From: Amphiscolops sp. MND2022
Taxonomy: Eukaryota
Direction: 5' to 3'
Assembly (NCBI GenBank): GCA_964187785.1
Contig: OZ076415.1
Span: 22,010,001-22,074,000 of the forward strand
DNA: 64,000 bases
Part shown: piece by piece, positions 1 through 64,000 of the stretch
Position numbering within the stretch: position 1 is the first letter of the stretch
Layout of the letters: every line of letters starts with the position of its first letter
Notes under the pieces: model-generated
Database searches by the model: none
Seen by the model: only the letters and a program-made list of their open reading frames with translations
Told to the model about the DNA's origin: nothing
Made by a program: the position numbers and the translations under genes

Positions 1-348
1 CCGTCTGCACTGCGATTGGCTGAACTCAGAACGGAATTTTCTGAATTTTAATCTTCGTTATGTCGTCATCAATTTCTTTCCGAAGGAGTATTAATTGTGT
101 AACGTCATAATTTTGGAGATGATTTCATTCCTTTTGTTGTTTTCATTTTGATTTATCGGTTTTGAATTTTGGGAGCGATAAGCTTCCACCAATGCCTTAG
201 TAGGCTAGGATAGGTATGGACAATTGGATTCTTTGGTAGTCAGAGTACTTCTGAATTTTCTGATTAGTGCCATTTTCTAGTGACCTTGTTGTTTCAGGGA
301 GCTCCCGTTGATTTTTTTTGTCCCTCTGACTGTTCTTTTCTGTTTTAG

Positions 349-3300
349 ATGGCTTTGAAGATTTGCTCCGTTGTTCTTCCGATATGGAGCTGCTGATTTC
401 CAGAGTGGCAATGAGACAAACCTTAACTATTCCGATGATGATGTTATCAGATCAGAAGGAGAAAGCGTGCGTCCCACTTTTGATTGGTAAAACTTCTGAA
501 TTACATGGGTAATTGGACTGCTGTCTTGGTGATCAGCCTTTTCAGTCTTACCTGGTTACCTGACGCGTCAAATCAGATCTTGATTTTCAGGAACTCAACC
601 TGCTACTTCCTCTGTTGCTCCCGGAGTTTTTCCGACTAGTTCTTCTTTTGTGGCTGAGAAGGTGCTTCACGATCCTTCTACCGTGTTACCACCAGGGTCT
701 TTTATACTGTCTTATGCTCTCCCACTTACTGTTAATGAGGTGTTAGGGATCCCGATCTCGCACATTCTCCTACTAGTGTCCCACCTGTTTCCGCGGACGT
801 TCCGATGGCCAGTTCCCTTGCTGTTAATAAGGCTGGCTTACTCGAGGCAGTGACTGATTCCCGACTGTTCCTCGATTTGGCGAAGAGCCTCACGAAGGTG
901 AGGCTGATCCCTCCGCTAGAGTGCCGAGCGCAAAGTGTGCTGTTTCGATTTGCATTGATTAGTTCCATAGTGTGCTCGTGATGTTAAATAGGTCGTTGAA
1001 TAGATTCAAGGGTGTCTAGCGAAAACGTGCTGTCAAAATTGTGACGCCTTCAAAGCGTGCTAGGAGATCTGCGCAACTTCTTTCATCTCCTCCTCTTTTG
1101 ACGGCAGCACCGGAGATTTGCATTAGTTAGTATTGTTTTTATGTGTTATCAAGATTCATTCAGCCGAACTCATTGTCATCAGTTGCCAATCATTCAGTAT
1201 GGACGAAAAAGAGGGGCACTTGTTGGTCCTTGTATAGTCCTTATGTGGGGTATGGTGTTGTAGGTCAAGATGAAGATCCCTTGTACGAATCCGCGGGGAT
1301 GGCGATGAGTCCCTGTGGCGATGGGGATGTGACGTTTTTGGTTCAGCAACTTGTGGATGAGGTGGGGAATCTTACAACGCAGACTATTCAAAGCGGTATG
1401 TATATAGTCGGCATATAATTTGTTATGTTTGTTGACTGTGTTGTCGTTTGGTTCCTGCTGAGTGTTCGTTTGTTGTTGTAGGCTTTCAAGGTCTCACTCC
1501 CAGGGTGGAAGAACGTCTCAGTGTCACCAAAAAACCGAAGACATACAGTAGTCGAAACATGTTGCGGCGCGATATGTTGGATTTGCATCCTGTTTACCGC
1601 AATTTCGTGTCAGGCCCAAAATGTGGTTCTGGCAAGTATTTCTTCTGCCGTTTGTGTCAACGTGATGTTGGCATGAAATCTCAAGGATCTGGTGAGTTCG
1701 CTTGGCACTTTAGGAGCGACAGGCATTGGATGAAAGACGTCACTTATCGAGAGCACATGGGACTTCCTGATTTGAATCGGCTGATGGAGCCCATGACAAT
1801 ATCGGAGAGTCAGCTGGTTGATTATAAATCTCGGGCTTTGGTGGATTTGGCGGAAGGGTATCCCTTTCCGGAGGATCTTGTACCCAAACACGTTACAGTG
1901 ACTTTCTAGTCTCTAGTGACATTCATGACGCTCGCTCGTTTCCAGTTTCTGCGATCTCCTTCAGAGCAGGGGTGACTATGGGGACACTTCTGGTCAATCC
2001 TCGGGAGCCAGAAACCTGACATTGCAGTGAATTGGAGTTATTCTGAGACCGTGGTTAGTTATTTGGTATTCTTAGTATAGTGTTTTTTTCTAGTTTTGCC
2101 TCTTTTCTTTTGTCTTTGCTGTGGTGATTGGTCGTCTTGGTTTCGCATTTCTTCATGTTCTTCGTTTGTTTCAGTCTTTCTTGTGTCAGGGGCTTGCTAC
2201 GCGGGTGCTTCGTCTGACTCTAAAGAGTGTAGTCAGTCTCAAGGAGTATGTCTTTCAAAATGAGAAGTCTGGAACTGAAAAACGCTTTTATATGCTCTGT
2301 TGGGAAGGCAATTATCTCAAGAAGATTTGCGTGAGATGTCAATCCGTGGACCTTCCGGTGCCTGATGCAGAGCTAGTGCCCTTGGCTCGAGTCGTTCATT
2401 GCCTCAGCTCACAGCGATTGCCTTTCTCCGTAGTGGGTGGTAGCGCGTCCTTGCTCCGAGTCTCGGGCGATAATCGCGATGACGATCGGGAATTTATGTG
2501 TGTAGCGCTTCAACGAGGACGTTTTTATGCGATGTTTCCGGCAAGCACACCAGGACATCTTCGGCATATTGGAAGTGTTGACAGCAGTCGAGTATGTGAT
2601 TCTGCGGCTAAAGAGTGTGGTTTACGAAGACTGGGTGGAGGACAAACCATGTTTGAAAAAATGTGTTCAGGCTGGATTGGCGGATCTGATAAAACTGTGG
2701 CCTTCAATCCGGCCTTATATTCGTTACACTGGACATCCCTACCTCGAAGATGTCAATGACAGGGTGATTGTTTAAATTTTGATGTTATTCTGGCAATTTT
2801 GTTGGTCCAGTGATGTTGTTATAACTTTTTGACTGGTTGATGGGTTTCCGTTTTTCTAGCTGCGAGGCACCGACTTCGAGTTAATCTCGGATAACTTAAT
2901 GGTGTTTCGCTTTGGGTTGCTCCGTTAGGTGCACAATTTGTGTGTGTGTCCAATCCTCTCCCGTTGACTGTTGTTTTTTGACTGATTTCACTGTATTGTT
3001 TGGTTTGTAGATTGTGATCTGTTTGTACAAACTGCTGTCCGTTGCCTCTGCGGGTGTCAATGCATAGTTGAAGTTTCAATCAATGTCAAGTTTGAGAAAC
3101 TCCAGCGGAATCGGGCTAATTACAGATTTCACGGCTACGGTGAAATTTGTAATTTTGTGTATTGTTTGCTTCTGAAGACCCGACGTAGTGCCGATTTGCC
3201 TGGTAACCAAGACGTGGAAGCATACATGGATCTCTCAAAGTTGGATTCCTTCGGTTCTCTGCCAAGAGACGAGTTCGTGGTGAACTATTTTTATGGAATA

Positions 3301-4253
3301 AAGCGTGCCGCCGGGAAGATGAGTGAGATCCGGGAATTTTTTGTGAAATGTCGTGCTTTCCAGGTTCATCTTGTGGTTGTGCTACTCCGGAACGTGACTG
3401 TGACTGTAAGTTGTCTCAGGGTGTGTACAGGTTTTGTCCCGAGATTTTGTTGGAAGGAGACGATAGTACTGTGTTTGGGCTGTTTGCTTCGTTGTGCGAG
3501 CTGTTGAAATCTTACGATGTAGTGACGGTTGATGAATCAGAGGCTGCTGTGGAAGATTTTCACAGTTATATTGTCGAGAAACGGAGGCAGCACGAGGGCG
3601 GGAGTCATACAGCTAGTGACATTCCGGATGTTATTCGATATCTTGTTCGAGATCTCAGTTTCCAGGCACTAGTTCACCTTTTCCGCGTGTTCAAGCTTTG
3701 TTGCCTGATCATTGGAGTACCGGAAAGTGTTCCTCCTTCTGTGGTCATCATCAATTTGAGTGGTTGTGCCTTCAGTGTGGACGCTTTTCGTGAATGTTTG
3801 CTGTGGTACAGTCGTATATCTTTAGTTGGGGTTATGCGCACCAGTCCTTCTTCGTAGAGAGTTCCTTGGATAGTGTAAGGGAAGCCATTGCAATGCTGGA
3901 GTCTTCTACGTGTCCCCTAATTTCGACTTAGGGCTATGAGTGCATCGTACGTACTGCATCGTTGGATGATTTTATCTGTCACTGTAGATCTTCATAACGC
4001 AAGTTTTTGTTGGAGCGCCGGAAATCTTGCGAGAGTTATTACATCGGTCTCAACTAGAAAGAATGTCCCTAATGAGCCTGTAACTGTTAGTCCGAAGTCA
4101 AAAAAGAACGAGGTTCAAGCGGGTGATACTATTGTGAGAGGTGACAAAGGCACTAGCGTGGCAAGAAAGCCAACTAAGGGCAAAGGAAAACATAATGAAG
4201 ATCCGGATGACAATCCGAAATTTTTGAAAATTTTGTTCCTTCCGGACTGTTGA
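349..4253 (+). pseudogene. Degenerate BED-type zinc-finger / hAT-transposase-like gene, copy 1 (antisense to Gypsy element 1)
   Basis: FVSGPKCGSGKYFFCRLCQRDVGMKSQGSGEFAWHFRSDRHW (C2H2 BED-like finger, ~1590-1730); many stops and frameshifts; candidate GT-AG introns 2054-2174 and 2764-2859; block-by-block similarity to the minus-strand gene at 29818-33764. The hAT relationship is inferred from domain order and weak motifs only. Start coordinate approximate. Confidence 0.6.
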
Positions 4254-4385
4254 TTTTCATGTGTTTATCTGCCATTTATTTGAATTCTTTATATTTTGGA
4301 TTATCTTTGTTGTTTACGAAGTTTTAGAGAAAAAGAAAAAGGACGCAGCCCTTCCGGTTCGGTTTGGCAATCTGATTGTTTCTAT

Positions 4386-7300
4386 TCATTCTTGCGTTTG
4401 AGGCATTTTTTCCGCAGTGACAGCGTCGAGCATCCGAAAATCTGAGCGTGCATTAGGCTTAGGATAAGGGCGTAGATTGTATCTCCCTGTTTCTTGTGGA
4501 TTGTATCCAATTACAATAGGCGGTAATTCCGACTCTTTAGGTGGACTTTCTATAGGCGGTGGGGAAATTATGTAGGTGTTGTCACCAATGTCCAGATTAA
4601 ACGACGTAATATCCCCGGGTGATGTTGTGTTTTCGGTTGAATCTCCACATGCGGTTGTTATAAACGCTTAATTTTTTGCGTTGTCTGTGCGTCATCATAC
4701 GGCACTTCTGTCATCGTAGCTTCTTCATTTTCTTGCACCGGTGAGTTTCCGAACAGGACTTCTCCGAATTCGGTTTCCGAAGCTTGCGCGTACCAATCGT
4801 CATGGTGTGTTTTAACCTCAGGACCTGAAAGTTGATCTTCCGTCTTGAGTGTTATGTCAGGTATTCGTTGATTGGGCACATATTGCCTTAAGCGAATTCT
4901 ATGGAGGGTTTAAGTGTATCGCGTTCCTGTTCTTCGTACGACGTAGTTGTTGGAGAGGATTTTGACTACTATGTAGGGACTGGTCCAAATGCAACCCTTG
5001 AATGCGATTTTCATTGACTGGTTATCAGCCTTCGGGTTCAAGACATAGCGGTAGTCATTGAATTTTAATGGCGTTGTTGTCGCTTTTTTATCATAGTATC
5101 GTTTATACTTCAAGTATGATTGCATGAGGTTATCTTTGGCCGCCTGGTGGATCTCGGCTGATTGTTTCTGTAATTTTTCCGTAAGTTCTGCGCTGTCTTC
5201 TTTATTCCATTCTGGCTTAAGTCCCAGTTTGATATAGAAGATGTTGTACGGAATTTGTCATGAAACACTCTCATGATAGCTTGTGTTGTAATTCATGACT
5301 GCAATTTTTACGTATCTATGCCACCTTGAATATCGTTCTCCCGTCGATGTTTGTTAAAACGTTTTTAGTGATGCGTGTGTCCCTTCGAGTACGCCTATTG
5401 TTTGGGCGTGTTTCGCTGATGCGTGACTGATCCGTATGTCAAGGGTTTGAGCTTTTGGTTTACAACCTCCGAACGGAATTTTGAGCACTTATCTGTGAGA
5501 ATCATTGTTGGTAGGTAACAATGGCTGGCAATACGTCGACTATGGAACGGTCGACTGTTCTGGCTGTCATGTCTTGGGTAGGGTATGCGAAGAGATATCA
5601 GGAGAATACATCCATCATCGTTATGATATGCTTGTACCCGTTTGATGAAGGTAGGTTTGGTAGTATATCGACTTCTAAACAGTCTTCAGGTCCACCCACT
5701 TGTGAATTCCGTGTTGCTATGCACCTTAGGGCGTATTTGTCGTTTAACTTTGCGTTTTTTTGCTATACTGTCAGGGCAATTGATGACCCAGGCTCTGAGT
5801 TTTCGTGCTAGTACCGGATCATCTTGGTGATTCCGGGATGTTTGTTCATTTTCCCGTGTAGCGTGGCTAGTAGTTCTGGTTCTATGTGCTTTGGTATCAA
5901 GAAGTAGTGATGCGTGCCGTCCTCTCCGTAATATTTTCACATGATGACGCAATCCTTCACTATTATTCTCTCTTCATTTTTAATTTACGAGGATTTTAAT
6001 TCCTCTGGGTTCAGTTTTTAGGAGGTATTTATCATATTTTTCATGTAGTAGGCGAATCTTTAGTGCCTTCAGGAGCGGGTCGGAGTCTTGTTCGTTACAT
6101 ATTCGTGCATTTTCGTTGATTGCTCCGAATGCGAAAACTGTTGAATTAAGTTGTATTTTTACTATTTTTGTTATTTCTGTAGAGAGGTTTTGCTGCTCTT
6201 TTTTGTCTATTGCTCGTTGTATACTAAGTGTTTACCTTGCAAAAATTTCTTGCTCTGATTCTTCTTCTTCATCTGGTAGGAAGAAGTGTTGTTCTTCATC
6301 GGCTAGGTCTGTTGACTGTAGATGGACCTCTACGGGGGCCATTAGGATGTCGTCGCGCAATTTGAGTTGGACTCTTTCTTTGGGGTTAGATCTCTTCTGG
6401 ACAGGAAATCAGCAGCAGTGATTTGCGATCCAGCCACGTGCATAATGGGGAAGTTAAATTGTATTAAATAGTCACAAGCATTCCATAAGGTAGGTGGGTG
6501 GTTTTTGTTTGAAAAACCTTCGTTACCGATCTATTGTCTGTTAGTACTAGCGTTGGGAGCTTTGTTTCCCATAGGATGTGACTGTACTCTAGAAAAGCGT
6601 GGTAGAGAGCAAGACATTCTTTGCAGTATGATGACATTTTGAGTTGGGACGGAGAGAACACGCGGGATCTGAAGGCGACTGAGGCGAACGTTTTTTTTGG
6701 ATAGTATTTTTTTATCGTCATTGTCTTCTATCATTAGTGCGTATCCGGATGCACTGAAACTAGCGTCCGACATAAGCACGTATTGTCTTCCAGCAGTGGG
6801 TTGTCTGAGTGCTAGTCCACATGCTTCCGCAAGGCTTGCGTTGATGGCTTTGAAGTCATTGACGAGTTCTTCTGAGATGGTGATTTTTGCATCTGCTTTT
6901 AGTAGTTCGTACATTCCGATCATCTTTTCTGACAACCGTGGTATGTTGTTTCGGTAGTAGTTGACGAATTCGATATATTTCTTAACTTGTTTATTTGATT
7001 TACGAAAACTGATACGCCAAGAAAATAGCGATTTTGTGATCTTGCGGGGCTACTTCGTTGAAGTAGTGGTTCTGCCAAGAAATTCCACTTGGGCGACTCC
7101 AAAGTGGCATTTTCGATCGTAAGTTTCAGGCCCGCTTTACGTATGCATCTGAAGACTGCTCGAATGTTCTTGATGAGTTGTTCCGTTGTGTTGGTGGCAA
7201 TCTCAATGTCATCCACGTATTGGGCACACTGGTCTGCTTTGATGACTGTGTCGAGGTACCCCCGCATGAAACTTGAGAATGCTGACAAAGCCCTACTATG

Positions 7301-10300
7301 TCCTTGGGCCTGCCTACGGTAGGCAAACGTCGTACTAGCAAAATTAAACGCAAGTAGTTCTACTGACCTTTGATATGCCATTTGTAGGCAGTGGTATGCT
7401 TGGGAGGAGTCGAGTTTACAGAACATCTTTTCCCCCGCTAGGTGTTGCGCAGCGTCTGAGAGGGCGCTGATGTGGTGATTGTTGTTTATGTACTCGTCTG
7501 AGATGAGGGCGTTGATCTTCCTCAAATCCACGAGTAGACGCAGTTTCCAGTTGAGTTTACGTTGGGCAGAGATGGGGCTGGCATGCTTGGAAAATGGGAG
7601 AGTTGTGATGATTCCATATCTATGCATTAGGGCCAGTTTCACAGTGTTTGTCTTTGAGGTTTATGGGTACGGGTAAGCTCTGTGTGTATACCGGGTTGTC
7701 AGTTTTGAGAGTTTAGGTTGTCATACTTTGAATTGTGTATTCATTCCGATGTCAAGACGGTGGCGGCGAAAATGTCATAGAATTAGATAATGATGGCTTA
7801 TAAGTTTTCACGATCTTCTCCCGTTATAAGTTAGTCATTCCATCGTACATGGAGAGGAATTGTGTTCGAAAACGTTCGTCTTGTTTAGGGTCTACGTGTT
7901 CTAGTTTTTGTAGTTCTCGTAGGTCCTTGAGAATTCGTTGTTGAATGGGGGCTTGTTCCGACTCATTGCCAGGATTCTAAGGTGTTGGGAACCAACATGG
8001 TTTCTTCTGTGTTGTCGGGGGAGTCGACTTGCATTGAGGCATTAACATACGCAACAACGTCGTCATGTTCTGTGAGAAGATTAAGTGCTGCTATGTATAC
8101 TGGCCGTATTGATTTCGTTTCTTCGGGCTTCAAAATCTGCAACTCTGCCAGTTTGTTGTGTGGGGTATAGGTCATAGGGGAAATCCGTTGTGTTGGCTAT
8201 TTTTTCATGGATACAGGTTTGTCACGGGCTGTTGTTGTTGCTGGGGCTACGATGAGATTTGCTGTCTCATCGAACTGTGGTATGGGGTTGGTTGGTCCCA
8301 GTTATTGGGTTGTCGTTACTCACAGTTATTGACGCGTGGATGATTCGTGTGGCGTGTGCTGGGATGGTGAGTATCCCCTCAGACTTATTGGGTTTGGATC
8401 TCGGGTTGCACTTTTGCATCTCATCTGTTAAAGACAAGGTGATTTGTATTTTCAGGAAGTCAATAGTACCTTGTGCAGTGTCAAGGATTGCGGAGTGTTT
8501 TCGGAGGAAAGCCAGACCAATTATTGGGAACGACGTTTTAGTCATGATGATAAAGGTTTCTTCGAGCGTATAGTTTCCGATCTTGATATTCATCGTATGT
8601 GGCAGAGGCGTTTTCGAGCTCGGTGTTGGCGTATTGTATTTTGAAAGGGGGTGGTGGTGCTTTTCCAATTATGGATGCCTTTGCTTCTTTTTGTATTTTC
8701 TCCGTGTATCTTGCGCTGAAAACATTCATATAGTCTCCTGTGTCAACTAGAGCGTCTATTTTGACGTTCCTGAATTCGAAAGGGGATGAGGAGCATCCTC
8801 TTTCTTTTCATAAGTGTGATTGCTGACCTTGATGGGATGTAGTCGTCATCTTTGTCATGTTGTATGAATTCCTTAATGGCTTTGAGGTCGTGAGGCAGTG
8901 TTTGTGGGCACTCTGTGACTCCCCCGTTGTTGTTGGGCACGGTTTGTGGCGGCGAGGAGCATTGATAATCTCTCTTTGTTGTTTCGCTTGTTGTGACCAG
9001 ATCGTGTTGTCTTCGATGCATATATTGTGCTCTGTGTCTATTGGCGTGGACGTTACGGCAAAAGGCTCTGATGGTATCGTTTTTGGCTTCTTCAGGATGG
9101 GTGACAATGGTGGGTTTTCCTGTGGATTTGGATTTTGTATTTTAAATGTTCGGGTTTTGGTATCATATATGGTGGGTTCGTCCCACGGATCACAGCGGTA
9201 ATCCTTGTCATAGATGTAGTTTGTGTCGGTTTGTGATTCTGGCAGTCGTCGTTTGAGTGTGGCATAATTGTCCGGATTCCGTTATTTGTTGGGGAAGTGG
9301 CGTTGGGTCGTCCGGATGTCTGGCGTTGTGACGGAAGATCATACCTACGTTCCAGCGTCGTTGCCAATCTTGGGTTGGTTCCTCATTGTTTTCTGTCATG
9401 AAGTCATAACGGTTTGGGGGGTCCTCGATTGTGTACACCCTCGCGTCTACCACTTTCTCGATGCGTAGGCATGGCGATCTTAGTTTTTGGCTCAACTTCG
9501 ATAGTGGGGATCGGTCGTTCGCTTATTTGACTTGTGGGTTTTGCGAACTCATGTGGTCGTCTTCTGGGGTCATTTGCCGCGTTTGCTTCGTTTCAGCAAT
9601 TTTTTGTTTTGCGGGTGTTTCCGCATGTGTCGCATTTTGGTTTTGGAGGGTCAGCGGAGTTGGGGACTCCATTTTGTGCTTTAATTTCATAGTACCCGTC
9701 TTTCCTCAGTTTGCGGCATTGCGCTTTATAGTGTGCATATTTCCATAGTGACCAGAAAACAGTTTCCTCGTTTGTTTTGTTTTTTCGTCACTTCCGGCGG
9801 GGCGACGTCAACTGAGTTTAGCGGAACGAGAGTGGCTTCGTCAGGAGCACCCAGGCCATTGAGGCGCATTTCTCTTTCGAGATGTCCTTGTATGGCTTGT
9901 CTTCTAGGTAAACCCGGCTAAGGATCTTGACATGGTCTGGCATTTTTGCATATATGGCTTTGTCTATGAACTTTTGCGCCCCTTTACCAAACGCTTCTTT
10001 TGCTGTTTTTTGTGATACGTCTAGGAATTCATGGAGTTTCTGTTGGGTTGGGTCGAAATGTAAGGAGTCCCACACACATCGAGCCTTAGCTGACAATTGG
10101 AAATCTCCGAAGTGACGTTCGAATGCCGTACTTACTTCTTCAAGGTTATCTTTTTTCACGTCCTCCAGATAAAAACACGCCTGGAGCGCGTTGCCACGAA
10201 GTAGTGAGTGAAAATAGGTAATTTTCTGTACCTCGGTTGTATGCGGATACATTTTGATGTTATTTCTGAATAAATCTTCGAAAAATTCGAAGTTTTCGGA

Positions 10301-10871
10301 CTTACCATCAAACACTGGTAGTGAGCGCTTTTGGCATAGGGGAAAAGTGGGCGGTTTTTAGATGTCCAGGTTGTTGTGCAAACAGTAGTCTCGACGTCGA
10401 GGGACGTTCATTGGGCGGCAGGCTTTGTGGGCGGTATGGGCGTGGTTTCTTTTCCCCCATATTCGTGGAGTCATTAAAGACTCCTGTCACCATGTTACTG
10501 TCATCCACCCTTGTCGTTTTTGGATTGGTCGTAGTAGTTCTAGGTTCTACAGATGTTGATGTTATAGTTGGCGGGGCATTTTCGTTTTCAGAATCAGATT
10601 CTTCAGGCACAGCTAGTGTAGCTTGTTTCTTAGCAACAGGTGCTATTAGTTTAACATTTCCATTTGGTTTTCAGCTAGATTTTTAGTGCGATCAGAGAAG
10701 TTTTTTTCTGAGGATTGATTTTATCTCCTCTAAGTTTTGTGCTTGGACCTTTGGCGATTTGCTCGTTCCCGCTACGGGGTTCTCATCTTGAATGTTCCCA
10801 CTTAAGGACGGTTCTTGCTCAATTGAGATCAGTTGTTCTACTGCTTTCCTTTTCTGGCTTCTAGTAGTCAT
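4386..10871 (-). mobile_element. Ty3/Gypsy LTR retrotransposon, element 1: decayed gag-pol
   Basis: gag starts MTTRSQKRKAVEQL at 10871, capsid-like FDGKSENFEFFEDLF; protease LVDTG ~8740; RT with YVDD at 7208-7219 and KLDSSQAYH; RNase H VLMSDASFSASGYAL / LALYHAF / VLTDNRSV; integrase ~5950-5150. Order PR-RT-RH-IN is Gypsy-type. Many frameshifts. LTRs not delimited. Confidence 0.93.
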
Positions 10872-11974
10872 TTTTGGAAGAGAAGAAGGGATTCTTCGGG
10901 AATGTACATTTTTTCAAAGAAAGATTTTTGTCAACGTAAAGTTCGCGTAACAGCAAAAGATTATCTGAATCTTTACATGTGTTCTAATCATATATACTTT
11001 CTCAGCATCATTTGTTCCTCACCTAAAAATTCCTAGGAATCTTTAAAATTGGTTTTGTTCACAAAAAATGTAATCTTTCTTAGTATTTCAGCCATTCGAT
11101 CATTAGTTCAGGTTTTAAAATTCCTGGTCACGACTGCCTTACGAAGCGTCTGTTGAAAACAATTTTGTTCAGCAATCCCATTTCCGATTCAGCTAAAGAA
11201 ATGGCGGCAAAGTAAAAGTCTAGTTGAAATTCTACCAAAGAAAGCACGCTGGCGTGAATAATGATTCAGCGCGTAAGCGGCAAAAATCCTCTTTCGCGTC
11301 AAAAGAATGACAAGCATAAAAATGGTTTCGATAGTCTTACGGTGAAATTCCGACTTCAAATGCCCAAAAATGTTCGAGCTATTTCATGGAAGGAACAAAT
11401 GATGCTTTAAAATGGCGTATTGAAGCCGCAAATACATGTTTCATAGCAACAACAATTGACAAACATCAATGGAAATTACCAAATTTCATATCAACAACAA
11501 TTAACAAGCATCAAAAATAACTACCTAATTAGGTTTCCAACAAATTAATCATTGAGCCAAATTAGGCGTTCAACCAATGATTTTCACAATAACAACACAT
11601 TTGGGTATTCAACAAAATCTTTCTGATGCGACTACTTCCTTGTCTTTACCTACAGTACGACTATTCTAGTCATTCCTATCAACCCGAGAATTAGGCGGAA
11701 CATAGAGAGCCTAGCGTTGTTAATTATTGATTACTCCGCAATGATTCCGTACGTATTAAGGTCAAGTACAGATGTCGAGATTAGCTTTTTATCTAACAAA
11801 TTTTTCCGTAGTTACTCCGTACGTAAAAAGACTGACTAATAGCTAGCTTAATAGTCTTCAATTTTACAATTCGCCCCGCAGCTACTCCGTACATATTGGT
11901 TATGATTGAAGGAGAGCAAGCGGAGTTGTGGCGGATTGCTTAGGCGTTCATTCTCTTACTCTTATTTAGTTGAC

Positions 11975-11988
11975 GTTGCTATGGTAAC
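11975..11988. promoter_or_regulatory. RFX X-box-like motif GTTGCTATGGTAAC
   Basis: Exact match to X-box consensus GTHNYY-AT-RRNAAC, ~1.1 kb upstream of element 1 gag; function unproven. Confidence 0.3.
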
Positions 11989-13899
11989 ATTCAAGTAACA
12001 CTGAACTAGCGTCCTATTGGATTGAGCTCAAATAGTACAGCCGAGAAGCGACGCTATCGGTCAATATAATTAGAAACAAGAGTTTCAGTCTCAGTCCAAT
12101 TCGCGTCCATCACGCTGTTGATATTCATTTAGATTACGTGCTTGTAATCTCAATAGATTTTGACAGCTACTTCAACTGCTTATGTGCCATCTCTATTGTG
12201 TTTTGTGTTTCTCTTTTAGATTGGACAATGTTATCTGCTGGGATCGCGGATTCAAATATTGATCACCGTTTTGTTTTCAGGGTGTAAAAAGGAATTAATT
12301 CTGTTTCGCTTTTGCCTCCTTTTAACCATCTAGGTCAATATGGAGAACGGTGAGGAATAAGACCGGAAGTAAAAAATTCTAGGCGTGAAATAATACACCG
12401 GAAGTTTTGTCTTGATAAAAAATCATTTTGGGTATTTGCGTAACTGTTACGTCTATTGAAAAAATATTTCCGTCTTAACTAGTTATCGTGCTGTGGTTTA
12501 AAAAGACAAGGTAGGATATTTAATTCTCTTTAAGAATCGTATTTTCCGTGGCCAAGTCCTGTTGTATCTCTGTGTATCCCTTCGCGACAAAAGTTGCACC
12601 GACCGGGGGCGGGTCGTGACATTTTGTACACAAAAAAACCTGGTACCCAGTGCAGACTTTTGTTTGTTGGGTGCAAAAGACAGAACAAAATGAAAGATAT
12701 GTTTTTTGGTTTGGAACATCTCCTTATTCGTTAAGTTTGCGTTCCAAAACCAGGCATCCTTTTGATGAACTGTTCAGTTATCGTCCTTATCGTATTGGAC
12801 TTATAGAACACGCCTTGCTCGCAAATCGAAGCCAACTGCGATTATCAGAACCCTGTGCATAAAGTATAATCTTACCGTATTTTACTCGGAGTGTTCGTTT
12901 CGAAATGTTCCTTGAACCTGAAGTGCAAACAAACGTCAATCGATGAGTATCGTTAAACACGTCTGCTCAATCATCCATTGAAACCAAAGCGAAGACTTTG
13001 AACTATTAAATTTTTGTATCAGCCGGTAATAATGAGACAAAAAGGTTAATCATAGAAAATGAAAAGGAACGAAAATAATTAGCGTATGCTAAGTTCTAAC
13101 TAGCGTATATTGTAACTAGCGTAAGTTAATTAGATGTTTTTTGGAAGGTCCTCCGCCGTATAACGATATCTTTGAGGGATCGTTCTGACGGTAGATTGTT
13201 AATGCGATACAATGTCTGCTCTCTTTAAAACAATTGCGTGAAAGTATGTACTTTTTCACCTTCTTCGAAGATTTTTTTTACTGCTAGATAACATTCACTG
13301 TCATCATCAATGTAGTGTATTGTTGGTCATCATGTCGCATACGCGAGACTGAGATGCCACACAGCTGTGGTCCGCAAATGAAGAGTGAAAAAAACCAACT
13401 GTGAAAATGTGAAACTGAAGACTTTCTCCGTTGATTTCAGCAGAAACAGCCTCGAAAAGTAATTTTTCTCTTTCATGTGGCAGAGATTGTATTAATCAAT
13501 TCGGTGCCATGTTTGTCATCGTGATAGGGTGATAGTTTTCCAAACGATGGAGAAACGTTCAAAGAAAATGTCAAACAAGGCTTTTTACTGATGCAAGCTA
13601 CTAACCTAAGTACCTTGATAAAACATATGAACAACCCATACAAGAACAATAGAACTACCGTAATCCAACGAAAAGAACATATAAGTAGTAATTTGTTCCA
13701 AAAGAGACCTGTCGCTCAATCTTCGGAAAATCGAATCTCAATTGCAAACTCAGAGATTCAACGAGAAATGTTTTTCTCCCAAGAAGCTTCCGGGTCACTA
13801 GTTGCTATCCGAGCGACAGAGCATTTTAGAGAGACGGCTGTGGAAGTTTCGCTGTTTTCAACTACAGGACCTTGTTTTCGAGGGCCACAATTTGAAAAA

Positions 13900-15700
13900 C
13901 TTATTGCTTCATTTATGGCTTTCTGAATTTGAGAACTCACTGTCCTCATGAAATTTCCCTGGTGATTCTCTGATTTAACTCTCCTGAGACCTATTAAACT
14001 CACTGCCTGAGTCTATTTCTGTTGAAATTTGGCACTTTTGGGCAAGAGTAATAATTTCCGTTTCATGAGAATTAGAATGAGAAGTACTTTCCTGATTGAG
14101 AAGTGTGCCATAACGGGGACTTTCGGGCCTTCTGCCATAATAACTGCTTTCACTATCGTGCCTTTCCAAATGGTTTCCACCCAACATTACATCAAGATTT
14201 TTTATGTCTGACGACATATCTACTTCTCTCGACTTTCTAGCTTTCTTCTGTTTTCTAGTTGTAGATATGAAGAAAGTCCGAGTATAAATATTCGAAATAC
14301 TTCCTGTCGGAAAATCAAATCGAAAGAGTTGAACAGCAAAACTGTTTTGTAGTTATCTTTATCAGAACAGGCAAACTGCGATTGTGTCGCTCTCATGTGG
14401 AATACAGGTAAATATATACACCTGAGAGGACGACGCTCACATTCTTTACATATTCGAATCAAGAATTTACTACATGGAAGTACGTGATTTCATATGGAAG
14501 CAAACCTGTCATTTCTAATGATGGTCGTCATCAAAGAAGTATCAAGGTTGTTGGAATTTCACACAAACAAAAACCACTAAACTATCAACCGAAAATAGCT
14601 AACTCAAGAATGCCAACAAAACAAAATAAAAATTATCACCACCAACATGCGTTGACACGCGTGGCTTAATAGGACGTATTTAATAAGACAAACTGCAAAA
14701 TAATTGTAAAGGTTCGTACAACAGAACTGCCGGATTGGGTCAATTGACACATTGTCTGGTTATGAGCAAAGGTTGGGACAGGTCTAAAGACCGGTAATAA
14801 AGTGTTATTCTAATTAGCTAGCTTCCATCTCAAACACAGTTTTTATTCAGCGCACCAAGACATGTCAGGCTTTGAAATACAACATAATAGCATCATAGAA
14901 GGAGTAAATACAGCATCATGAATAATAGCCGGAATCGGCCATTTGCCTAATCCTCAAATAGGCGTTGTTAGAGTACAGTCAAACGCCCATAACCGTCAAA
15001 AGCGCTGTAGCATTTATATTAGGTCCACTGTGATTGGCTAAAATGCATTGCTAAGCGTTGTTGCCGCGTAAATAAAGAAACGCATTCAATCTTTTTTTTT
15101 ACATTTATAGCAATCTGAACAATTTAGCAACGTTAACAGACAAAAATTCTAAGCTTTAACATATAAATATAGCAACTTGTAAGATATTGAAAATAGGCTT
15201 TTTGATGCTAAATGTGAAGAGTTCCAGTGTTTCTGGTACTATTTCCTGGTTGTCTGCTGACATCGTGTATTTGATCCCGTCACAGGCGGCAGCCTGCGAC
15301 ACAGCCGGTGTTATGAAAAGCAGAATCCCCGCGTTCAGACCGTTCAAGTACGCCTCCCTCCTTAGATTTGTAACAGCTTCTGGTTCATTCGCCGGAGTAG
15401 ACTGCCTCATATAGGTGTTGACTTTCTCCATTTTGATTGCGTGTACTGAACGGCCACATACCATACAGCTCGTGCATCTCTTCTCGCTCACAGTTTCATA
15501 GGTGTTTGAATGGATGTAGTATGACACCTTAAAAGGATTACCACCTATTGTGTGTGGGGGGGTTTCCACTAATGGTCCCCTTTTATGTGGGAGCGGTGAC
15601 ATGGGCGAGTCCTGTACTGCAAGTAGAGTTCTGCATAACTCCACCGCGCACTTTCGAGGGGGCATAGCGCATCTTCTCATCGAAATACCTTTGGTATAAG
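13900..15700 (-). mobile_element. Gypsy segment A: accessory ORF - LTR (starts 15301) - truncated gag 5' end
   Basis: 15301->13900 is a diverged direct repeat of 20733->~19260; begins TGTCGCAGGCTGCCGCCTGTGACGG; gag N-terminus (ARKSRE...NLDVMLG...QIQKAINEAIS) at 14268->13900. Confidence 0.8.
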
Positions 15701-15722
15701 TGTTGCGGGAGAAGAATCTCAT
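15156..15722 (-). CDS. Gypsy accessory ORF (CxxCxxC...VSQAAACDG family); the 5' end of this ORF call is a chimera with pol
   Basis: SPMSPLP, RCTSCMVCGRS, RREAYLNGLNAG and VSQAAACDG match 35199-35703 (IPMSPTP, NCLDCVICGKS, RKRAFIEGMQNG, VSQAAACDG); the last ~48 codons lie inside the LTR. Confidence 0.65.
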   Translation of the reverse strand: MRFFSRNTYTKGISMRRCAMPPRKCAVELCRTLLAVQDSPMSPLPHKRGPLVETPPHTIGGNPFKVSYYIHSNTYETVSEKRCTSCMVCGRSVHAIKMEKVNTYMRQSTPANEPEAVTNLRREAYLNGLNAGILLFITPAVSQAAACDGIKYTMSADNQEIVPETLELFTFSIKKPIFNILQVAIFIC

Positions 15723-18700
15723 GGTATTTTACGTTCACGGTTTTGTCGAAGCCTTGCCTAGTCAGGATATCCTCCTCGACTACAATTCGCTCTAAAAGGT
15801 AGCGTAGTGTCCATATCGGGCATCTTGCTGCAGTACGTGTTCAGAATATTCCTCATGAAGTAGTTTTACCTTCATGTGCAGTAATACTGCGTCTTTAGAC
15901 TGCTCGATAATAATCGGGTTAGTTTTTTGTAAACGGACTTGTATCTCTGGTTGCTGTTTTACCAATTTTGTCGAAACTGACTGAATTTTTATGGCTGCTT
16001 CTGTTGCTTCTTTCCTCCAGAATATTGTTCTTCAGTTTCATCATCGTCGTTTTTATAGACAATTTGGTCTTCCTGTGACCCCCCTCTTGATTGGACGTTG
16101 GTATCTATTGGCAAAATCTGTACGTATTCAAGGATTTTCTTGACTAATTTGTCTTTCGGATCAACCTCTAGTCCGCCGCTGTGTTTTGTATGCCCGGGAT
16201 GTGGGATTGGACAAAATTAAACTTTATGACCAAGTCACATGCAATCCACAGGGGGTACAAATTTTGCCTGAAGAAATCGAGTCACAGCTTTGTTGTCAGT
16301 AAAGATAATGACAGTTTCGGCGCGCCCCAGAAAATGTGTCCAAATCCTTTGAATGTGATATAAATCGCAAGAAATTACTTTGCGTGAATGGACATCTTGA
16401 TTTGGGCTGGGGAGACGATTTTCGAACCATAAGCAACCGGAGCATAAGATTTGCGGAGTGGGGTAAACTTCTGATTTGGATCATCTTCTACCACGATTGC
16501 ATATCCTGCAGCAGCGAAACATGCGTCTGTCATTAAGACAGTTTGCTTGTTGGGAAGAGGCTGCTGGAGGGCTATGTCGCAACATTTGTCCAGTGCTTTG
16601 TTACTTTCCTCAAATTGCTGAACCATTTTTTTAGATACCAGGACCTTTTAGTCACTTTTCTGCATCTTGTAGACTGGGGTTAGGCGTTCAGACAGTCTTA
16701 ATAGTTTCGGTAGTAACTCAAGAATCGCAAGTAGCTATGTAAAGCCTTTTTCGACTTGGGAAATTTGGTCTTCCCAAGGAAGTTTTGGACATTTTGCTTT
16801 TGGGGTTTGACGCCTTGAGGCGTGATGGTTCGTCCAATGATATGCTTTCAAGCAGTCCAATTTACAGAAGAGTTTTTACCCGGCCATGTGATGGGCAGCG
16901 TCAATTAGGGTGCTAACAGGATGATTTTTAATTATATAATCGTCCGATTTTACGTTGTTGCTTTTCCTCAAGTCAACCAGTAGTCGGAGTTTCTCATTTG
17001 ACTTTTCCTGTGCAAATATTAGACCAGCATATTTGGAAAACGGAAGTGTTGCAATTATTCCATATCTGTGTAGCATGGCTAGTTCGACGAGAATGTCTTC
17101 TTTCAAGTTAACGGTCCTGGAAGACTTCGACTGTAAACTGGGGAATTATTCTTAGGTGATAGTTTCATTTTGAATTCTTCTTTCATGCCGATGTCAAATC
17201 GGTGTCTTGCGAAGATATCATAGAATTTCACTAATAGGTCTTCAATCCTGGCTATTTCAACAGACGCAAGAATGAAATCTTCCCAGTCGAAGTTTTCTAG
17301 GAATTTTTCCCAAGGTTCCTCGTCTTTTGTGGGATCAAGGATCTCCAGATCTTGTAGAGCCTGTAATTCGCGTAGGATTTTTTTGGATAAGCGTGTGTTC
17401 GTCGGGGTTTCCAGGATTCTCTGGTGTGGGAAACCAATAGTTTTCAGAGCTTCCCGGATTTTTGTTTGTCTTGATAAGTCTGCTAACATAATGGGCTTCC
17501 TGCTCCTGGTCGTTTTGTAGTAAATGCGAGGTTGACAATGGGTCGACCGGTTTGACGTAATTAATCTGTTCCGGTGTCATGACTGAGATGTTAGCAAATT
17601 GTACTTCCTTCTTGATTTTGTAGGGGTGATCCGTGAAATTGTTCACTGGTATTTCAATATTGCTTTAAGTCAACGTAACTAGTGCAGGGCAAAATGTAAT
17701 GTCCCCTTCTTCATGTAGAAGGTCACTTGGTTGAAGTATACCAGTGACTGCGTTCTCAGAATAGAGGAGGGAGTTCGTCCTGATTAGGACTCTATCGTTC
17801 GGCAGAATGGTTACTTCAGTAGGGTTCAGAATTGGCTCGAGAACATTAGAGTTTCGCTGATCTGCTATTTGGAGCAGCATAAAAATGAATGGAAACTTTA
17901 GGATGCTTCGCCTCGTGTCCATCACTGTATGATATCTCTGGAGGAACAATAGTCCAAATATCGGTCCCGTCCTTTTTCTCCCCGGTTTTCCATTACTATC
18001 ATGATTTCATGCAATTCGATATCACCAACCTTAAATTTCAATTCAATTGTACTCTTCCAACTTTCAATTTCGTTCTTCTTGGTTGTGGACTGGGAGTCAG
18101 ATGATGTTGCGTTATATTGTGGTTTTTGTATTTTCAAGTCTGGATTGTTGTTATGCGTCTTCAGGCCTAGTACGTTTAGGCTTGAGATGCGCACCACCGC
18201 CTTGCCAACATCGTTCCTCGGAGTGGTTTTTCTTGCCACAAGTTCCGCAATCAGGGTAAATCTTCTTCTGAGCCGATTTGCCTTTTTGGGCATCCTTTTC
18301 TCTTTTTTTAGTTCTTCGCAGTCCTTGACCATATGGCCCTTTCCCCTGCAGTAGTTGCAGACGATGTCGAATGATATCCCACTGGAGAGGAAGCCCTTCG
18401 GATTGTGGAAGACGTCATTGTTGCCATGGGTAGGTCGTCGGACTCTTCAAGAGCGTTGAGCTCTTTTTCTCTTTCAAGATGGGCCACAAGTTCGTCGTAA
18501 GAGCCGTTTTCTAATCAGTCTATGTTGACAGATCTTTTCAATTTCGGTGGCAGTTTTGCGGAGACAAGTCTGGTAGCTTCATCGTTTTAGGGTCAAATAC
18601 CAGACGGTGCCATTTGTGTTCGGCAGTCGCCTGAGATTCAGGTTTGACATATTGAAGTCTGAAAATGAATACGTCTTCACGAATCTGTCTGTTGGCCGTG

Positions 18701-20733
18701 CTGATGTTTCTGAACGTTTGTAACGCCCCATCCTGAGAAGTGAGTGGAAGTGATTGATTTGCATCTGCTCAGACATTTTTGGCTGCATCTTGATCATCGT
18801 ATGGAATAAATACTCGAACAGCTCACTTTTGCCATCGGAAGTCATAGTGTTAGAGTTGAGTGGGCCCATAGTGAGCTGTTGGGCTCTTTGACAATTCTGG
18901 AGATTTGTCAACATATCTGCCAATCTGTTATGTGGGTCTTGTAAGGCCTCTGGAGGGGATTGTTCTGTTGCAGCAGGGTTGTGTCGAGGGGATCCTTGTG
19001 GCCACGAGGGGATTGATTGAGTGCAGATCGCGAAAGCATTCGCCCGGTGCGAAATTCGGGATTAATATTTGGAGATTCGTTGTCTCCTGTCACCATGTCA
19101 TGAGTACTTTCTAAGTCTGGAGTCGCTCCCAAACCTACGGTCCAAGGCTTCTTCAGATATGTATACTGGTCTTCTAGCCGGGCCTTCCCATCTTCTTTCA
19201 GACATGCCTCCTTGTCTAGATTTCAGAGTGGCTTGTATTTGAGGCAAAATCTGGTCACTAATTGCCTCATTAATGGCTCTCTGAATTTGAGAACTCACTG
19301 TGCTCATGAAATCACTCAATTCCTTGTTGATTCGCTCATTGAACTCTCCTGAGTGCGTATTAAACTCACTGCCTGAGTCTATTTCTCTTGAAATTTGTCC
19401 GTTTTGGGCACAAGTCAAACATTCCGTTTTAGAATTACATTCAGAGAATTAGGATGGGTATTGCTTTCCTGATTTAGAAGTGTGCCATAACTGGGACTTT
19501 TGGGCCTTCTGCAATAATTACATTACTAGTTTCACTATCGTCCATTTCCAAATGGTTTCTACGTAACATTACAACCAGATTTTCTATGTCTGTTAACAAA
19601 TCTACTTCTCTTGACTTTCTAGCTTTCTTCTGTTTTCTGGTGATAGGCATGGAGAAAGTCCGAGTGTAATTATTCAAATTACTTCTAATCGAAAAGTCTA
19701 ATCGGAAATTGAATGAGTTTAACAGCAAAACCCTTTTGTAGTTATTTTTATCAGAACAGGCTAATTGAGATTGTGTCTCTCTCTCAATCAGGTATATATA
19801 CTCCTGAGAGTACGATGCTAACATTCTTTACATATTCTAATCAAGATTATACTACATCGAAGCACGTGATTTTATATGGAAACAACCCTATCAAGTCTCA
19901 TGATGGTCAACATCAAAGAGTTATTAAGGTTGGTGGAATTTCACAGGTCAAATATTTGCGGTTAAAGAGCAACTTCAAACAAAGACCACTAAACTATCAA
20001 CCAAAAATTGCTACTTCAAGAACGTCAACAAAACAAAATAGTACAAATATTCACCACCAACACGCGTTGACAGGCGTGACGTAATAGTTTGTATTGAAAA
20101 AAAAACAAACTGCAAATTACATGTGAAGGTTCGTACACCAGGACTGCCAGATTGGGCAAATTGACACAATGTCTGGTTATGAGCAAAGGTTGGGACAGGT
20201 CTAAAGACCGATACTAAAGTGTTAGACTAATTAGCTAGCTTTCATATCAAACACACTTTTTTTCAGCGCACCAGTACATATCAGGCTTTGAAATACAAAA
20301 TAATAGCCTCATAGAAGGAGTAAATACAGCATCATGAAAAATAGTCAGAATCGGCCATTCGCCTAATCTTCAAGTAAGAGTTGTTAGAGTACAGTCAAAC
20401 GGCCATAACCTGCAAAAGCGCTGTGGCATTAATATTAGGTGCACTGTGATTGGCTAAAATGTATTGCTAAGCGTTGTTGCCGCGTAAATACAGAAACTCA
20501 TTTTATCAATTTTATTACATTTACAGCAATCGTTAACGAATTTAGCAACGTTAACAGACTAATATTCTAAGCTTCAACATATAAATATAGCAACTTGTAA
20601 GATATTGAAAATAGGCTTTTTGATGCTAAATGTGAAGAGTGCCCGTAATAAATAAGGAGTGTTTGTGGTACTATTTTCTGGTTGTCCGCTGACATCGTGT
20701 ATTTGATCCCGTCACAGGCGGCAGCCTGCGACA
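15700..20733 (-). mobile_element. Gypsy element B: 5' LTR (starts 20733), gag, internally deleted pol lacking integrase
   Basis: gag ATG at 19650 (MPITRKQKKARKSRE); two CCHC knuckles (CNYCRGKGHMVKDC, CGTCGKKNHSEERC) ~18360-18215; RT N-terminus (LVELAMLHRYGIIATLPFSKYA) with deletion after KLDC removing YxDD; RNase H (VLMTDACFAAAGYAIV); linker ending KYHEILLPQHL at ~15705. Confidence 0.88.
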
Positions 20734-21237
20734 GTGCCATTCGTATGTAAACGTTTATGTTTTTTTCCTCAAAGGTGATTCTAGCTACAGTGTTGCACAT
20801 AAGGCCCTCTATGCTGCGAAAGAGTGCAAGAGTGTCGTCGCAGGCGGCCGCCTGTGATGGTAATTTCTACACCATTGACCACAGCCTACCCATTGCCCTA
20901 CCCGGAACATTGCCTATATAACTGCAATAGTTATTGAACTTGGAAACACTACTTGTTTCTTGGCGTTTTCAACACATGTAAAACAATTTATGTATTTGTA
21001 TTTGTAATGCAGTTAATATTTGACAGCAAGCTATACTGACAGGCAGAAAAGAAACGAGTTCAAATGTTTGCCTGTTCAGTATAGCTAGCATAGCCGCCCA
21101 CGGGGAAACAGCCAATCAGAGCTTTCTAGCCATATTTGTAGTTGCTATGATGTATTCATTCACTAATCGGATTGGAGCGTCAAGGCCACTTGGCCTAGGC
21201 GGTATAATTGCATTTTGTTGTTGTATTGTGCTTTTAT

Positions 21238-24200
21238 TGAATGAATAGAACACAACGAGTGCATCAGTAATAACTAAATAGCCTTACTTGTCTAAACAAA
21301 GCTAATGCTGTTACGATATGAAAGTAAGGCCTGATACGGTCAACCGACTTCCATTTCTCAGAACCAATATGAAATTGATGCTACCTTTGATAATGTATCA
21401 ATGAAATATGTACTATGGATTGCAGAATATTCAACCTCATGTAAATATCGAAATGTAATGTTGCCCTTTTTTCCCATACTGGAGTGAGTCCAAAAAAACC
21501 TTTACGGCCATGAGCCGTGTAGGGTCAACATGAATTGTTGTGCATGTAAAATTGTTTCTTCCATGAAATTACGCTTGTAAACAATTTGACCTATACGCCC
21601 TATGTCCTTGTCGGGCGCTTTGATCTAACCGCCTGCACTAGCCTGCAGTGATGTCATATTGCTATTTATAGACTTGATGTAACTATTTTTAGCCTTTGTG
21701 TTGTTTATAGTATCATGACAGTTAATTTTGTGAGTGTCATCATAACGTGAATATGCCCAAATTGGCTCTTAGACTCAATAATCAAATGATACAGTTATTG
21801 TTCAGTTGCTCTTATACTAGTTGTACAAGAACCCTTGTGAAACTCAGTTTTATATATTCCACAGGAACTATTTAAATATTATCTCCTGGAGAAACATTTT
21901 CAATGCTTTCCACAAGGAAACGACTTACTATCCAATGGCCTTGAGACCAACAAGAATAACCAATGCTCATACTGCAAAGCTGAAGACAATCTTGGAAAGA
22001 TTGCCCAAAACTCAAAACGAAAAAAAGAAACGGAGGCCAAAAATGGCAAGAAGCCTCAACGCCCAACTTATCCAGAATGTCCCACTTGCAGCAAAACCAA
22101 TCACCCAGCAGAGAAATGTTGACGTGGTGCCGGAGGCCACTTTCGTCTCAAAAGGAATAGACAGGACTCCAAAGATACGGACCCCTCTGAAGACGGAGAC
22201 ACCCACACCAAAAATGACAAACCTGAAACATCTACATCAGACCACTCCAATTCGAAGAAGCCTTGAAGACTCAATGAATGAATAGAACACAACGAGTGCA
22301 GCAGTAATAACTAAATAGCCTTACTTGTCTAAACAAAGCTAATTCGGTTACGATATGAAAATAAGGCCTGATACGGTCAACCGACTGAATGAGTACTTCC
22401 ATTTCTCAGAACCAATATGAAATTGATGCTACCTTTGATAATGTATCAATGAAATATGTACTATGGATTGCAGAATATTCAACCTCATGTAAATATCAAA
22501 ATGTAATGTTGCCCTTTTTTCCCATACTGGAGTGAGTCCAAAAAAACCCTTACGGCCATGAGCCGTGTAGGGTCAACATGAATTGTTGTGCATGTAAAAT
22601 TGTTTCTTCCATGAAATTACGCTTGTAAACAATTTGACCTATACGCCCTATGTCCTTGTCGGGCGCTTTGATCTAACCGCCTGCACTAGCCTGCAGTGAT
22701 GTCATATTGCTATTTATAGACTTGATGTAACTATTTTTAGCCTTTGTGTTATTTATAGTATCATGACATTTAAATTTGTGAGTGTCATCATAACGTGAAT
22801 ATGCCCAAATTGGCTCTTAGACTCAATAATCAAATGATACAGTTATTGTTCAGTTGCTCTTATACTAGTTGTACAAGAACCCCTGTGAAACTCAGTTTTA
22901 TATATTCCACAGGAACTATTTAAATATTATCTCCTGGAGAAACATTTTCAATGCTTTCCACAAGGAAACGAAAAGCCAAGGCCAGAAAATCAAGAGATTT
23001 AGATATGGTGTCCGATTACGGCAATATGGACGTAATGTTAGGTGAAAGAAATTCCAACTCTATAGAAAGAGAATTGGACAGCCTAATTAACGTCCCTGAA
23101 AGGCAGCAAGACTTCCAGTATTTCCCTAACAGGGAAAACTCGTCTTTAGAAAATGAAATTAGAGACATTGATAGTAGAAATGAGCCTGTTAGAGAAAGTA
23201 GACCAATGGAGTCGATCAATAAGATATCAGGAGAAATGAAATCTAGGATGTCTCGGGATTTGGAGACAATGATGGACGTAATGCACACCCAAATTAGTAG
23301 TGTCATTAGTTCGGTTATAAGTGAGAGAACTATCCCGGAGATACAAAACATGGTAGAATACTTGCCTTGGAACCAACATGGCGTTGAACCGTGTACGTCC
23401 ACAAATGAGGACAGAGCTGTGAATGTATGGAAGAACGCAAGTACAAAATTAGCAAAGAAGGACTCAAGGTCTACTTGTGATCTGAGAGATCACACGGACA
23501 ATGTTCCTTACATGGTGACAGGAGCTAACGATCTCCAACAGTTGATTCCCGAATTCCTCACAGGACCAATTCACTCTCAGCCAGACCTTCAGAGACAGGA
23601 ATCCGCGCATGATACAACCCTGGATACAAATCTACAGGTGGCAGAGCCCGTCACAGCCGCGAACAGCCACAAGACCCTATCAATCAACTGGCAGATGTGT
23701 TGGTAAATCTCCAAAGCAAACGACAATCAATGACAATCCCACCGGTCACGACAAACCCCATGACTTTCGATGGCAAAACAGCGAAAATCGAACGGTTTGA
23801 AGATCTATTTCATACAATGATCAAAATAGAGCCCGCCGTGACTGAACAGTTAAATAAAATCACTTTCACTCATTACTCAGAAAGGGGGCTCTACAAACAT
23901 TTCCCAATATGAACTCTATAAACGGTCAAACACAGGAGGACGTATTGGTCATCGTTCGCAGAAAATACGTCAAACCCGACTCTCAAGCCACAGCCAATCA
24001 TAAGTGGCACCGACTTATTTTTGACCCCAAAACGATAAAATTGCCTGACTTTCTTGAAAAATTCAATCAAGGAGCCGAGAAAGCCTTTGGAAAGAATGCT
24101 ATAAACATGATTGATAGCCTGCATTTTGCCGAATTACATCCCAAGCATGGCCCGGGTAGAAAACGGAAAAAATGAGGAAATCGTGGCACTTCTTGAATAG

Positions 24201-24603
24201 TAACTTGAATTAAATGCCTTAGAAGAATCTGACAATTTACCCATTGTCACAACTTACTATCCAATGGCCTTGAGACCAACAAGAATAACCAATGCTCATA
24301 CTGCAAAGCTGAAGACAATCTTGGAAATATTGCCCAAAACTCAAAAAGAAAAAAAGAAACGGAGGCCAAAAATGGCAAGAAGCCTCAACGCCCAACTTAT
24401 CCAGAATGTCCCACTTGCAGCAAAACCAATCACCCAGCAGAGAAATGTTGACGTGGTGCCGGAGGCCACTTTCGTCCCAAAAGGAATAGACAGGACTCCA
24501 AAGATACGGACCCCTCTGAAGACGGAGACACCCACACTAAAAATGACAAATCTGAAACATCTACATCAGGCAACTCCAATTCGAAGAAGCCTTGAAGACT
24601 CAA
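21238..24603 (+). repeat. Internal tandem duplication with deletion: X(21238-21923) Y(21924-22274) then X'(22275-22971) - gag core - Y'(24253-24603)
   Basis: Near-identical sequence pairs readable directly; in the first copy ...CCACAAGGAAACGA is joined straight to CTTACTATCCAATGG..., skipping ~1.28 kb of gag. Confidence 0.9.
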
Positions 24604-27600
24604 AAAACTAATTTTGCCAAGACTCCAATTATTTGACCGAATGTCGATACGACAATATGTCATATTCGACCTTTCCAACGTAACATACAAACAATATTAC
24701 AGTGACATCAATGGAACACCATCAGTCGTCTGGCAGCAACAGATGGAAAAAACCAAAATTAAACATACGAAATGGACCACAACAACCGCCTGGACCGATT
24801 CTTCGACATGGACTATACTACAGCTTTTGAAACACGATTTCGACCACTTCAACTAATCGAAGGTTATGACCCTCACTATATTGACCCTGAATTTGGCATA
24901 GACCAATTCTGGGACAATTCCCTCTAAACGAAAATTGCAATTCAAATGTGAAGATCACCCACCAACAGACGATGAGCATGGCGAAATCCCAGATACCAAT
25001 ATATCAAAGGCGCTCATCGGATTGTGGCAGCCTAATTCTTATATCACCAATGCGGAAGAGATAGAAGACCCAACTATTCAAAGGGCCACAGACCGAACCG
25101 GGCTTATTAGATGAATCAGCCTTTTTACATGTCCTAGTAACTACAGAAGGAGAACCAGCATATAAACCCTTATCCACAAACCTCGGACACAAATACAATA
25201 AACTGATGCTATATTTCCCGATGGACTTTGGGGAAATAACCATAGACGGCCTCAGAGACACTGGAGCCCACTCCAGTGCAATACAAGAAGCAGACCTCAG
25301 GAAAATACGTTTATTAGCGCCTCATTTCATAGTAAATGAGGGACCTGCCCCATCTTTCTAAATATTGGTCGCAAATGGACAATTGGAAACCCAAAGAGCA
25401 CCGTTGAACTCAAGTTCGAAGTTGGAGATATCGAATTCCATGAAAGATTTATAGTAACGGAAAAACTGATTGGCCCCATAATGGGACTAATGTTCCTCCA
25501 AAGGAGTCATACAGTCCTGGACATGCGCCAATGCATACTCAACTTCCCATATTTCTCCATGCAACTCAAAACGGCTGACCCTAAACACTCTAACGTCCTG
25601 GAACCTATACTTAATCCAGACGATTTCACAATACCACCCAATGACCGTATCTTATTATAAATCAAATCCCAGATCCACAACGAAAACACGGTCACAGGGG
25701 TGTTACAACCCAGTGATCTCCTCTACGAGGAAGGCAATTTCATATTTGTGCCGCAATAGTCACGTTGACCAATGGGACTGTCAACGTCCATATCAATAAC
25801 TTCACGGATCAACCATACAGTCTTAAAAAGGGACTACACATAGCAAACTTCTCAGTACTAACACCGGAACAAATGAAGCACGTTAAACCAATCGAGCCGG
25901 TGTCCACGTAGCATCTCCTCAACGAAAATGAGGAGGACGCAATCTTTTTTATCAGTAGTCTACTCAAGGCAAACCGAAACAATGATCAATATGAATAGTA
26001 CGGGTTCCCATCACCAGAAATCCCAGGGGACGAAGATTCCCACACTCCCATCCAACGACAAATTCTACAAGAATTACGAAATCTTCAAGAAACTGAACAA
26101 CTAGACCCTCAGAACAAGGAAGGATCACGCCGTAATTTCTCCAGTAACTTTGATTGGAAAGACTCGATGCTTCAACAATATTAAATCAAAGATCGAATTG
26201 CTCCTAGTTGAATACCACGATATCTTGCAACTCACATATTTGTTATCGGGATTATTGAAGAATTCACGGTCAATCTAACCCCCAAGGACGAATCGCCCGC
26301 TTATAGCCAAAGTCTTCCAACTCCAGTCAACTTAAAGGAAGATATACTTGTCGAGCTGGCCCTCTTACACAAAAATGGATTAACAACTACACTGCCAATT
26401 TCCAAATATGCCAGCCCAATATTTGCACAGAAAAAACCGAAGAGAAAGCTAAGACTACTGGTCGATTTGAGGAAAATAAACAACCTCATCTCGGATGATT
26501 ATATAAGTAACAATCATCCAGTTAGTACCATAAGGGATGCTGTGCAACATATGGCAGGCAAGAAACTGTTCTGTAAACTTGACTGTTCACATGCATTTCA
26601 CTGCCTTCCAATGGCGGACCAAAGGTCCATTGAGATGCTTGCGTTCAGTTTTGCAAGCCGCACCTGTGCCTACAAAAGACTCGCCAAGGGCCTTTGCAGA
26701 GCATTACCGGCGGTTTCAAGCTCTATGGGAGAATACCGCGATGAAGTTGTCAAAGCTGATCAATTTTCCTAATATGTGGACGATATAGGCATAGCCGCTA
26801 TTGACGCCAATCACCCTATCAAAAACCTGAAAGCAACATTCGAATGCATCAGAAAAGCGGGACTCAAGCTAACAAAGTATAAATGCCACTTTGGGGCAAC
26901 GGACATTGATTTTCTAGGGAAAACAATCACTCCGGAGGGCGTCAAACCACAAAAGGAGAAAATAACAGCTTTCTTAGAACAAACAAAAGTCCCAAAATCC
27001 AAAAAAGCACTACAGCGATACCTTGGATTCCTAAACTACTACAGGGACTACATCCCAAAGCTATCTGAAAAACTAGCCCCTTTCTTCCAACTCCTCAAAA
27101 AGGATGAGAAGGTCCTAGTGACCACAGAGCTAGTGCAACAATTTAACGAAATTAACCGAGACCTTGACAAATGTAGTCAACTGGCCCTTAAACAACCATT
27201 GCCAAACAAGCAACTAGTACTAATGATAGATGCTAGCTTTACAGCGGCCGGCTACGCCATACTCACTGAGAACGACCCATATCAAAAATATTCCCTCGTC
27301 AAAAAATCATACGCTTCATTGCATATGGGTCAATGACCTTTACGCCATCGCAACTTAAAATGTCAATATACGCCAAGGAATTTTCAGCCATCTACTATGC
27401 ATTTAAAGAATTTGGACACATTTTCTGGAGAGCACCCAAACCGATCACTATCCTTACGGACAACAAATCGGTCACAAGATACTTCCAGACGAGAATAATT
27501 CCTCCGGCACTCTGGAACGCCTGTGACTATGTAATACAATTAAACTTTGTCATAGCACATATCCCAGGGAAACACACTACAGCGACCTACTACTTATCTC

Positions 27601-29669
27601 TCATGGAAATGGACCGCAATTTCGGCAGGCGTAGCAGAAGAGGAACAAGACTTCTTCACAGAGCATGATGAGACAGACGCGCAAATTTGGGAACGTAAAC
27701 AACAAAGCTTTAACAATCTGATCGTCCAAGAAGTCGAAATTCAAATCGACGTAATATCTGAAATTACATTAGATAAAATCACAAATTTTACTCAAAAATT
27801 GCGCAGAATGAACCAAAATCGGCTCGAGCAATCCAAAGACTCTATATTGCGTCAGCTTAAAGCCAAAATTCAGAACGAAGATTACTCTGGAGAAATACTC
27901 CAACAAGATATTCGCTATAAACACTACAATAACAATTTGAACCTATCAGTCCTTCTCACGCGACAGTACTATGATGAAACTGGTCAAATCAAATATCATC
28001 AGATACTCCTACCAAAACACCTACTAAAAGAGCTTTTATCTGCATTACAAGGAACTGCGCACAAACATCCGGGCATTTCTAAAATGCTACAGGAAATTCG
28101 TCAGAAGTATTACTACCCAGGACTAGCCAAACATGTCAAAAGTGGGTAGAAGGATGTGAAATTTATGCAAAAGACAGACGCGTTCCAAGCAACTCAAAAA
28201 CTTCTGAATTGCTCAGCTTGCCTGAATGGGACCTTGGACCAGAGGGTGCAATGCAAATTGACTTTCAACCAAATCTAACAACAAGTGGAGGCTACCAAAC
28301 CGTGATGACAGCGATAGACGTTTACTCTAGTTATCTGTTTGCCTACCCGTTAGTGGAAGCTACCGCTTCAAACACGGCAAAGGTCTTGATAGACATCATG
28401 ACAAAACACACATATCTGCCGACTACACTCATCACTGACAAAAGCACAGCTTTCACGTCAAAAATCCTTGCAGAAATAACGGAAATCCTCGGAATTAAAC
28501 TAAATTGTGCAACTACTAAACATCCATAAACAATTATTAAGCTTGAAAGGACTCATGCCTCACTCAAAATAATTTTGAAAATGACTTCAGGGGATTATCG
28601 CCGTCAATGGCATAAATACTTACCACTGGCTGTAATCAACTACAATACTACCTACCACTCCAGTATCGGTTGTGAGCCGAGCAAAGTTTTCCACGGACGG
28701 ATCCCCTATGATGTCCTAGACCATAAACTTGGAAATAATCCCAACAGAGATTTCTTGCCTCCAACGGACTTTGCAGAAGAAGAATTACAACAGAGAACAC
28801 AAATTCTCATTGACAAAACGAAGCAAAAAATTATGCAGTCATACTTGAAATACAAGGAGTATTAGCCAAGGCAAGCCAAGGCAGCTCCTGTGAACGGACA
28901 AGATTTTTGCATTATTTTGCGGCCTAAAGCAGATAATCAACGATCAAAGATACCGTTCAGGGATTACCGCTGGGTCGATCCTTACCGAATTTAAATGGTT
29001 TTACCTATTGACAATTATATTGTTCGCCGGTTCAAAACGAATAAAACGCAGATATTACACCGAATTCGTCTGAAAAAATTTGTTCCAAATACACCTTTAG
29101 AGAACAAATATTCCAAAGAGAAATTGCAGCCTGATGATGAAACAGTCATTCCGCAAGACAATTTATATACCATCTCATGGGAGGCAGATTTTGATTACCA
29201 GGACTTCGAGCTGAAACAAGATGATAACAGGAATGAAGTATCACAAACACCAGACAGCGATGCTATTGGTACGACTAGTGATTACGTCATTTACGACAAG
29301 GCTAATGATGAGACAAGACCGCGTACGGCCACTAGCCGAGAAACGCACCCATATTGTATGACGAAAAAAACGTCAGTAACAATACTGAAAAAAAACAAGC
29401 AAAGCAGCGAAATCAAAAGGCCGAATACGGCCACTAGCCAAGCAAACCAAAATTCTAGCGACACGCCAACTGAATTGCACAATGAAACTAATGATTGTAC
29501 AAAATATATTCCTAGAAGAGGGGAGGATAATCCCGTGCCCGGAAAATCGAATGATGCAACAAATGAAAAAATGGAGGAAAACTCTAGCCCCAGAGGAGGG
29601 AAATATATCCTTCGAACTAACCCCAACCCCAACTTTACTGATGAACACAGATACTTGTCAGAATTGTAA
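22951..29669 (+). pseudogene. Decayed gag-pol of Gypsy element C
   Basis: gag MLSTRKRKAKARKSR, capsid TFDGKTAKIERFEDLFHTMIK, knuckle CPTCSKTNHPAEKC (~24405); protease DTG ~25258; RT YVDD 26773-26784; RNase H MIDASFTAAGYAIL; integrase AHKHPGISK, AIDVYSSYLFAYP, ITDKSTAF; C-terminal tail ending GGKYILRTNPNPNF. No env ORF. Confidence 0.93.
24602..24608 (+). other. Candidate -1 ribosomal frameshift heptamer A AAA AAC at the gag/pol junction
   Basis: AAAAAAC is directly followed by TAA and the -1 frame is open into pol (LILPRLQLFDR); a similar AAAAAC-TAA sits at the element 1 junction (9483-9488, minus). Local frames are disturbed by decay. Confidence 0.45.
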
Positions 29670-29817
29670 AATACAGTTCCTCTTTGTTTAGTAACCGGAA
29701 ACGACATGTTACCAATGGGACTACTCTGACCACTATGATGACAGAATAAACACATGACAAAGGAAACAAAAATATATAGATTCACAACTAAAAAACAGAA
29801 TGTACAACAATGTACAA

Positions 29818-32800
29818 TTAGTCTTTAGAAATGCCTTCCTTTAAGTCTTCTACGGCCTTTGAAACTTCCGAAGAAGAAATATTGCCAAAGCAAGCCAAAT
29901 TCTCGGCTTTTCCAGATCCATGAAGTACACTGCGACTTACAGTTGATGATACTGACGAACATTGTGAAGGTATAGTGACAATTTTGACAGGAGTAGGCTT
30001 GAGGCCTTCAAAAGTAGTCATTAGACCCTTCTGGAAAGTAGTACGCCCAAAAGAATCAACGTGCGTCCAACAATCACCAGCAAGCTGCCTAGAATCGAAT
30101 TGTCCGTCCAAATCACGAAATTTGCCGATAGAATCCTTAGAAGTGCAGTAGGTGACAGACTGTGAACAGTTTGTTGAATAAGAATGGGCAGGCAGGAGCA
30201 TATCCACAAGACGACACTTGGGCCTGGAGGTATCTACTTCGTGGAACTTGATAGCTGGAAGGTCAGCCCCACTTTCAGGCTAGCAAAGGCTGCTAAACCG
30301 GAATAGGGTGAATTAAATTCTTACGACTACGAAAGGCGGGAAGAGCAATAAGAAATTTGACCACATCCTTCATCTGCCCATGCTAGTCCTTAAGCTGAGG
30401 GAAATTGGCACGGAAGTAATCAACAAACTCCACGTACTCGTCACGGTAATCAGACTCTTAGGAACGTTGTACCCATCCTCGTTAGTAAAAGGTTTGAAAC
30501 AGAGCCCCAAAGCAGAAAGTAAGTTGATCAATGGCCAAGGAAGTCAGCACATGAGGATCGAAGCAAGCTAGCCCGTGGACAAGGCCGGCGGTAAGGTGGA
30601 CGTCCCGTAACATCGTCTCAAGCAGGAAGACAAAGTAACATCTGGCTGTCGCCGCGAAACTGTCTCTTCCGGTGGCCATTAGTGCACTAAATTCATTCAG
30701 GAAGTCCCGGCTAGAGAGCTGTCTCAGGTCGTCAGGACACAATACAAAAGCCCGCTCCAGTTCGTGTCATCAGGAATGCATTTGGGGAGAACTGCCCGAG
30801 AACAAAACTTCCGGAGAAAACGACAAAATGTCCGAAGGTGAAAAAGGAAGCATCGGGCTGCCCAGAAAGACTGCGCTCAAAGCACTTGCTATCTAAACAA
30901 CCCCCATTATGAGGAAGTGTTCCATGACTTTAGGAGTGACCAAAAGAGTCATACTCACAATCACGAATAATGAGGCCAAAGATCTCCAATTTGACAGTGA
31001 AGTATTCGTCCATCAGGACCATCCACTCCGGACTCTGTGGCCATAAAGAAACCCAAAACCCAGTCTTCAGGTATTGGACCCAACTGGGACGTAGAGGCTA
31101 CTGTACTTTTGCTCACAAACAAATTTTCAACTTCAATTTAGACCTTAAAGCTGTGGTCTTAATGTCATACTTTCGTTGAGAAAAGGAAAACAAGTTGAAT
31201 GGTCAGTAGCTTACCCTACAACGGACTCCCTGTCCAGCTTGGGTGGGTGCCTCTCGTGTCATGAAATCGCGAATGTTTGGCCATTGCGCAACCATCTCTC
31301 CACACAGAGCAGGAAAACTGTGTAGTCCCAGATCAAATTTAGTGATGGCCTAGAAAACACATAATTACTGCCAATACATAGCTCTGAAAGGCTCCCTTAC
31401 CCATTTTCCTGAACAAGAACTCAATCAAACTACTATTAAGAGTATGGAAAGAAAAGGATCTTAACCTTTGATAGGTTGGGGCAGTTTAACTTCCAAGTTT
31501 GGCCAAGACTGGTACTAAGGAACACAGTTAGACACTTGAGTTGGGAAAAGAAGTTGATTTTCCCAAAAAAGCTCTCGAACTTCTGATGCATGAGTCGTGG
31601 TAGCGACAGGACCTCGAACCTGAAAGGGTATTGGATGGAATGCTTGAGTAGGCTGCTTTGGTCAAGAGTCTGTAATACGGCGGAGGGACAACCGGATACG
31701 CTCACCAATTTAGACCCTGCTGAGATGAAGGACAACAGACGGGAAATTGAGCCAAAGAAGTTCCCTCATACGCTGAAGCCAGAGGATGTCTACATAATTC
31801 CACCCTTTGGATGACGTCTCCTCGCCAGAATCGGACAGCCATGTAGCAGAACCCTTTACGGCTTGTAAACTCTAATGAATAATTCCTTTCTGAGGTGATT
31901 AGCACAGCGATATCTTCAGTACAACGGAAGAAGATGCGGTGGAAAAATTTCTAAAAACAAGACTTATTTTGGGAAACCTAATTAGTCAAGGAGTTCTACC
32001 CGACCAAAAAGGCAGTGCAATATTTACAGTGACATAATCAGCCCTCCAATCGGAGTCAGAGAAGTATCCCTGATGGCTGGTGAAGACATCAAATCAAAAC
32101 CATAAAATCCTGAGTAAGGATAAGTGTCCTCCGTGTGGCACGACGAGCCCGATCAAAGAAATTTGTGTGGTCATGCGCACCCCATCCGGGCTTGATGTTC
32201 CCCCCGACGTAGCTACATAGACGTCGTAGCAGGTGAATTTGTCCCCTATGTCCACGAGAGGGGCGTCGATTAACAGAGACTTCTCTTTCTTTAACTGTAA
32301 TGGTGTGAGGAAGTACCCATCCTTGCCTCGGACCTGGTGGGTCATTTTGCCCGTAGAGGCGTCTACTTCACTAAGGTGCTCGTACCTCCATCTTTGATCT
32401 CTCCGTAAATGTCCCTGCGTCTTATAGTGACGAAGTATCTCGCATGCTCCTTTGGAGTAAGTAGATATGTTTGTTTTACATACCTGGCAGTAAAGCTGTA
32501 GCCGTTATGTAGGGGATCGAGTGGCCCAGAGATGAAAGTCCTTGTCCATTGGATGCCTTTAAAAAAGCGTCCTTCATGACCTTTTCAGGTTTGCAGAGCA
32601 TTTTCCTTCGCTCACGAGGAGAGGACTTGAATTGGCTGTAATAGGAGTCTGCACCTGGGTGAGGGAAGCCAACGGACGATAGTCTCCACTGCTGTAACTG
32701 CTGCCGGAGTTTGGAGTTATTGCCCTAGCTGGGCCTATGTCACTTACGGACATGTCTGAAGCCTTGGAGGCAGAAACATTAGGTGGGAAGCCTTCAGAGC

Positions 32801-33764
32801 CTGTTTCGATGTTGCGTATATCTTCATCAGTAGGAATGGCGCCACTTGTATAACCATCGTTGTTGGTCTCTGTGCTTTCTCCTCCAGGGCTGAATTCGTA
32901 CACTGGGCCAGGCCTTGCAGATCTTCGAGGAATGTTCCGAGAAGGGCGTTTATACAATGGAATCCCTTCAGTTACTTTTACCAGCAATGACGTCATGTGA
33001 AACGATGAAAGTACCGATACGTCAGTTATGGTCCTCAAGGTGGCGTGGACCTGAATTTCACTGAAGGCAACAGTTGAATGACCAGCAGGCAAATCAACTG
33101 GGACGTTCTTGGTGAAAAAGTTGCGAATAACCTCTCTCCCAGAAGGCGATAGTCTCCTCTCGATAGAAAGTACCTTGGTCCGGTAAAAGTCATGCTCTGC
33201 ATCGCTATTCCTCGATGAACGTTGAAGCTCTTCGTCAAAACCCGGAAATATGTCGGGGTCAAGGGTGAAAGAGCATGGCCTGGCGGTGGGCAAATTAACT
33301 CCGGAACTATCGTATAATTCACCAGGGTCGCTAGTATCAGAGTATAATGCCCTGCGATCAGGGACGTCTGATTGGGTCTTTTCGACATCCGGATTGACCG
33401 GGGTCGGCGGAAGTGCCACATTGACCATTAAAGGCTCCAACTCAGAACTCTTGGTAGTTTCTTGGAGACTTTCCTCAGGAACGGGATCAAGTATTGCAGT
33501 TTGAGAGGACGGAAACTGAGAGACTGTTCGCTCAATAAAGGCAAGAACGCTTTCATCTGTGGAACATTTTTAAAATGGACGCCTGAGATATCGAATTTCC
33601 TTTTCCGGCTCATTCACTTCTTGGGGCACGTCTTGGAGCTCATCTTGTTTCTGACTAACTGGAACAGTAACAGGATTGGTGGATTCAGGCAAGTTCTCAT
33701 CGTTAGACATATCTAAACGGAAGGAGATAAATTTTAGCGGGTGACTTTCTGAGTACAAATCCAT
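29818..33764 (-). pseudogene. Degenerate BED-type zinc-finger / hAT-transposase-like gene, copy 2 (antisense to pol of element C)
   Basis: Minus-strand translation ~32560-32370: WTRTFISGPLDPLHNGYSFYCQVCKTNISTYSKGACEILRHYKTQGHLRRDQRWRYEHL; long acidic S/P/T-rich N-terminus; candidate GT-AG introns 32027-31951 and 31214-31151; C-terminal DVVKFLIALPAF..NLIH.FRFSSLC matches DVIRYLVRDLSFQALVHLFRVFKLC of copy 1. Confidence 0.62.
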
Positions 33765-34885
33765 AGGACCGCTTTACAAATCTTCTAGAAAAGAAATTTG
33801 AACAAACGGCAAAAGGCCTATGCTACTTTGAAAAATGGACAGGGGAAAATATGAGCGTGAACAGGTCCTGATCAAACCTATTTCCGTTCAAAAAGAAACA
33901 AAGATCAGACAGCTAACCTGTTGTTGCAAGAAGTTTGAGTTGAGTATTATCCAGAAGCAGTGATTGAAGCAAAGACTAGTGATTCCAAATCCAGTACAAT
34001 GCCATTTCAGGAAAAGAGGGAATGAGGTCACCAAAAGGATTTCAATTGAATATGGTAGAGTTGTCAACCGTCCTTGTACGACCAGGAGATACAGGTGATA
34101 AAATGCTGGAAACATGGCAGTAAGAAGAGGGAAATGTAAGGAAGACTTGAATGGCTATACGATTGAATAGAGACTTGAAAGTCCGTGAACGATAAAGAAC
34201 TGAATAATGTAACAATTGATAATTTGAAAAATTGAAAGACGATTATGAAAGTAAGGTTGGAGAGCGTGGCAAACTGAATTTGATGTCAAATATTTATACA
34301 GTTACGGATATTATTTTGTGGGTGGACTCTGCCAGAGAAACCTACAGATATTATATTCTTTAAAAACTTCCATATTGTCATGGATTCATCACTTTAATAA
34401 TTATTATTTTATTTTATTTATTTCTCTCTTCGGAATATTATTATTTTGACAGCCATTTCGAGATGCTGGTAGCACCGTCGATTCCTATTGGTTATCGCGG
34501 CGATGAGCCGCGCGTGGCATAAGTCTCGACTATTACCTCTTGATAGTCTCAAGTGGATATCAAGAGTTAATAAACACTCGAGGGTGTCATTGATGACTCC
34601 TTGCCGCCTTAGGCAAATGACTGAAGTGATGATGTAAACAAAGCAGCTTATTGAAGTCATCAAAGGGTGTTTGGACGAATTTATCAACGCCAATAATTAC
34701 CGGGAAAGACGAGAACCCGGGAAAAGAATCACGAGTCTTGAAGTAAATCTGAAACGAAATCAGAAAGAAGAAATTGTCATTTTCTCTCTTAAAGCTTACA
34801 AGTACAGTTGGTTTTTACAAATAAAAGTTATAAAGTTGATTTCAATATCTCACATATTGCGAAAAAACTAATAAAATCATGATAC

Positions 34886-35703
34886 ATGGCTGAAAGAAAC
34901 CCACAAGACTTCTGTGGCGCTGCTCCTCGAAGAATAGAATTGGTCTATCTATCCAGCGATGAAGAAGAGGAAATGGAGGGACTTAGTACAACATCCATAA
35001 TGGATCTCCAACTATTATCAGGAGATGAAGAAGACGACAACGAAATCATGATGATGGCACAGTGCGTCGAAATGCAATTATCAGCGCCTATACCAGTCCT
35101 CGGGCCTTCTACACTGGAAATGGACTGTACTTACTTATTGGACAAGTCGGCAAGATACGAAAAGCCTAAGTCCCGTCCCAGACCAATGTTTCTTCTCTTT
35201 GGGAAGGGTAAATGGACCGATAAGGCGCGATGACTGCATACGAAATTACCATCCGATAAAACTATGCAGCGAATTAACCCCATTGGTAGACATTCCAATG
35301 TCGCCTACCCCAGAAGAGAGAGGACCAAGTAATACTTTCTACCCTAATCATGCCGAATATTCAGAACCACAGCAATCCTTGAACGGGATTACAAATCACT
35401 TCCAAGATATGGAGCTTAGTGGATCGGGGCTTTTGGTGAATTGCTTGGACTGTGTGATCTGTGGAAAATCAACGATGCAAATACAGCAAGAAGATGTATC
35501 TAATTATCTGGACAAGACGACTATTCAGGGGGAGACGGCCCTACAAGTCGAAGCGCGTAAGAGAGCTTTTATAGAAGGGATGCAAAATGGCACATTTTTG
35601 CTCCTCCCTGAGGGGAGTGTCGCAGGCGGCCGCCTGCGATGGTAATTTCAACACCATTGACCACAGCCTACCCATTGCCCTACCCGGAACTATGCCTATA
35701 TAA
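34886..35703 (+). pseudogene. Gypsy accessory ORF(s): acidic SIM-like N-terminal part plus CxxCxxC / VSQAAACDG part running into the LTR
   Basis: ORFs 34886-35233 (IELVYLSSDEEEE, LQLLSGDEEDD) and 35199-35645 overlap in different frames; a further one-base shift restores VSQAAACDGNFNTIDHSLPIALPGTMPI* ending at 35703. Confidence 0.6.
35610..35617 (+). other. Candidate polypurine tract
   Basis: GAGGGGAG immediately 5' of the TG that starts the downstream direct repeat. Confidence 0.55.
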
Positions 35704-36695
35704 CTGCAATAGTTATTCAACTTGGAAACACTACTTGTTTCTTGGCGTTTTCAACACATGTAAAACAATTTATGTATTTGTATTTGTAGTGCATTTAATA
35801 TTTGACAGCAAGCCATACTGACAGGCAGAAAGGAAACGAGTTCAAATGTTTGCCTGTTCAGTATAGCTAGCATAGCCGCACACGGCGAATCAGCCAATCG
35901 GAGCTTTCTAGCCATATTTGTAGTTGCTATGATGGATTCATTTACTAATCAGAATGGACCGTCACGACGACTTGGCCTAGGCGATATAATGGCAATTTGT
36001 TGTTGTACTGTGCTTTTATTGAATGAATAGAACAAAACGAACCCGGCAGTAATAACTAAATAGCCTTACTTGACTAAACAATGCTAATGCTGTTACGATA
36101 TGAAAATAAGGCCTGATACGGCCAACCGACTGAATGAGTACTTCCATTCCTCAGAACCAATATGAAATTGATGCTACCTTTGATAATGTATCAATGAAGT
36201 TTGTACTATGGAATGCAGAGTATTCAACCTCATGCATATATCAATATGTAATGTTGCCCTTTTTTCCTATACTGGATTGAATCCAAATGCACCCTTACGG
36301 CTATGAGCCGTGTAGTGTCAACATGAAATGTTGTGCATGTAAAAATGTTTCAAACATGAAATTACGCTTGTAAACAATTTGACCTATACGCTCTATGTCC
36401 TCGTCGGGTGCGTTGATCTAATCGCCCGCTCTAGCCTGCAGTGATGTCATATTGCTATTTATAGTCTTGATGTAACTATTTTTAACCTTTGTGTTATTTA
36501 TAGTATCATGACAGTTAAAGTTGTGAGTGTCATCATAACTTGAATATGCCCAAATTGGCTCTTAGACTCAATAATCAAATGATACAGTTATTGTTCAGTT
36601 GCTCTTATACTAGTTGTACATGAACCGCTGTGAAATTCAGTTTTATATATTCCACAGGAGCTATTTAAATAATATCTCCTGGAGAAACATTTTCA
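35618..36695 (+). repeat. 3' LTR plus leader of element C/D (direct repeat of 20833-~21905)
   Basis: Colinear with 20833 onward; contains CCAAT box (CAGCCAATC ~35891) and hairpin CTGACAGGCA...TGCCTGTTCAG; LTR end unresolved because similarity continues into gag. Confidence 0.75.
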
Positions 36696-37570
36696 ATGCT
36701 TTCCACAAGGAAACAGAAAGCCAAGGCCAGAAAATCAAGAGATTTAGATATGGTGTCCGATTAGACAATGACGGACCTAATGCACACCCAAATTAGTAGG
36801 GCCATTAGTTCTGCTATAAGTGAGAGAATTATCTCGGAGATACAAAACATGGTAGAATACTTGCCTTGGAACCAACATGGCGTTGAACCGTGTACGTCCA
36901 CAAATGAGGACAGAGCTGTGAATGTATGGAAGAACGCAACTACAAAATTAGCAAAGAAGGACTCAAGGTCTGCTTGTGATCTGAGGGATCACACGGACAA
37001 TGTTCCTTACATGGTGACAGGAGCTAACGAACTCCAACAGCTGATTCCCGAATTCCTCACAGGACCAATTCACTCTCAGCCAGACCTTCAGAGACAAGAA
37101 TCCGCGCATGATACAACCCTGGATACAAATCTACCAGTGGCAGAGCCCGTCACAGCCGCGAACAGCCACAAGACCCTATCAACTAACTGGCAGATGTGTT
37201 GGTAAACCTCCAAAGCAAACCACAATCAATGACAATCCGACCGGTCACGACAAACCCCATGACTTTCGATGGCAAAACAGCGAAAATCGAACTGTTTGAA
37301 GATCTATTTCATACGATGATCAAAATACAGCCCGCCATGACTGAACAGATGAAAAAAATCACTTTCACTCATTACTCAGAAAGGGGGCTCTACAAACATT
37401 CCGCAATATGAACTCTATAAACGGTCAAACACTGGAGGTCGTATTGGTCATCTTTCGCAGAAAATACGTCAAACCCGACTCTCAAGCCACAGCCAAACAA
37501 AAGTGGCACCGACTCATTTTTGACCCCAACACGATGAAATTGCCTGACTTTCTTGAAAAACTCAATCAAG
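36696..37570 (+). pseudogene. Second, truncated gag copy (segment D)
   Basis: Matches 22951-24070 with a ~270-bp internal deletion; ends abruptly after FLEKLNQ. Confidence 0.9.
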
Positions 37571-40003
37571 AATTTCTTAAAATATCGCATTGTGCCGAAC
37601 AAAACACCAAAAGGGGATCCTTAGTATGTTTTCGAGGTTCTGGACGTCGATGTTTTTGTTTTGGACGTCCATAGTTCAATTTGATGTTGTTGATCGAATG
37701 AACAAAAAAGTGGACTGTACGCGTCTACAAAAACTACTACAGGCTTTCAGTGTCTCTCTATGTAAAGAGGTAGCAACGTCTGCCTTTTTAGAGCGTTAGA
37801 TAAAAATTAGCATGTTGCGTCGAAGTCCTGACGTCGGGTGAAAGCGTCAAATTATTTTAGTTGATATATTTCCACTGACTACGATCGAATTGATGTCGAA
37901 TCAGTGTTATTTACAGAAAAATAGGAAAGTCTCGAACTTGTTAACAAATACAGTTGTATTACTCAGCCTTCTTACTTCGGAGCATAAAAACCCGGAAGGT
38001 CGGCATTCGCTGAAACCAGCAGCCGGACTAATAGTTTGCTTCGAGTCTGCCTTTAGAGAACTAACTTGGGGTATGCAAATATAACTGACTACGATATAAT
38101 AATAATCTTGGCGAAATTCTTCAACTGAATGAAATCAATTCGAATTCGGATGTCAAGCAATCAGAATGGACAATTGTTCTTTTTCGTGTTTAATTTCCTT
38201 TTTTGACATTTGGATTTCGACGTAAAGAAGTAGCCGGTACTCTAGACTAATTTTTATTCGACGCAAAGAAATGGCCCGTTTTCTAGTCTAATTTCAATTC
38301 GACGCAATAAATTTGTCTTTTTAGTTGCGACAAACAATTGGCATGCTTCTGTAAAAGTTTCCATGTTAACAAGGCCGTTGGAATTCTTCAACACAGTGGT
38401 AATGTTTGTGAACTTTTACGAAAGTAATGTTGATCATGGCGAACAGAGTTTCAGCCGAGAGAACCCTCGAGTTTTTCGCCACTGTTTTCAAAGAAACGAC
38501 GCCTGAATAAAAAAAACGGTTATTGGAAAAGAACTGAACCAAACTTTGCGAGGTAAAGACTTCATGTCCTAGAAAATGGTTGATCAGTTTGTCAAGTAAA
38601 GAGTCTCAATTTCTCGTGTAAGTTAGGAAAGATCCAAACATTATATTGGGCAAAAAAGGAGTTCCAATCAATGTGAATAGATGTTTTTGGGAGACAAAAT
38701 GTGGAAAACAACTGTGCTCATGCACTTTCCTCCGATGTACTTTCGATATGCTAGTGGCAGGTTCAGAGACTGTCAGTAAAATGAGAAACATCGTTGTCAA
38801 AAACGTGTATTGGACATTTTATTACAACGAATGGAATTGAAACTAAAACCATGCAAACAACGATGAGCGATCATTTCACCATTTCTGCTCAAGCGTCTCA
38901 TAATTTAGCAAACAAACAACATGATACATCATATGCTGAAGTTCGGAATTTTAAATATCGTAAAGAGGAAAAACATTGACTTTTCTCTTTCTTCTCAGTC
39001 AAAAGTTGAAAAACTCCAACAACATATGAATGCAAATAATTACATGAACGCATTGGCAAAAACATTAATGGAATCGGTCAATAAATTTGCATCCGAAACG
39101 CGTGTTGAGAATATTAAAAAAACATGTCATGGAGACTTGGATCACTAACAAAATTAAAAATGCAATTGTAAATAGGAAAAATTTGTTTTAAAAATGGATT
39201 CGAAATACCGCAGAAACGAATCGCGAAAGATACAAAACTTCACGTGATAACGTTACCAATTTAGTCAGAGTAGAAAACGCTCCAATTGGGTTTCGGACTG
39301 TCAAGACAAAATTCCTAGCAAAGTCTTCAATGAAAGCTGATAATTGGTTGACTGAATTGAACCTCATTTCACCTAATTTCATAAATTTGAGCCAGGAGCA
39401 ATTGAAAAAACATTTAAAACTTGTTAGTGACCAATACATCGCTGGCAATAAAGAACTCTTCAGTCTGTATTTTGTCCCTAAAACCTTTAATCCAACAAGA
39501 TAGCGTGCAAGTTGGTGCTTCTAAAAAATGCAAAACGGGCACTAGCTCGAAGAGCAATTTTGCTCGACTGGTGTCTTAACTGGATAATTTGATGGACAGA
39601 TAATAATTTGTATAATTTGCCTCGTGCTATCCGGTTATAATATCTTCTTTTTCTAGCTACTGAAAACGACTAAAGATAACGAAACTGCTGGACAAAATTC
39701 AAAAGTATATTGCTCCTAAACTTGATTCGTTTGTGAAATAATCTTTTTGCTGCTAGTTAATACTTTCGCGGTCGTTCCTTTTTCAGACGCTGCTAAAAAC
39801 TGTTTTATATTCAATTGCTGATTCACCCTTCAAAGAATGTAGTAACTAGTAGATGTCATTGCATACAAAACTGTTGCAACCAACATACATTGACTTCAAG
39901 AACTGTTGGTTACGTTTATAAAAAACATTTGATGAATTGCGTTTTGTCTGAAAATTGTTCATTTTGATCTAAACTAGAACAAGATTTCAAAACGTTTTCT
40001 ACA

Positions 40004-40411
40004 TTGAACAACAATTTGGACGTTTGCGTCTGCCACATATTCCTTTTTTGGATGATTTATGTCATTGGAGCAAGTTTTTTGAGAACAACCTTCGACAAAG
40101 CCCCAACTTCAATCCGCAAAAGCATTCAAGGTAAAGTCTTTGCAGTGCCCGGAATAATTTTTCACCCTGCAGCCAAAAATCCTAACGAGCAACTTCAAAA
40201 ATTACTCAGAAAAGGTCTGAAAGGCTGCGAGAAAAACGTTATTTGGCACGATCTTGTGAACATTTTTCTATCCTCGCATAGAAGTAACGGCAATCGGAAT
40301 TGCCCACCTGACGTTTTCCTCAAAATTTTGCAGCTTTTTCGTAATCAGAACATATCTGTGCAATTATTTACAATCAACGAATTGGAACCCCGAACATCCA
40401 CAAAAAGCTGA
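40004..40411 (+). pseudogene. SGNH/GDSL-esterase-like ORF remnant, probably transposon-derived
   Basis: VIGASFLR (block I-like), FAVPG, VIWHDLVN (block III-like); motif impression only. Confidence 0.3.
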
Positions 40412-40636
40412 TTAAAGCCTCATACATCACAATCAGTCCAAAACAGCATTTGCTATCCAATCGAAAAAAGAGATCAGCTGAGTTTAATCAAGAATTGTGG
40501 AAACTGCATCCATTGGAACGCATCGAACTCCATATCCTTTTCGCTCACTTACTCATCGGTACTTTTCTTACGGAAAAACAAGATTTCCCATTGTCATTTG
40601 TTATTTCTGAAAAAGGTTAAATAACAGTTGATAACA

Positions 40637-41495
40637 ATGGCAGAATTGGAAACAAATAGTTCTAACATCGACTCCAAAAATGATGTGTAAAGAAACTAAT
40701 TCGCATTCGTGGCGGGCATAAAGGTGCACTCACTAAATCGGAGTTCAAAATTAATCTTATGTTGTCGCAATCGATAGTAAACGAGGAACCACTCTATGAA
40801 GCAGAAGCTCTTTTATAGCCAATTTAAAAAATCGATGGAACTTAGTACATCGTTATGATGCCGAAATTGAACTTCTGATAGATGATGAGGTCGAGTTGAG
40901 TTCTGAAATTGATTCAAGTGCTATTTTTGAAGAAAAAGCCAGTATTGCCATTATTCGTTTAGATTCACTCATTAATACATACAAACAAAAAGCATTGTCA
41001 CAAAGAACGTCGACTTCTGGCGTCACTTCAGGTACCGCCACCAGTAAAATGAAACTGCCAAAATTGCAACTGGCAAGTTTTACAGGCTGTTACACGGAAT
41101 GGACTTCATTTATAGATCATTTTAGAGCCTCCGCAGATTCCAATATGCAATTAACCAAGTCAAAAAAAGTTGAACTATCTCCGAGCGTGTCTCAAGGGAG
41201 ACGCTGCAAAACTGATAAGCTCGCTTATGATTACGGATGCTATTTATGAAATTGCTTTAACTCTCCTGCGAGATCGGTACGAAAACAAGCGTTGCATTGT
41301 GCAGGCGCATTTTAAAGTAACCTGGTCTCAACCTAGTATGAAGTGTGAATCTGGTCTAGGCTTGCGAAAAAGTCTAGAGACAACAAATGAACACTTGAGA
41401 GCTTTAGAAGAACCAACACATGAGTGGAACTCATTTTTGATATTTTGGATAACGGAAAAGTTATATAATGAATCAAAAAAACAATGGAACGATTT
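40637..41495 (+). mobile_element. Bel/Pao LTR retrotransposon gag remnant (DUF1759-type)
   Basis: KLPKLQLASFTGCYTEWTSFIDHF...KKLNYLRACLKGDAAKLISSL...YEIALTLLRDRYENKR...HLRALE is the characteristic Bel/Pao gag region; frameshifted; stops abruptly near 41495. Confidence 0.85.
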
Positions 41496-41499
41496 GGAA

Positions 41500-43180
41500 T
41501 CCCATTTCCAGTATTTTTCCACAACATTTCCCCCTTCTGGCTACCAACCATTGCCGTGGCAGAGAATCAACTGAACGAACAACAAACCAAGTCATACGTG
41601 AGGGCAATGGAAAAAGCGACCATCAGTGAAAAGCTAGCGTACCTGATGGCAGTGGGTTTACAAGCAGTCTACAAAGGCCCCCAGCGAGATACTACAGAAA
41701 TTAGTCATGAACAAGGCCTGCACCCGCCAACTCAGTTTTCGAATCTTTGCGAGGAACCAGCGAGAATGCGTGCACGCAATCATTGAAGCCTTTGACCGGG
41801 TGGGTCTACGCAGATTGAGAAGCCAATTTGAGTTGATTCTCGAAGCAATCCTGACTGGATATACTCGAGTTGGGTAAACGTCTCCGGCAAGATGCATCCT
41901 ATGGATGAGGCCCCAGCAACCAAACGAGAAAACGATTGGCCAGGCTTCCTATTCCCTTCACAAGTAGCAAGCTTTATGCTGGTTGAAACTGAGGACCTGA
42001 TGCCCTTGATAGCGCCAATCGTGTGGCCCATATTCGGCTCAATGATGGCCTTGCGATACCCGGCACAGCTCTTGAGAGTAGCTGCGACCGCGTCTGTGCA
42101 CTCCATTCTCCACTTTGTAAACTTTGAAGACAATCAGCAGATCCCAAAAGTATCCCAAGTAGTAAGAACGTTTGTCAATCTGAGACCACCAACTGCCTAC
42201 ACAATGATTAAAGACAAACAACAAGTGGAATATAACTACACCGCAACAATCAGAGCACGAACCAGGTGCGCACTTCCACTCGCGCAAGAGTTTCACCCAG
42301 TGGAATGGCTCCACATGCCAATCTCGCCTAGAACTGGTGCAATAGCAAGCTTTGCTGGCTGGAACGAAAAAGAGATTTTAAAGACCCTGAAGACTGTCGT
42401 CCAAAGACTAGGAGGCCGCGACTACGGACAAGAGCCCAGTGGGCTAAGACATTTTTACGTCTGTGATACGTCTAGGATGTATGCCGAAAGAACCGAGCCC
42501 CGCCCGAACACCGACTCTATCCTCCAGGCAACTACTTGTTTGTCGAGACCTGAGGTAGTCGACCAAAAAGCCCATCAACAGTTCCAGAAAGTCAGAGACT
42601 CAATGCAATTGATCGCGTAAGCGCCAACTAACTACAAGATCTATGTTCATTGGTGAAGAACTACCCGCGAACCCGAAAATGGCCATGGAAATATTCCTGG
42701 ACTTAGTAGCCATACAATATAATCACAGCAGCCCGGTGTTAGAGAACTTCATATCTTCCATGAGAGGATATAAGGAAGTGTTCACACAACTCGGACACAA
42801 AAAATTCGCTGACAACTTGCCTGAACTTCAACCCAGAAGTCAACCCAGTAAACCCCCACGCTACAGGTGCTAAGGACTTTTGCAGATGGCAGCTCATCCA
42901 CGCAAGTAACAGAGTTGATGCCAGTGAATGTAGCCCCTACGGCGATGAACACAGACATAGCCAGCGCAAGCCTGACAACAACTGCCCCCAACAGCTCAAT
43001 GGCTCCTGATGACGTTGCTCAGATAGTCAACATTACTTGGAACAAACCGAGCAAGCGATAACACAAGTGGAAGCAGCCGACATCGAGGCAGAACTGAGCG
43101 CATTGACCAATATCGACCGAGATTGTTCAACAAACGAGGACATCATCAGACTCGATCTTGAGGACAATCAGTGAATATGG
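41500..43180 (+). pseudogene. Unassigned ~550-codon degraded ORF, possible non-retroviral endogenous viral element
   Basis: Successive ORF pieces 41484-41786, 41892-42620, 42643-42873, 42867-43061 joined by frameshifts; intronless; visibly more GC- and A/C-rich than the flanks; no family recognised. Confidence 0.4.
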
Positions 43181-44519
43181 ATGCTCCTGCTCACCCACTG
43201 GGTGTATAAATGAAGAAAGGGCGTGCCACTTTAGAATCAAACAAAGTCCACCCAAGCAATTATACCACAACCCAAGACATCAGTGCCTTTTAAAAGTGCA
43301 AATTTTGTTGGTGCTATAAAATAACTACCGCAGTGCTAACTTCGAGCCTATCATAGATTACATACTACGTAGTTACCACCTTGTAGGTAGTCAGAATCGG
43401 ATGGTGCCTTTTTATGTTGAAACCAAAATTCAAAACAAGTTGAAGCAATGAAATCTTTTCCAATAGCTTACCAGTACCGCGCGAATCATTACACCGAGAA
43501 GATTATTTTAATCCAGACTGAAATGCGTACAAAACGGCCAGTTTTTAACCCGATTGATCTAATTGTAGACTGAAACCTTAAAAAAAGACCGATTTTTAAA
43601 AGAGGAACCAGTCCATGAGTGCTAGACCGAAAGTTTCGCTAACACTTATCAGTTTTTGGTTTGACGTTTTTGCCAAAATTGCAGATCAAAATTTCGAAAA
43701 TAAAGTTGCTAAGACCCGCTGGGTATGTAGTATTGCATCCTGCTTCGTTTGCCGAGGACGGCAAACCGCGTCCCGGGGAGGATGTAACGTCCACCTGTCA
43801 GCACCCAAAGTTTCGATCAAAATTTCGATCAAGGACCAGAAAATGTGCGAATCAAGATGGCCAACCTAGCAGGTCGTTGAAATCAAAAAGAGCACAAAAA
43901 AACGAAAGGAAAGACACCCCCGCAGACGCAAAAGGAAGAGAAGACGACGTCCCAACGCAGAAGTATACAGAAAAATCCGGAATTGTGCCATCTCATCCAG
44001 AAATCACAGGTTTTGCGACAAGATGGCCCAGAATTCAGATATTCCAGATTCAAGGATGATCATGAAATCTCCAGAACCAGCAGAAGAGTTGCGGAAATGT
44101 CTGTTTTGATTAATTTTGATGTTATGGAAGTTCGTTTACAGATTTATGGTGAAACTGGATCTGCTAGATCCTTGTACTGGTACTTTTCGAGGTTATCTTC
44201 CCAATAAAATGCATTCAGACTAAACCCCTGTTTTTAGACCTCGGAAGTATGTAGGGCCGCATGAACCCTTAGGATACGTTTTTACGTGCTTGTGGGACGT
44301 GTCCGAACTTTGAGTGTGCCGGCACGTCGCCACGGAGCTATTAATTGAGGAGTCTCCACGTCTTGGAAAAGTCCCTCTGAGACCTTTTGGGATCAAAAAC
44401 TGATGTTTAGGTTGTTATAGGACACTGGTCTCTTGTTAAGGCAACCTGGGCATTATCACGGTTCTGGAATGTAGCTGTTAGCTTGACGATACACTCATTC
44501 CCAATCCTTATACTTTGCA

Positions 44520-47231
44520 TTTAGACGTTATTCCTTTAGACGTTATTCCCGAAGATATCGAATTCTTCTCTGGTGCTCCAGAGCAAGGTCATTGGCCTGT
44601 TCTATTTGATATAGATATTCCGGTGAAATATGCTAATCCTAGACGGTGTGTGCTAAACTACAAAATGGCAAATTGGGAAGAAATAAGTATAAAACTGGAA
44701 AATATTATGGTGGAAAACATAGATAGCATGATAACGGAAGCACCTACGAAAGCTCTCCTAACCTTTATGGGCCCAGTGAGAGGAGTTCGTGAAAATTCGA
44801 TACCACGGAAAACACTTTGTATGTATTCCAAACCATACTGGAGCAATATATTGACTCACCTATCAAAAAAATTTATAGATGCACGCAAAAAATATAGACT
44901 CCGATGTAACCCGAAAAACAAAAACATTGTTGAAATGGCTAAAATCGAATTCAAAAAGCAATTGAAAAAAATATTACCCGTTGGACGCAAAATGGCATCA
45001 TGCAAATGAATGAGGGAAACTCAAAAACATTTTTCGATAATATCCGCAAATTCAATGGTTCAATGGACTTAAATAACATAGGAGTACTTCGTCACAATGG
45101 TAAGACACTGGAAAAGGATTGCCATAAAGCTGCGCTCTTTCAACGTATTTTCTTCGATGGCGCACACCTTACTGGTAAACTATTTACCGACACTTTTTAT
45201 AAAAAAAAAACAAAAGTAGAAGTGGAAAAAAATTGGCTCACACCGTTGGGGATTATTACAAGGAGGAGGTCAAGAATAATCTAAACATGCGTATTACAAT
45301 GGATGAACTTAAACAAGCCATAAAGAAAATGAAGACAAACAACAAGGGCGTGGATCCTTATGGCCTCCACCCAAAACTATTAAAGAAATTCAAATTTAAC
45401 ACCATTAACATATGTTTGCACTTGATAAGCAGTGCATTCTTCATAGGGATTTGGCCATTTGATAAAACCATAGTCAAAATCTTGAAAAAGTCTGGCAAAA
45501 CTGAATATTCTAATCCATCCATCTTCATGGAGACCTGTTTCGCTTACATCCCATTTAGGAAAAGTTGTTGAGCGAGTGATAGATAGAAGACTAAGATCAT
45601 CAGATATCCTCGACATTGATGAGCAACCATTTGGTTTTGGGCCAGGCAAGTCAACTTTGCACTACTTTTACAAATTATATCATGATATCTTAGCCATGGA
45701 AATCTTACCAATAGCAACAGTATATGATCTAGAGAAAACTTTTGATTCCGTAGATCAAACATTATTGCTAAGCAAGCTAATAAACAGTGGTTTAAATGGG
45801 CCAATGTTAGCTACTATAAAATCTTTTTTATCGAATCGGAAAGCCAGTACCCAAGTCAATGATTTTATCGACATGTCATTTGTCCCTCTCAATGGTTTAC
45901 CTCAGGGGGCTGGCTGTACTGTCACCACTTTTGTTTATATTTTATATGAAGGGCTTCCCGCAAGATGCAGATGACAGTATTTCTCTTTGAAGCAAAGAAA
46001 ACTTAAGCACATCTTTAGAAAAAGCGGAAAACTATACATACAAATGGAAGCAGGTGCTGAATATAGACAAAACTGAACATATAAATTTCTCAAACGAAGT
46101 ATTTCAGTCAGACTATAAATTTGTTGAAAGAAGTAAAATACTGGGCCTATGGTTCGAGCGAGATTTGAGTTTCAAAACACATGCTGCCATTATCTCTGCC
46201 TCAATGGTTAATGTCTGGAAAGAAACTAGTTTACTTATAACGCAAGGATTATATCCATTTTACGCTGTACGTAACTTTGATTCATATGTGAAACCACGTG
46301 TCACGTACTGTATGACTATTTGGTTTCATCAAAACATGACATCTCTGGACAAGATGTGGTGCAGTGTTCATAAATCTATCTTTGGGATATGAAACTACCA
46401 AGTATCGAAACACGTAGTTAGCATTTTAGGTAATATTTGGCCTCCTTCTCTACTCTACACTTATCAAGTATTATTGTTTCTACATTTAATTGCTAGAAGT
46501 GCGGATATTCTAAACCCAGGCAATTTAGCAATCATACCCCAACATAATAATATGGTGAGAATATCTTTGGTTGTTAAACTTTCTATTGTAAATTGTGATC
46601 CTGATGAAATTAAGGCAATATACAGACAATATGCTAGACAATCCTCAGTCAGTACTTTTAAGAAGTAGTTGGATGAGTATTGCAGGCATAAAGCAAGGTC
46701 TTATGTACTCAAATTACTCAGGGCCTGAAGTAAGGAACAGTATCATGAAAATGCTTGCACCAGATCTTAGGAAAGTTTCTGTCAAAACGTTTCGTGTTCT
46801 AATGAATGATTTTGAAGTACGCGAGGTATTATTCAGAAGTAAAAAGAGCTAAACCGATATTTGTCCCTACTGTAGAGTTGTCGATGATACTGCACATTTC
46901 TTATTTTCCTGTGTCTCATACCTAGAACACCGAAAGCGTTTCATCAGGGAGCTTAAAAATCAAAAAATTTACAAAACGCTAGTTGATTTGCTCAATTGCG
47001 AAAACAAGCATGTTATAAGCGCGTTGGCTGGTTTTATTGCAAGCATCGAATACTTCTTATGACCCTGCAATCCTCACCTGCCTTCCTTCTGTGTCAATTC
47101 TATTTATACTATTTGTTTTCTTCTGGAATCAATGATAGAAAGTCAATTGGTACTGCCACATCCCGAAGGTTAAATTGATTTTTTCATCGTCCCGGAACAC
47201 TTTTTAGACGTTATTCCTTTAGACGTTATTC
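44520..47231 (+). mobile_element. 5'-truncated APE-type non-LTR retrotransposon (LINE) flanked by a 29-bp direct repeat
   Basis: End of endonuclease (GHWPV), RT motifs GVDPYGLHP, KILKKSGK, QPFGFGPGKST, YDLEKTFDSV, GLPQG, DADD; C-terminal CPYCRVVDDTAHFLFSC; TTTAGACGTTATTCCTTTAGACGTTATTC at 44520-44548 and 47203-47231. Confidence 0.88.
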
Positions 47232-47611
47232 GCGCCCCTAGGATATGGCGTCCTGATGGAAGATTGATACATATCTCAAACAGAGTTTGGATTATTTCGC
47301 TTTACACTAGAACACAACTTCATTTGGAACATCTCATTCGTCAGCATCTGAGTCCTCTTCACCATTTAGCCTCTTCAGAGCAAGACTCCGGAATCTTCTC
47401 TCATTCTCTGGAATGCCAGAGTGGTCTGCCAATTTGTTTTAATTAGTTGTTGACCAAAGGGTCAAAGAGCTTCGGTGAGAACAACGCGTCTCTGTAAAGT
47501 GATTCGCACGATGATTGGTGAGCCGGTTACTCTGTAATGCAACATATATCAATGGCTCTAAAAGTCGGAATGCGGCATGTGTTTTAGGAACAGTGAGCGA
47601 CAGGGATACTT

Positions 47612-49980
47612 TTGCAATGTATTAAATATAATGTGTGTCGGGACTGGCTTTCTTCGCAACTCAACGATCAATGTAGGTTGATTTTTTTCTTGTTTTGGTT
47701 CTGTCCGTCTACTGGGATTGTGGCTGACATGAGTAGTAGTGTCAGTCAAAAACTTCAGTCAAAACATCCCCCTCGAGCCGCAAATCATGCCCAACAAGTC
47801 GTCGAAGATAGCTTAATTGTGTTTGAGCCCACTGTAGCGAAGGCAATCGACTCCTTCCCTTCTGGGTCGTCGGGAGGACCAAGCCTACTTGTGCCCCAGT
47901 TGTTCAAAGACCTCATCGCAAAGAGCAACGGGCCCATAGGCAACGAGTTCCTCCAGATGCTAACAAGCGTACTAAATATTGTCTTAGAGGGCAAAAACCC
48001 TGTAGGGTTGAGACCTTTTTTCTTCGGTGCTGAACTTATCGGCCTTCGGAAAAAAGACGGCGAAGTTCGACCAATTGCGTATGGAAACACGCTGCGTCGA
48101 ATATGCTCAAAATGTGTGAGCTCCTTCGCGACTGACCAACGACGAATTGATATCCATGGTACGCAGTTCGGCTGCATGACAAGTCGTGGAGCCGAAATCG
48201 CAGCACATATTTTTCGAAATCTCATTGAGAACGAGAAGAATTCTGAAAACGTTATTCTGAAGATGGATTTCAAAAATGCTTTTAACTCACTCAAACGTGA
48301 AAAAATGTTAGACACCGTTTTCCGAAAACGACGACAGATTTACAATTACACGCACTCTGCATATAGCGAAACCTCTCATCTTTTCTTCGGAGACAAAGTA
48401 ATTCAATCGCAAGAGGGCTGTCAGCAAGGGGACCCCGAACGTCCTGCTCTCTACTCCGATACTATTCAAGACCTCGTTAACCAAATGGTTTCGCAATATA
48501 ATGTTTGGTACCTCGACGACGGAAATTTTTCGGATCACTATCGGACGGTCCTTGAGGACCTCAAACGAATCATTGCTAGCGCCGACGAGTATGGGTTGTC
48601 TCTCGAAAAAACTAAATGTTACCTGATTTTCATCGGAAATTGTACCGAAAGCTCAAAAAAGAGAATTAAAACACTTTTGGAAGAAATTTGCCCGGGTATC
48701 AAAGTAGAGGATCATGAGAATTTGGAAATTTTAGGGTCGCCAATGGGCGCAAATGCTCGTCGAGTCCTGTTGAACAAAAAATGATTGAATTGCAAAGACT
48801 CTCTGAAGTTGTTACGAAATTAGACGCCCACTATGGTTTCTACCTGTTGAAGAACTGTTTCAGTCTACCCCAACTACTGTACTATCTTCGCACCAGCCCT
48901 TGCTTTGAAGAGTTGAATCTCTTACAGCAATATGATTCCATTATTCGCAAATGATTGTCCAAAATCTGTAATGTCAATTTTAATGAAAGCAGCTATACTC
49001 AGGCGATTCTCCCAGTCTCCAAAGGGGGCATAGGCATTGCATCGGCTTCCCAGATTGCTCTTTCTGCTTTTTTAGCTTCAGCAACGGGCGCCAAATGTGC
49101 TCTGTCTTGTATCCTCCAGGAAGACTATGTTGATGCATCGTTTGAAAAGGCATTGAATTTGTGGCTGACAAAAACGAACCTATCAGAAGCACCGTCGGAC
49201 TTCATCCAAAAACATTGGACGTCTCCTTTAAGTGATACTACTTTTGATCAACTTATAACAGACCTTGATGTGGAAAATGTCAAAAGATTGAACGCTTACC
49301 AAGACCCCTTTGGTTCCGCTTGGCTGAATGTTTTACAAGCAAAAATCTCGGTCTGAAGTTAACAGATCAGCAACTGCGCATCTCGTTATCCCTTCGCCTG
49401 GGCGCGAAAATTTGCGAGAAACACACTTGCCGTTGTGGTAAACTTGTCGAAGAGAACGGACATCATGGTCTTTCCTGTGCCAGAAACGCGGGACGTTTCT
49501 CGAGGCACCACAACCTTAATACTCTAGTGAAACAGGCGCTGAGTTCCATGAAATTCCCTCAGTTCTGGAACCAAATGGTCTGACCCGATCTGACGGAAAG
49601 CGCCCAGACGGAATTACCCATGCGCCCTGGGAGGAAGGCAAGCAATTAGTTTGGGATGTTACTTGTGTCGATCTTCTTGCCCCCAGCAGAATAGAGAACG
49701 GTTCTGTTGCCAACCCGGGCACAGCCGCTGAGGATGCAGAGGAATTGAAAACAGCTTAGTACGTTTGTTTGACTGACAAAGGATACATCTTCCAACCCTT
49801 AGCCTTTGAAATTCAGGGAGGAGTCGGACCTTCTACGTTCTTGAAGAACCTGTGTAAAAAATTGTGCGTGTTCAACCAGGAAAATAGAGCCGGGTCGTTT
49901 TTCAGGCAGAGACTCTCGCAATCCAGGCAGGCAATGCGGCCAGTGTAGTAAGCGAACTTTACTACTTGTAAATCTGTGTT
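47612..49980 (+). mobile_element. CRE-clade non-LTR retrotransposon (RT + restriction-like endonuclease), decayed
   Basis: SGSSGGPS, VRPIAYGNTLRR, QFGC, KMDFKNAFNS, GCQQGDP, WYLDDG; C-terminal CRCG...HGLSC..RHH zinc motif, DGKRPDG, VWDVTCV, PLAFE RLE motifs. Boundaries approximate. Confidence 0.85.
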
Positions 49981-50537
49981 CCATGACCGTTTTGTTTAAT
50001 CTAGAAATTTATGCTTCATTTTTTTGCTTCATAATCGTTACCTTTTCACGAGCCTCAGCGAGTTTCTGAATTGAAATGTCCTCGATCCATTGAACTCCCA
50101 GGTTGCATGATCTCGTTTCTCTTGAGAGAACAAGAGAAAAATTAGTAATTTTCAACTTGAAGTTATGACATTGCAAATGTCACAGGAGGTTTCACACAAA
50201 GCGCAACGAAATGATCAACGATACATGGAGATCGGGAACTGATACTTTTCTGAGTACTTTCATGAGATCTAAGACTGGTTGCCACGGCAGCTGAATTTAT
50301 AATGTTACAACAGCGTCTGAGATGTTGCCAAATCTTCTCAAACGCTGCCATTTCTAAATGCTTTTCAATAAAACTATAATCATCGTGCTAATTCAAACCT
50401 TTTTGTGAATTGAGAATTTGAATTGTTTTTGAGACGGATTCCCCCTCCTTTAAAGAGGGGCTTCGTTGAATCTATATATAAGTTTGTATTTGTAGTTTCT
50501 GATAAGAGATTTTTCTCAAGGTCTACGTTTTCAGAAA

Positions 50538-53500
50538 ATGCTCACTAAATTCGAGACAAAAACTGCTCGGGTGAAAGGTATGTGCTCGCTATTATTGTTA
50601 ACATGTTGCTTACACCTTGTTTGATGATTTTCATTTTTTTAGGTTTATCTTTCCACCCTAAACGACCATGGGTCTTGGCCAGTTTACACAGCGGTGTCGT
50701 CCAATTGTGGGACTTCAGAATGTGCACCTTGATTGACAAATTTGACGAACATGACGGTTGGTTTCTGTATTTCTCAAACTAAGCTCTTATAATTTTCAAA
50801 AATTGTTTCATGGCATAGCATAAGTTCAGGTAAATAATTGTTCACCAATTAGGTCCTGTGAGAGGAGTCAACTTTCACATGCAACAGCCGCTTTTTGTGT
50901 CTGGAGGTGATGATTACAAGATCAAGGTTTGGAATTACAAGCAAAAGCGCTGTTTGTTCACACTACTTGGCCATTTGGATTATATTCGAACAACATTCTT
51001 CCACCACGAATATCCCTGGATTCTTAGTTGCTCCGATGATCAGACGATTCGGATCTGGAACTGGCAGAGTCGGTCGTGCGTCAGGTATTTTTGTATTTAC
51101 TGATTTGCATATAATTTGCTTCCGTTGTTCTGCCATGATTTTTTCCCGTAAAGTAATATCGGATCATAAATGCTGCTTAAGGCGTTCTTAAGGGTAATTT
51201 TGTTCCAGTGTCTTGACTGGCCACAACCATTATGTGATGTGTGCAAATTTCCATCCAACCGAAGACTTAGTAGTTTCCGCTTCCTTGGATCAAACCGTAC
51301 GAGTTTGGGATATCTCTGGACTGCGCAAGAAAAACGTTTCCCCTGGTTCAGGGATGGGCATGGATTCCCATCGAAGTTCTGGTAATGCTGGATCGGTTGA
51401 CTTGTTTGGAAGCGCAGACGCCGTTGTCAAACATGTTCTCGAGGGTCATGATCGAGGGGTCAATTGGGTCTCGTTTCATCCAACTTTACCTCTGATCATC
51501 AGCGCAGCCGATGACAGGATGTGCAAAATCTGGCGTATGAATGACTCGAAGGCTTGGGAGGTCGATACTTGTAGAGGACATTACAACAATGTCTGCTGTG
51601 CCTTGTTCCATCCGATGCTTGAGACCATCATCACGTGCAGTGAAGACAAGTCGATCAGAATTTGGGATATGAACAAGCGGTAATTATTGTTTGCTTGTAG
51701 TAGCATTCTTTCTCAGAAATATTTACCAATGAATGATTTTGCAGAGTGCGATACAAACTGTTCTTAAGGTATCATGTTGTAGATTTTTCTGAATACGGCA
51801 ATTTCAAAAATACGATTAGGGAAGTGAAGGATACATTAATTTTTTTCATACTCTTCAAAATTATTCTTTGACAATTCGTATGATATTTCGATCACGTGAA
51901 ACTTTTCTTCTGAGTTTGCTCGTTATTGCGGCGTGAAATATCGAGCCGTGTGAAATGAAATTCTGTAGCTCCATCGTAATTTCATGATTGTTGTCCTTTT
52001 TAGAACATGCTTGCAGACGTTTAGAAGAGATCATGACAGGTTCTGGGTTGTGACTGCACACCCTACCCTCAACCTGTTCGCTGCCGGTCATGACGGAGGA
52101 ATGGTATGTTGCAAATTCTCTTCTTTCTGTTTGAGAAGTCATCTCTGACACCTTTTTATTGTTTTTTTTTCAATTACACTTCTGAAAAGTTAGTTTTCTT
52201 TCCGTTATTTTTAATTTTTGATCAAACGTATGCCGTATGATTTGTATCAGTTTTTGTGTTAACCTGAAGTCGAAACATTACTCGTCAACTTCTGTTGATT
52301 GCAGGTCGTGTTCAAACTGGAGCGAGAGAGGCCGGCGTTTGCTGTGTCGCACGCGGAAAACCAGCTGTTCTACGTGAAAGACAAGTACATCCGTATGCTC
52401 GACTTCAACACCAACAGAGACAACCCGGCTCTACAAATCAGAGCGTAAGACCAATCATACTTTTTACAACCGTGGAAAAGTTCCATTTTACGAATTATAC
52501 TTTGTTTTCGTCTAGAAGTGTTTCCTGATTTTTTAATCGGGTTCGTATTTCGTATTGGGGCAAAGGAAGGTCCTTTAGTATATGCAAAAGCAACTCGTGT
52601 CAAACAATTTCCTTGTTTCCAAACTTTGTGAAACATTTCCGACATGAGAGAAAGTCCAGTAGTTCTCATATAGTTGACATCCTGGAGTTGTTCGGAATGC
52701 CAGACTACAGGAAATTTCGTATTATTGCAATTTCAACCAAAACCAATCTTTACTAATTGGTCCCATATCGTTATAAAATTATTTTAGGCCGTTTTGATTC
52801 TACATTTATAAAATCAAATACGCTAACTTCTCTCGCTGCTGTAATATTTTACGCCAATTTTGACTTTTTCATGATTGAACCATAATTAAAGCTGTTTGGT
52901 TCATCGATAACTACTGATAACTCGGGTGAATTAGGAGCAATTAGCCAAAACTAATTTAGGTTGAAAGTGCAATAGGTTAAAAATGTGAGAAGTGTAAATG
53001 GCAAGAGTTCACCCAAGAAACTGCAATGGGTGGAAACTGAGATATATATGCCTAATCGGTGCTTTTTGCACATGACGAAGTCAATGTGCATTGCAGTCTA
53101 GCTAAAGAAGTTTTTTTCCACAATAGTCAACTTGATAATGAGCGCCTTTTAGAAAAGAGCCAAAACCCCAGAGAGATTCGAACCTGCAGCCTCCCGATTG
53201 CACGGCATAAGCGTTGACCACTGTGCCATAGGGACGTTATTGAACAAAGTTGAACTGTTGAATATATACGCATGCGATTGAATATATACGATTTATATAT
53301 ATATGAATTCGCCTCTGTGTTAATTATGCAATAAGTTCGCAAATTTTTCTCGGCGGCGAGTATTGTATTGATGAATCATTTCCAATCGGTGCTCCTGTGA
53401 AGAAACGTTGCATGAAGATATACGAAGGAATCCTTAATGATACTGTTGTCTCGGCTATTCTTTCGGCTTATTCTTCTGATTTCTTTTCGAATTGTCATGA

Positions 53501-56372
53501 GGTGAAGCTTTTTCCAATTACAAATGATTTTCTTTCCGATAACATTTTTGCCAAATAATAATAATAATAATAATTGAATTTATCTGGTGATACATAATTG
53601 ACATAAAAATATCAAATCAAGTTACGATAAAAATGCACCAGAAAAGACTCCCAAAGGGCTTACGCCCGCTGGAAGGGAGCCTTAGCGAATTAAAAACAAC
53701 GAAGTGTATGGTTAACATGATTAATCATACTGACTAAACCTATAGTCAAATGAGAAAATTCTAAGACGACAATGAAAAAAAAAACGAGACGGAAGAAAAG
53801 TATCGGAAAGAGAACGGAAAATTACCTTCAATACTTGACATTTGCTTCATCGGCAGTGGACGAGCTAAGCCGGCTCTTTTCTGTTCACCACCCCCCCCCC
53901 CACCACCAAAATTTTTGGAAGTAAATTTCCTTAAAAACTTTAGATACCCTAATTAAAAGTAAAACCTTCTTTCATAATGGGAAGATAACGTCTATTGGAA
54001 CGTCTAATGGATTAGTTTTTTGCTTGAACAAAACATTGTTCACGCTTTTTGACTATAATTATGTTCGCACTAAATGTTTATTGATGACTCAAAACAGGAA
54101 GCTGTTGAAGTCTTCATCAAAAATGCGTGACTACATATTGAAAAATGTGAACAAAGTTTGTATCTGAATCCTAAACGGTCACACTAAGAATAAATGTAAA
54201 TTTGAAGCTTTCTGATTTGTATTTAAATCTTTGTTATTAGATTTTCACTAGTTTTCCAAAAAAATTTTTGGTGGTGGGGGGGGGGAAACAGAAAAGAGCC
54301 GCTAAGCCCTAGTATCTAAAGCGATTCAACTCCCAACCAACTAAAACGTACAGAGTTATTTCGGGAAAAACGTCAAAAAAAGGTGAAAAAATCCGAACTC
54401 AGAGCGACTTAATACATCATTTTGGTGAAATTATAATATACTTTATCAAAAATTTGTCAGTGTGCAGCGTGAAAATTGTTCCATTGTGAAGACCAAATAA
54501 AATTGAAAAAAATTTTGTGGCAATGCTGATGTTCAAATACGCGGAGCACGTCACGGCATGGAAATATTAGTCATTTCACGATTTTTTGTGGCGCGAATCG
54601 TCACAAAGGACATTCGCACTGCAGTCGGATTTTACTGCATATTGTACAGTCGTGTGATGAAAGAATTGAACCTCTTTGTGACAAAAATGCATAAAACTCC
54701 CTTAATTTTTCCGAATTTTAAGGAAGATTTCGAATTTCTACGAAAGAGGCCAGAAGGAATGTTTCGGATTTTTGTCTTATTAGCAATCCTCTCAAAGTTT
54801 TACCATAAGAAAGTTTGCAAATATTTTTCTCATGTTTCTTACTGGAAATTTTTCACTGCCTAAATTAAGAGCAGAAGCTAGTCATTATTTGCTCTTTGAT
54901 ATTCTTCAAGCTGACCATCATTGAAGAAATGTTCAAAAATCCTAATTCGTTGGGCTTCCCAACTTCGAAGTCATCAATAGTGGGTAATTTTTTGGAGAAT
55001 ATCAATTCGGAAAATGCATGTAGTTGAAAGCTTGATGCTGTCGATTGAAGAATTCAATTCTTTTAATCATGACAATTTGCCTGAGAATTCTTGAAGTGGT
55101 ATTTTCAGTCGCTTTCGCTCCGACCTAAAGTTTGGGGTTCGCCAAAACCATTCATGGTCAGACATTGTATTGTTTTCAATTGCTGTTGATTGTTTCTTGT
55201 TGTAATAGTTGTACGATCTGTTGCGCCTTTGCAATGTTGGGAAATTGAGTTGCCTTTATAAAAAAACTTGTATTAAAATTGGTATTGAAGAAATTGTGTG
55301 CACAAATGGTGCACTGTTCCGTGGAAAGTAAAGTACTATATACGTATTTTGCATTGGATTATTTAGTTAGTTAGATATGTAGCTCTTTTATCCATGAAGG
55401 CATGTCCTCTCTGGCGGAAGAAATTAAATACACATCGTAAAAAAGTTTAGTGGCTCCTCCACTCGTTATGAGGATAAGGAACGAAGATGAATTTCTAGTA
55501 ATTGAGTCACTGAAAAGTATTGAAAAATAGCCGCCCCCGGAATAAAAGCCGCACTGTTCTTCCTTGGACAAGAGCATGTTAAACATTCGATTCTACCCCA
55601 AAGTTGTTTGACATGTGTTTGTGTCTTTGCCACTCAGCGTTTGTGTTCAGCGAATGAAAACCGCCTTCTATTGGAAACCGAACTTGTGGAACGATCGCAA
55701 AATGGAAGCCGTGGCTTCTTTTTGGATAAATAGTTTAAGTGCCATATTCAATTTTGTTTCGTTACCAAAACGCTTCACTTCGTTCTTTTTATTTCAGGAG
55801 CAAGCATAACCCATTCAGCCTGGCGTACAATGCCTCGGAGCGGGCGTGTCTGATAGTGACAAGAATGAGCAACAACCTGGAGAACAGCATCTACGAGCTG
55901 TACCAGCTCCCTAAAGAGGTAGACTCTTCCAGCCAGCCCGATTCCAACGATGGCAAGAGATCAGCCGGAATAGCCGCTGTCTGGGTTGCCAGGAACAGAT
56001 TTGCAGTGCTCGATAAAAGCAACACGGTACTTGCATTGACGTTTGATTTGAGAAATTTGAAAAAGGTTTAAACGCTTGAAAGTCTTGATTTCAGTAAAGT
56101 TTCGCATTAAAGTTGATATATTCCAATTTGAATTTTTTTCGACATTGTTGAGTACAAACGTTGATTTTGATTTAACTTGATTTAGTTTTTACCCAATTAT
56201 TGGTGTTCCTTCCAAGCAATTTGAGCGCGAATCAATAAATGTAGGTAGTCTTTCTTTCTAGATCCATATCAAGAACTTGAAAAACGAGATCATGAAGAAA
56301 GTTAGTGTGCCCAATGTCACTGATATCTTCTACGCCGGAACTGGAATGCTTCTGCTGCGGGAATTGGATCAA
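50538..56372 (+). CDS. COPA: Coatomer subunit alpha, N-terminal WD40 region (partial; 8 coding exons)
   Basis: Exons 50538-50577, 50643-50756, 50853-51084, 51209-51679, 52004-52103, 52305-52444, 55798-56026, 56262-56372, all GT-AG and in frame: [31 protein letters not shown]...[10 protein letters not shown]...FRRDHDRFW...[10 protein letters not shown]...[13 protein letters not shown]...[12 protein letters not shown]. No further exon recognised before 64000. Confidence 0.97.
53166..53234 (-). mobile_element. tRNA-derived SINE head or tRNA pseudogene in COPA intron 6
   Basis: Minus strand has A box TGGCACAGTGG and B box GGTTCGAATC; cloverleaf stems pair poorly. Confidence 0.55.
53554..53700 (-). 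mobile_element. LINE/SINE 3' tail remnant ending in a (TTA)n/(AAT)n tract
   Basis: (AAT)7 at 53554-53574 next to a GC-rich stem-loop (CTCCC..GGGC-TTAC-GCCC..GGGAG). Confidence 0.4.
53872..54300. mobile_element. MITE, 429 bp, with terminal inverted repeats and an 8-bp TSD (GCTAAGCC)
   Basis: Left GGCTCTTTTCTGTT..C-run..ACCACCAAAATTTTTGGAA is mirrored at the right end; GCTAAGCC at 53864-53871 and 54301-54308. Confidence 0.88.
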
Positions 56373-57999
56373 GTAAGTTGTCTCGTTGTAGGTTGATTAT
56401 AAAATAATTCATGGTATGGTTGTTCCAGTGAGTTTGAAAGCAGGGTTGCAATCAATTCAAACCGCTATACGATTTTTGAAATATGCAAATCTAGGTAAAA
56501 CTGATTCGATTAGATGACGAAAAGCGAAGAAAACTTTTGCTACGAAATGAAAACTAATTTTCTTTTATCATACTAATTTTCTTTTATCATAACGTTTTTT
56601 TCCGCCCATATTTCATATAAATATTTAAATCAAACTGTTTTTTTACAAAATTTGCCAAGCATCAAATTTAAATTTAATTTTAAGGGTGTTACCCATAGAA
56701 TTCAACTTATGTAAATTTAGCTTCGTGCTTCGTGCGATATGTATTTGTGGAGAATTCTGGACTTTTTTAGTTGACCCCATGGACCCAAAAATGAGAAAAT
56801 TTACAAAAATTTCCTATTTTTACGTTTTAGTAATTTTTCGATAGATATCGTGAATTAGATTGTTGAAAACGTTCAACAAGGCACGAACTCGTTGTCCAGT
56901 AGTCTTCTATTCAGAGATAATTGCTGTTTTTAATATTTCTGCTTTAGCAGGAATGTTATTGAAATCTGAAAGTGTCTACTTTTTTCAGTACAATTTTTGG
57001 GACGATACTGAATAATTCAGATATTTTGTTCGGCAGTGACTATAAGCGTAAGAATTTAATTTCTCAAGCTGCCGACGACAATTCAATTCTCGTGCGATGG
57101 AACGAGCGAGTGGTAATTATGCATTCGTATGCTGACGTCATTGAGATGAAGCGAATGAGTGTTAATCATTCGTTCGTTGAGAGCTTTGCCTGCATTCCAA
57201 TGCGAATGGGAAACTTCGTCTGCGCTTAGTAGTTATATTTTCTCAGTCCGAGAAGAATTAAAAGTGGTGTAAACTTGTACAGTGATTAATTGTGACTAAA
57301 TAATGATTAAACAGGAGTGTGTTTGTATTCCAGATATGATTCTATTATTAATGAAAGATTAAAGCAGAAATAGTACTGAGCCCCGGAGGGGCCTATTTTT
57401 TGAGATTGGAAAACTTCGGTGAGATGAAAGCTTCCAAGAGCTCTAGATGATAAACCTAGCGATGGGAGCTTTCCATGAACCACTAGTAGAGTGTTGAAGT
57501 AGATTGTGATTTTGTATAGGTGTTCAATCTGTGTAAGGATCAATTCTAAATGTTCTGTATGATTAATGTCCATTGTAACGTGACTTTTACAATCCAAACG
57601 CCTTAACATAATTCGTGGTAATAAATTACGGACGTTACAATTGGGTAAGTGTTGAGTTTGACAAAAATGTCAACGTTGTGGATGGAGAAATATGTAGAAA
57701 AAGTATTATGATGGAAAGAACATGAGTAAAAGAGGGTTTGTATGTAAAGTAGACTGGACAAGAAAAATGTAGCGTTGGTATTAATTGGATACATGTGAAA
57801 TATTTTAATTTCAGGGCCAATGTGTTTATGAGGAATTTATTTATTGAAATAACAGTCAATATAAAAATGTTTACCAGATAGACCTAATTAGGTAGCGTTT
57901 AGAAATAAATTAAAAATAAGAAACCAAAATGTAAGGAAGTTTATTGTTAGTTAATAAAATTCAGTGACAATCATGTAGTGGTGAAAAAAATGAATGTGG

Positions 58000-58753
58000 G
58001 GAAATTTAGTTTGAAGCCAAAACGGAGTGCAAATTATACATATAGATCTCATTACCAGTCATGATATGAAAGAAACCATTGCAGTACATGTTAATTAGCA
58101 CATCATTTAACATGGAGCACAAGATCACTAAACTTCATTTGAATTATCACACATTGTAAACAAATGGAAATGCTAACAAAAACACATTTATGTAACAATT
58201 TTACCCTTTCAAAATAGATTTAAAGCCGACACAATGAAAATTTCGGCTGCTATTCACAAGTCCGAAAATAAATTTGAGTTGCACAAGTCCGAAAATAAAT
58301 TTGGGTTGCACAAGTCCGAAAATAAATTTGGGTTGCACAAGTCCGAAAAAGTGCTTCATATTTGTTGTATGGCTCGGAAATTTAGTTTGAAGCCAAAACG
58401 GAGTGCAAATTATACATATAGATCTCATTACCAGTCATGATATGAAAGAAACCATTGCAGTACATGTTAATTAGCACATCATTTAACATGGAGCACAAGA
58501 TCACTAAACTTCATTTGAATTATCACACATTGTAAACAAATGGAAATGCTAACAAAAACACATTTATGTAACAATTTTACCCTTTCAAAATAGAATTAAA
58601 GCCGACACAATGAAAATTTCGGCGGCTATTCACAAGTCCGAAAATAAATTTGGGTTGCACAAGTCCGAAAATAAATTTGGGTTGCACAAGTCCGAAAATA
58701 AATTTGGGTTGCACAAGTCCGAAAAAGTGCTTCATATTTGTTGTATGGCTCGG
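58000..58753. repeat. 376-bp tandem duplication, each unit with 3+ copies of a 27-bp minisatellite (CACAAGTCCGAAAATAAATTTGGGTTG)
   Basis: Units start at 58000 and 58376 (GGAAATTTAGTTTGAAGCC); nearly identical. Confidence 0.93.
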
Positions 58754-59982
58754 TCGCTTCGCTCCCTTCGCCAAGTAGCAACATTGAGGCATGGCCATAT
58801 GGCACGTCGCTCCGCTTCGCTTCGCTCCTGCATTCAGGGCACTAGGAGTATGTGAACATAGCTGACTAGGAGAAATTGAAAAATTCATTTTAAAAATCTT
58901 TGAACGGACTTCGTTCCGGTCCGCCCGCGTCAACCAATCAGATTGCAGAGAATTATACAGTGCTAAGTATTTCTTATGCTGGATATCTGAAATCTTATTG
59001 GACGATAAAAATTTAATTTTATTCTTTCGGACTTGTGACCCGACACCAAAATTTCCATGAAATTTTGAAAACCGTTGTATTCAGCATTCGTGATTGCTAC
59101 AATGTATTGTCTCGGCCAGAATTGTTGTAGTTAAATGTAAGACATAATGGAATTGTTTTAAAGTACATACCATGTAGATTGTTTGTATGGGGTTATAAAT
59201 ACCACAGGAATTGATCAATGTAATTAAATTACCACGAACACATGACTCAAAACGTTGAATAAGAAATGAATGGACTATGGTGTTATAGACATGGTAATGT
59301 AAGGTAAAGAAATCTGTACTACGCATTCAACTAAAAAGTACAATTACACCTTCATGATTATAAAAAAAGCATAATATATGAAATGTTAGTGTAACATTAC
59401 AAACAAAGTACCCGTGATACATTTTGTTAATCATTTGCTAATTCACGTACCTAAAGTGTCTAAATGAAGTAACCTGGATGCATGAAGCAGAATATGGATA
59501 AAAATCATTTGCTGCATTACAATGAGAAGCAATTGGCCACTGAGCAATAAAAGATACGGGATTAAATTGTTACAAAAGGTTATATCATTGGAAACCAGCA
59601 ACACAGGATTTTTATGTTGGGATTGGAAAATGAAAGCAAATAGAAATTCAAAAAGTTTCCTGAGCAATCAAACGTACAACAAACCTCCTAGGTAGAGCCA
59701 GCGTGACCCACCTCGGACATTAAATACTGAACGATAAATGATTGGGAAAATGGTTTAGGGAATAGTTATATATTGGCAGTATCTGGACTACCGTAAATCA
59801 TCAAAGCATCATCTGTTGTTGCTCATTGAGGGGCGCTACAGGAATTATTGCTGATAAGTGGTAGGCAAAATTGCCATTCGTGCCACGCTTTTCGTCGATA
59901 GCGGGAGTAGTTGGTTATTATATCCTACTAACAAATCGATGGGGGGGGGTCAGGCAAAATAAAATTTCTACCAAAGACTCTG

Positions 59983-60054
59983 AGTCCCTCCCGGGACTCG
60001 AACCTCGCCGGTTGAGTTAATGGGCCAGCGACCTAACCACTATGCCACGAGACC
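59983..60054 (-). mobile_element. tRNA-derived SINE head or tRNA pseudogene
   Basis: GGTCTCGTGGCATAGTGGTTAGG...GGTTCGAGTCC; acceptor stem partly pairs, anticodon and T stems do not. Confidence 0.55.
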
Positions 60055-60141
60055 ATCTCAACGAGTCCATAAGGGTTCTTCGAACAACGATCATTCATTC
60101 TTTTCCTAAAAGTTATCTGAGACGGTTGGCCCTATAGTAAC

Positions 60142-60411
60142 ATGAACAGGACTCAATTGATTTGGGTAGTGATTTTGACCTTCACGTTTATTGTTGCAAT
60201 TCTTACAACTTCAATATTATTAATTACTAATTCTCAAAACGAAACGACCAATAACAGTGGGAACAATACAGACTCTTGTTCAGAAGAATTTACAGGTTAT
60301 TGCATGAATGGTGGTTACTGCTATTACCTAGAAGAGCAACAAACAGTCGCGTGTGAATGTCCGGAACTTTATGGTGGAAAAAGGTGTGGAAAGTTTTTAT
60401 GGTTTACTTGA
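60142..60411 (+). CDS. Intronless EGF-family ligand with N-terminal membrane anchor or signal
   Basis: Hydrophobic residues ~6-29, N-x-S/T sequons in the spacer, then six-cysteine EGF module CSEEFTGYCMNGGYCYYLEEQQTVACECPELYGGKRC. Confidence 0.85.
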   Translation: MNRTQLIWVVILTFTFIVAILTTSILLITNSQNETTNNSGNNTDSCSEEFTGYCMNGGYCYYLEEQQTVACECPELYGGKRCGKFLWFT

Positions 60412-61153
60412 AAATGCACGTGGAAAACGTTTAAATCAAATGTTCAATTGAACATTTAAAAAGACTCGAAGAACAACGCTCACTCTCAGCAAAAATTTAT
60501 ACAAGAGATGAAAGATTAATATTTCGTAACTACGTTTTGGCATTATGTCACGAAATGGCACCTTCAGGCAAAATTACCCAGCTCCAACCAAAGATTATCA
60601 TACCACGGATCAATCAAGTCTACAAAAAGTCAAAAGTTTACAGGCTAGCCATGGTTATCCACGAATCTACTCGATTGATTGCTGAAAATTATGAACGAGT
60701 CTGGGCAGGTCGCGCTATCGAAGATTGTCTTCACAGCTATCATCATGTAAGCAGAATCCAATGTTTCCTCTTGGCTTTGAAATTTAAACAATCATTTGTT
60801 GATGAATTCAGTTACCTCAGATGTTAACTTCATTTTGTATTAACCGTTTTGGAAAAAATAGTTGGCAATGACACTTCTTATCCTGGACCGTTTCTGGAAT
60901 TCCTCAAACATCGAAACTACTCTGGTCAAAATACCTTTAGTTTTGAATTCAGAGAAGAAACAGGAAGCATTTTGCCTTTATTATAACAACAGCTTGCTCC
61001 AATTGCTGGTTGTCTTGATTATCCTCAAATATCTCTTTTCAGCATTCATGCAAAGGCGACAGTATTAATTCTTACTGGTTACCGCCAAATTGTATTAGAC
61101 CATTGAAGAATCAATCATTCTGCCATAAAACGTCTCGCTGATCACTCGCTCAA

Positions 61154-61759
61154 ATGTTAAACTCTGATTTCTTAGTTATATATTTTGAAGGTTTCCGTCA
61201 CAAATCTCAACAATTTATACCCAAAGAGATTTCTGTTAGAGGCGCCAACTATCAAGACACTATTCTTTTGCAACCGCCGGTGAAATTTTCTCTATTAGCA
61301 GAAGAAAATGAAAAGACTTACGCCTGGTTAACAGAGAACCTACACGGCATTGTTTGGGAGGCTGGGAATTACGATCACACATTCATTTTCAATTTCTTCA
61401 ACGCGCTCAAACTTAGATTTCCAAACAGTACCGTTTTTTCAAAAGGTACCGAGAAGTGCACTTTCTTGAGAAATTTCTTCTTCAGTGTGGTCGACTTGGA
61501 CACTCTTGGTTGCCCCAAAGCATCTCAGTTTAGCTATTGTTCAACAAAAGTTTGTCCGAATCATCAAAAGTCTTACAAACTGAATCACTGTGCTCGAGAA
61601 AAAGTGACATTATTCTACAACTGGTTGTTCAATTACTTTCAAAATTCCCATCATGAATGCAGTCGATGCAACAGCCAAAGAGCACAACATACAGCTATCC
61701 CTATCCCCGAATTTGAGCCTCTCAGTTACAACAACCTTGGAGGTAACACGTGGCGCTGA
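61154..61759 (+). CDS. DEDD/DnaQ-like exonuclease-fold protein typical of Polintons
   Basis: VIYFEGFR..FIPKEISV, WLTENLHGIVWEAG, KGTEK, DLDTLGCPK, C..H....HCA..KV; the first catalytic Asp position appears to be Tyr. Confidence 0.65.
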   Translation: MLNSDFLVIYFEGFRHKSQQFIPKEISVRGANYQDTILLQPPVKFSLLAEENEKTYAWLTENLHGIVWEAGNYDHTFIFNFFNALKLRFPNSTVFSKGTEKCTFLRNFFFSVVDLDTLGCPKASQFSYCSTKVCPNHQKSYKLNHCAREKVTLFYNWLFNYFQNSHHECSRCNSQRAQHTAIPIPEFEPLSYNNLGGNTWR

Positions 61760-62177
61760 AGCCAAAATAAAATTAGTCAAAGATGAATTCAAGCAGGTTG
61801 GCAGTCACAAACTTTTGAGAAAGGGTGTTATACAGTTGACTGCATCCGAGTATTCGCAATTGAAGACTAGTTTCGAAACCATTGACAGTTTCATTACTTT
61901 TGTAAACCAAAATGCCAAGCAAACGACTACAGCATCTGATGGAGGCCCACAATATCAAACCGCTCAAGCTACCACCAAAGTATTCTCGTCCCATCAAACT
62001 TACGGCATCAAAGATCCAAAGTTACCGCGACAAATTTCAGAGGAATTGGCCGAGCGCAACGATGTGTTGGAGGTTGCCTACTTTCCACCAGCACAAACAA
62101 AAGTCAAGGGCGAGTACCGAATAAAACTCAAGTCTAGTGATGAATTTAACATTTTCATATTTTATACTGCTACATAA
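61653..62177 (+). CDS. PC4-like ssDNA-binding domain protein
   Basis: LRKGVIQLTASEYSQLK resembles the PC4 KKGISLT.EQW..LK motif; overlaps the upstream ORF. Confidence 0.5.
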   Translation: MNAVDATAKEHNIQLSLSPNLSLSVTTTLEVTRGAEAKIKLVKDEFKQVGSHKLLRKGVIQLTASEYSQLKTSFETIDSFITFVNQNAKQTTTASDGGPQYQTAQATTKVFSSHQTYGIKDPKLPRQISEELAERNDVLEVAYFPPAQTKVKGEYRIKLKSSDEFNIFIFYTAT

Positions 62178-62186
62178 TAGTCGTGT

Positions 62187-62501
62187 TTGTTATCAATTCA
62201 TTTTTCACAATCAAGAAAATTTTCAAGTATGACTGAGGTAGTTATCACTGAAGATGATGGCATAGGCAGTATGGAATCAAACGAAGAAGAAAGCGTAAGG
62301 TCATTGTGGAAGTTTTGCAATTCAATCACTTTACCAAGATCAGAGGTTGTCTTTTTTACTCAGGCAACACTATTTTTCATTCTTGTAATTGCTAGTTTGT
62401 TGAAACTTATTCTAGACAGACCGCCGTGCGAAGAAATGTCAGTGTGGTTTTCACTATTATTTGGAGCAGTTGGTTACACTCTACCTAATCCTAAACTATG
62501 A
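62187..62501 (+). CDS. Small two-helix membrane protein of Polinton type
   Basis: EVVFFTQ..FFILVIASL...WFSLLFGAVGYTLPNP; its stop overlaps the ATPase start (ATGA). The true start may be the ATG near 62230. Confidence 0.6.
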   Translation: MLSIHFSQSRKFSSMTEVVITEDDGIGSMESNEEESVRSLWKFCNSITLPRSEVVFFTQATLFFILVIASLLKLILDRPPCEEMSVWFSLLFGAVGYTLPNPKL

Positions 62502-63172
62502 ACAAGATCATTTTCACCAATGATCGTTTATTCTTGGCTCTGGTTGGTCCTGGGGGCTCGGGTAAAACTGGTCTCATTTATTCGATGCTTGCCTCGCCTG
62601 CAACATTTTATCCACCCATTGAAAAAACTTTTTACTTTTACAAGGAATATCAACCGCTTTTCCAAGAAATGTCTGAAAGATTAAACATTGAATTTATTCC
62701 ATGTTTGGACTTTGAAATGATCAAAAACTTGGAAAATTGTTTGTTAGTTTTCGACGATTCATGTGAGGAGATTCACCAAGAACAAGCGTTTGTCAAACTT
62801 GCAGTTGCCGGTAGACACAGAAAACTCTATTGCATTTTCGTCAAACACAACTTATTCCATCAAAGCAAGTGGTCGCGTACAATTGATTTAAACACAACAC
62901 ATGTCATTTTATTCAAATCACCGCGAGACCTGCAGCAAATTGACCATTTCGGTAGACAATTGAAACAATTAGATTTTATTCGAGAAGCTTATCAGAGGGC
63001 CACCACGAGGCCATTCGGACATCTACTTATTGATTTCGATCCGAAAACAAGCGACGTCTTACGTTTTTGCTCAAATATTGTTGCTCCTCAACCGACTACC
63101 TTCTATATTCCATCATCGACTGCAAAGGAAACGCTTCTAACAAATGAGCGAGAAAAAAATTGCATATACTGA
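62498..63172 (+). CDS. A32/FtsK-HerA-family DNA packaging ATPase
   Basis: Walker A GPGGSGKT, Walker B LLVFDD, GRH arginine-finger motif, HNLFHQSKWSRTIDLNTTHVILFKSPRD. Confidence 0.9.
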   Translation: MNKIIFTNDRLFLALVGPGGSGKTGLIYSMLASPATFYPPIEKTFYFYKEYQPLFQEMSERLNIEFIPCLDFEMIKNLENCLLVFDDSCEEIHQEQAFVKLAVAGRHRKLYCIFVKHNLFHQSKWSRTIDLNTTHVILFKSPRDLQQIDHFGRQLKQLDFIREAYQRATTRPFGHLLIDFDPKTSDVLRFCSNIVAPQPTTFYIPSSTAKETLLTNEREKNCIY

Positions 63173-63426
63173 AGCACTGGCAAGAAAACAAAAAGAGGAA
63201 AGGCATTTCTCGCGTTATACATGATTGCGACGGAGAACAAATCAAATTTCTCTGTGAGTGCGTCTTGAATATTTGCAATGGAAACATACCAATGAATGTG
63301 AACAAATTGATGCCATTCGAGCAACAATTGAAAATTTTATGTCAACCGAAAACATCTGACCGCAGACGACAAATTTTGTCATCCATCAAAGGCTATAAAC
63401 TATTCAAGCTGATCAGTCGTCCCTGA
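63160..63426 (+). CDS. Small conserved Polinton-type protein of unknown function
   Basis: IKFLCECVLNICNGNIP...L..L...RRQIL...G pattern seen next to Polinton ATPases; overlaps the ATPase stop. Confidence 0.55.
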   Translation: MHILKHWQENKKRKGISRVIHDCDGEQIKFLCECVLNICNGNIPMNVNKLMPFEQQLKILCQPKTSDRRRQILSSIKGYKLFKLISRP

Positions 63427-63446
63427 ATTTGCTATTTATCAGCAGA

Positions 63447-64000
63447 ATGAGTGCTCAAGAATTTATTCTAATACCAAAAGAAAATTACATCAAGAATCAA
63501 CCAAAAGCGTCCAAAATTCTGGACGATCCAACAATTACAGCAAAAAGTCAACAATTACGTTACTGCAGCGAGTTCCCGAAAAAAAGGAGCCCGAGAAGGA
63601 AAAAACGTCTCAAGAAGTGAAAGCCCCAGAGACACGGGAAGATATCCAGAAGAGGGTACTTCGCTCAATCACAATGCTCAGTCCTCATCAAACTGGAAAG
63701 TCCAAGTCCATTTTGAAAGAATTGCAAAGTAGTTCTGACGTTTCGATAAACGACGAAGGTCTTATAGAGATTGACAATACTCCCACAGCCATTGATGCGT
63801 CAAACTTCCTTTTCACGTTGCAGCAACCAACCAAGAAACTTTATCACCCAGATTACAAACGAATTTTGGACAAAATTAAAATTTCACCAGATATAGTACC
63901 AAACTCAGAAGCTAAAGAGATTGGAAAACCAAAAGTTGTCAAAACTAAGTTTGTCACAACACCAAAAACAAAAAGCAGCGGAAAGACACCAAAGAGACCC
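63447..64000 (+). pseudogene. Polinton-type hypothetical protein with one frameshift near 63560, open at the window end
   Basis: MSAQEFILIPKENY...KSQQL then LLQRVPEKKEPE...SINDEGLIEIDNTPTAIDASNFLFTLQQP...; no stop before 64000 in the second frame. Confidence 0.5.

Follow-up and report, generated by a model that had tools for sequence, protein, structure and literature searches.

Antisense additional ORFs lying between pol and the 3′ LTR are known from plant and fungal Gypsy elements, namely the TRP28/Transposase_28 (PF04195) ORF of Retand, gene23 of maize Grande, and those of rice RIRE2 and Boty (PMC7264820, PMC11963269). The plant Retand and Grande ORFs are the closest known systems to the accessory gene described here, two copies of which lie in a 64,000-nucleotide stretch of DNA from Amphiscolops sp. 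MND2022, hereafter the window. Being itself an antisense ORF between pol and the 3′ LTR (aORF-3R), this gene shares with its plant and fungal counterparts its position, orientation, presence in most copies and a suspected regulatory role; the Grande ORF, moreover, has its own internal promoter and a nuclear product, counterparts of which are predicted here. Unlike these ORFs, it resides in an animal-type genome, codes for ~1100 aa and has its coding sequence interrupted by 4-7 introns (PMC11963269 nowhere uses the word “intron”). It differs further from the plant ORFs in what appears to be a near-complete transposase body, with a finger and a predicted RNase-H fold, and in deep alleles that are exchanged as a cassette. 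According to PMC7264820, the plant antisense ORFs lack similarity to other transposons, and Pfam detected no match to the Retand TRP28 domain PF04195 in the accessory gene product.

By analogy, Spm TnpA, VANDAL VANC and FAR1/MUSTANG are comparable in being catalytically disabled or accessory proteins proposed to activate their elements (bioRxiv 10.64898/2026.08.24.746577; PMC5735166). They serve, however, DNA transposons or the host, whereas here a class I element seems to hold a class II enzyme; the word “retrotransposon” is absent from the preprint. Bdelloid rotifer LTR retrotransposons are likewise animal elements of the Gypsy type with captured accessory ORFs 3′ of pol, the ORF3s. These differ in being env, DEDDy, GDSL and coiled-coil ORFs whose expression is from spliced element messages, and neither “transposase” nor “intron” occurs as a word in PMC5408684. 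In the literature outside subscription journals and Repbase entries, no account came to light of an animal LTR element carrying a spliced antisense gene derived from a transposase. Transposases are mostly domesticated either by the host or within the DNA transposon that encodes them; in the present case, the domesticating party would be a class I element, which keeps a multi-intron gene of likely class II derivation in thousands of copies under strong selection. This would give an antisense accessory ORF a nameable origin, which the work on the plant ORFs had not settled (PMC7264820).

An antisense, intron-containing module of Ty3/Gypsy elements

Both genes in the window are copies, now decayed, of a module integral to Ty3/Gypsy elements of ~15.5-16.5 kb with the primer-binding site (PBS) TGGTGACAGGAG. 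Element 1 is complete: its 5′ LTR (10493..12621), the PBS (10481..10492), a gag that starts within this LTR (9485..10874) and a decayed pol (4386..9500) are all on the minus strand, opposite to the family A accessory gene (copy 1; 384..4253, plus strand). Its 3′ LTR, 89.9% identical to the 5′ LTR, lies just left of the window, and the TSD TTTTG at 12622-12626 is matched past it. In element 2, a 5′ LTR (20836..23512, plus strand) containing an internal duplication of ~1 kb and, in addition, a 355-bp gag-end insert is succeeded by a PBS starting at 23513 and a decayed gag and pol (22951..29669, plus strand), in which Pfam recognizes RVT_1, RT_RNaseH_2 and rve in that order at 26212-28526, and Ty3_capsid weakly. 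Beyond these lie the family B accessory gene (copy 2; 29818..33710, minus strand) and the 3′ LTR (35618..37011, plus strand); as yet another PBS (37012) and the beginning of a gag come behind this LTR, element 2 has no readable TSD. The preliminary description, made from the letters and their ORFs, had correctly placed copy 2 between two LTR-like repeats and both genes tail-to-tail with pol within ~150 bp, the stops (4251-4253, plus strand; 29820-29818, minus strand) being 133 and 149 bp from the respective pol ends; its gene starts, 349 and 33764, give way to the homologous starts 384 and 33710.

The same arrangement recurs across the sampled loci. Pol is tail-to-tail with the gene in 47 of 49 loci selected by the gene; the other two are uninformative, and no non-element copy was otherwise seen among the loci sampled. 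Conversely, all three probed exons are present in 19 of 20 loci selected by the integrase, and the gene’s position and orientation are constant in 47/49 and 20/20 loci, respectively. In 30 of the 49, it is enclosed by paired TG..CA LTRs that are flanked by a TSD of 5 bp; these loci, together with copy 1 of the window, place the gene between pol and the 3′ LTR inside one TSD, the check that the preliminary description had proposed. LTR pairs of elements with open frames reach 100% identity. One could conceive of independent hAT DNA transposons nested in Gypsy elements, as nested insertions are frequent in repeat-rich genomes and the gene tree is in conflict with the RT tree. Such insertions are refuted by the linkage counts, and we give them next to no credence: the position and orientation are identical throughout the 47 and 20 loci, no inverted repeat of at least 10 bp that might represent the gene’s own TIRs flanks it in any of the five elements tested, its frames are open in elements with LTR pairs up to 100% identical, and it is under purifying selection despite its lost motifs.

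Spliced unbroken copies yield frames free of internal stops, of 1087 aa with seven introns in family A (eight coding exons) and 1176 aa with four introns in family B (five coding exons), whereas unspliced reading ends at aa 44 and 566. The window copies have 2-7 (copy 1) and 0-5 (copy 2) stops per segment, plus frameshifts. GT..AG sites are fixed while the intron interiors diverge (10 B and 8 A copies). Linkage in both directions, fixed splice sites and open spliced frames support the integral antisense intron-containing module that had been proposed from the two window copies. Retention of its introns would be explained by their reverse orientation in the genomic RNA, which leaves them unspliced.

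The spliced A and B relatives are 20.8% identical over 682 columns (E 1.8e-33, 127 bits, versus 25.4 bits for the best of 100 shuffles), and the short blocks first noticed between the two genes align in 23-25 sequences; a direct tblastn of decayed copy 1 against copy 2 gave no match at E 0.01. Three intron positions are common to the families (plus strand in copy 1, minus strand in copy 2): a (phase 0; 2054..2174 and 31951..32027), c (phase 0; 2764..2859 and 31041..31214, the acceptor not being intact in copy 2) and d (phase 1; 2942..~3076, the acceptor not being intact, and 30893..30958). Intron b (phase 0; 31350..31465, minus strand) is specific to family B. Positions a and c had been recognized as shared, and the GT..AG introns 2054-2174, 2764-2859 and 32027-31951 stand as first drawn; that from 31214 ends near 31041 rather than 31151 (the homologous intron is 170 nt in another copy, L051). 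The third shared intron, d, had been missed, and it delimits an 82-nt exon common to both families (2860..2941, plus strand; 30959..31040, minus strand).

Ancestry of the encoded protein

Both families display a Cx2Cx16Hx5H zinc finger, identified by sequence and alignment (1645..1726, plus strand, in copy 1; 32409..32489, minus strand, in copy 2). Its windows are the most conserved of the protein (mean identity 0.86 and 0.78 versus 0.51-0.77 elsewhere; 30 B copies). The preliminary description named it a BED finger: the finger exists, but Pfam zf-BED did not match it, and only a weak C2H2 match (PF25420, E 0.006) was obtained. Basic stretches occur ahead of the finger and at the protein end. 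The order of finger, predicted RNase-H core, putative helical insertion and C-terminal region would resemble that of the hAT transposases (Hermes; the ZMYM1/PRKRIR/Tip100-like group). Unlike these, the accessory protein is without the second Asp, CxxH, ERxFS, TIRs or a Pfam match, has a long, low-complexity N-terminus rich in Ser, Thr, Pro and acidic residues, and is mobilised by a retrotransposon. Of the 62 hAT rows used as reference, 56 contain the ERxFS motif, versus 0 of 130 accessory-gene rows, and the D-G motif is found in 56/62 versus 0/23; with catalytic positions assigned by eye from predicted strands, the first-Asp position holds E in 7 and T in 16 of the 23 rows. Further acidic columns are conserved in the accessory-gene alignment. 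Judged from this alignment, both the second Asp and the Glu of ERxFS are absent, and these counts uphold the idea, raised at the outset, of a non-catalytic transposase relative.

Descent from a hAT-type DNA transposase is likely, though not proven: the hAT origin first suggested draws moderate support from predicted folds and none from sequence profiles. The Pfam scan of the gene product matched no hAT or BED family, Dimer_Tnp_hAT (PF05699) and DUF4371 included, and an HMM search of the PDB had no match; a separate DUF4371 search gave no hit even in its controls and so carries no weight. Profile-profile comparison with two hAT alignments (17 Ac-like and 62 ZMYM1-like rows) scored 17-20 versus up to 27 in reversed or shuffled controls; the best in-register match (E 0.14 over 132 columns) is not significant, and a test of the full core fared no better than controls. 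The middle exon is predicted to adopt a beta-beta-beta-alpha-beta-alpha arrangement of RNase-H topology (pLDDT 70), for which Foldseek places Hermes at ranks 1-4, 6, 8 and 9 (best E 1e-3, prob 0.77-0.97), with nothing at E <1e-3; in VIA, generic RNase-H-like folds come on top and Hermes is absent from the best 50. For the last exon (pLDDT 92), residues 1-273 of the model align collinearly with Hermes 367-609 over 165 residues (Z 5.3, rmsd 5.7, rank 4 of 48,161), Hermes being the sole domain-spanning row among the matches listed; Foldseek against PDB and viral sets had no match, and the top ESM Atlas score (0.90) is to a cluster without a name.

A domesticated intron-bearing host gene (RNase-H or hAT-derived) or another DDE superfamily, rather than a mobile hAT, might instead have been the source. 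At 5 loci, the ordinary hAT transposases of this genome each read as one long frame of 597-697 aa, matches in the fold searches extend to the P-element transposase, RT RNase H and integrases, and TIR remnants were seen in none of the five elements tested. We nevertheless hold such a source to be rather unlikely, given that Hermes is the top or, among the rows listed, the sole domain-spanning match for two collinear exons and that, bar the two uninformative loci, the sampled loci include no copy outside an element; weak evidence comes also from a search for longer homologues, which found none.

Allele exchange and candidate functions

The accessory gene has a dN/dS of 0.05-0.14 (median 0.073 in family B, 7 unsaturated of 91 pairs; 0.065 in family A, 1 unsaturated of 21 pairs), which answers the proposed comparison among copies with purifying selection; pairwise, no value exceeds 1. 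Its synonymous sites are near saturation (pS >0.6 in 84/91 B and 20/21 A pairs) where the RT dS can be as low as 0.05-0.3. The co-divergence of gene and element envisaged in the preliminary description holds at the A/B split, which matches between gene and RT in 44/44, and fails within families, where the trees are incongruent. This incongruence, one of the outcomes that the preliminary description had listed as refuting, refutes co-divergence and not the module. Within families, such saturated alleles are swapped as a cassette among near-identical backbones, irrespective of the RT and LTR: L063 combines a backbone and LTR of the L143 type (97-99%) with a gene of the L059 type (96-99%), and copies with 95-96% identical integrases have last exons just 47-51% identical. 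Strict co-divergence with RT is ruled out by the tree conflict, this recombinant and the allele/backbone statistics. Across 13 elements, allele identity correlates with the LTR at rho 0.24 and -0.08 and with the promoter region at 0.44; for 13 B elements, rho is -0.04 with the integrase end and -0.02 with RT. VANC is matched to target motifs of its own; the alleles here show no such match to the LTR, an observation that would argue against pairing of allele and target as in VANC.

We propose, with a probability of roughly one half, that this purifying-selected antisense gene, likely of hAT derivation and without the second Asp and ERxFS Glu, encodes a nuclear zinc-finger DNA-binding factor promoting element expression. 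The finger would read DNA and the transposase body supply the oligomer, as in transposase-derived regulators, with the Ser/Thr/Pro/acidic N-terminus serving as a putative activation region. There is precedent for transposases as activators, and TnpA is described as a regulator derived from one (bioRxiv 10.64898/2026.08.24.746577). The DNA target would be family-wide rather than allele-specific, because alleles move freely among LTR types and the finger is best conserved. Alleles may spread via template switching between co-packaged RNAs, and conflict with host factors could maintain the old ones.

With the same gene and origin, a post-transcriptional role is conceivable, in which the protein would bind the ends of the cDNA, assist nuclear import or anchor the integration complex at selected chromatin. 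Binding of DNA ends by a transposase body is established for Hermes, the basic stretches described above would suit such a role, and nuclear-import functions have been proposed for antisense ORF products (PMC7264820). We consider it unlikely in view of the lack of correlation of alleles with integrase end and RT, the pairing of near-identical integrases with divergent last exons, and TSDs of 5 bp throughout, as the integrase alone would give. A similarly low likelihood attaches to a factor acting in conflict, with its chief target elsewhere than in element DNA: it might decoy or inhibit a silencing protein or hAT-derived factors of the host, or serve in exclusion between elements, with diversity kept by frequency-dependent selection. 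The near-saturated alleles on backbones of low RT dS, the L063 exchange and the 1096 public clusters obtained at 50% identity are in its favor; yet no gene pair has dN/dS >1, the finger is the best-kept part, and the same pattern could result if templates are often switched at a dispensable-partner locus.

Returning to the expression-promoting factor, a broader and more tentative version would have the retrotransposon domesticate and disarm a hAT transposase, carry it antisense so that it is spliced, control it by a hairpin intron and trade its ancient alleles as a cassette against host silencing; this would make it the animal equivalent, built from an enzyme of a different transposon class, of the anti-silencing factors of plants. 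The natural allele series on shared backbones offers a way to study the means by which retrotransposons of animals resist silencing.

ORF3, the predicted promoter region and the hairpin intron

Three further features had escaped the preliminary description. A second accessory ORF, the decayed ORF3 (34886..35700, plus strand), runs in the sense direction into the 3′ LTR of element 2 and starts divergently, head-to-head with the accessory gene. Between the two starts lies a predicted two-way internal promoter region (33918..34885) with conserved motifs; the accessory gene would be transcribed from this promoter, shared with ORF3. Rfam found no match inside the elements and one mir-like match outside them. 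Lastly, a hairpin with a TGATCAG loop is conserved in introns of both families: in family A, it lies in the first coding intron (483..590, plus strand, in copy 1, where the donor is not intact) and, in family B, in a predicted 5′-UTR intron (33713..33917, minus strand, in copy 2).

An accessory gene integral to Ty3/Gypsy elements

The two opposite-strand genes that the preliminary description had proposed for the window, copy 1 at 384..4253 (+) in element 1 and copy 2 at 29818..33710 (-) in element 2, are both present, ending where it placed them and lying tail-to-tail with pol; both are decayed, as are the pol genes of both elements. Their relatives (family A for copy 1, family B for copy 2) are clearly a large group: in the genome (1.07 Gb in total, window included), DNA searches returned 1331 (A) and 396 (B) first-look candidates and last-exon protein searches 7127 and 7443, candidates not being copy numbers, and most of the 128 (A) and 126 (B) last-exon matches listed are stop-free.

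We fetched 20 kb around each of 49 gene-selected loci, 19 from DNA matches and 30 from protein matches hand-spread across 52-86% identity. In 47, pol lies on the opposite strand directly downstream of the gene; of the other two, one is without pol and one has an assembly gap at that position. A flanking direct repeat is seen in 44/49, and in 30/49 a TG..CA LTR pair flanked by a 5-bp TSD brackets gag-pol, the gene and one more ORF. TSD-bounded elements with full pol measure 15.4-16.5 kb in 26 of 28 cases, the other two being 17.2 and 17.9 kb. Copy 1 itself sits within a whole element (TSD TTTTG, LTRs 89.9% identical). Conversely, all three probed gene exons occur in 19 of 20 loci selected by integrase (drawn from 131 matches; the 20 are all from the + strand and 95-96% identical to the B integrase, making this a test of family B only), the remaining one retaining part of the finger exon; both samples are biased to well-preserved copies. 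The antisense, putatively spliced accessory module is real, and its earlier portrayal as an integral part of the element is borne out; it lies between pol and the 3' LTR. A hAT transposon nested in a Gypsy element is ruled out by the linkage in both directions, the TSD around the whole element and the lack of inverted repeats of at least 10 bp around the gene in 5/5 elements examined.

Plant and fungal Gypsy elements are also known to carry antisense ORFs in this position, among them one whose domain is named Transposase_28 (PMC7264820, PMC11963269). None is described as spliced or hAT-like in the available portions of these papers, and the literature searched yielded no animal case of a spliced transposase-derived antisense gene in an LTR element.

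A third, older B-type element (window 13899-20751, -; LTRs 82% identical) is without the gene, lost in a deletion that also took most of the integrase and joined pol at 15697 to the ORF3 end at 15644. The gag frames of both families open 390-550 bp inside their 5' LTR and continue across the PBS (L023/L024, L051/L052; window 10874, 22951), which is an identical 12-mer in A and B. Locus L039, some 0.7-7.7 kb to the left of the window, comprises three tandem 2.33-kb units, each holding element 1's 3' LTR with the same flank; these are a local duplication postdating the insertion of element 1.

Gene architecture and predicted fold

Introns survive retrotransposition when antisense to the genomic RNA. 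Splicing of the gene is inferred from conservation: GT..AG sites are fixed and intron interiors vary in sequence and length (10 B, 8 A copies), exceptions being L131, in which one donor is missing, and a few isolated deviating sites elsewhere. The unbroken genes L023 (A) and L051 (B) give open frames of 1087 aa from eight exons and 1176 aa from five; read unspliced, they meet a stop at residues 44 and 566. Their proteins align over 682 columns (20.8% identity, E 1.8e-33, 127 bits; shuffles <=25 bits). The shared intron positions noticed earlier extend to three, identical in place and phase (0, 0, 1) and enclosing an 82-nt exon in both. Family B has one additional intron in the core and family A four in its N-terminal part, where there is no alignment with B and where Ser, Thr, Pro and acidic residues are abundant.

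Sequence methods (Pfam, HMM against PDB, profile-profile against hAT alignments) put no name to the product. A last-exon profile search recovered 1096 unnamed clusters, the ten checked all coming from ENA assemblies; 98 of the top 150 are <50% identical to every sampled locus, so that the diversity is broader than our loci. The A middle exon is predicted (pLDDT 70) to form helix, three strands, helix, strand, helix, the RNase-H order; Foldseek ranks the hAT transposase Hermes first (E 1e-3), then RT RNase H and P-element transposase, and VIA returns generic RNase-H-like folds with Hermes outside the top 50. For the B last exon (pLDDT 92), Foldseek found no match, and VIA placed 165 residues on Hermes 367-609 (Z 5.3, rmsd 5.7); the score is middling, and this is the sole domain-wide row among those listed. 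As two collinear exons point to Hermes behind a Cx2Cx16Hx5H finger, hAT ancestry is likely, at roughly three chances in four on these modelled folds.

Of the two features that the initial reading could not discern, the first catalytic Asp appears to be replaced and the ERxFS motif is absent. When the catalytic sites are aligned by eye with the hAT proteins of this genome, 7/23 rows have Glu and 16/23 Thr in place of the first Asp, and 14 motif matches from the 20 integrase-selected loci have Glu there as well; the second position is Ser, Val, Arg, Phe or Leu, followed by an invariant Gly. ERxFS occurs in 0/130 family rows versus 56/62 reference hATs. Further acidic columns are conserved, so that a new active site is conceivable. 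Ordinary hAT transposases also occur in the genome (L221-L240; 150 PF05699 matches scored), read in long single frames with the catalytic motifs preserved; internally deleted copies are among them.

Selection, exchange between elements and a putative role

Core dN/dS has a median of 0.073 in B (0.05-0.14; 7/91 pairs, those whose dS lies in the range 0.05-1.5); in A, the one pair of 21 passing the same filter gives 0.065. RT medians are 0.035, and one very close pair outside the filter gives 0.54 for the gene. The proposal that the gene co-diverged with its elements holds for the A/B split, RT type matching gene type in all 44 elements compared (7/51 were dropped for missing parts), and fails within families. 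There, none of the strongly supported RT splits (2 and 5) is recovered in the gene tree, the RT trees being poorly resolved, and gene-RT distance correlations are weak (0.36, 0.26). Element L063 matches L143 at 97-99% identity throughout LTR, gag, pol and ORF3, yet across the gene it matches L059, at 96-99%; in L179/L183, RT dS is 0.15 and gene dS saturated. Among 13 non-redundant B elements, k-mer distances of the gene correlate at -0.02 with RT, -0.04 with the integrase end, 0.24 and -0.08 with two LTR parts and 0.44 with the predicted promoter region. Together, the agreement confined to A/B, these swaps and the low correlations identify the gene as an old, diverse cassette exchanged between elements.

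Most likely, the gene would be expressed from a predicted internal promoter and its product would be a nuclear DNA-binding factor favouring transcription of the element. This reading draws on the finger being the best-conserved part of the protein, on the look of the N-terminus as a possible activation region, and on reports that transposases and their disarmed derivatives activate cognate elements (in the accessible part of bioRxiv 10.64898/2026.08.24.746577). An allele-specific lock and key is disfavoured by the free exchange between LTR types, which argues for a family-wide DNA target; the diversity might then be driven by host conflict.

ORF3, the hairpin intron and other features of the window

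ORF3 (window 34886-35700, +; L051:3298-4224, -) is a sense-strand frame of about 230-310 aa that starts head-to-head with the gene and extends into the 3' LTR. Present in 20/20 integrase-selected loci (B), it has no match in Pfam, is low in complexity with an acidic SSDEEE motif, and is about 20% identical between the A and B versions; it is under purifying selection (median dN/dS 0.18, 37 B pairs). It tracks the LTR and not the antisense gene, correlating at 0.86 with the LTR start in the 13 B elements, in part because the two overlap. Between the starts of gene and ORF3, within a 2.3-kb stretch, 49/49 loci contain CCAAT and 47/49 a TGACGTCA-like word, counts that are weak for want of a chance control.

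One 5' intron per family (window 483-590, +, and 33917-33713, -; L021:4966-5096; L051:5130-5348) is far more conserved than its neighbours and contains a hairpin whose loop reads GATCA, with TGATCAG or TGATCAA in 18/19 A and 30/30 B loci. In the six-pair B stem, two-sided changes are seen in 14 cells (0/500 shuffles as high), perhaps from few events, and the B intron bears several GGAAG/CTTCC words; neither intron nor elements matched Rfam. The palindromic TGATCA-loop hairpin could be a splicing regulator or, on the genomic-RNA strand, a dimerisation or packaging signal.

Elsewhere in the window are retroelement remnants at 40800-42617, 44482-46665 and 47597-49580, one BEL/Pao-like (weak DUF1759) and two non-LTR (RVT_1 at 47597-48781). 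Host-gene exons with WD40-like repeats (51198-57700, +), presumably resembling coatomer alpha, are followed by a 376-bp tandem with 27-bp subrepeats (58000-58753). An ORF cluster at 60100-64000, including a Pox_A32-like ATPase whose match falls short of the cut-off (62495-63169; E 5e-4) and a short EGF-like membrane ORF (60121-60408), resembles a Polinton-like or other viral insertion; similar ORFs flank locus L034.

Follow-up and report, generated by a model that had tools for sequence, protein, structure and literature searches.

An intronless EGF-ligand gene, likely copied from a host EGFR-ligand mRNA, is conserved cargo of one Polinton clade in an acoel genome

We report that a small intronless gene for an EGF ligand in the genome of Amphiscolops sp. 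MND2022 is conserved cargo of one clade of Polintons. Comparison with host genes points to a likely and ancient origin as a copy of the mRNA of one EGFR-ligand gene of the host; we consider it highly probable that the gene is functional captured cargo. The stretch of DNA analysed here, referred to as the window, comprises 64,000 nucleotides (contig OZ076415.1, positions 22,010,001 to 22,074,000). An earlier, sequence-only reading of the window had proposed that a host growth-factor gene was captured by an endogenous polintovirus, and this proposal is now supported by a spliced counterpart on C5, by the absence of its intron from the element gene, and by the truncation of the element's protein.

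Results

The EGF gene and its protein

The positions of the gene, its parts and its neighbors are collected in Table 1.

Table 1. Features of the left end of the Polinton and its surroundings, in window coordinates.
Feature	Position	Strand	Remarks
Host COPA exons, residues 1-481	50538..56378	+	further exons from G000:C7:22121525
Left 6-bp target-site duplication, AGCGGG	59900..59905		twin beyond the right end, G000:C7:22086120-22086125, outside the window
Left terminal inverted repeat (TIR), about 107 bp, begins AGTAGT	59906..60012	+	from alignment; common start of DNA matches
tRNA-like element with Pol III A/B-box-like motifs	59982..60053	-	points outward, overlaps the TIR; called by ARAGORN at lowered threshold only
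Intronless EGF-ligand gene, 89 aa	60142..60411	+	hydrophobic segment, glycosylatable stalk, EGF module, 7-residue tail
Hydrophobic segment, residues 6-29	60157..60228	+	hydropathy; AlphaFold2 helix; signal anchor or cleaved signal peptide
EGF module, C46-C82	60277..60387	+	ErbB-ligand spacing; Y53, Y77, G79, R81
Second gene, 137 aa in sister copies	60414..60827	+	early stop interrupts the window copy; dN/dS 0.22
Gene common to all five EGF-bearing families	61154..61759	+	undetected in 20 sampled sister-clade loci
Gene common to families A, C and D	61653..62177	+	from comparison across families
Small hydrophobic gene common to families A-D	62229..62501	+	from comparison across families
A32-like packaging ATPase	62498..63172	+	Pfam Pox_A32 E 5e-4, under the curated cut-off; Walker A motif

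The reading frame that the sequence-only reading had called intact does translate into 89 amino acids followed by a stop codon (window 60142-60411, plus strand). Residues 6-29 contain no charged residues and no N, Q or H and have a mean Kyte-Doolittle hydropathy of 2.5, in keeping with the hydrophobic stretch described there, and the stalk holds three N-glycosylation sequons. The cysteines are arranged as C46-x7-C54-x5-C60-x10-C71-x-C73-x8-C82, with seven residues thereafter. As had been claimed, this is one canonical six-cysteine EGF module: the protein scores 25.2 bits against the Pfam EGF model (cut-off 21.5), and 22 of its 23 matches in a sequence search of the PDB (best E 9e-7) are ErbB ligands or ErbB-ligand chimeras, the remaining match being an EGF-like ant venom peptide. 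The single module, the six-cysteine spacing and the arginine before Cys6 are those of ErbB/EGFR ligands. A Notch-type EGF repeat was considered as the identity of the module and rejected. Position +5 past Cys6, which we take to correspond to the receptor-binding leucine of EGF, is a tryptophan in the element protein and in the host ligand alike. The protein ends 7 residues past Cys6 and so lacks the type I precursor arrangement, in which the EGF module lies directly N-terminal to a membrane segment; likewise, the intronless element gene lacks the Cys4-Cys5 splice site that the accessible text of PMC1618406 gives as a criterion for ErbB ligands.

The AlphaFold2 model of the protein (pLDDT 72) consists of a helix at residues 3-31 and an EGF hairpin. 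Structure searches with this 89-aa model gave no match at E <= 0.001; the top ranks among PDB structures are held by the ErbB ligands EGF, epiregulin and neuregulin, all of them above that threshold. In a viral structure library, poxvirus growth factors are three of the five top matches, at a weak E of 0.2-0.7, and a search of the ESM Atlas returned only vertebrate EGF/epigen clusters, with scores of 0.84 or less that have the standing of leads.

The hydrophobic runs at the N-termini of element-type EGF proteins are 17-26 residues long, and the net charge on their N-side equals or exceeds that on their C-side in 16 of 18 proteins. The cleavable-looking signal of the host ligand has a hydrophobic run of similar length. 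In the family A protein, the -3/-1 rule for signal cleavage points to a plausible cleavage site after residue 31. Residues 6-29 may thus be a membrane anchor, as the sequence-only reading had it, or a cleaved signal peptide.

The Polinton and its insertion site

The carrier of the EGF gene is a bona fide Polinton. It is 16,214 bp long, with its left end at window position 59906 and its right end at G000:C7:22086119, and it is bounded by 107-bp TIRs (AGTAGT...ACTACT) with AGCGGG flanking both ends. The start codon of the EGF gene lies 236 bp inside the left end, so the placement of the ORF within the termini, implied by the sequence-only reading, holds. A location outside the Polinton termini is excluded by the TIR and the target duplication that flank the ORF. 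When window 59850-60560 was used as the query in a DNA search (40 scored of 542 candidates), 38 of the 39 long non-self matches began at query position 51-57, corresponding to window 59906, and the flanks beyond this terminus are unrelated between copies.

The element encodes an integrase (Pfam rve, E 1.3e-11), a protein-primed family B DNA polymerase (Pfam DNA_pol_B_2, E 1.3e-6) that is split into several pieces in the window copy, and a Pox_A32-type ATPase that is conserved across the EGF-bearing families. Its major capsid protein is predicted to be of the double-jelly-roll type, the best Foldseek matches of the capsid model (pLDDT 63.5) being the capsids of PBCV-1, an iridovirus, Sputnik and mavirus (E 3e-13 to 1e-10). 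Conserved ORFs that have no Pfam match occupy the positions expected for an adenain-like protease and a penton; we assign these labels presumptively, from position and a sequence motif. The window copy is decayed, with several genes broken. The second gene of Table 1 has an uninterrupted frame in 19 of 27 sister copies, which bears on the short co-oriented ORFs that the sequence-only reading had noted after the EGF gene: they are present, but they are mostly fragments of this one gene with its early stop and not separate ORFs. The co-oriented Polinton-type gene placed about 740 bp downstream is the conserved ORF at 61154, at a distance of 743 bp on the same strand.

The Polinton sits inside an intron of COPA, since the COPA exons stop at 56378 and resume at G000:C7:22121525. 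The nearest named relative of the COPA exon is that of the acoel Convolutriloba macropyga (91%), other named matches being at 80% or less, in keeping with an acoel host. In one published acoel genome, Mavericks account for 4.5% of the total, according to the accessible text of PMC6451197.

The same intron, which is roughly 55 kb long, holds a second EGF-bearing Polinton of the family C type with a 100-aa ligand, about 3.8 kb past the right end of the first (L032:5941-6243 to L033:3949; G000:C7:22089941 onward). The right arm of the first Polinton contains an ORF for a uS5-like ribosomal protein on the minus strand (L032:880-1341, G000:C7:22084880-22085341; Pfam Ribosomal_S5 E 1.7e-8, S5_C E 7.8e-7). 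Divergent homologues of this ORF (30-35%) occur in two family C copies (L112 and L115) and were undetected in the family D and B stretches examined; the ORF may represent a second case of capture. A tandemly repeated sequence (L032:1-400 and L031:9633-10000) separates the polymerase from this ORF in the same arm. Outward-pointing tRNA-like elements are found at both ends of the Polinton (window 59982-60053 on the minus strand, and L032 about 1980-2047 on the plus strand), with their 3' halves within the TIR. For the left one, ARAGORN makes no call at its default threshold, and there is no Rfam match; possible identities of these elements are small viral RNAs, insulators and parts of replication origins. 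About 1.2 kb to the left of the Polinton, window 58000-58752 contains a 376-bp-spaced duplication with 27-bp tandem units.

Copy number and selection

With 150 of 697 candidates scored, a protein search yielded at least 150 genomic copies of the family A EGF gene that are 85-100% identical, with internal stops in 4 of the 150. We examined 70 copies, namely the 30 best DNA matches and 40 that were hand-picked from the protein list. Among these, 67 are full-length with six cysteines, a share of intact ORFs that is inflated because the copies were chosen by best score, and 69 have a Polinton terminus 215-248 bp upstream of the gene. In agreement with the element-borne gene claimed earlier, the copies are found at unrelated sites, always at the end of an element.

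Pairwise Nei-Gojobori estimates give a dN/dS of 0.27 (bootstrap 0.11-0.52) for the 12 EGF sequences that are each present in two or more copies, and of 0.30 (0.17-0.49) for all 42 unique sequences. The values for the anchor, the stalk and the EGF module taken separately all fall within 0.24-0.37. By reading frame, the ratio is 0.32 in frame, 1.39 and 1.10 when the sense frame is shifted, and 3.2, 0.39 and 1.08 in the antisense frames; the low antisense value of 0.39 is expected because the third positions of that frame mirror the sense frame. These estimates indicate that the gene is under purifying selection with a dN/dS of about 0.3. Given this in-frame ratio and the presence of at least 150 copies, the ORF is not a product of chance.

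Other EGF-bearing families

Four further Polinton families (B-E) carry EGF homologues in their left arms. Their capsids are about 31-68% identical to that of family A, and their ATPases 45-77%. The EGF gene lies upstream of the ATPase, integrase and capsid genes at two family B loci, at all three C loci, at all three D loci and at two of three E loci, the third E locus having only its left end in common. Family B has at least 150 matches at 58-98% and family E has 68, and TIRs with a 6-bp duplication were found in both of the family C copies tested and in one of the two family D copies tested. The EGF modules share 20-26 of 44 residues between families and the N-termini of the proteins vary widely; the six cysteines and the tail are kept in all five families.

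In the ATPase tree (100/99) and in the integrase tree (100/100) the EGF-bearing families fall together on one side, both trees being unrooted and having family B as a long branch. When about 10 kb of flanking DNA in each direction was scanned with the EGF profile, none of 20 ATPase loci from the sister side, chosen by hand from 150 rows so as to span other families, gave a match; the left arms were covered where tested, and both ends lay within the DNA examined at 1 of the 20. Two features set family B apart as observed: a polymerase-like frame of 1,469 codons precedes the EGF gene and runs on the other strand, and one copy (L111/L100/L114, G000:C2:79.61-79.63 Mb) has inverted repeats of about 628 bp and a flanking direct repeat of 369 bp.

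A cluster-representative search returned 112 proteins, many of them short relatives with the same layout and tail, and some of these correspond to the further families of this genome. The 19 short relatives that were looked up are all ENA or Logan records, short contigs in which RNA and DNA are indistinguishable and which we excluded as evidence of expression. One of these proteins, P0082, has a best match of 38% in G000, and since it has no close match there, its family is likely present in another genome as well. Together with P0184-P0203 (ENA records), P0082 represents a family of this short EGF protein that has many copies, often degenerate ones. No free viral relatives were found in viral contig collections, and none from the environment in metagenome contigs, which were searched with one peptide pattern of low sensitivity.

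The host counterpart

The host EGFR-ligand gene (G000:C5:29806634-29819481) was located by way of P0053, a type I membrane protein of 237 aa that shares the tail motif. It encodes a type I membrane protein in six GT-AG exons, of which one holds the signal peptide, one the stalk with Cys1-Cys4, one Cys5-Cys6 with the tail, one the membrane segment, and two the cytoplasmic part. Both features by which ErbB-ligand precursors are recognized, the Cys4-Cys5 intron and the adjoining membrane segment (accessible text of PMC1618406), are thus present in the C5 gene. The element gene was correctly described as intronless, being complete from ATG to stop with its spliced host counterpart elsewhere, and these two facts also exclude its being a single exon of a spliced host gene.

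The EGF modules of family A and the C5 gene agree at 30-31 of 44 residues (68-70%), with four-fold sites identical at 1 of 9-10. Given high residue identity with silent sites saturated, the separation of family A from the host gene appears to be old and to have been under strong constraint. Family A remains the closest to the local host sequence. All 18 element-type EGFs with standard spacing score best to the C5 gene among three host paralogues, a preference that comes mainly through the Cys5-tail exon. In a comparison with 18 non-acoel-type EGF modules, the host gene was the higher-scoring match for 23 of 24. The best-kept part is the Tyr-Gly-Gly-x-Arg-Cys stretch with the tail, where 12-14 of 17 residues match the host ligand in families A-E, and the viral proteins end at the residue where the host protein runs on towards its membrane segment. 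The viral N-terminus has no clear match to the signal-peptide exon of the host. The family C alignment extends to residue 136, and a remnant of the host membrane segment may lie beyond the stop codon of family C. In a tree of EGF modules (47 columns), which is unrooted and unresolved, a viral-plus-host group (67/95) includes two long-branch intruders, and viral and host EGFs form a single clade in 2% of bootstrap trees; we therefore infer the direction of transfer from intron loss and truncation.

Two other host genes in which the EGF module is split between Cys4 and Cys5 (G000:C7:57174872, L173, and G000:C10:29281841, L177) are candidate EGFR-ligand paralogues. The splice-acceptor pattern gave 9 matches as against 13 for the control, a count at chance level, and 3 of the 9 were retained on the strength of a Cys1-Cys4 exon no more than 430 bp upstream. 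Between the host ligand and P0053, the EGF module agrees at 26 of 44 residues, the signal peptide at 85% and the cytoplasmic exons at 74-79%; this low conservation of the module is unusual and may reflect conflict where ligand meets receptor. At two host loci, EGFR-like L domains are followed on the same strand by matches to GF_recep_IV.

Discussion

We favor, with moderate confidence, a mechanism in which the captured EGF would act as an agonist growth-factor mimic on host EGFR. Capture would very probably have proceeded via the spliced mRNA of the host ligand gene, since the host's Cys4-Cys5 intron is absent from the viral gene, and the C-terminal membrane segment and cytoplasmic tail would then have been lost. 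The resulting protein ends 7 residues past Cys6 and resembles a shed ligand, so processing by a sheddase would not be needed. The N-terminal hydrophobic segment would export the EGF module, somewhat more probably as a tethered type II protein than as one secreted after cleavage, and the exported module would probably bind host EGFR. Whether agonism would then draw neoblasts to the cell in which the element is active, or keep them cycling near it, we regard as an even chance; the dividing cells so recruited would be hosts for replication and integration of the element. In Hofstenia, a ligand with one EGF module and a membrane segment is required, together with egfr-1, for neoblasts to gather at wounds, and loss of nrg-1 blocks the accumulation of neoblasts but not proliferation (accessible text of PMC13046036). 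Since proliferation is spared, recruitment is better supported than a mitogenic effect. Neoblasts are the only dividing cells in Isodiametra, for which an embryonic germ line is suggested (accessible text of PMC2806412), and this weakens the step from stem cell to germ line. We also put forward, more tentatively and at less than even confidence, that the gene is an ancient, clade-defining mimic, an acoel wound-signal ligand cut to its pre-shed form that would call the only dividing cells to the site of replication, and that host and viral ligands may co-evolve at the receptor.

Poxvirus growth factors act as agonists, and MGF and SFGF are short proteins with a hydrophobic start and a C-terminal EGF module, a layout resembling that of the Polinton protein. 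The Polinton EGF would work like these factors, vaccinia VGF, myxoma MGF and Shope fibroma SFGF, which are likewise virus-encoded ErbB-type ligands with a single EGF module, but it does not belong to their family. The carrier here is instead an integrating Polinton of an invertebrate that is inherited through the germ line, and the closest relative of its EGF is the ligand of the host itself, in the same genome. Descent from the poxvirus factors finds no support, the structure matches being non-significant and the closest relative being a host gene, and in the absence of specific kinship the capture looks independent of poxviruses. The poxvirus growth factors and their receptor preferences are listed in the accessible text of PMC1618406.

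The element shares TIRs, a 6-bp duplication, an integrase, pPolB, an A32-like ATPase and a double-jelly-roll capsid, and presumptively a protease, with the Polinton/Maverick elements for which the family Adintoviridae has been proposed (accessible text of PMC8502044). Adintovirus accessory genes described there include Rb-binding 'Oncoid' genes and homologues of Bcl2 and IAP, proliferation-related cargo that acts inside the cell, whereas the Polinton EGF would act between cells; the main text of that paper contains no occurrence of 'EGF' or 'growth factor'. The accessible part of a preprint on nematode Mavericks (bioRxiv 2022.07.12.499685) likewise contains no occurrence of EGF, and the cargo that it describes (wasp proteases, krma kinases and a fusogen) has retained introns and is variable, unlike the EGF gene, which is intronless, truncated and conserved across its clade. 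Nor does EGF occur in the accessible text of a 2026 preprint on small eukaryotic DNA viruses. In the literature searched we found no report of EGF cargo in Polintons; supplements to Polinton papers and Repbase-type entries could hold such an annotation. Among known acoel EGFR ligands (Hofstenia NRG-1, accessible text of PMC13046036; EGF-type, PMC4914847), the host counterpart on C5 has the same layout of one EGF module plus a membrane segment, while the viral form ends short of the C-terminal membrane segment and the tail. Single-EGF proteins without a membrane segment are counted as EGF-type candidates in PMC4914847.

Several other roles for the protein were weighed against agonism. It might bind EGFR as a decoy, partial agonist or down-regulator that blunts wound or clearance signalling or excludes superinfection. 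The protein has neither the membrane segment nor the tail of the host ligand, and its module has diverged to 20-26 of 44 residues between families, so that affinity and efficacy may differ; yet the Tyr-Gly-Gly-x-Arg-Cys stretch and tail are best kept, at 12-14 of 17 residues as in the host ligand, and the known poxvirus ligands bind ErbB receptors (accessible text of PMC1618406), and we hold a decoy to be rather improbable. Equally doubtful to us is an attachment or entry factor, displayed on the particle or the cell membrane, that would dock on stem cells via EGFR with signalling as a secondary matter. Long N-terminal hydrophobic runs, with N-side charge at or above C-side charge in 16 of 18 proteins, would suit a type II anchor with the EGF module outside, and nematode Mavericks have acquired a fusogen (accessible text of bioRxiv 2022.07.12.499685). 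However, no fusogen-like gene was recognized in the Polinton with Pfam, and the EGF gene lies at the left end, distant from the virion module. A benefit to the host, with integrated copies supplying extra EGF ligand in regeneration and no adaptation of the element, would fit the hundreds of copies with mostly open frames and the central place of EGFR signalling in acoel regeneration (accessible text of PMC13046036). We nonetheless consider it very unlikely: constraint is seen between young, still-amplifying subfamilies and spans families with capsids about 31% identical, which argues for selection during element replication rather than at one domesticated locus, and the window copy belongs to a decaying element.

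Neutral hitch-hiking, in which a recently captured host fragment is passively amplified, we regard as the least credible of these readings, to the point of being nearly negligible. Age alone would keep frames open in young copies, but a neutral passenger is contradicted by the dN/dS of about 0.3 with its interval below 1, by 68-70% amino-acid identity to the host despite saturated silent sites, by the comparison of frames, and by the retention of six cysteines and the tail in five families. A question of history that is compatible with the growth-factor-mimic mechanism is whether there were several independent captures or gene exchanges, with the family A EGF renewed from the host at a later date. 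The EGF of family A shares more residues with host EGF (30-31 of 44) than with the EGFs of the other families (22-26 of 44), its identity to the host exceeds that of host EGF to the putative orthologue P0053 (26 of 44), and the N-termini differ widely among families. Against this, all of the proteins stop 7 residues past Cys6 with the same tail, and the genes are confined to left arms and to a single clade, so we judge repeated capture to be somewhat unlikely, though a serious candidate. Any recapture by family A would be old, since silent sites between it and the host are saturated.

If the captured EGF is an agonist mimic, growth-factor mimicry is not confined to vertebrate poxviruses but extends to an element inherited by an early-branching bilaterian. 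Polintons stand midway between transposons and viruses, and in most animal lineages they may or may not have an infectious, cell-to-cell phase. A gene whose product must act extracellularly, and which selection has kept in deeply diverged families, points indirectly to a stage at which manipulation of neighboring cells is of advantage. One genome holds the likely donor, its paralogues and the receptors, and among the copies of the element there are naturally occurring variants of the ligand to compare at one receptor. Since RNAi phenotypes of acoel EGFR signalling are on record (accessible text of PMC13046036), the idea is directly testable.
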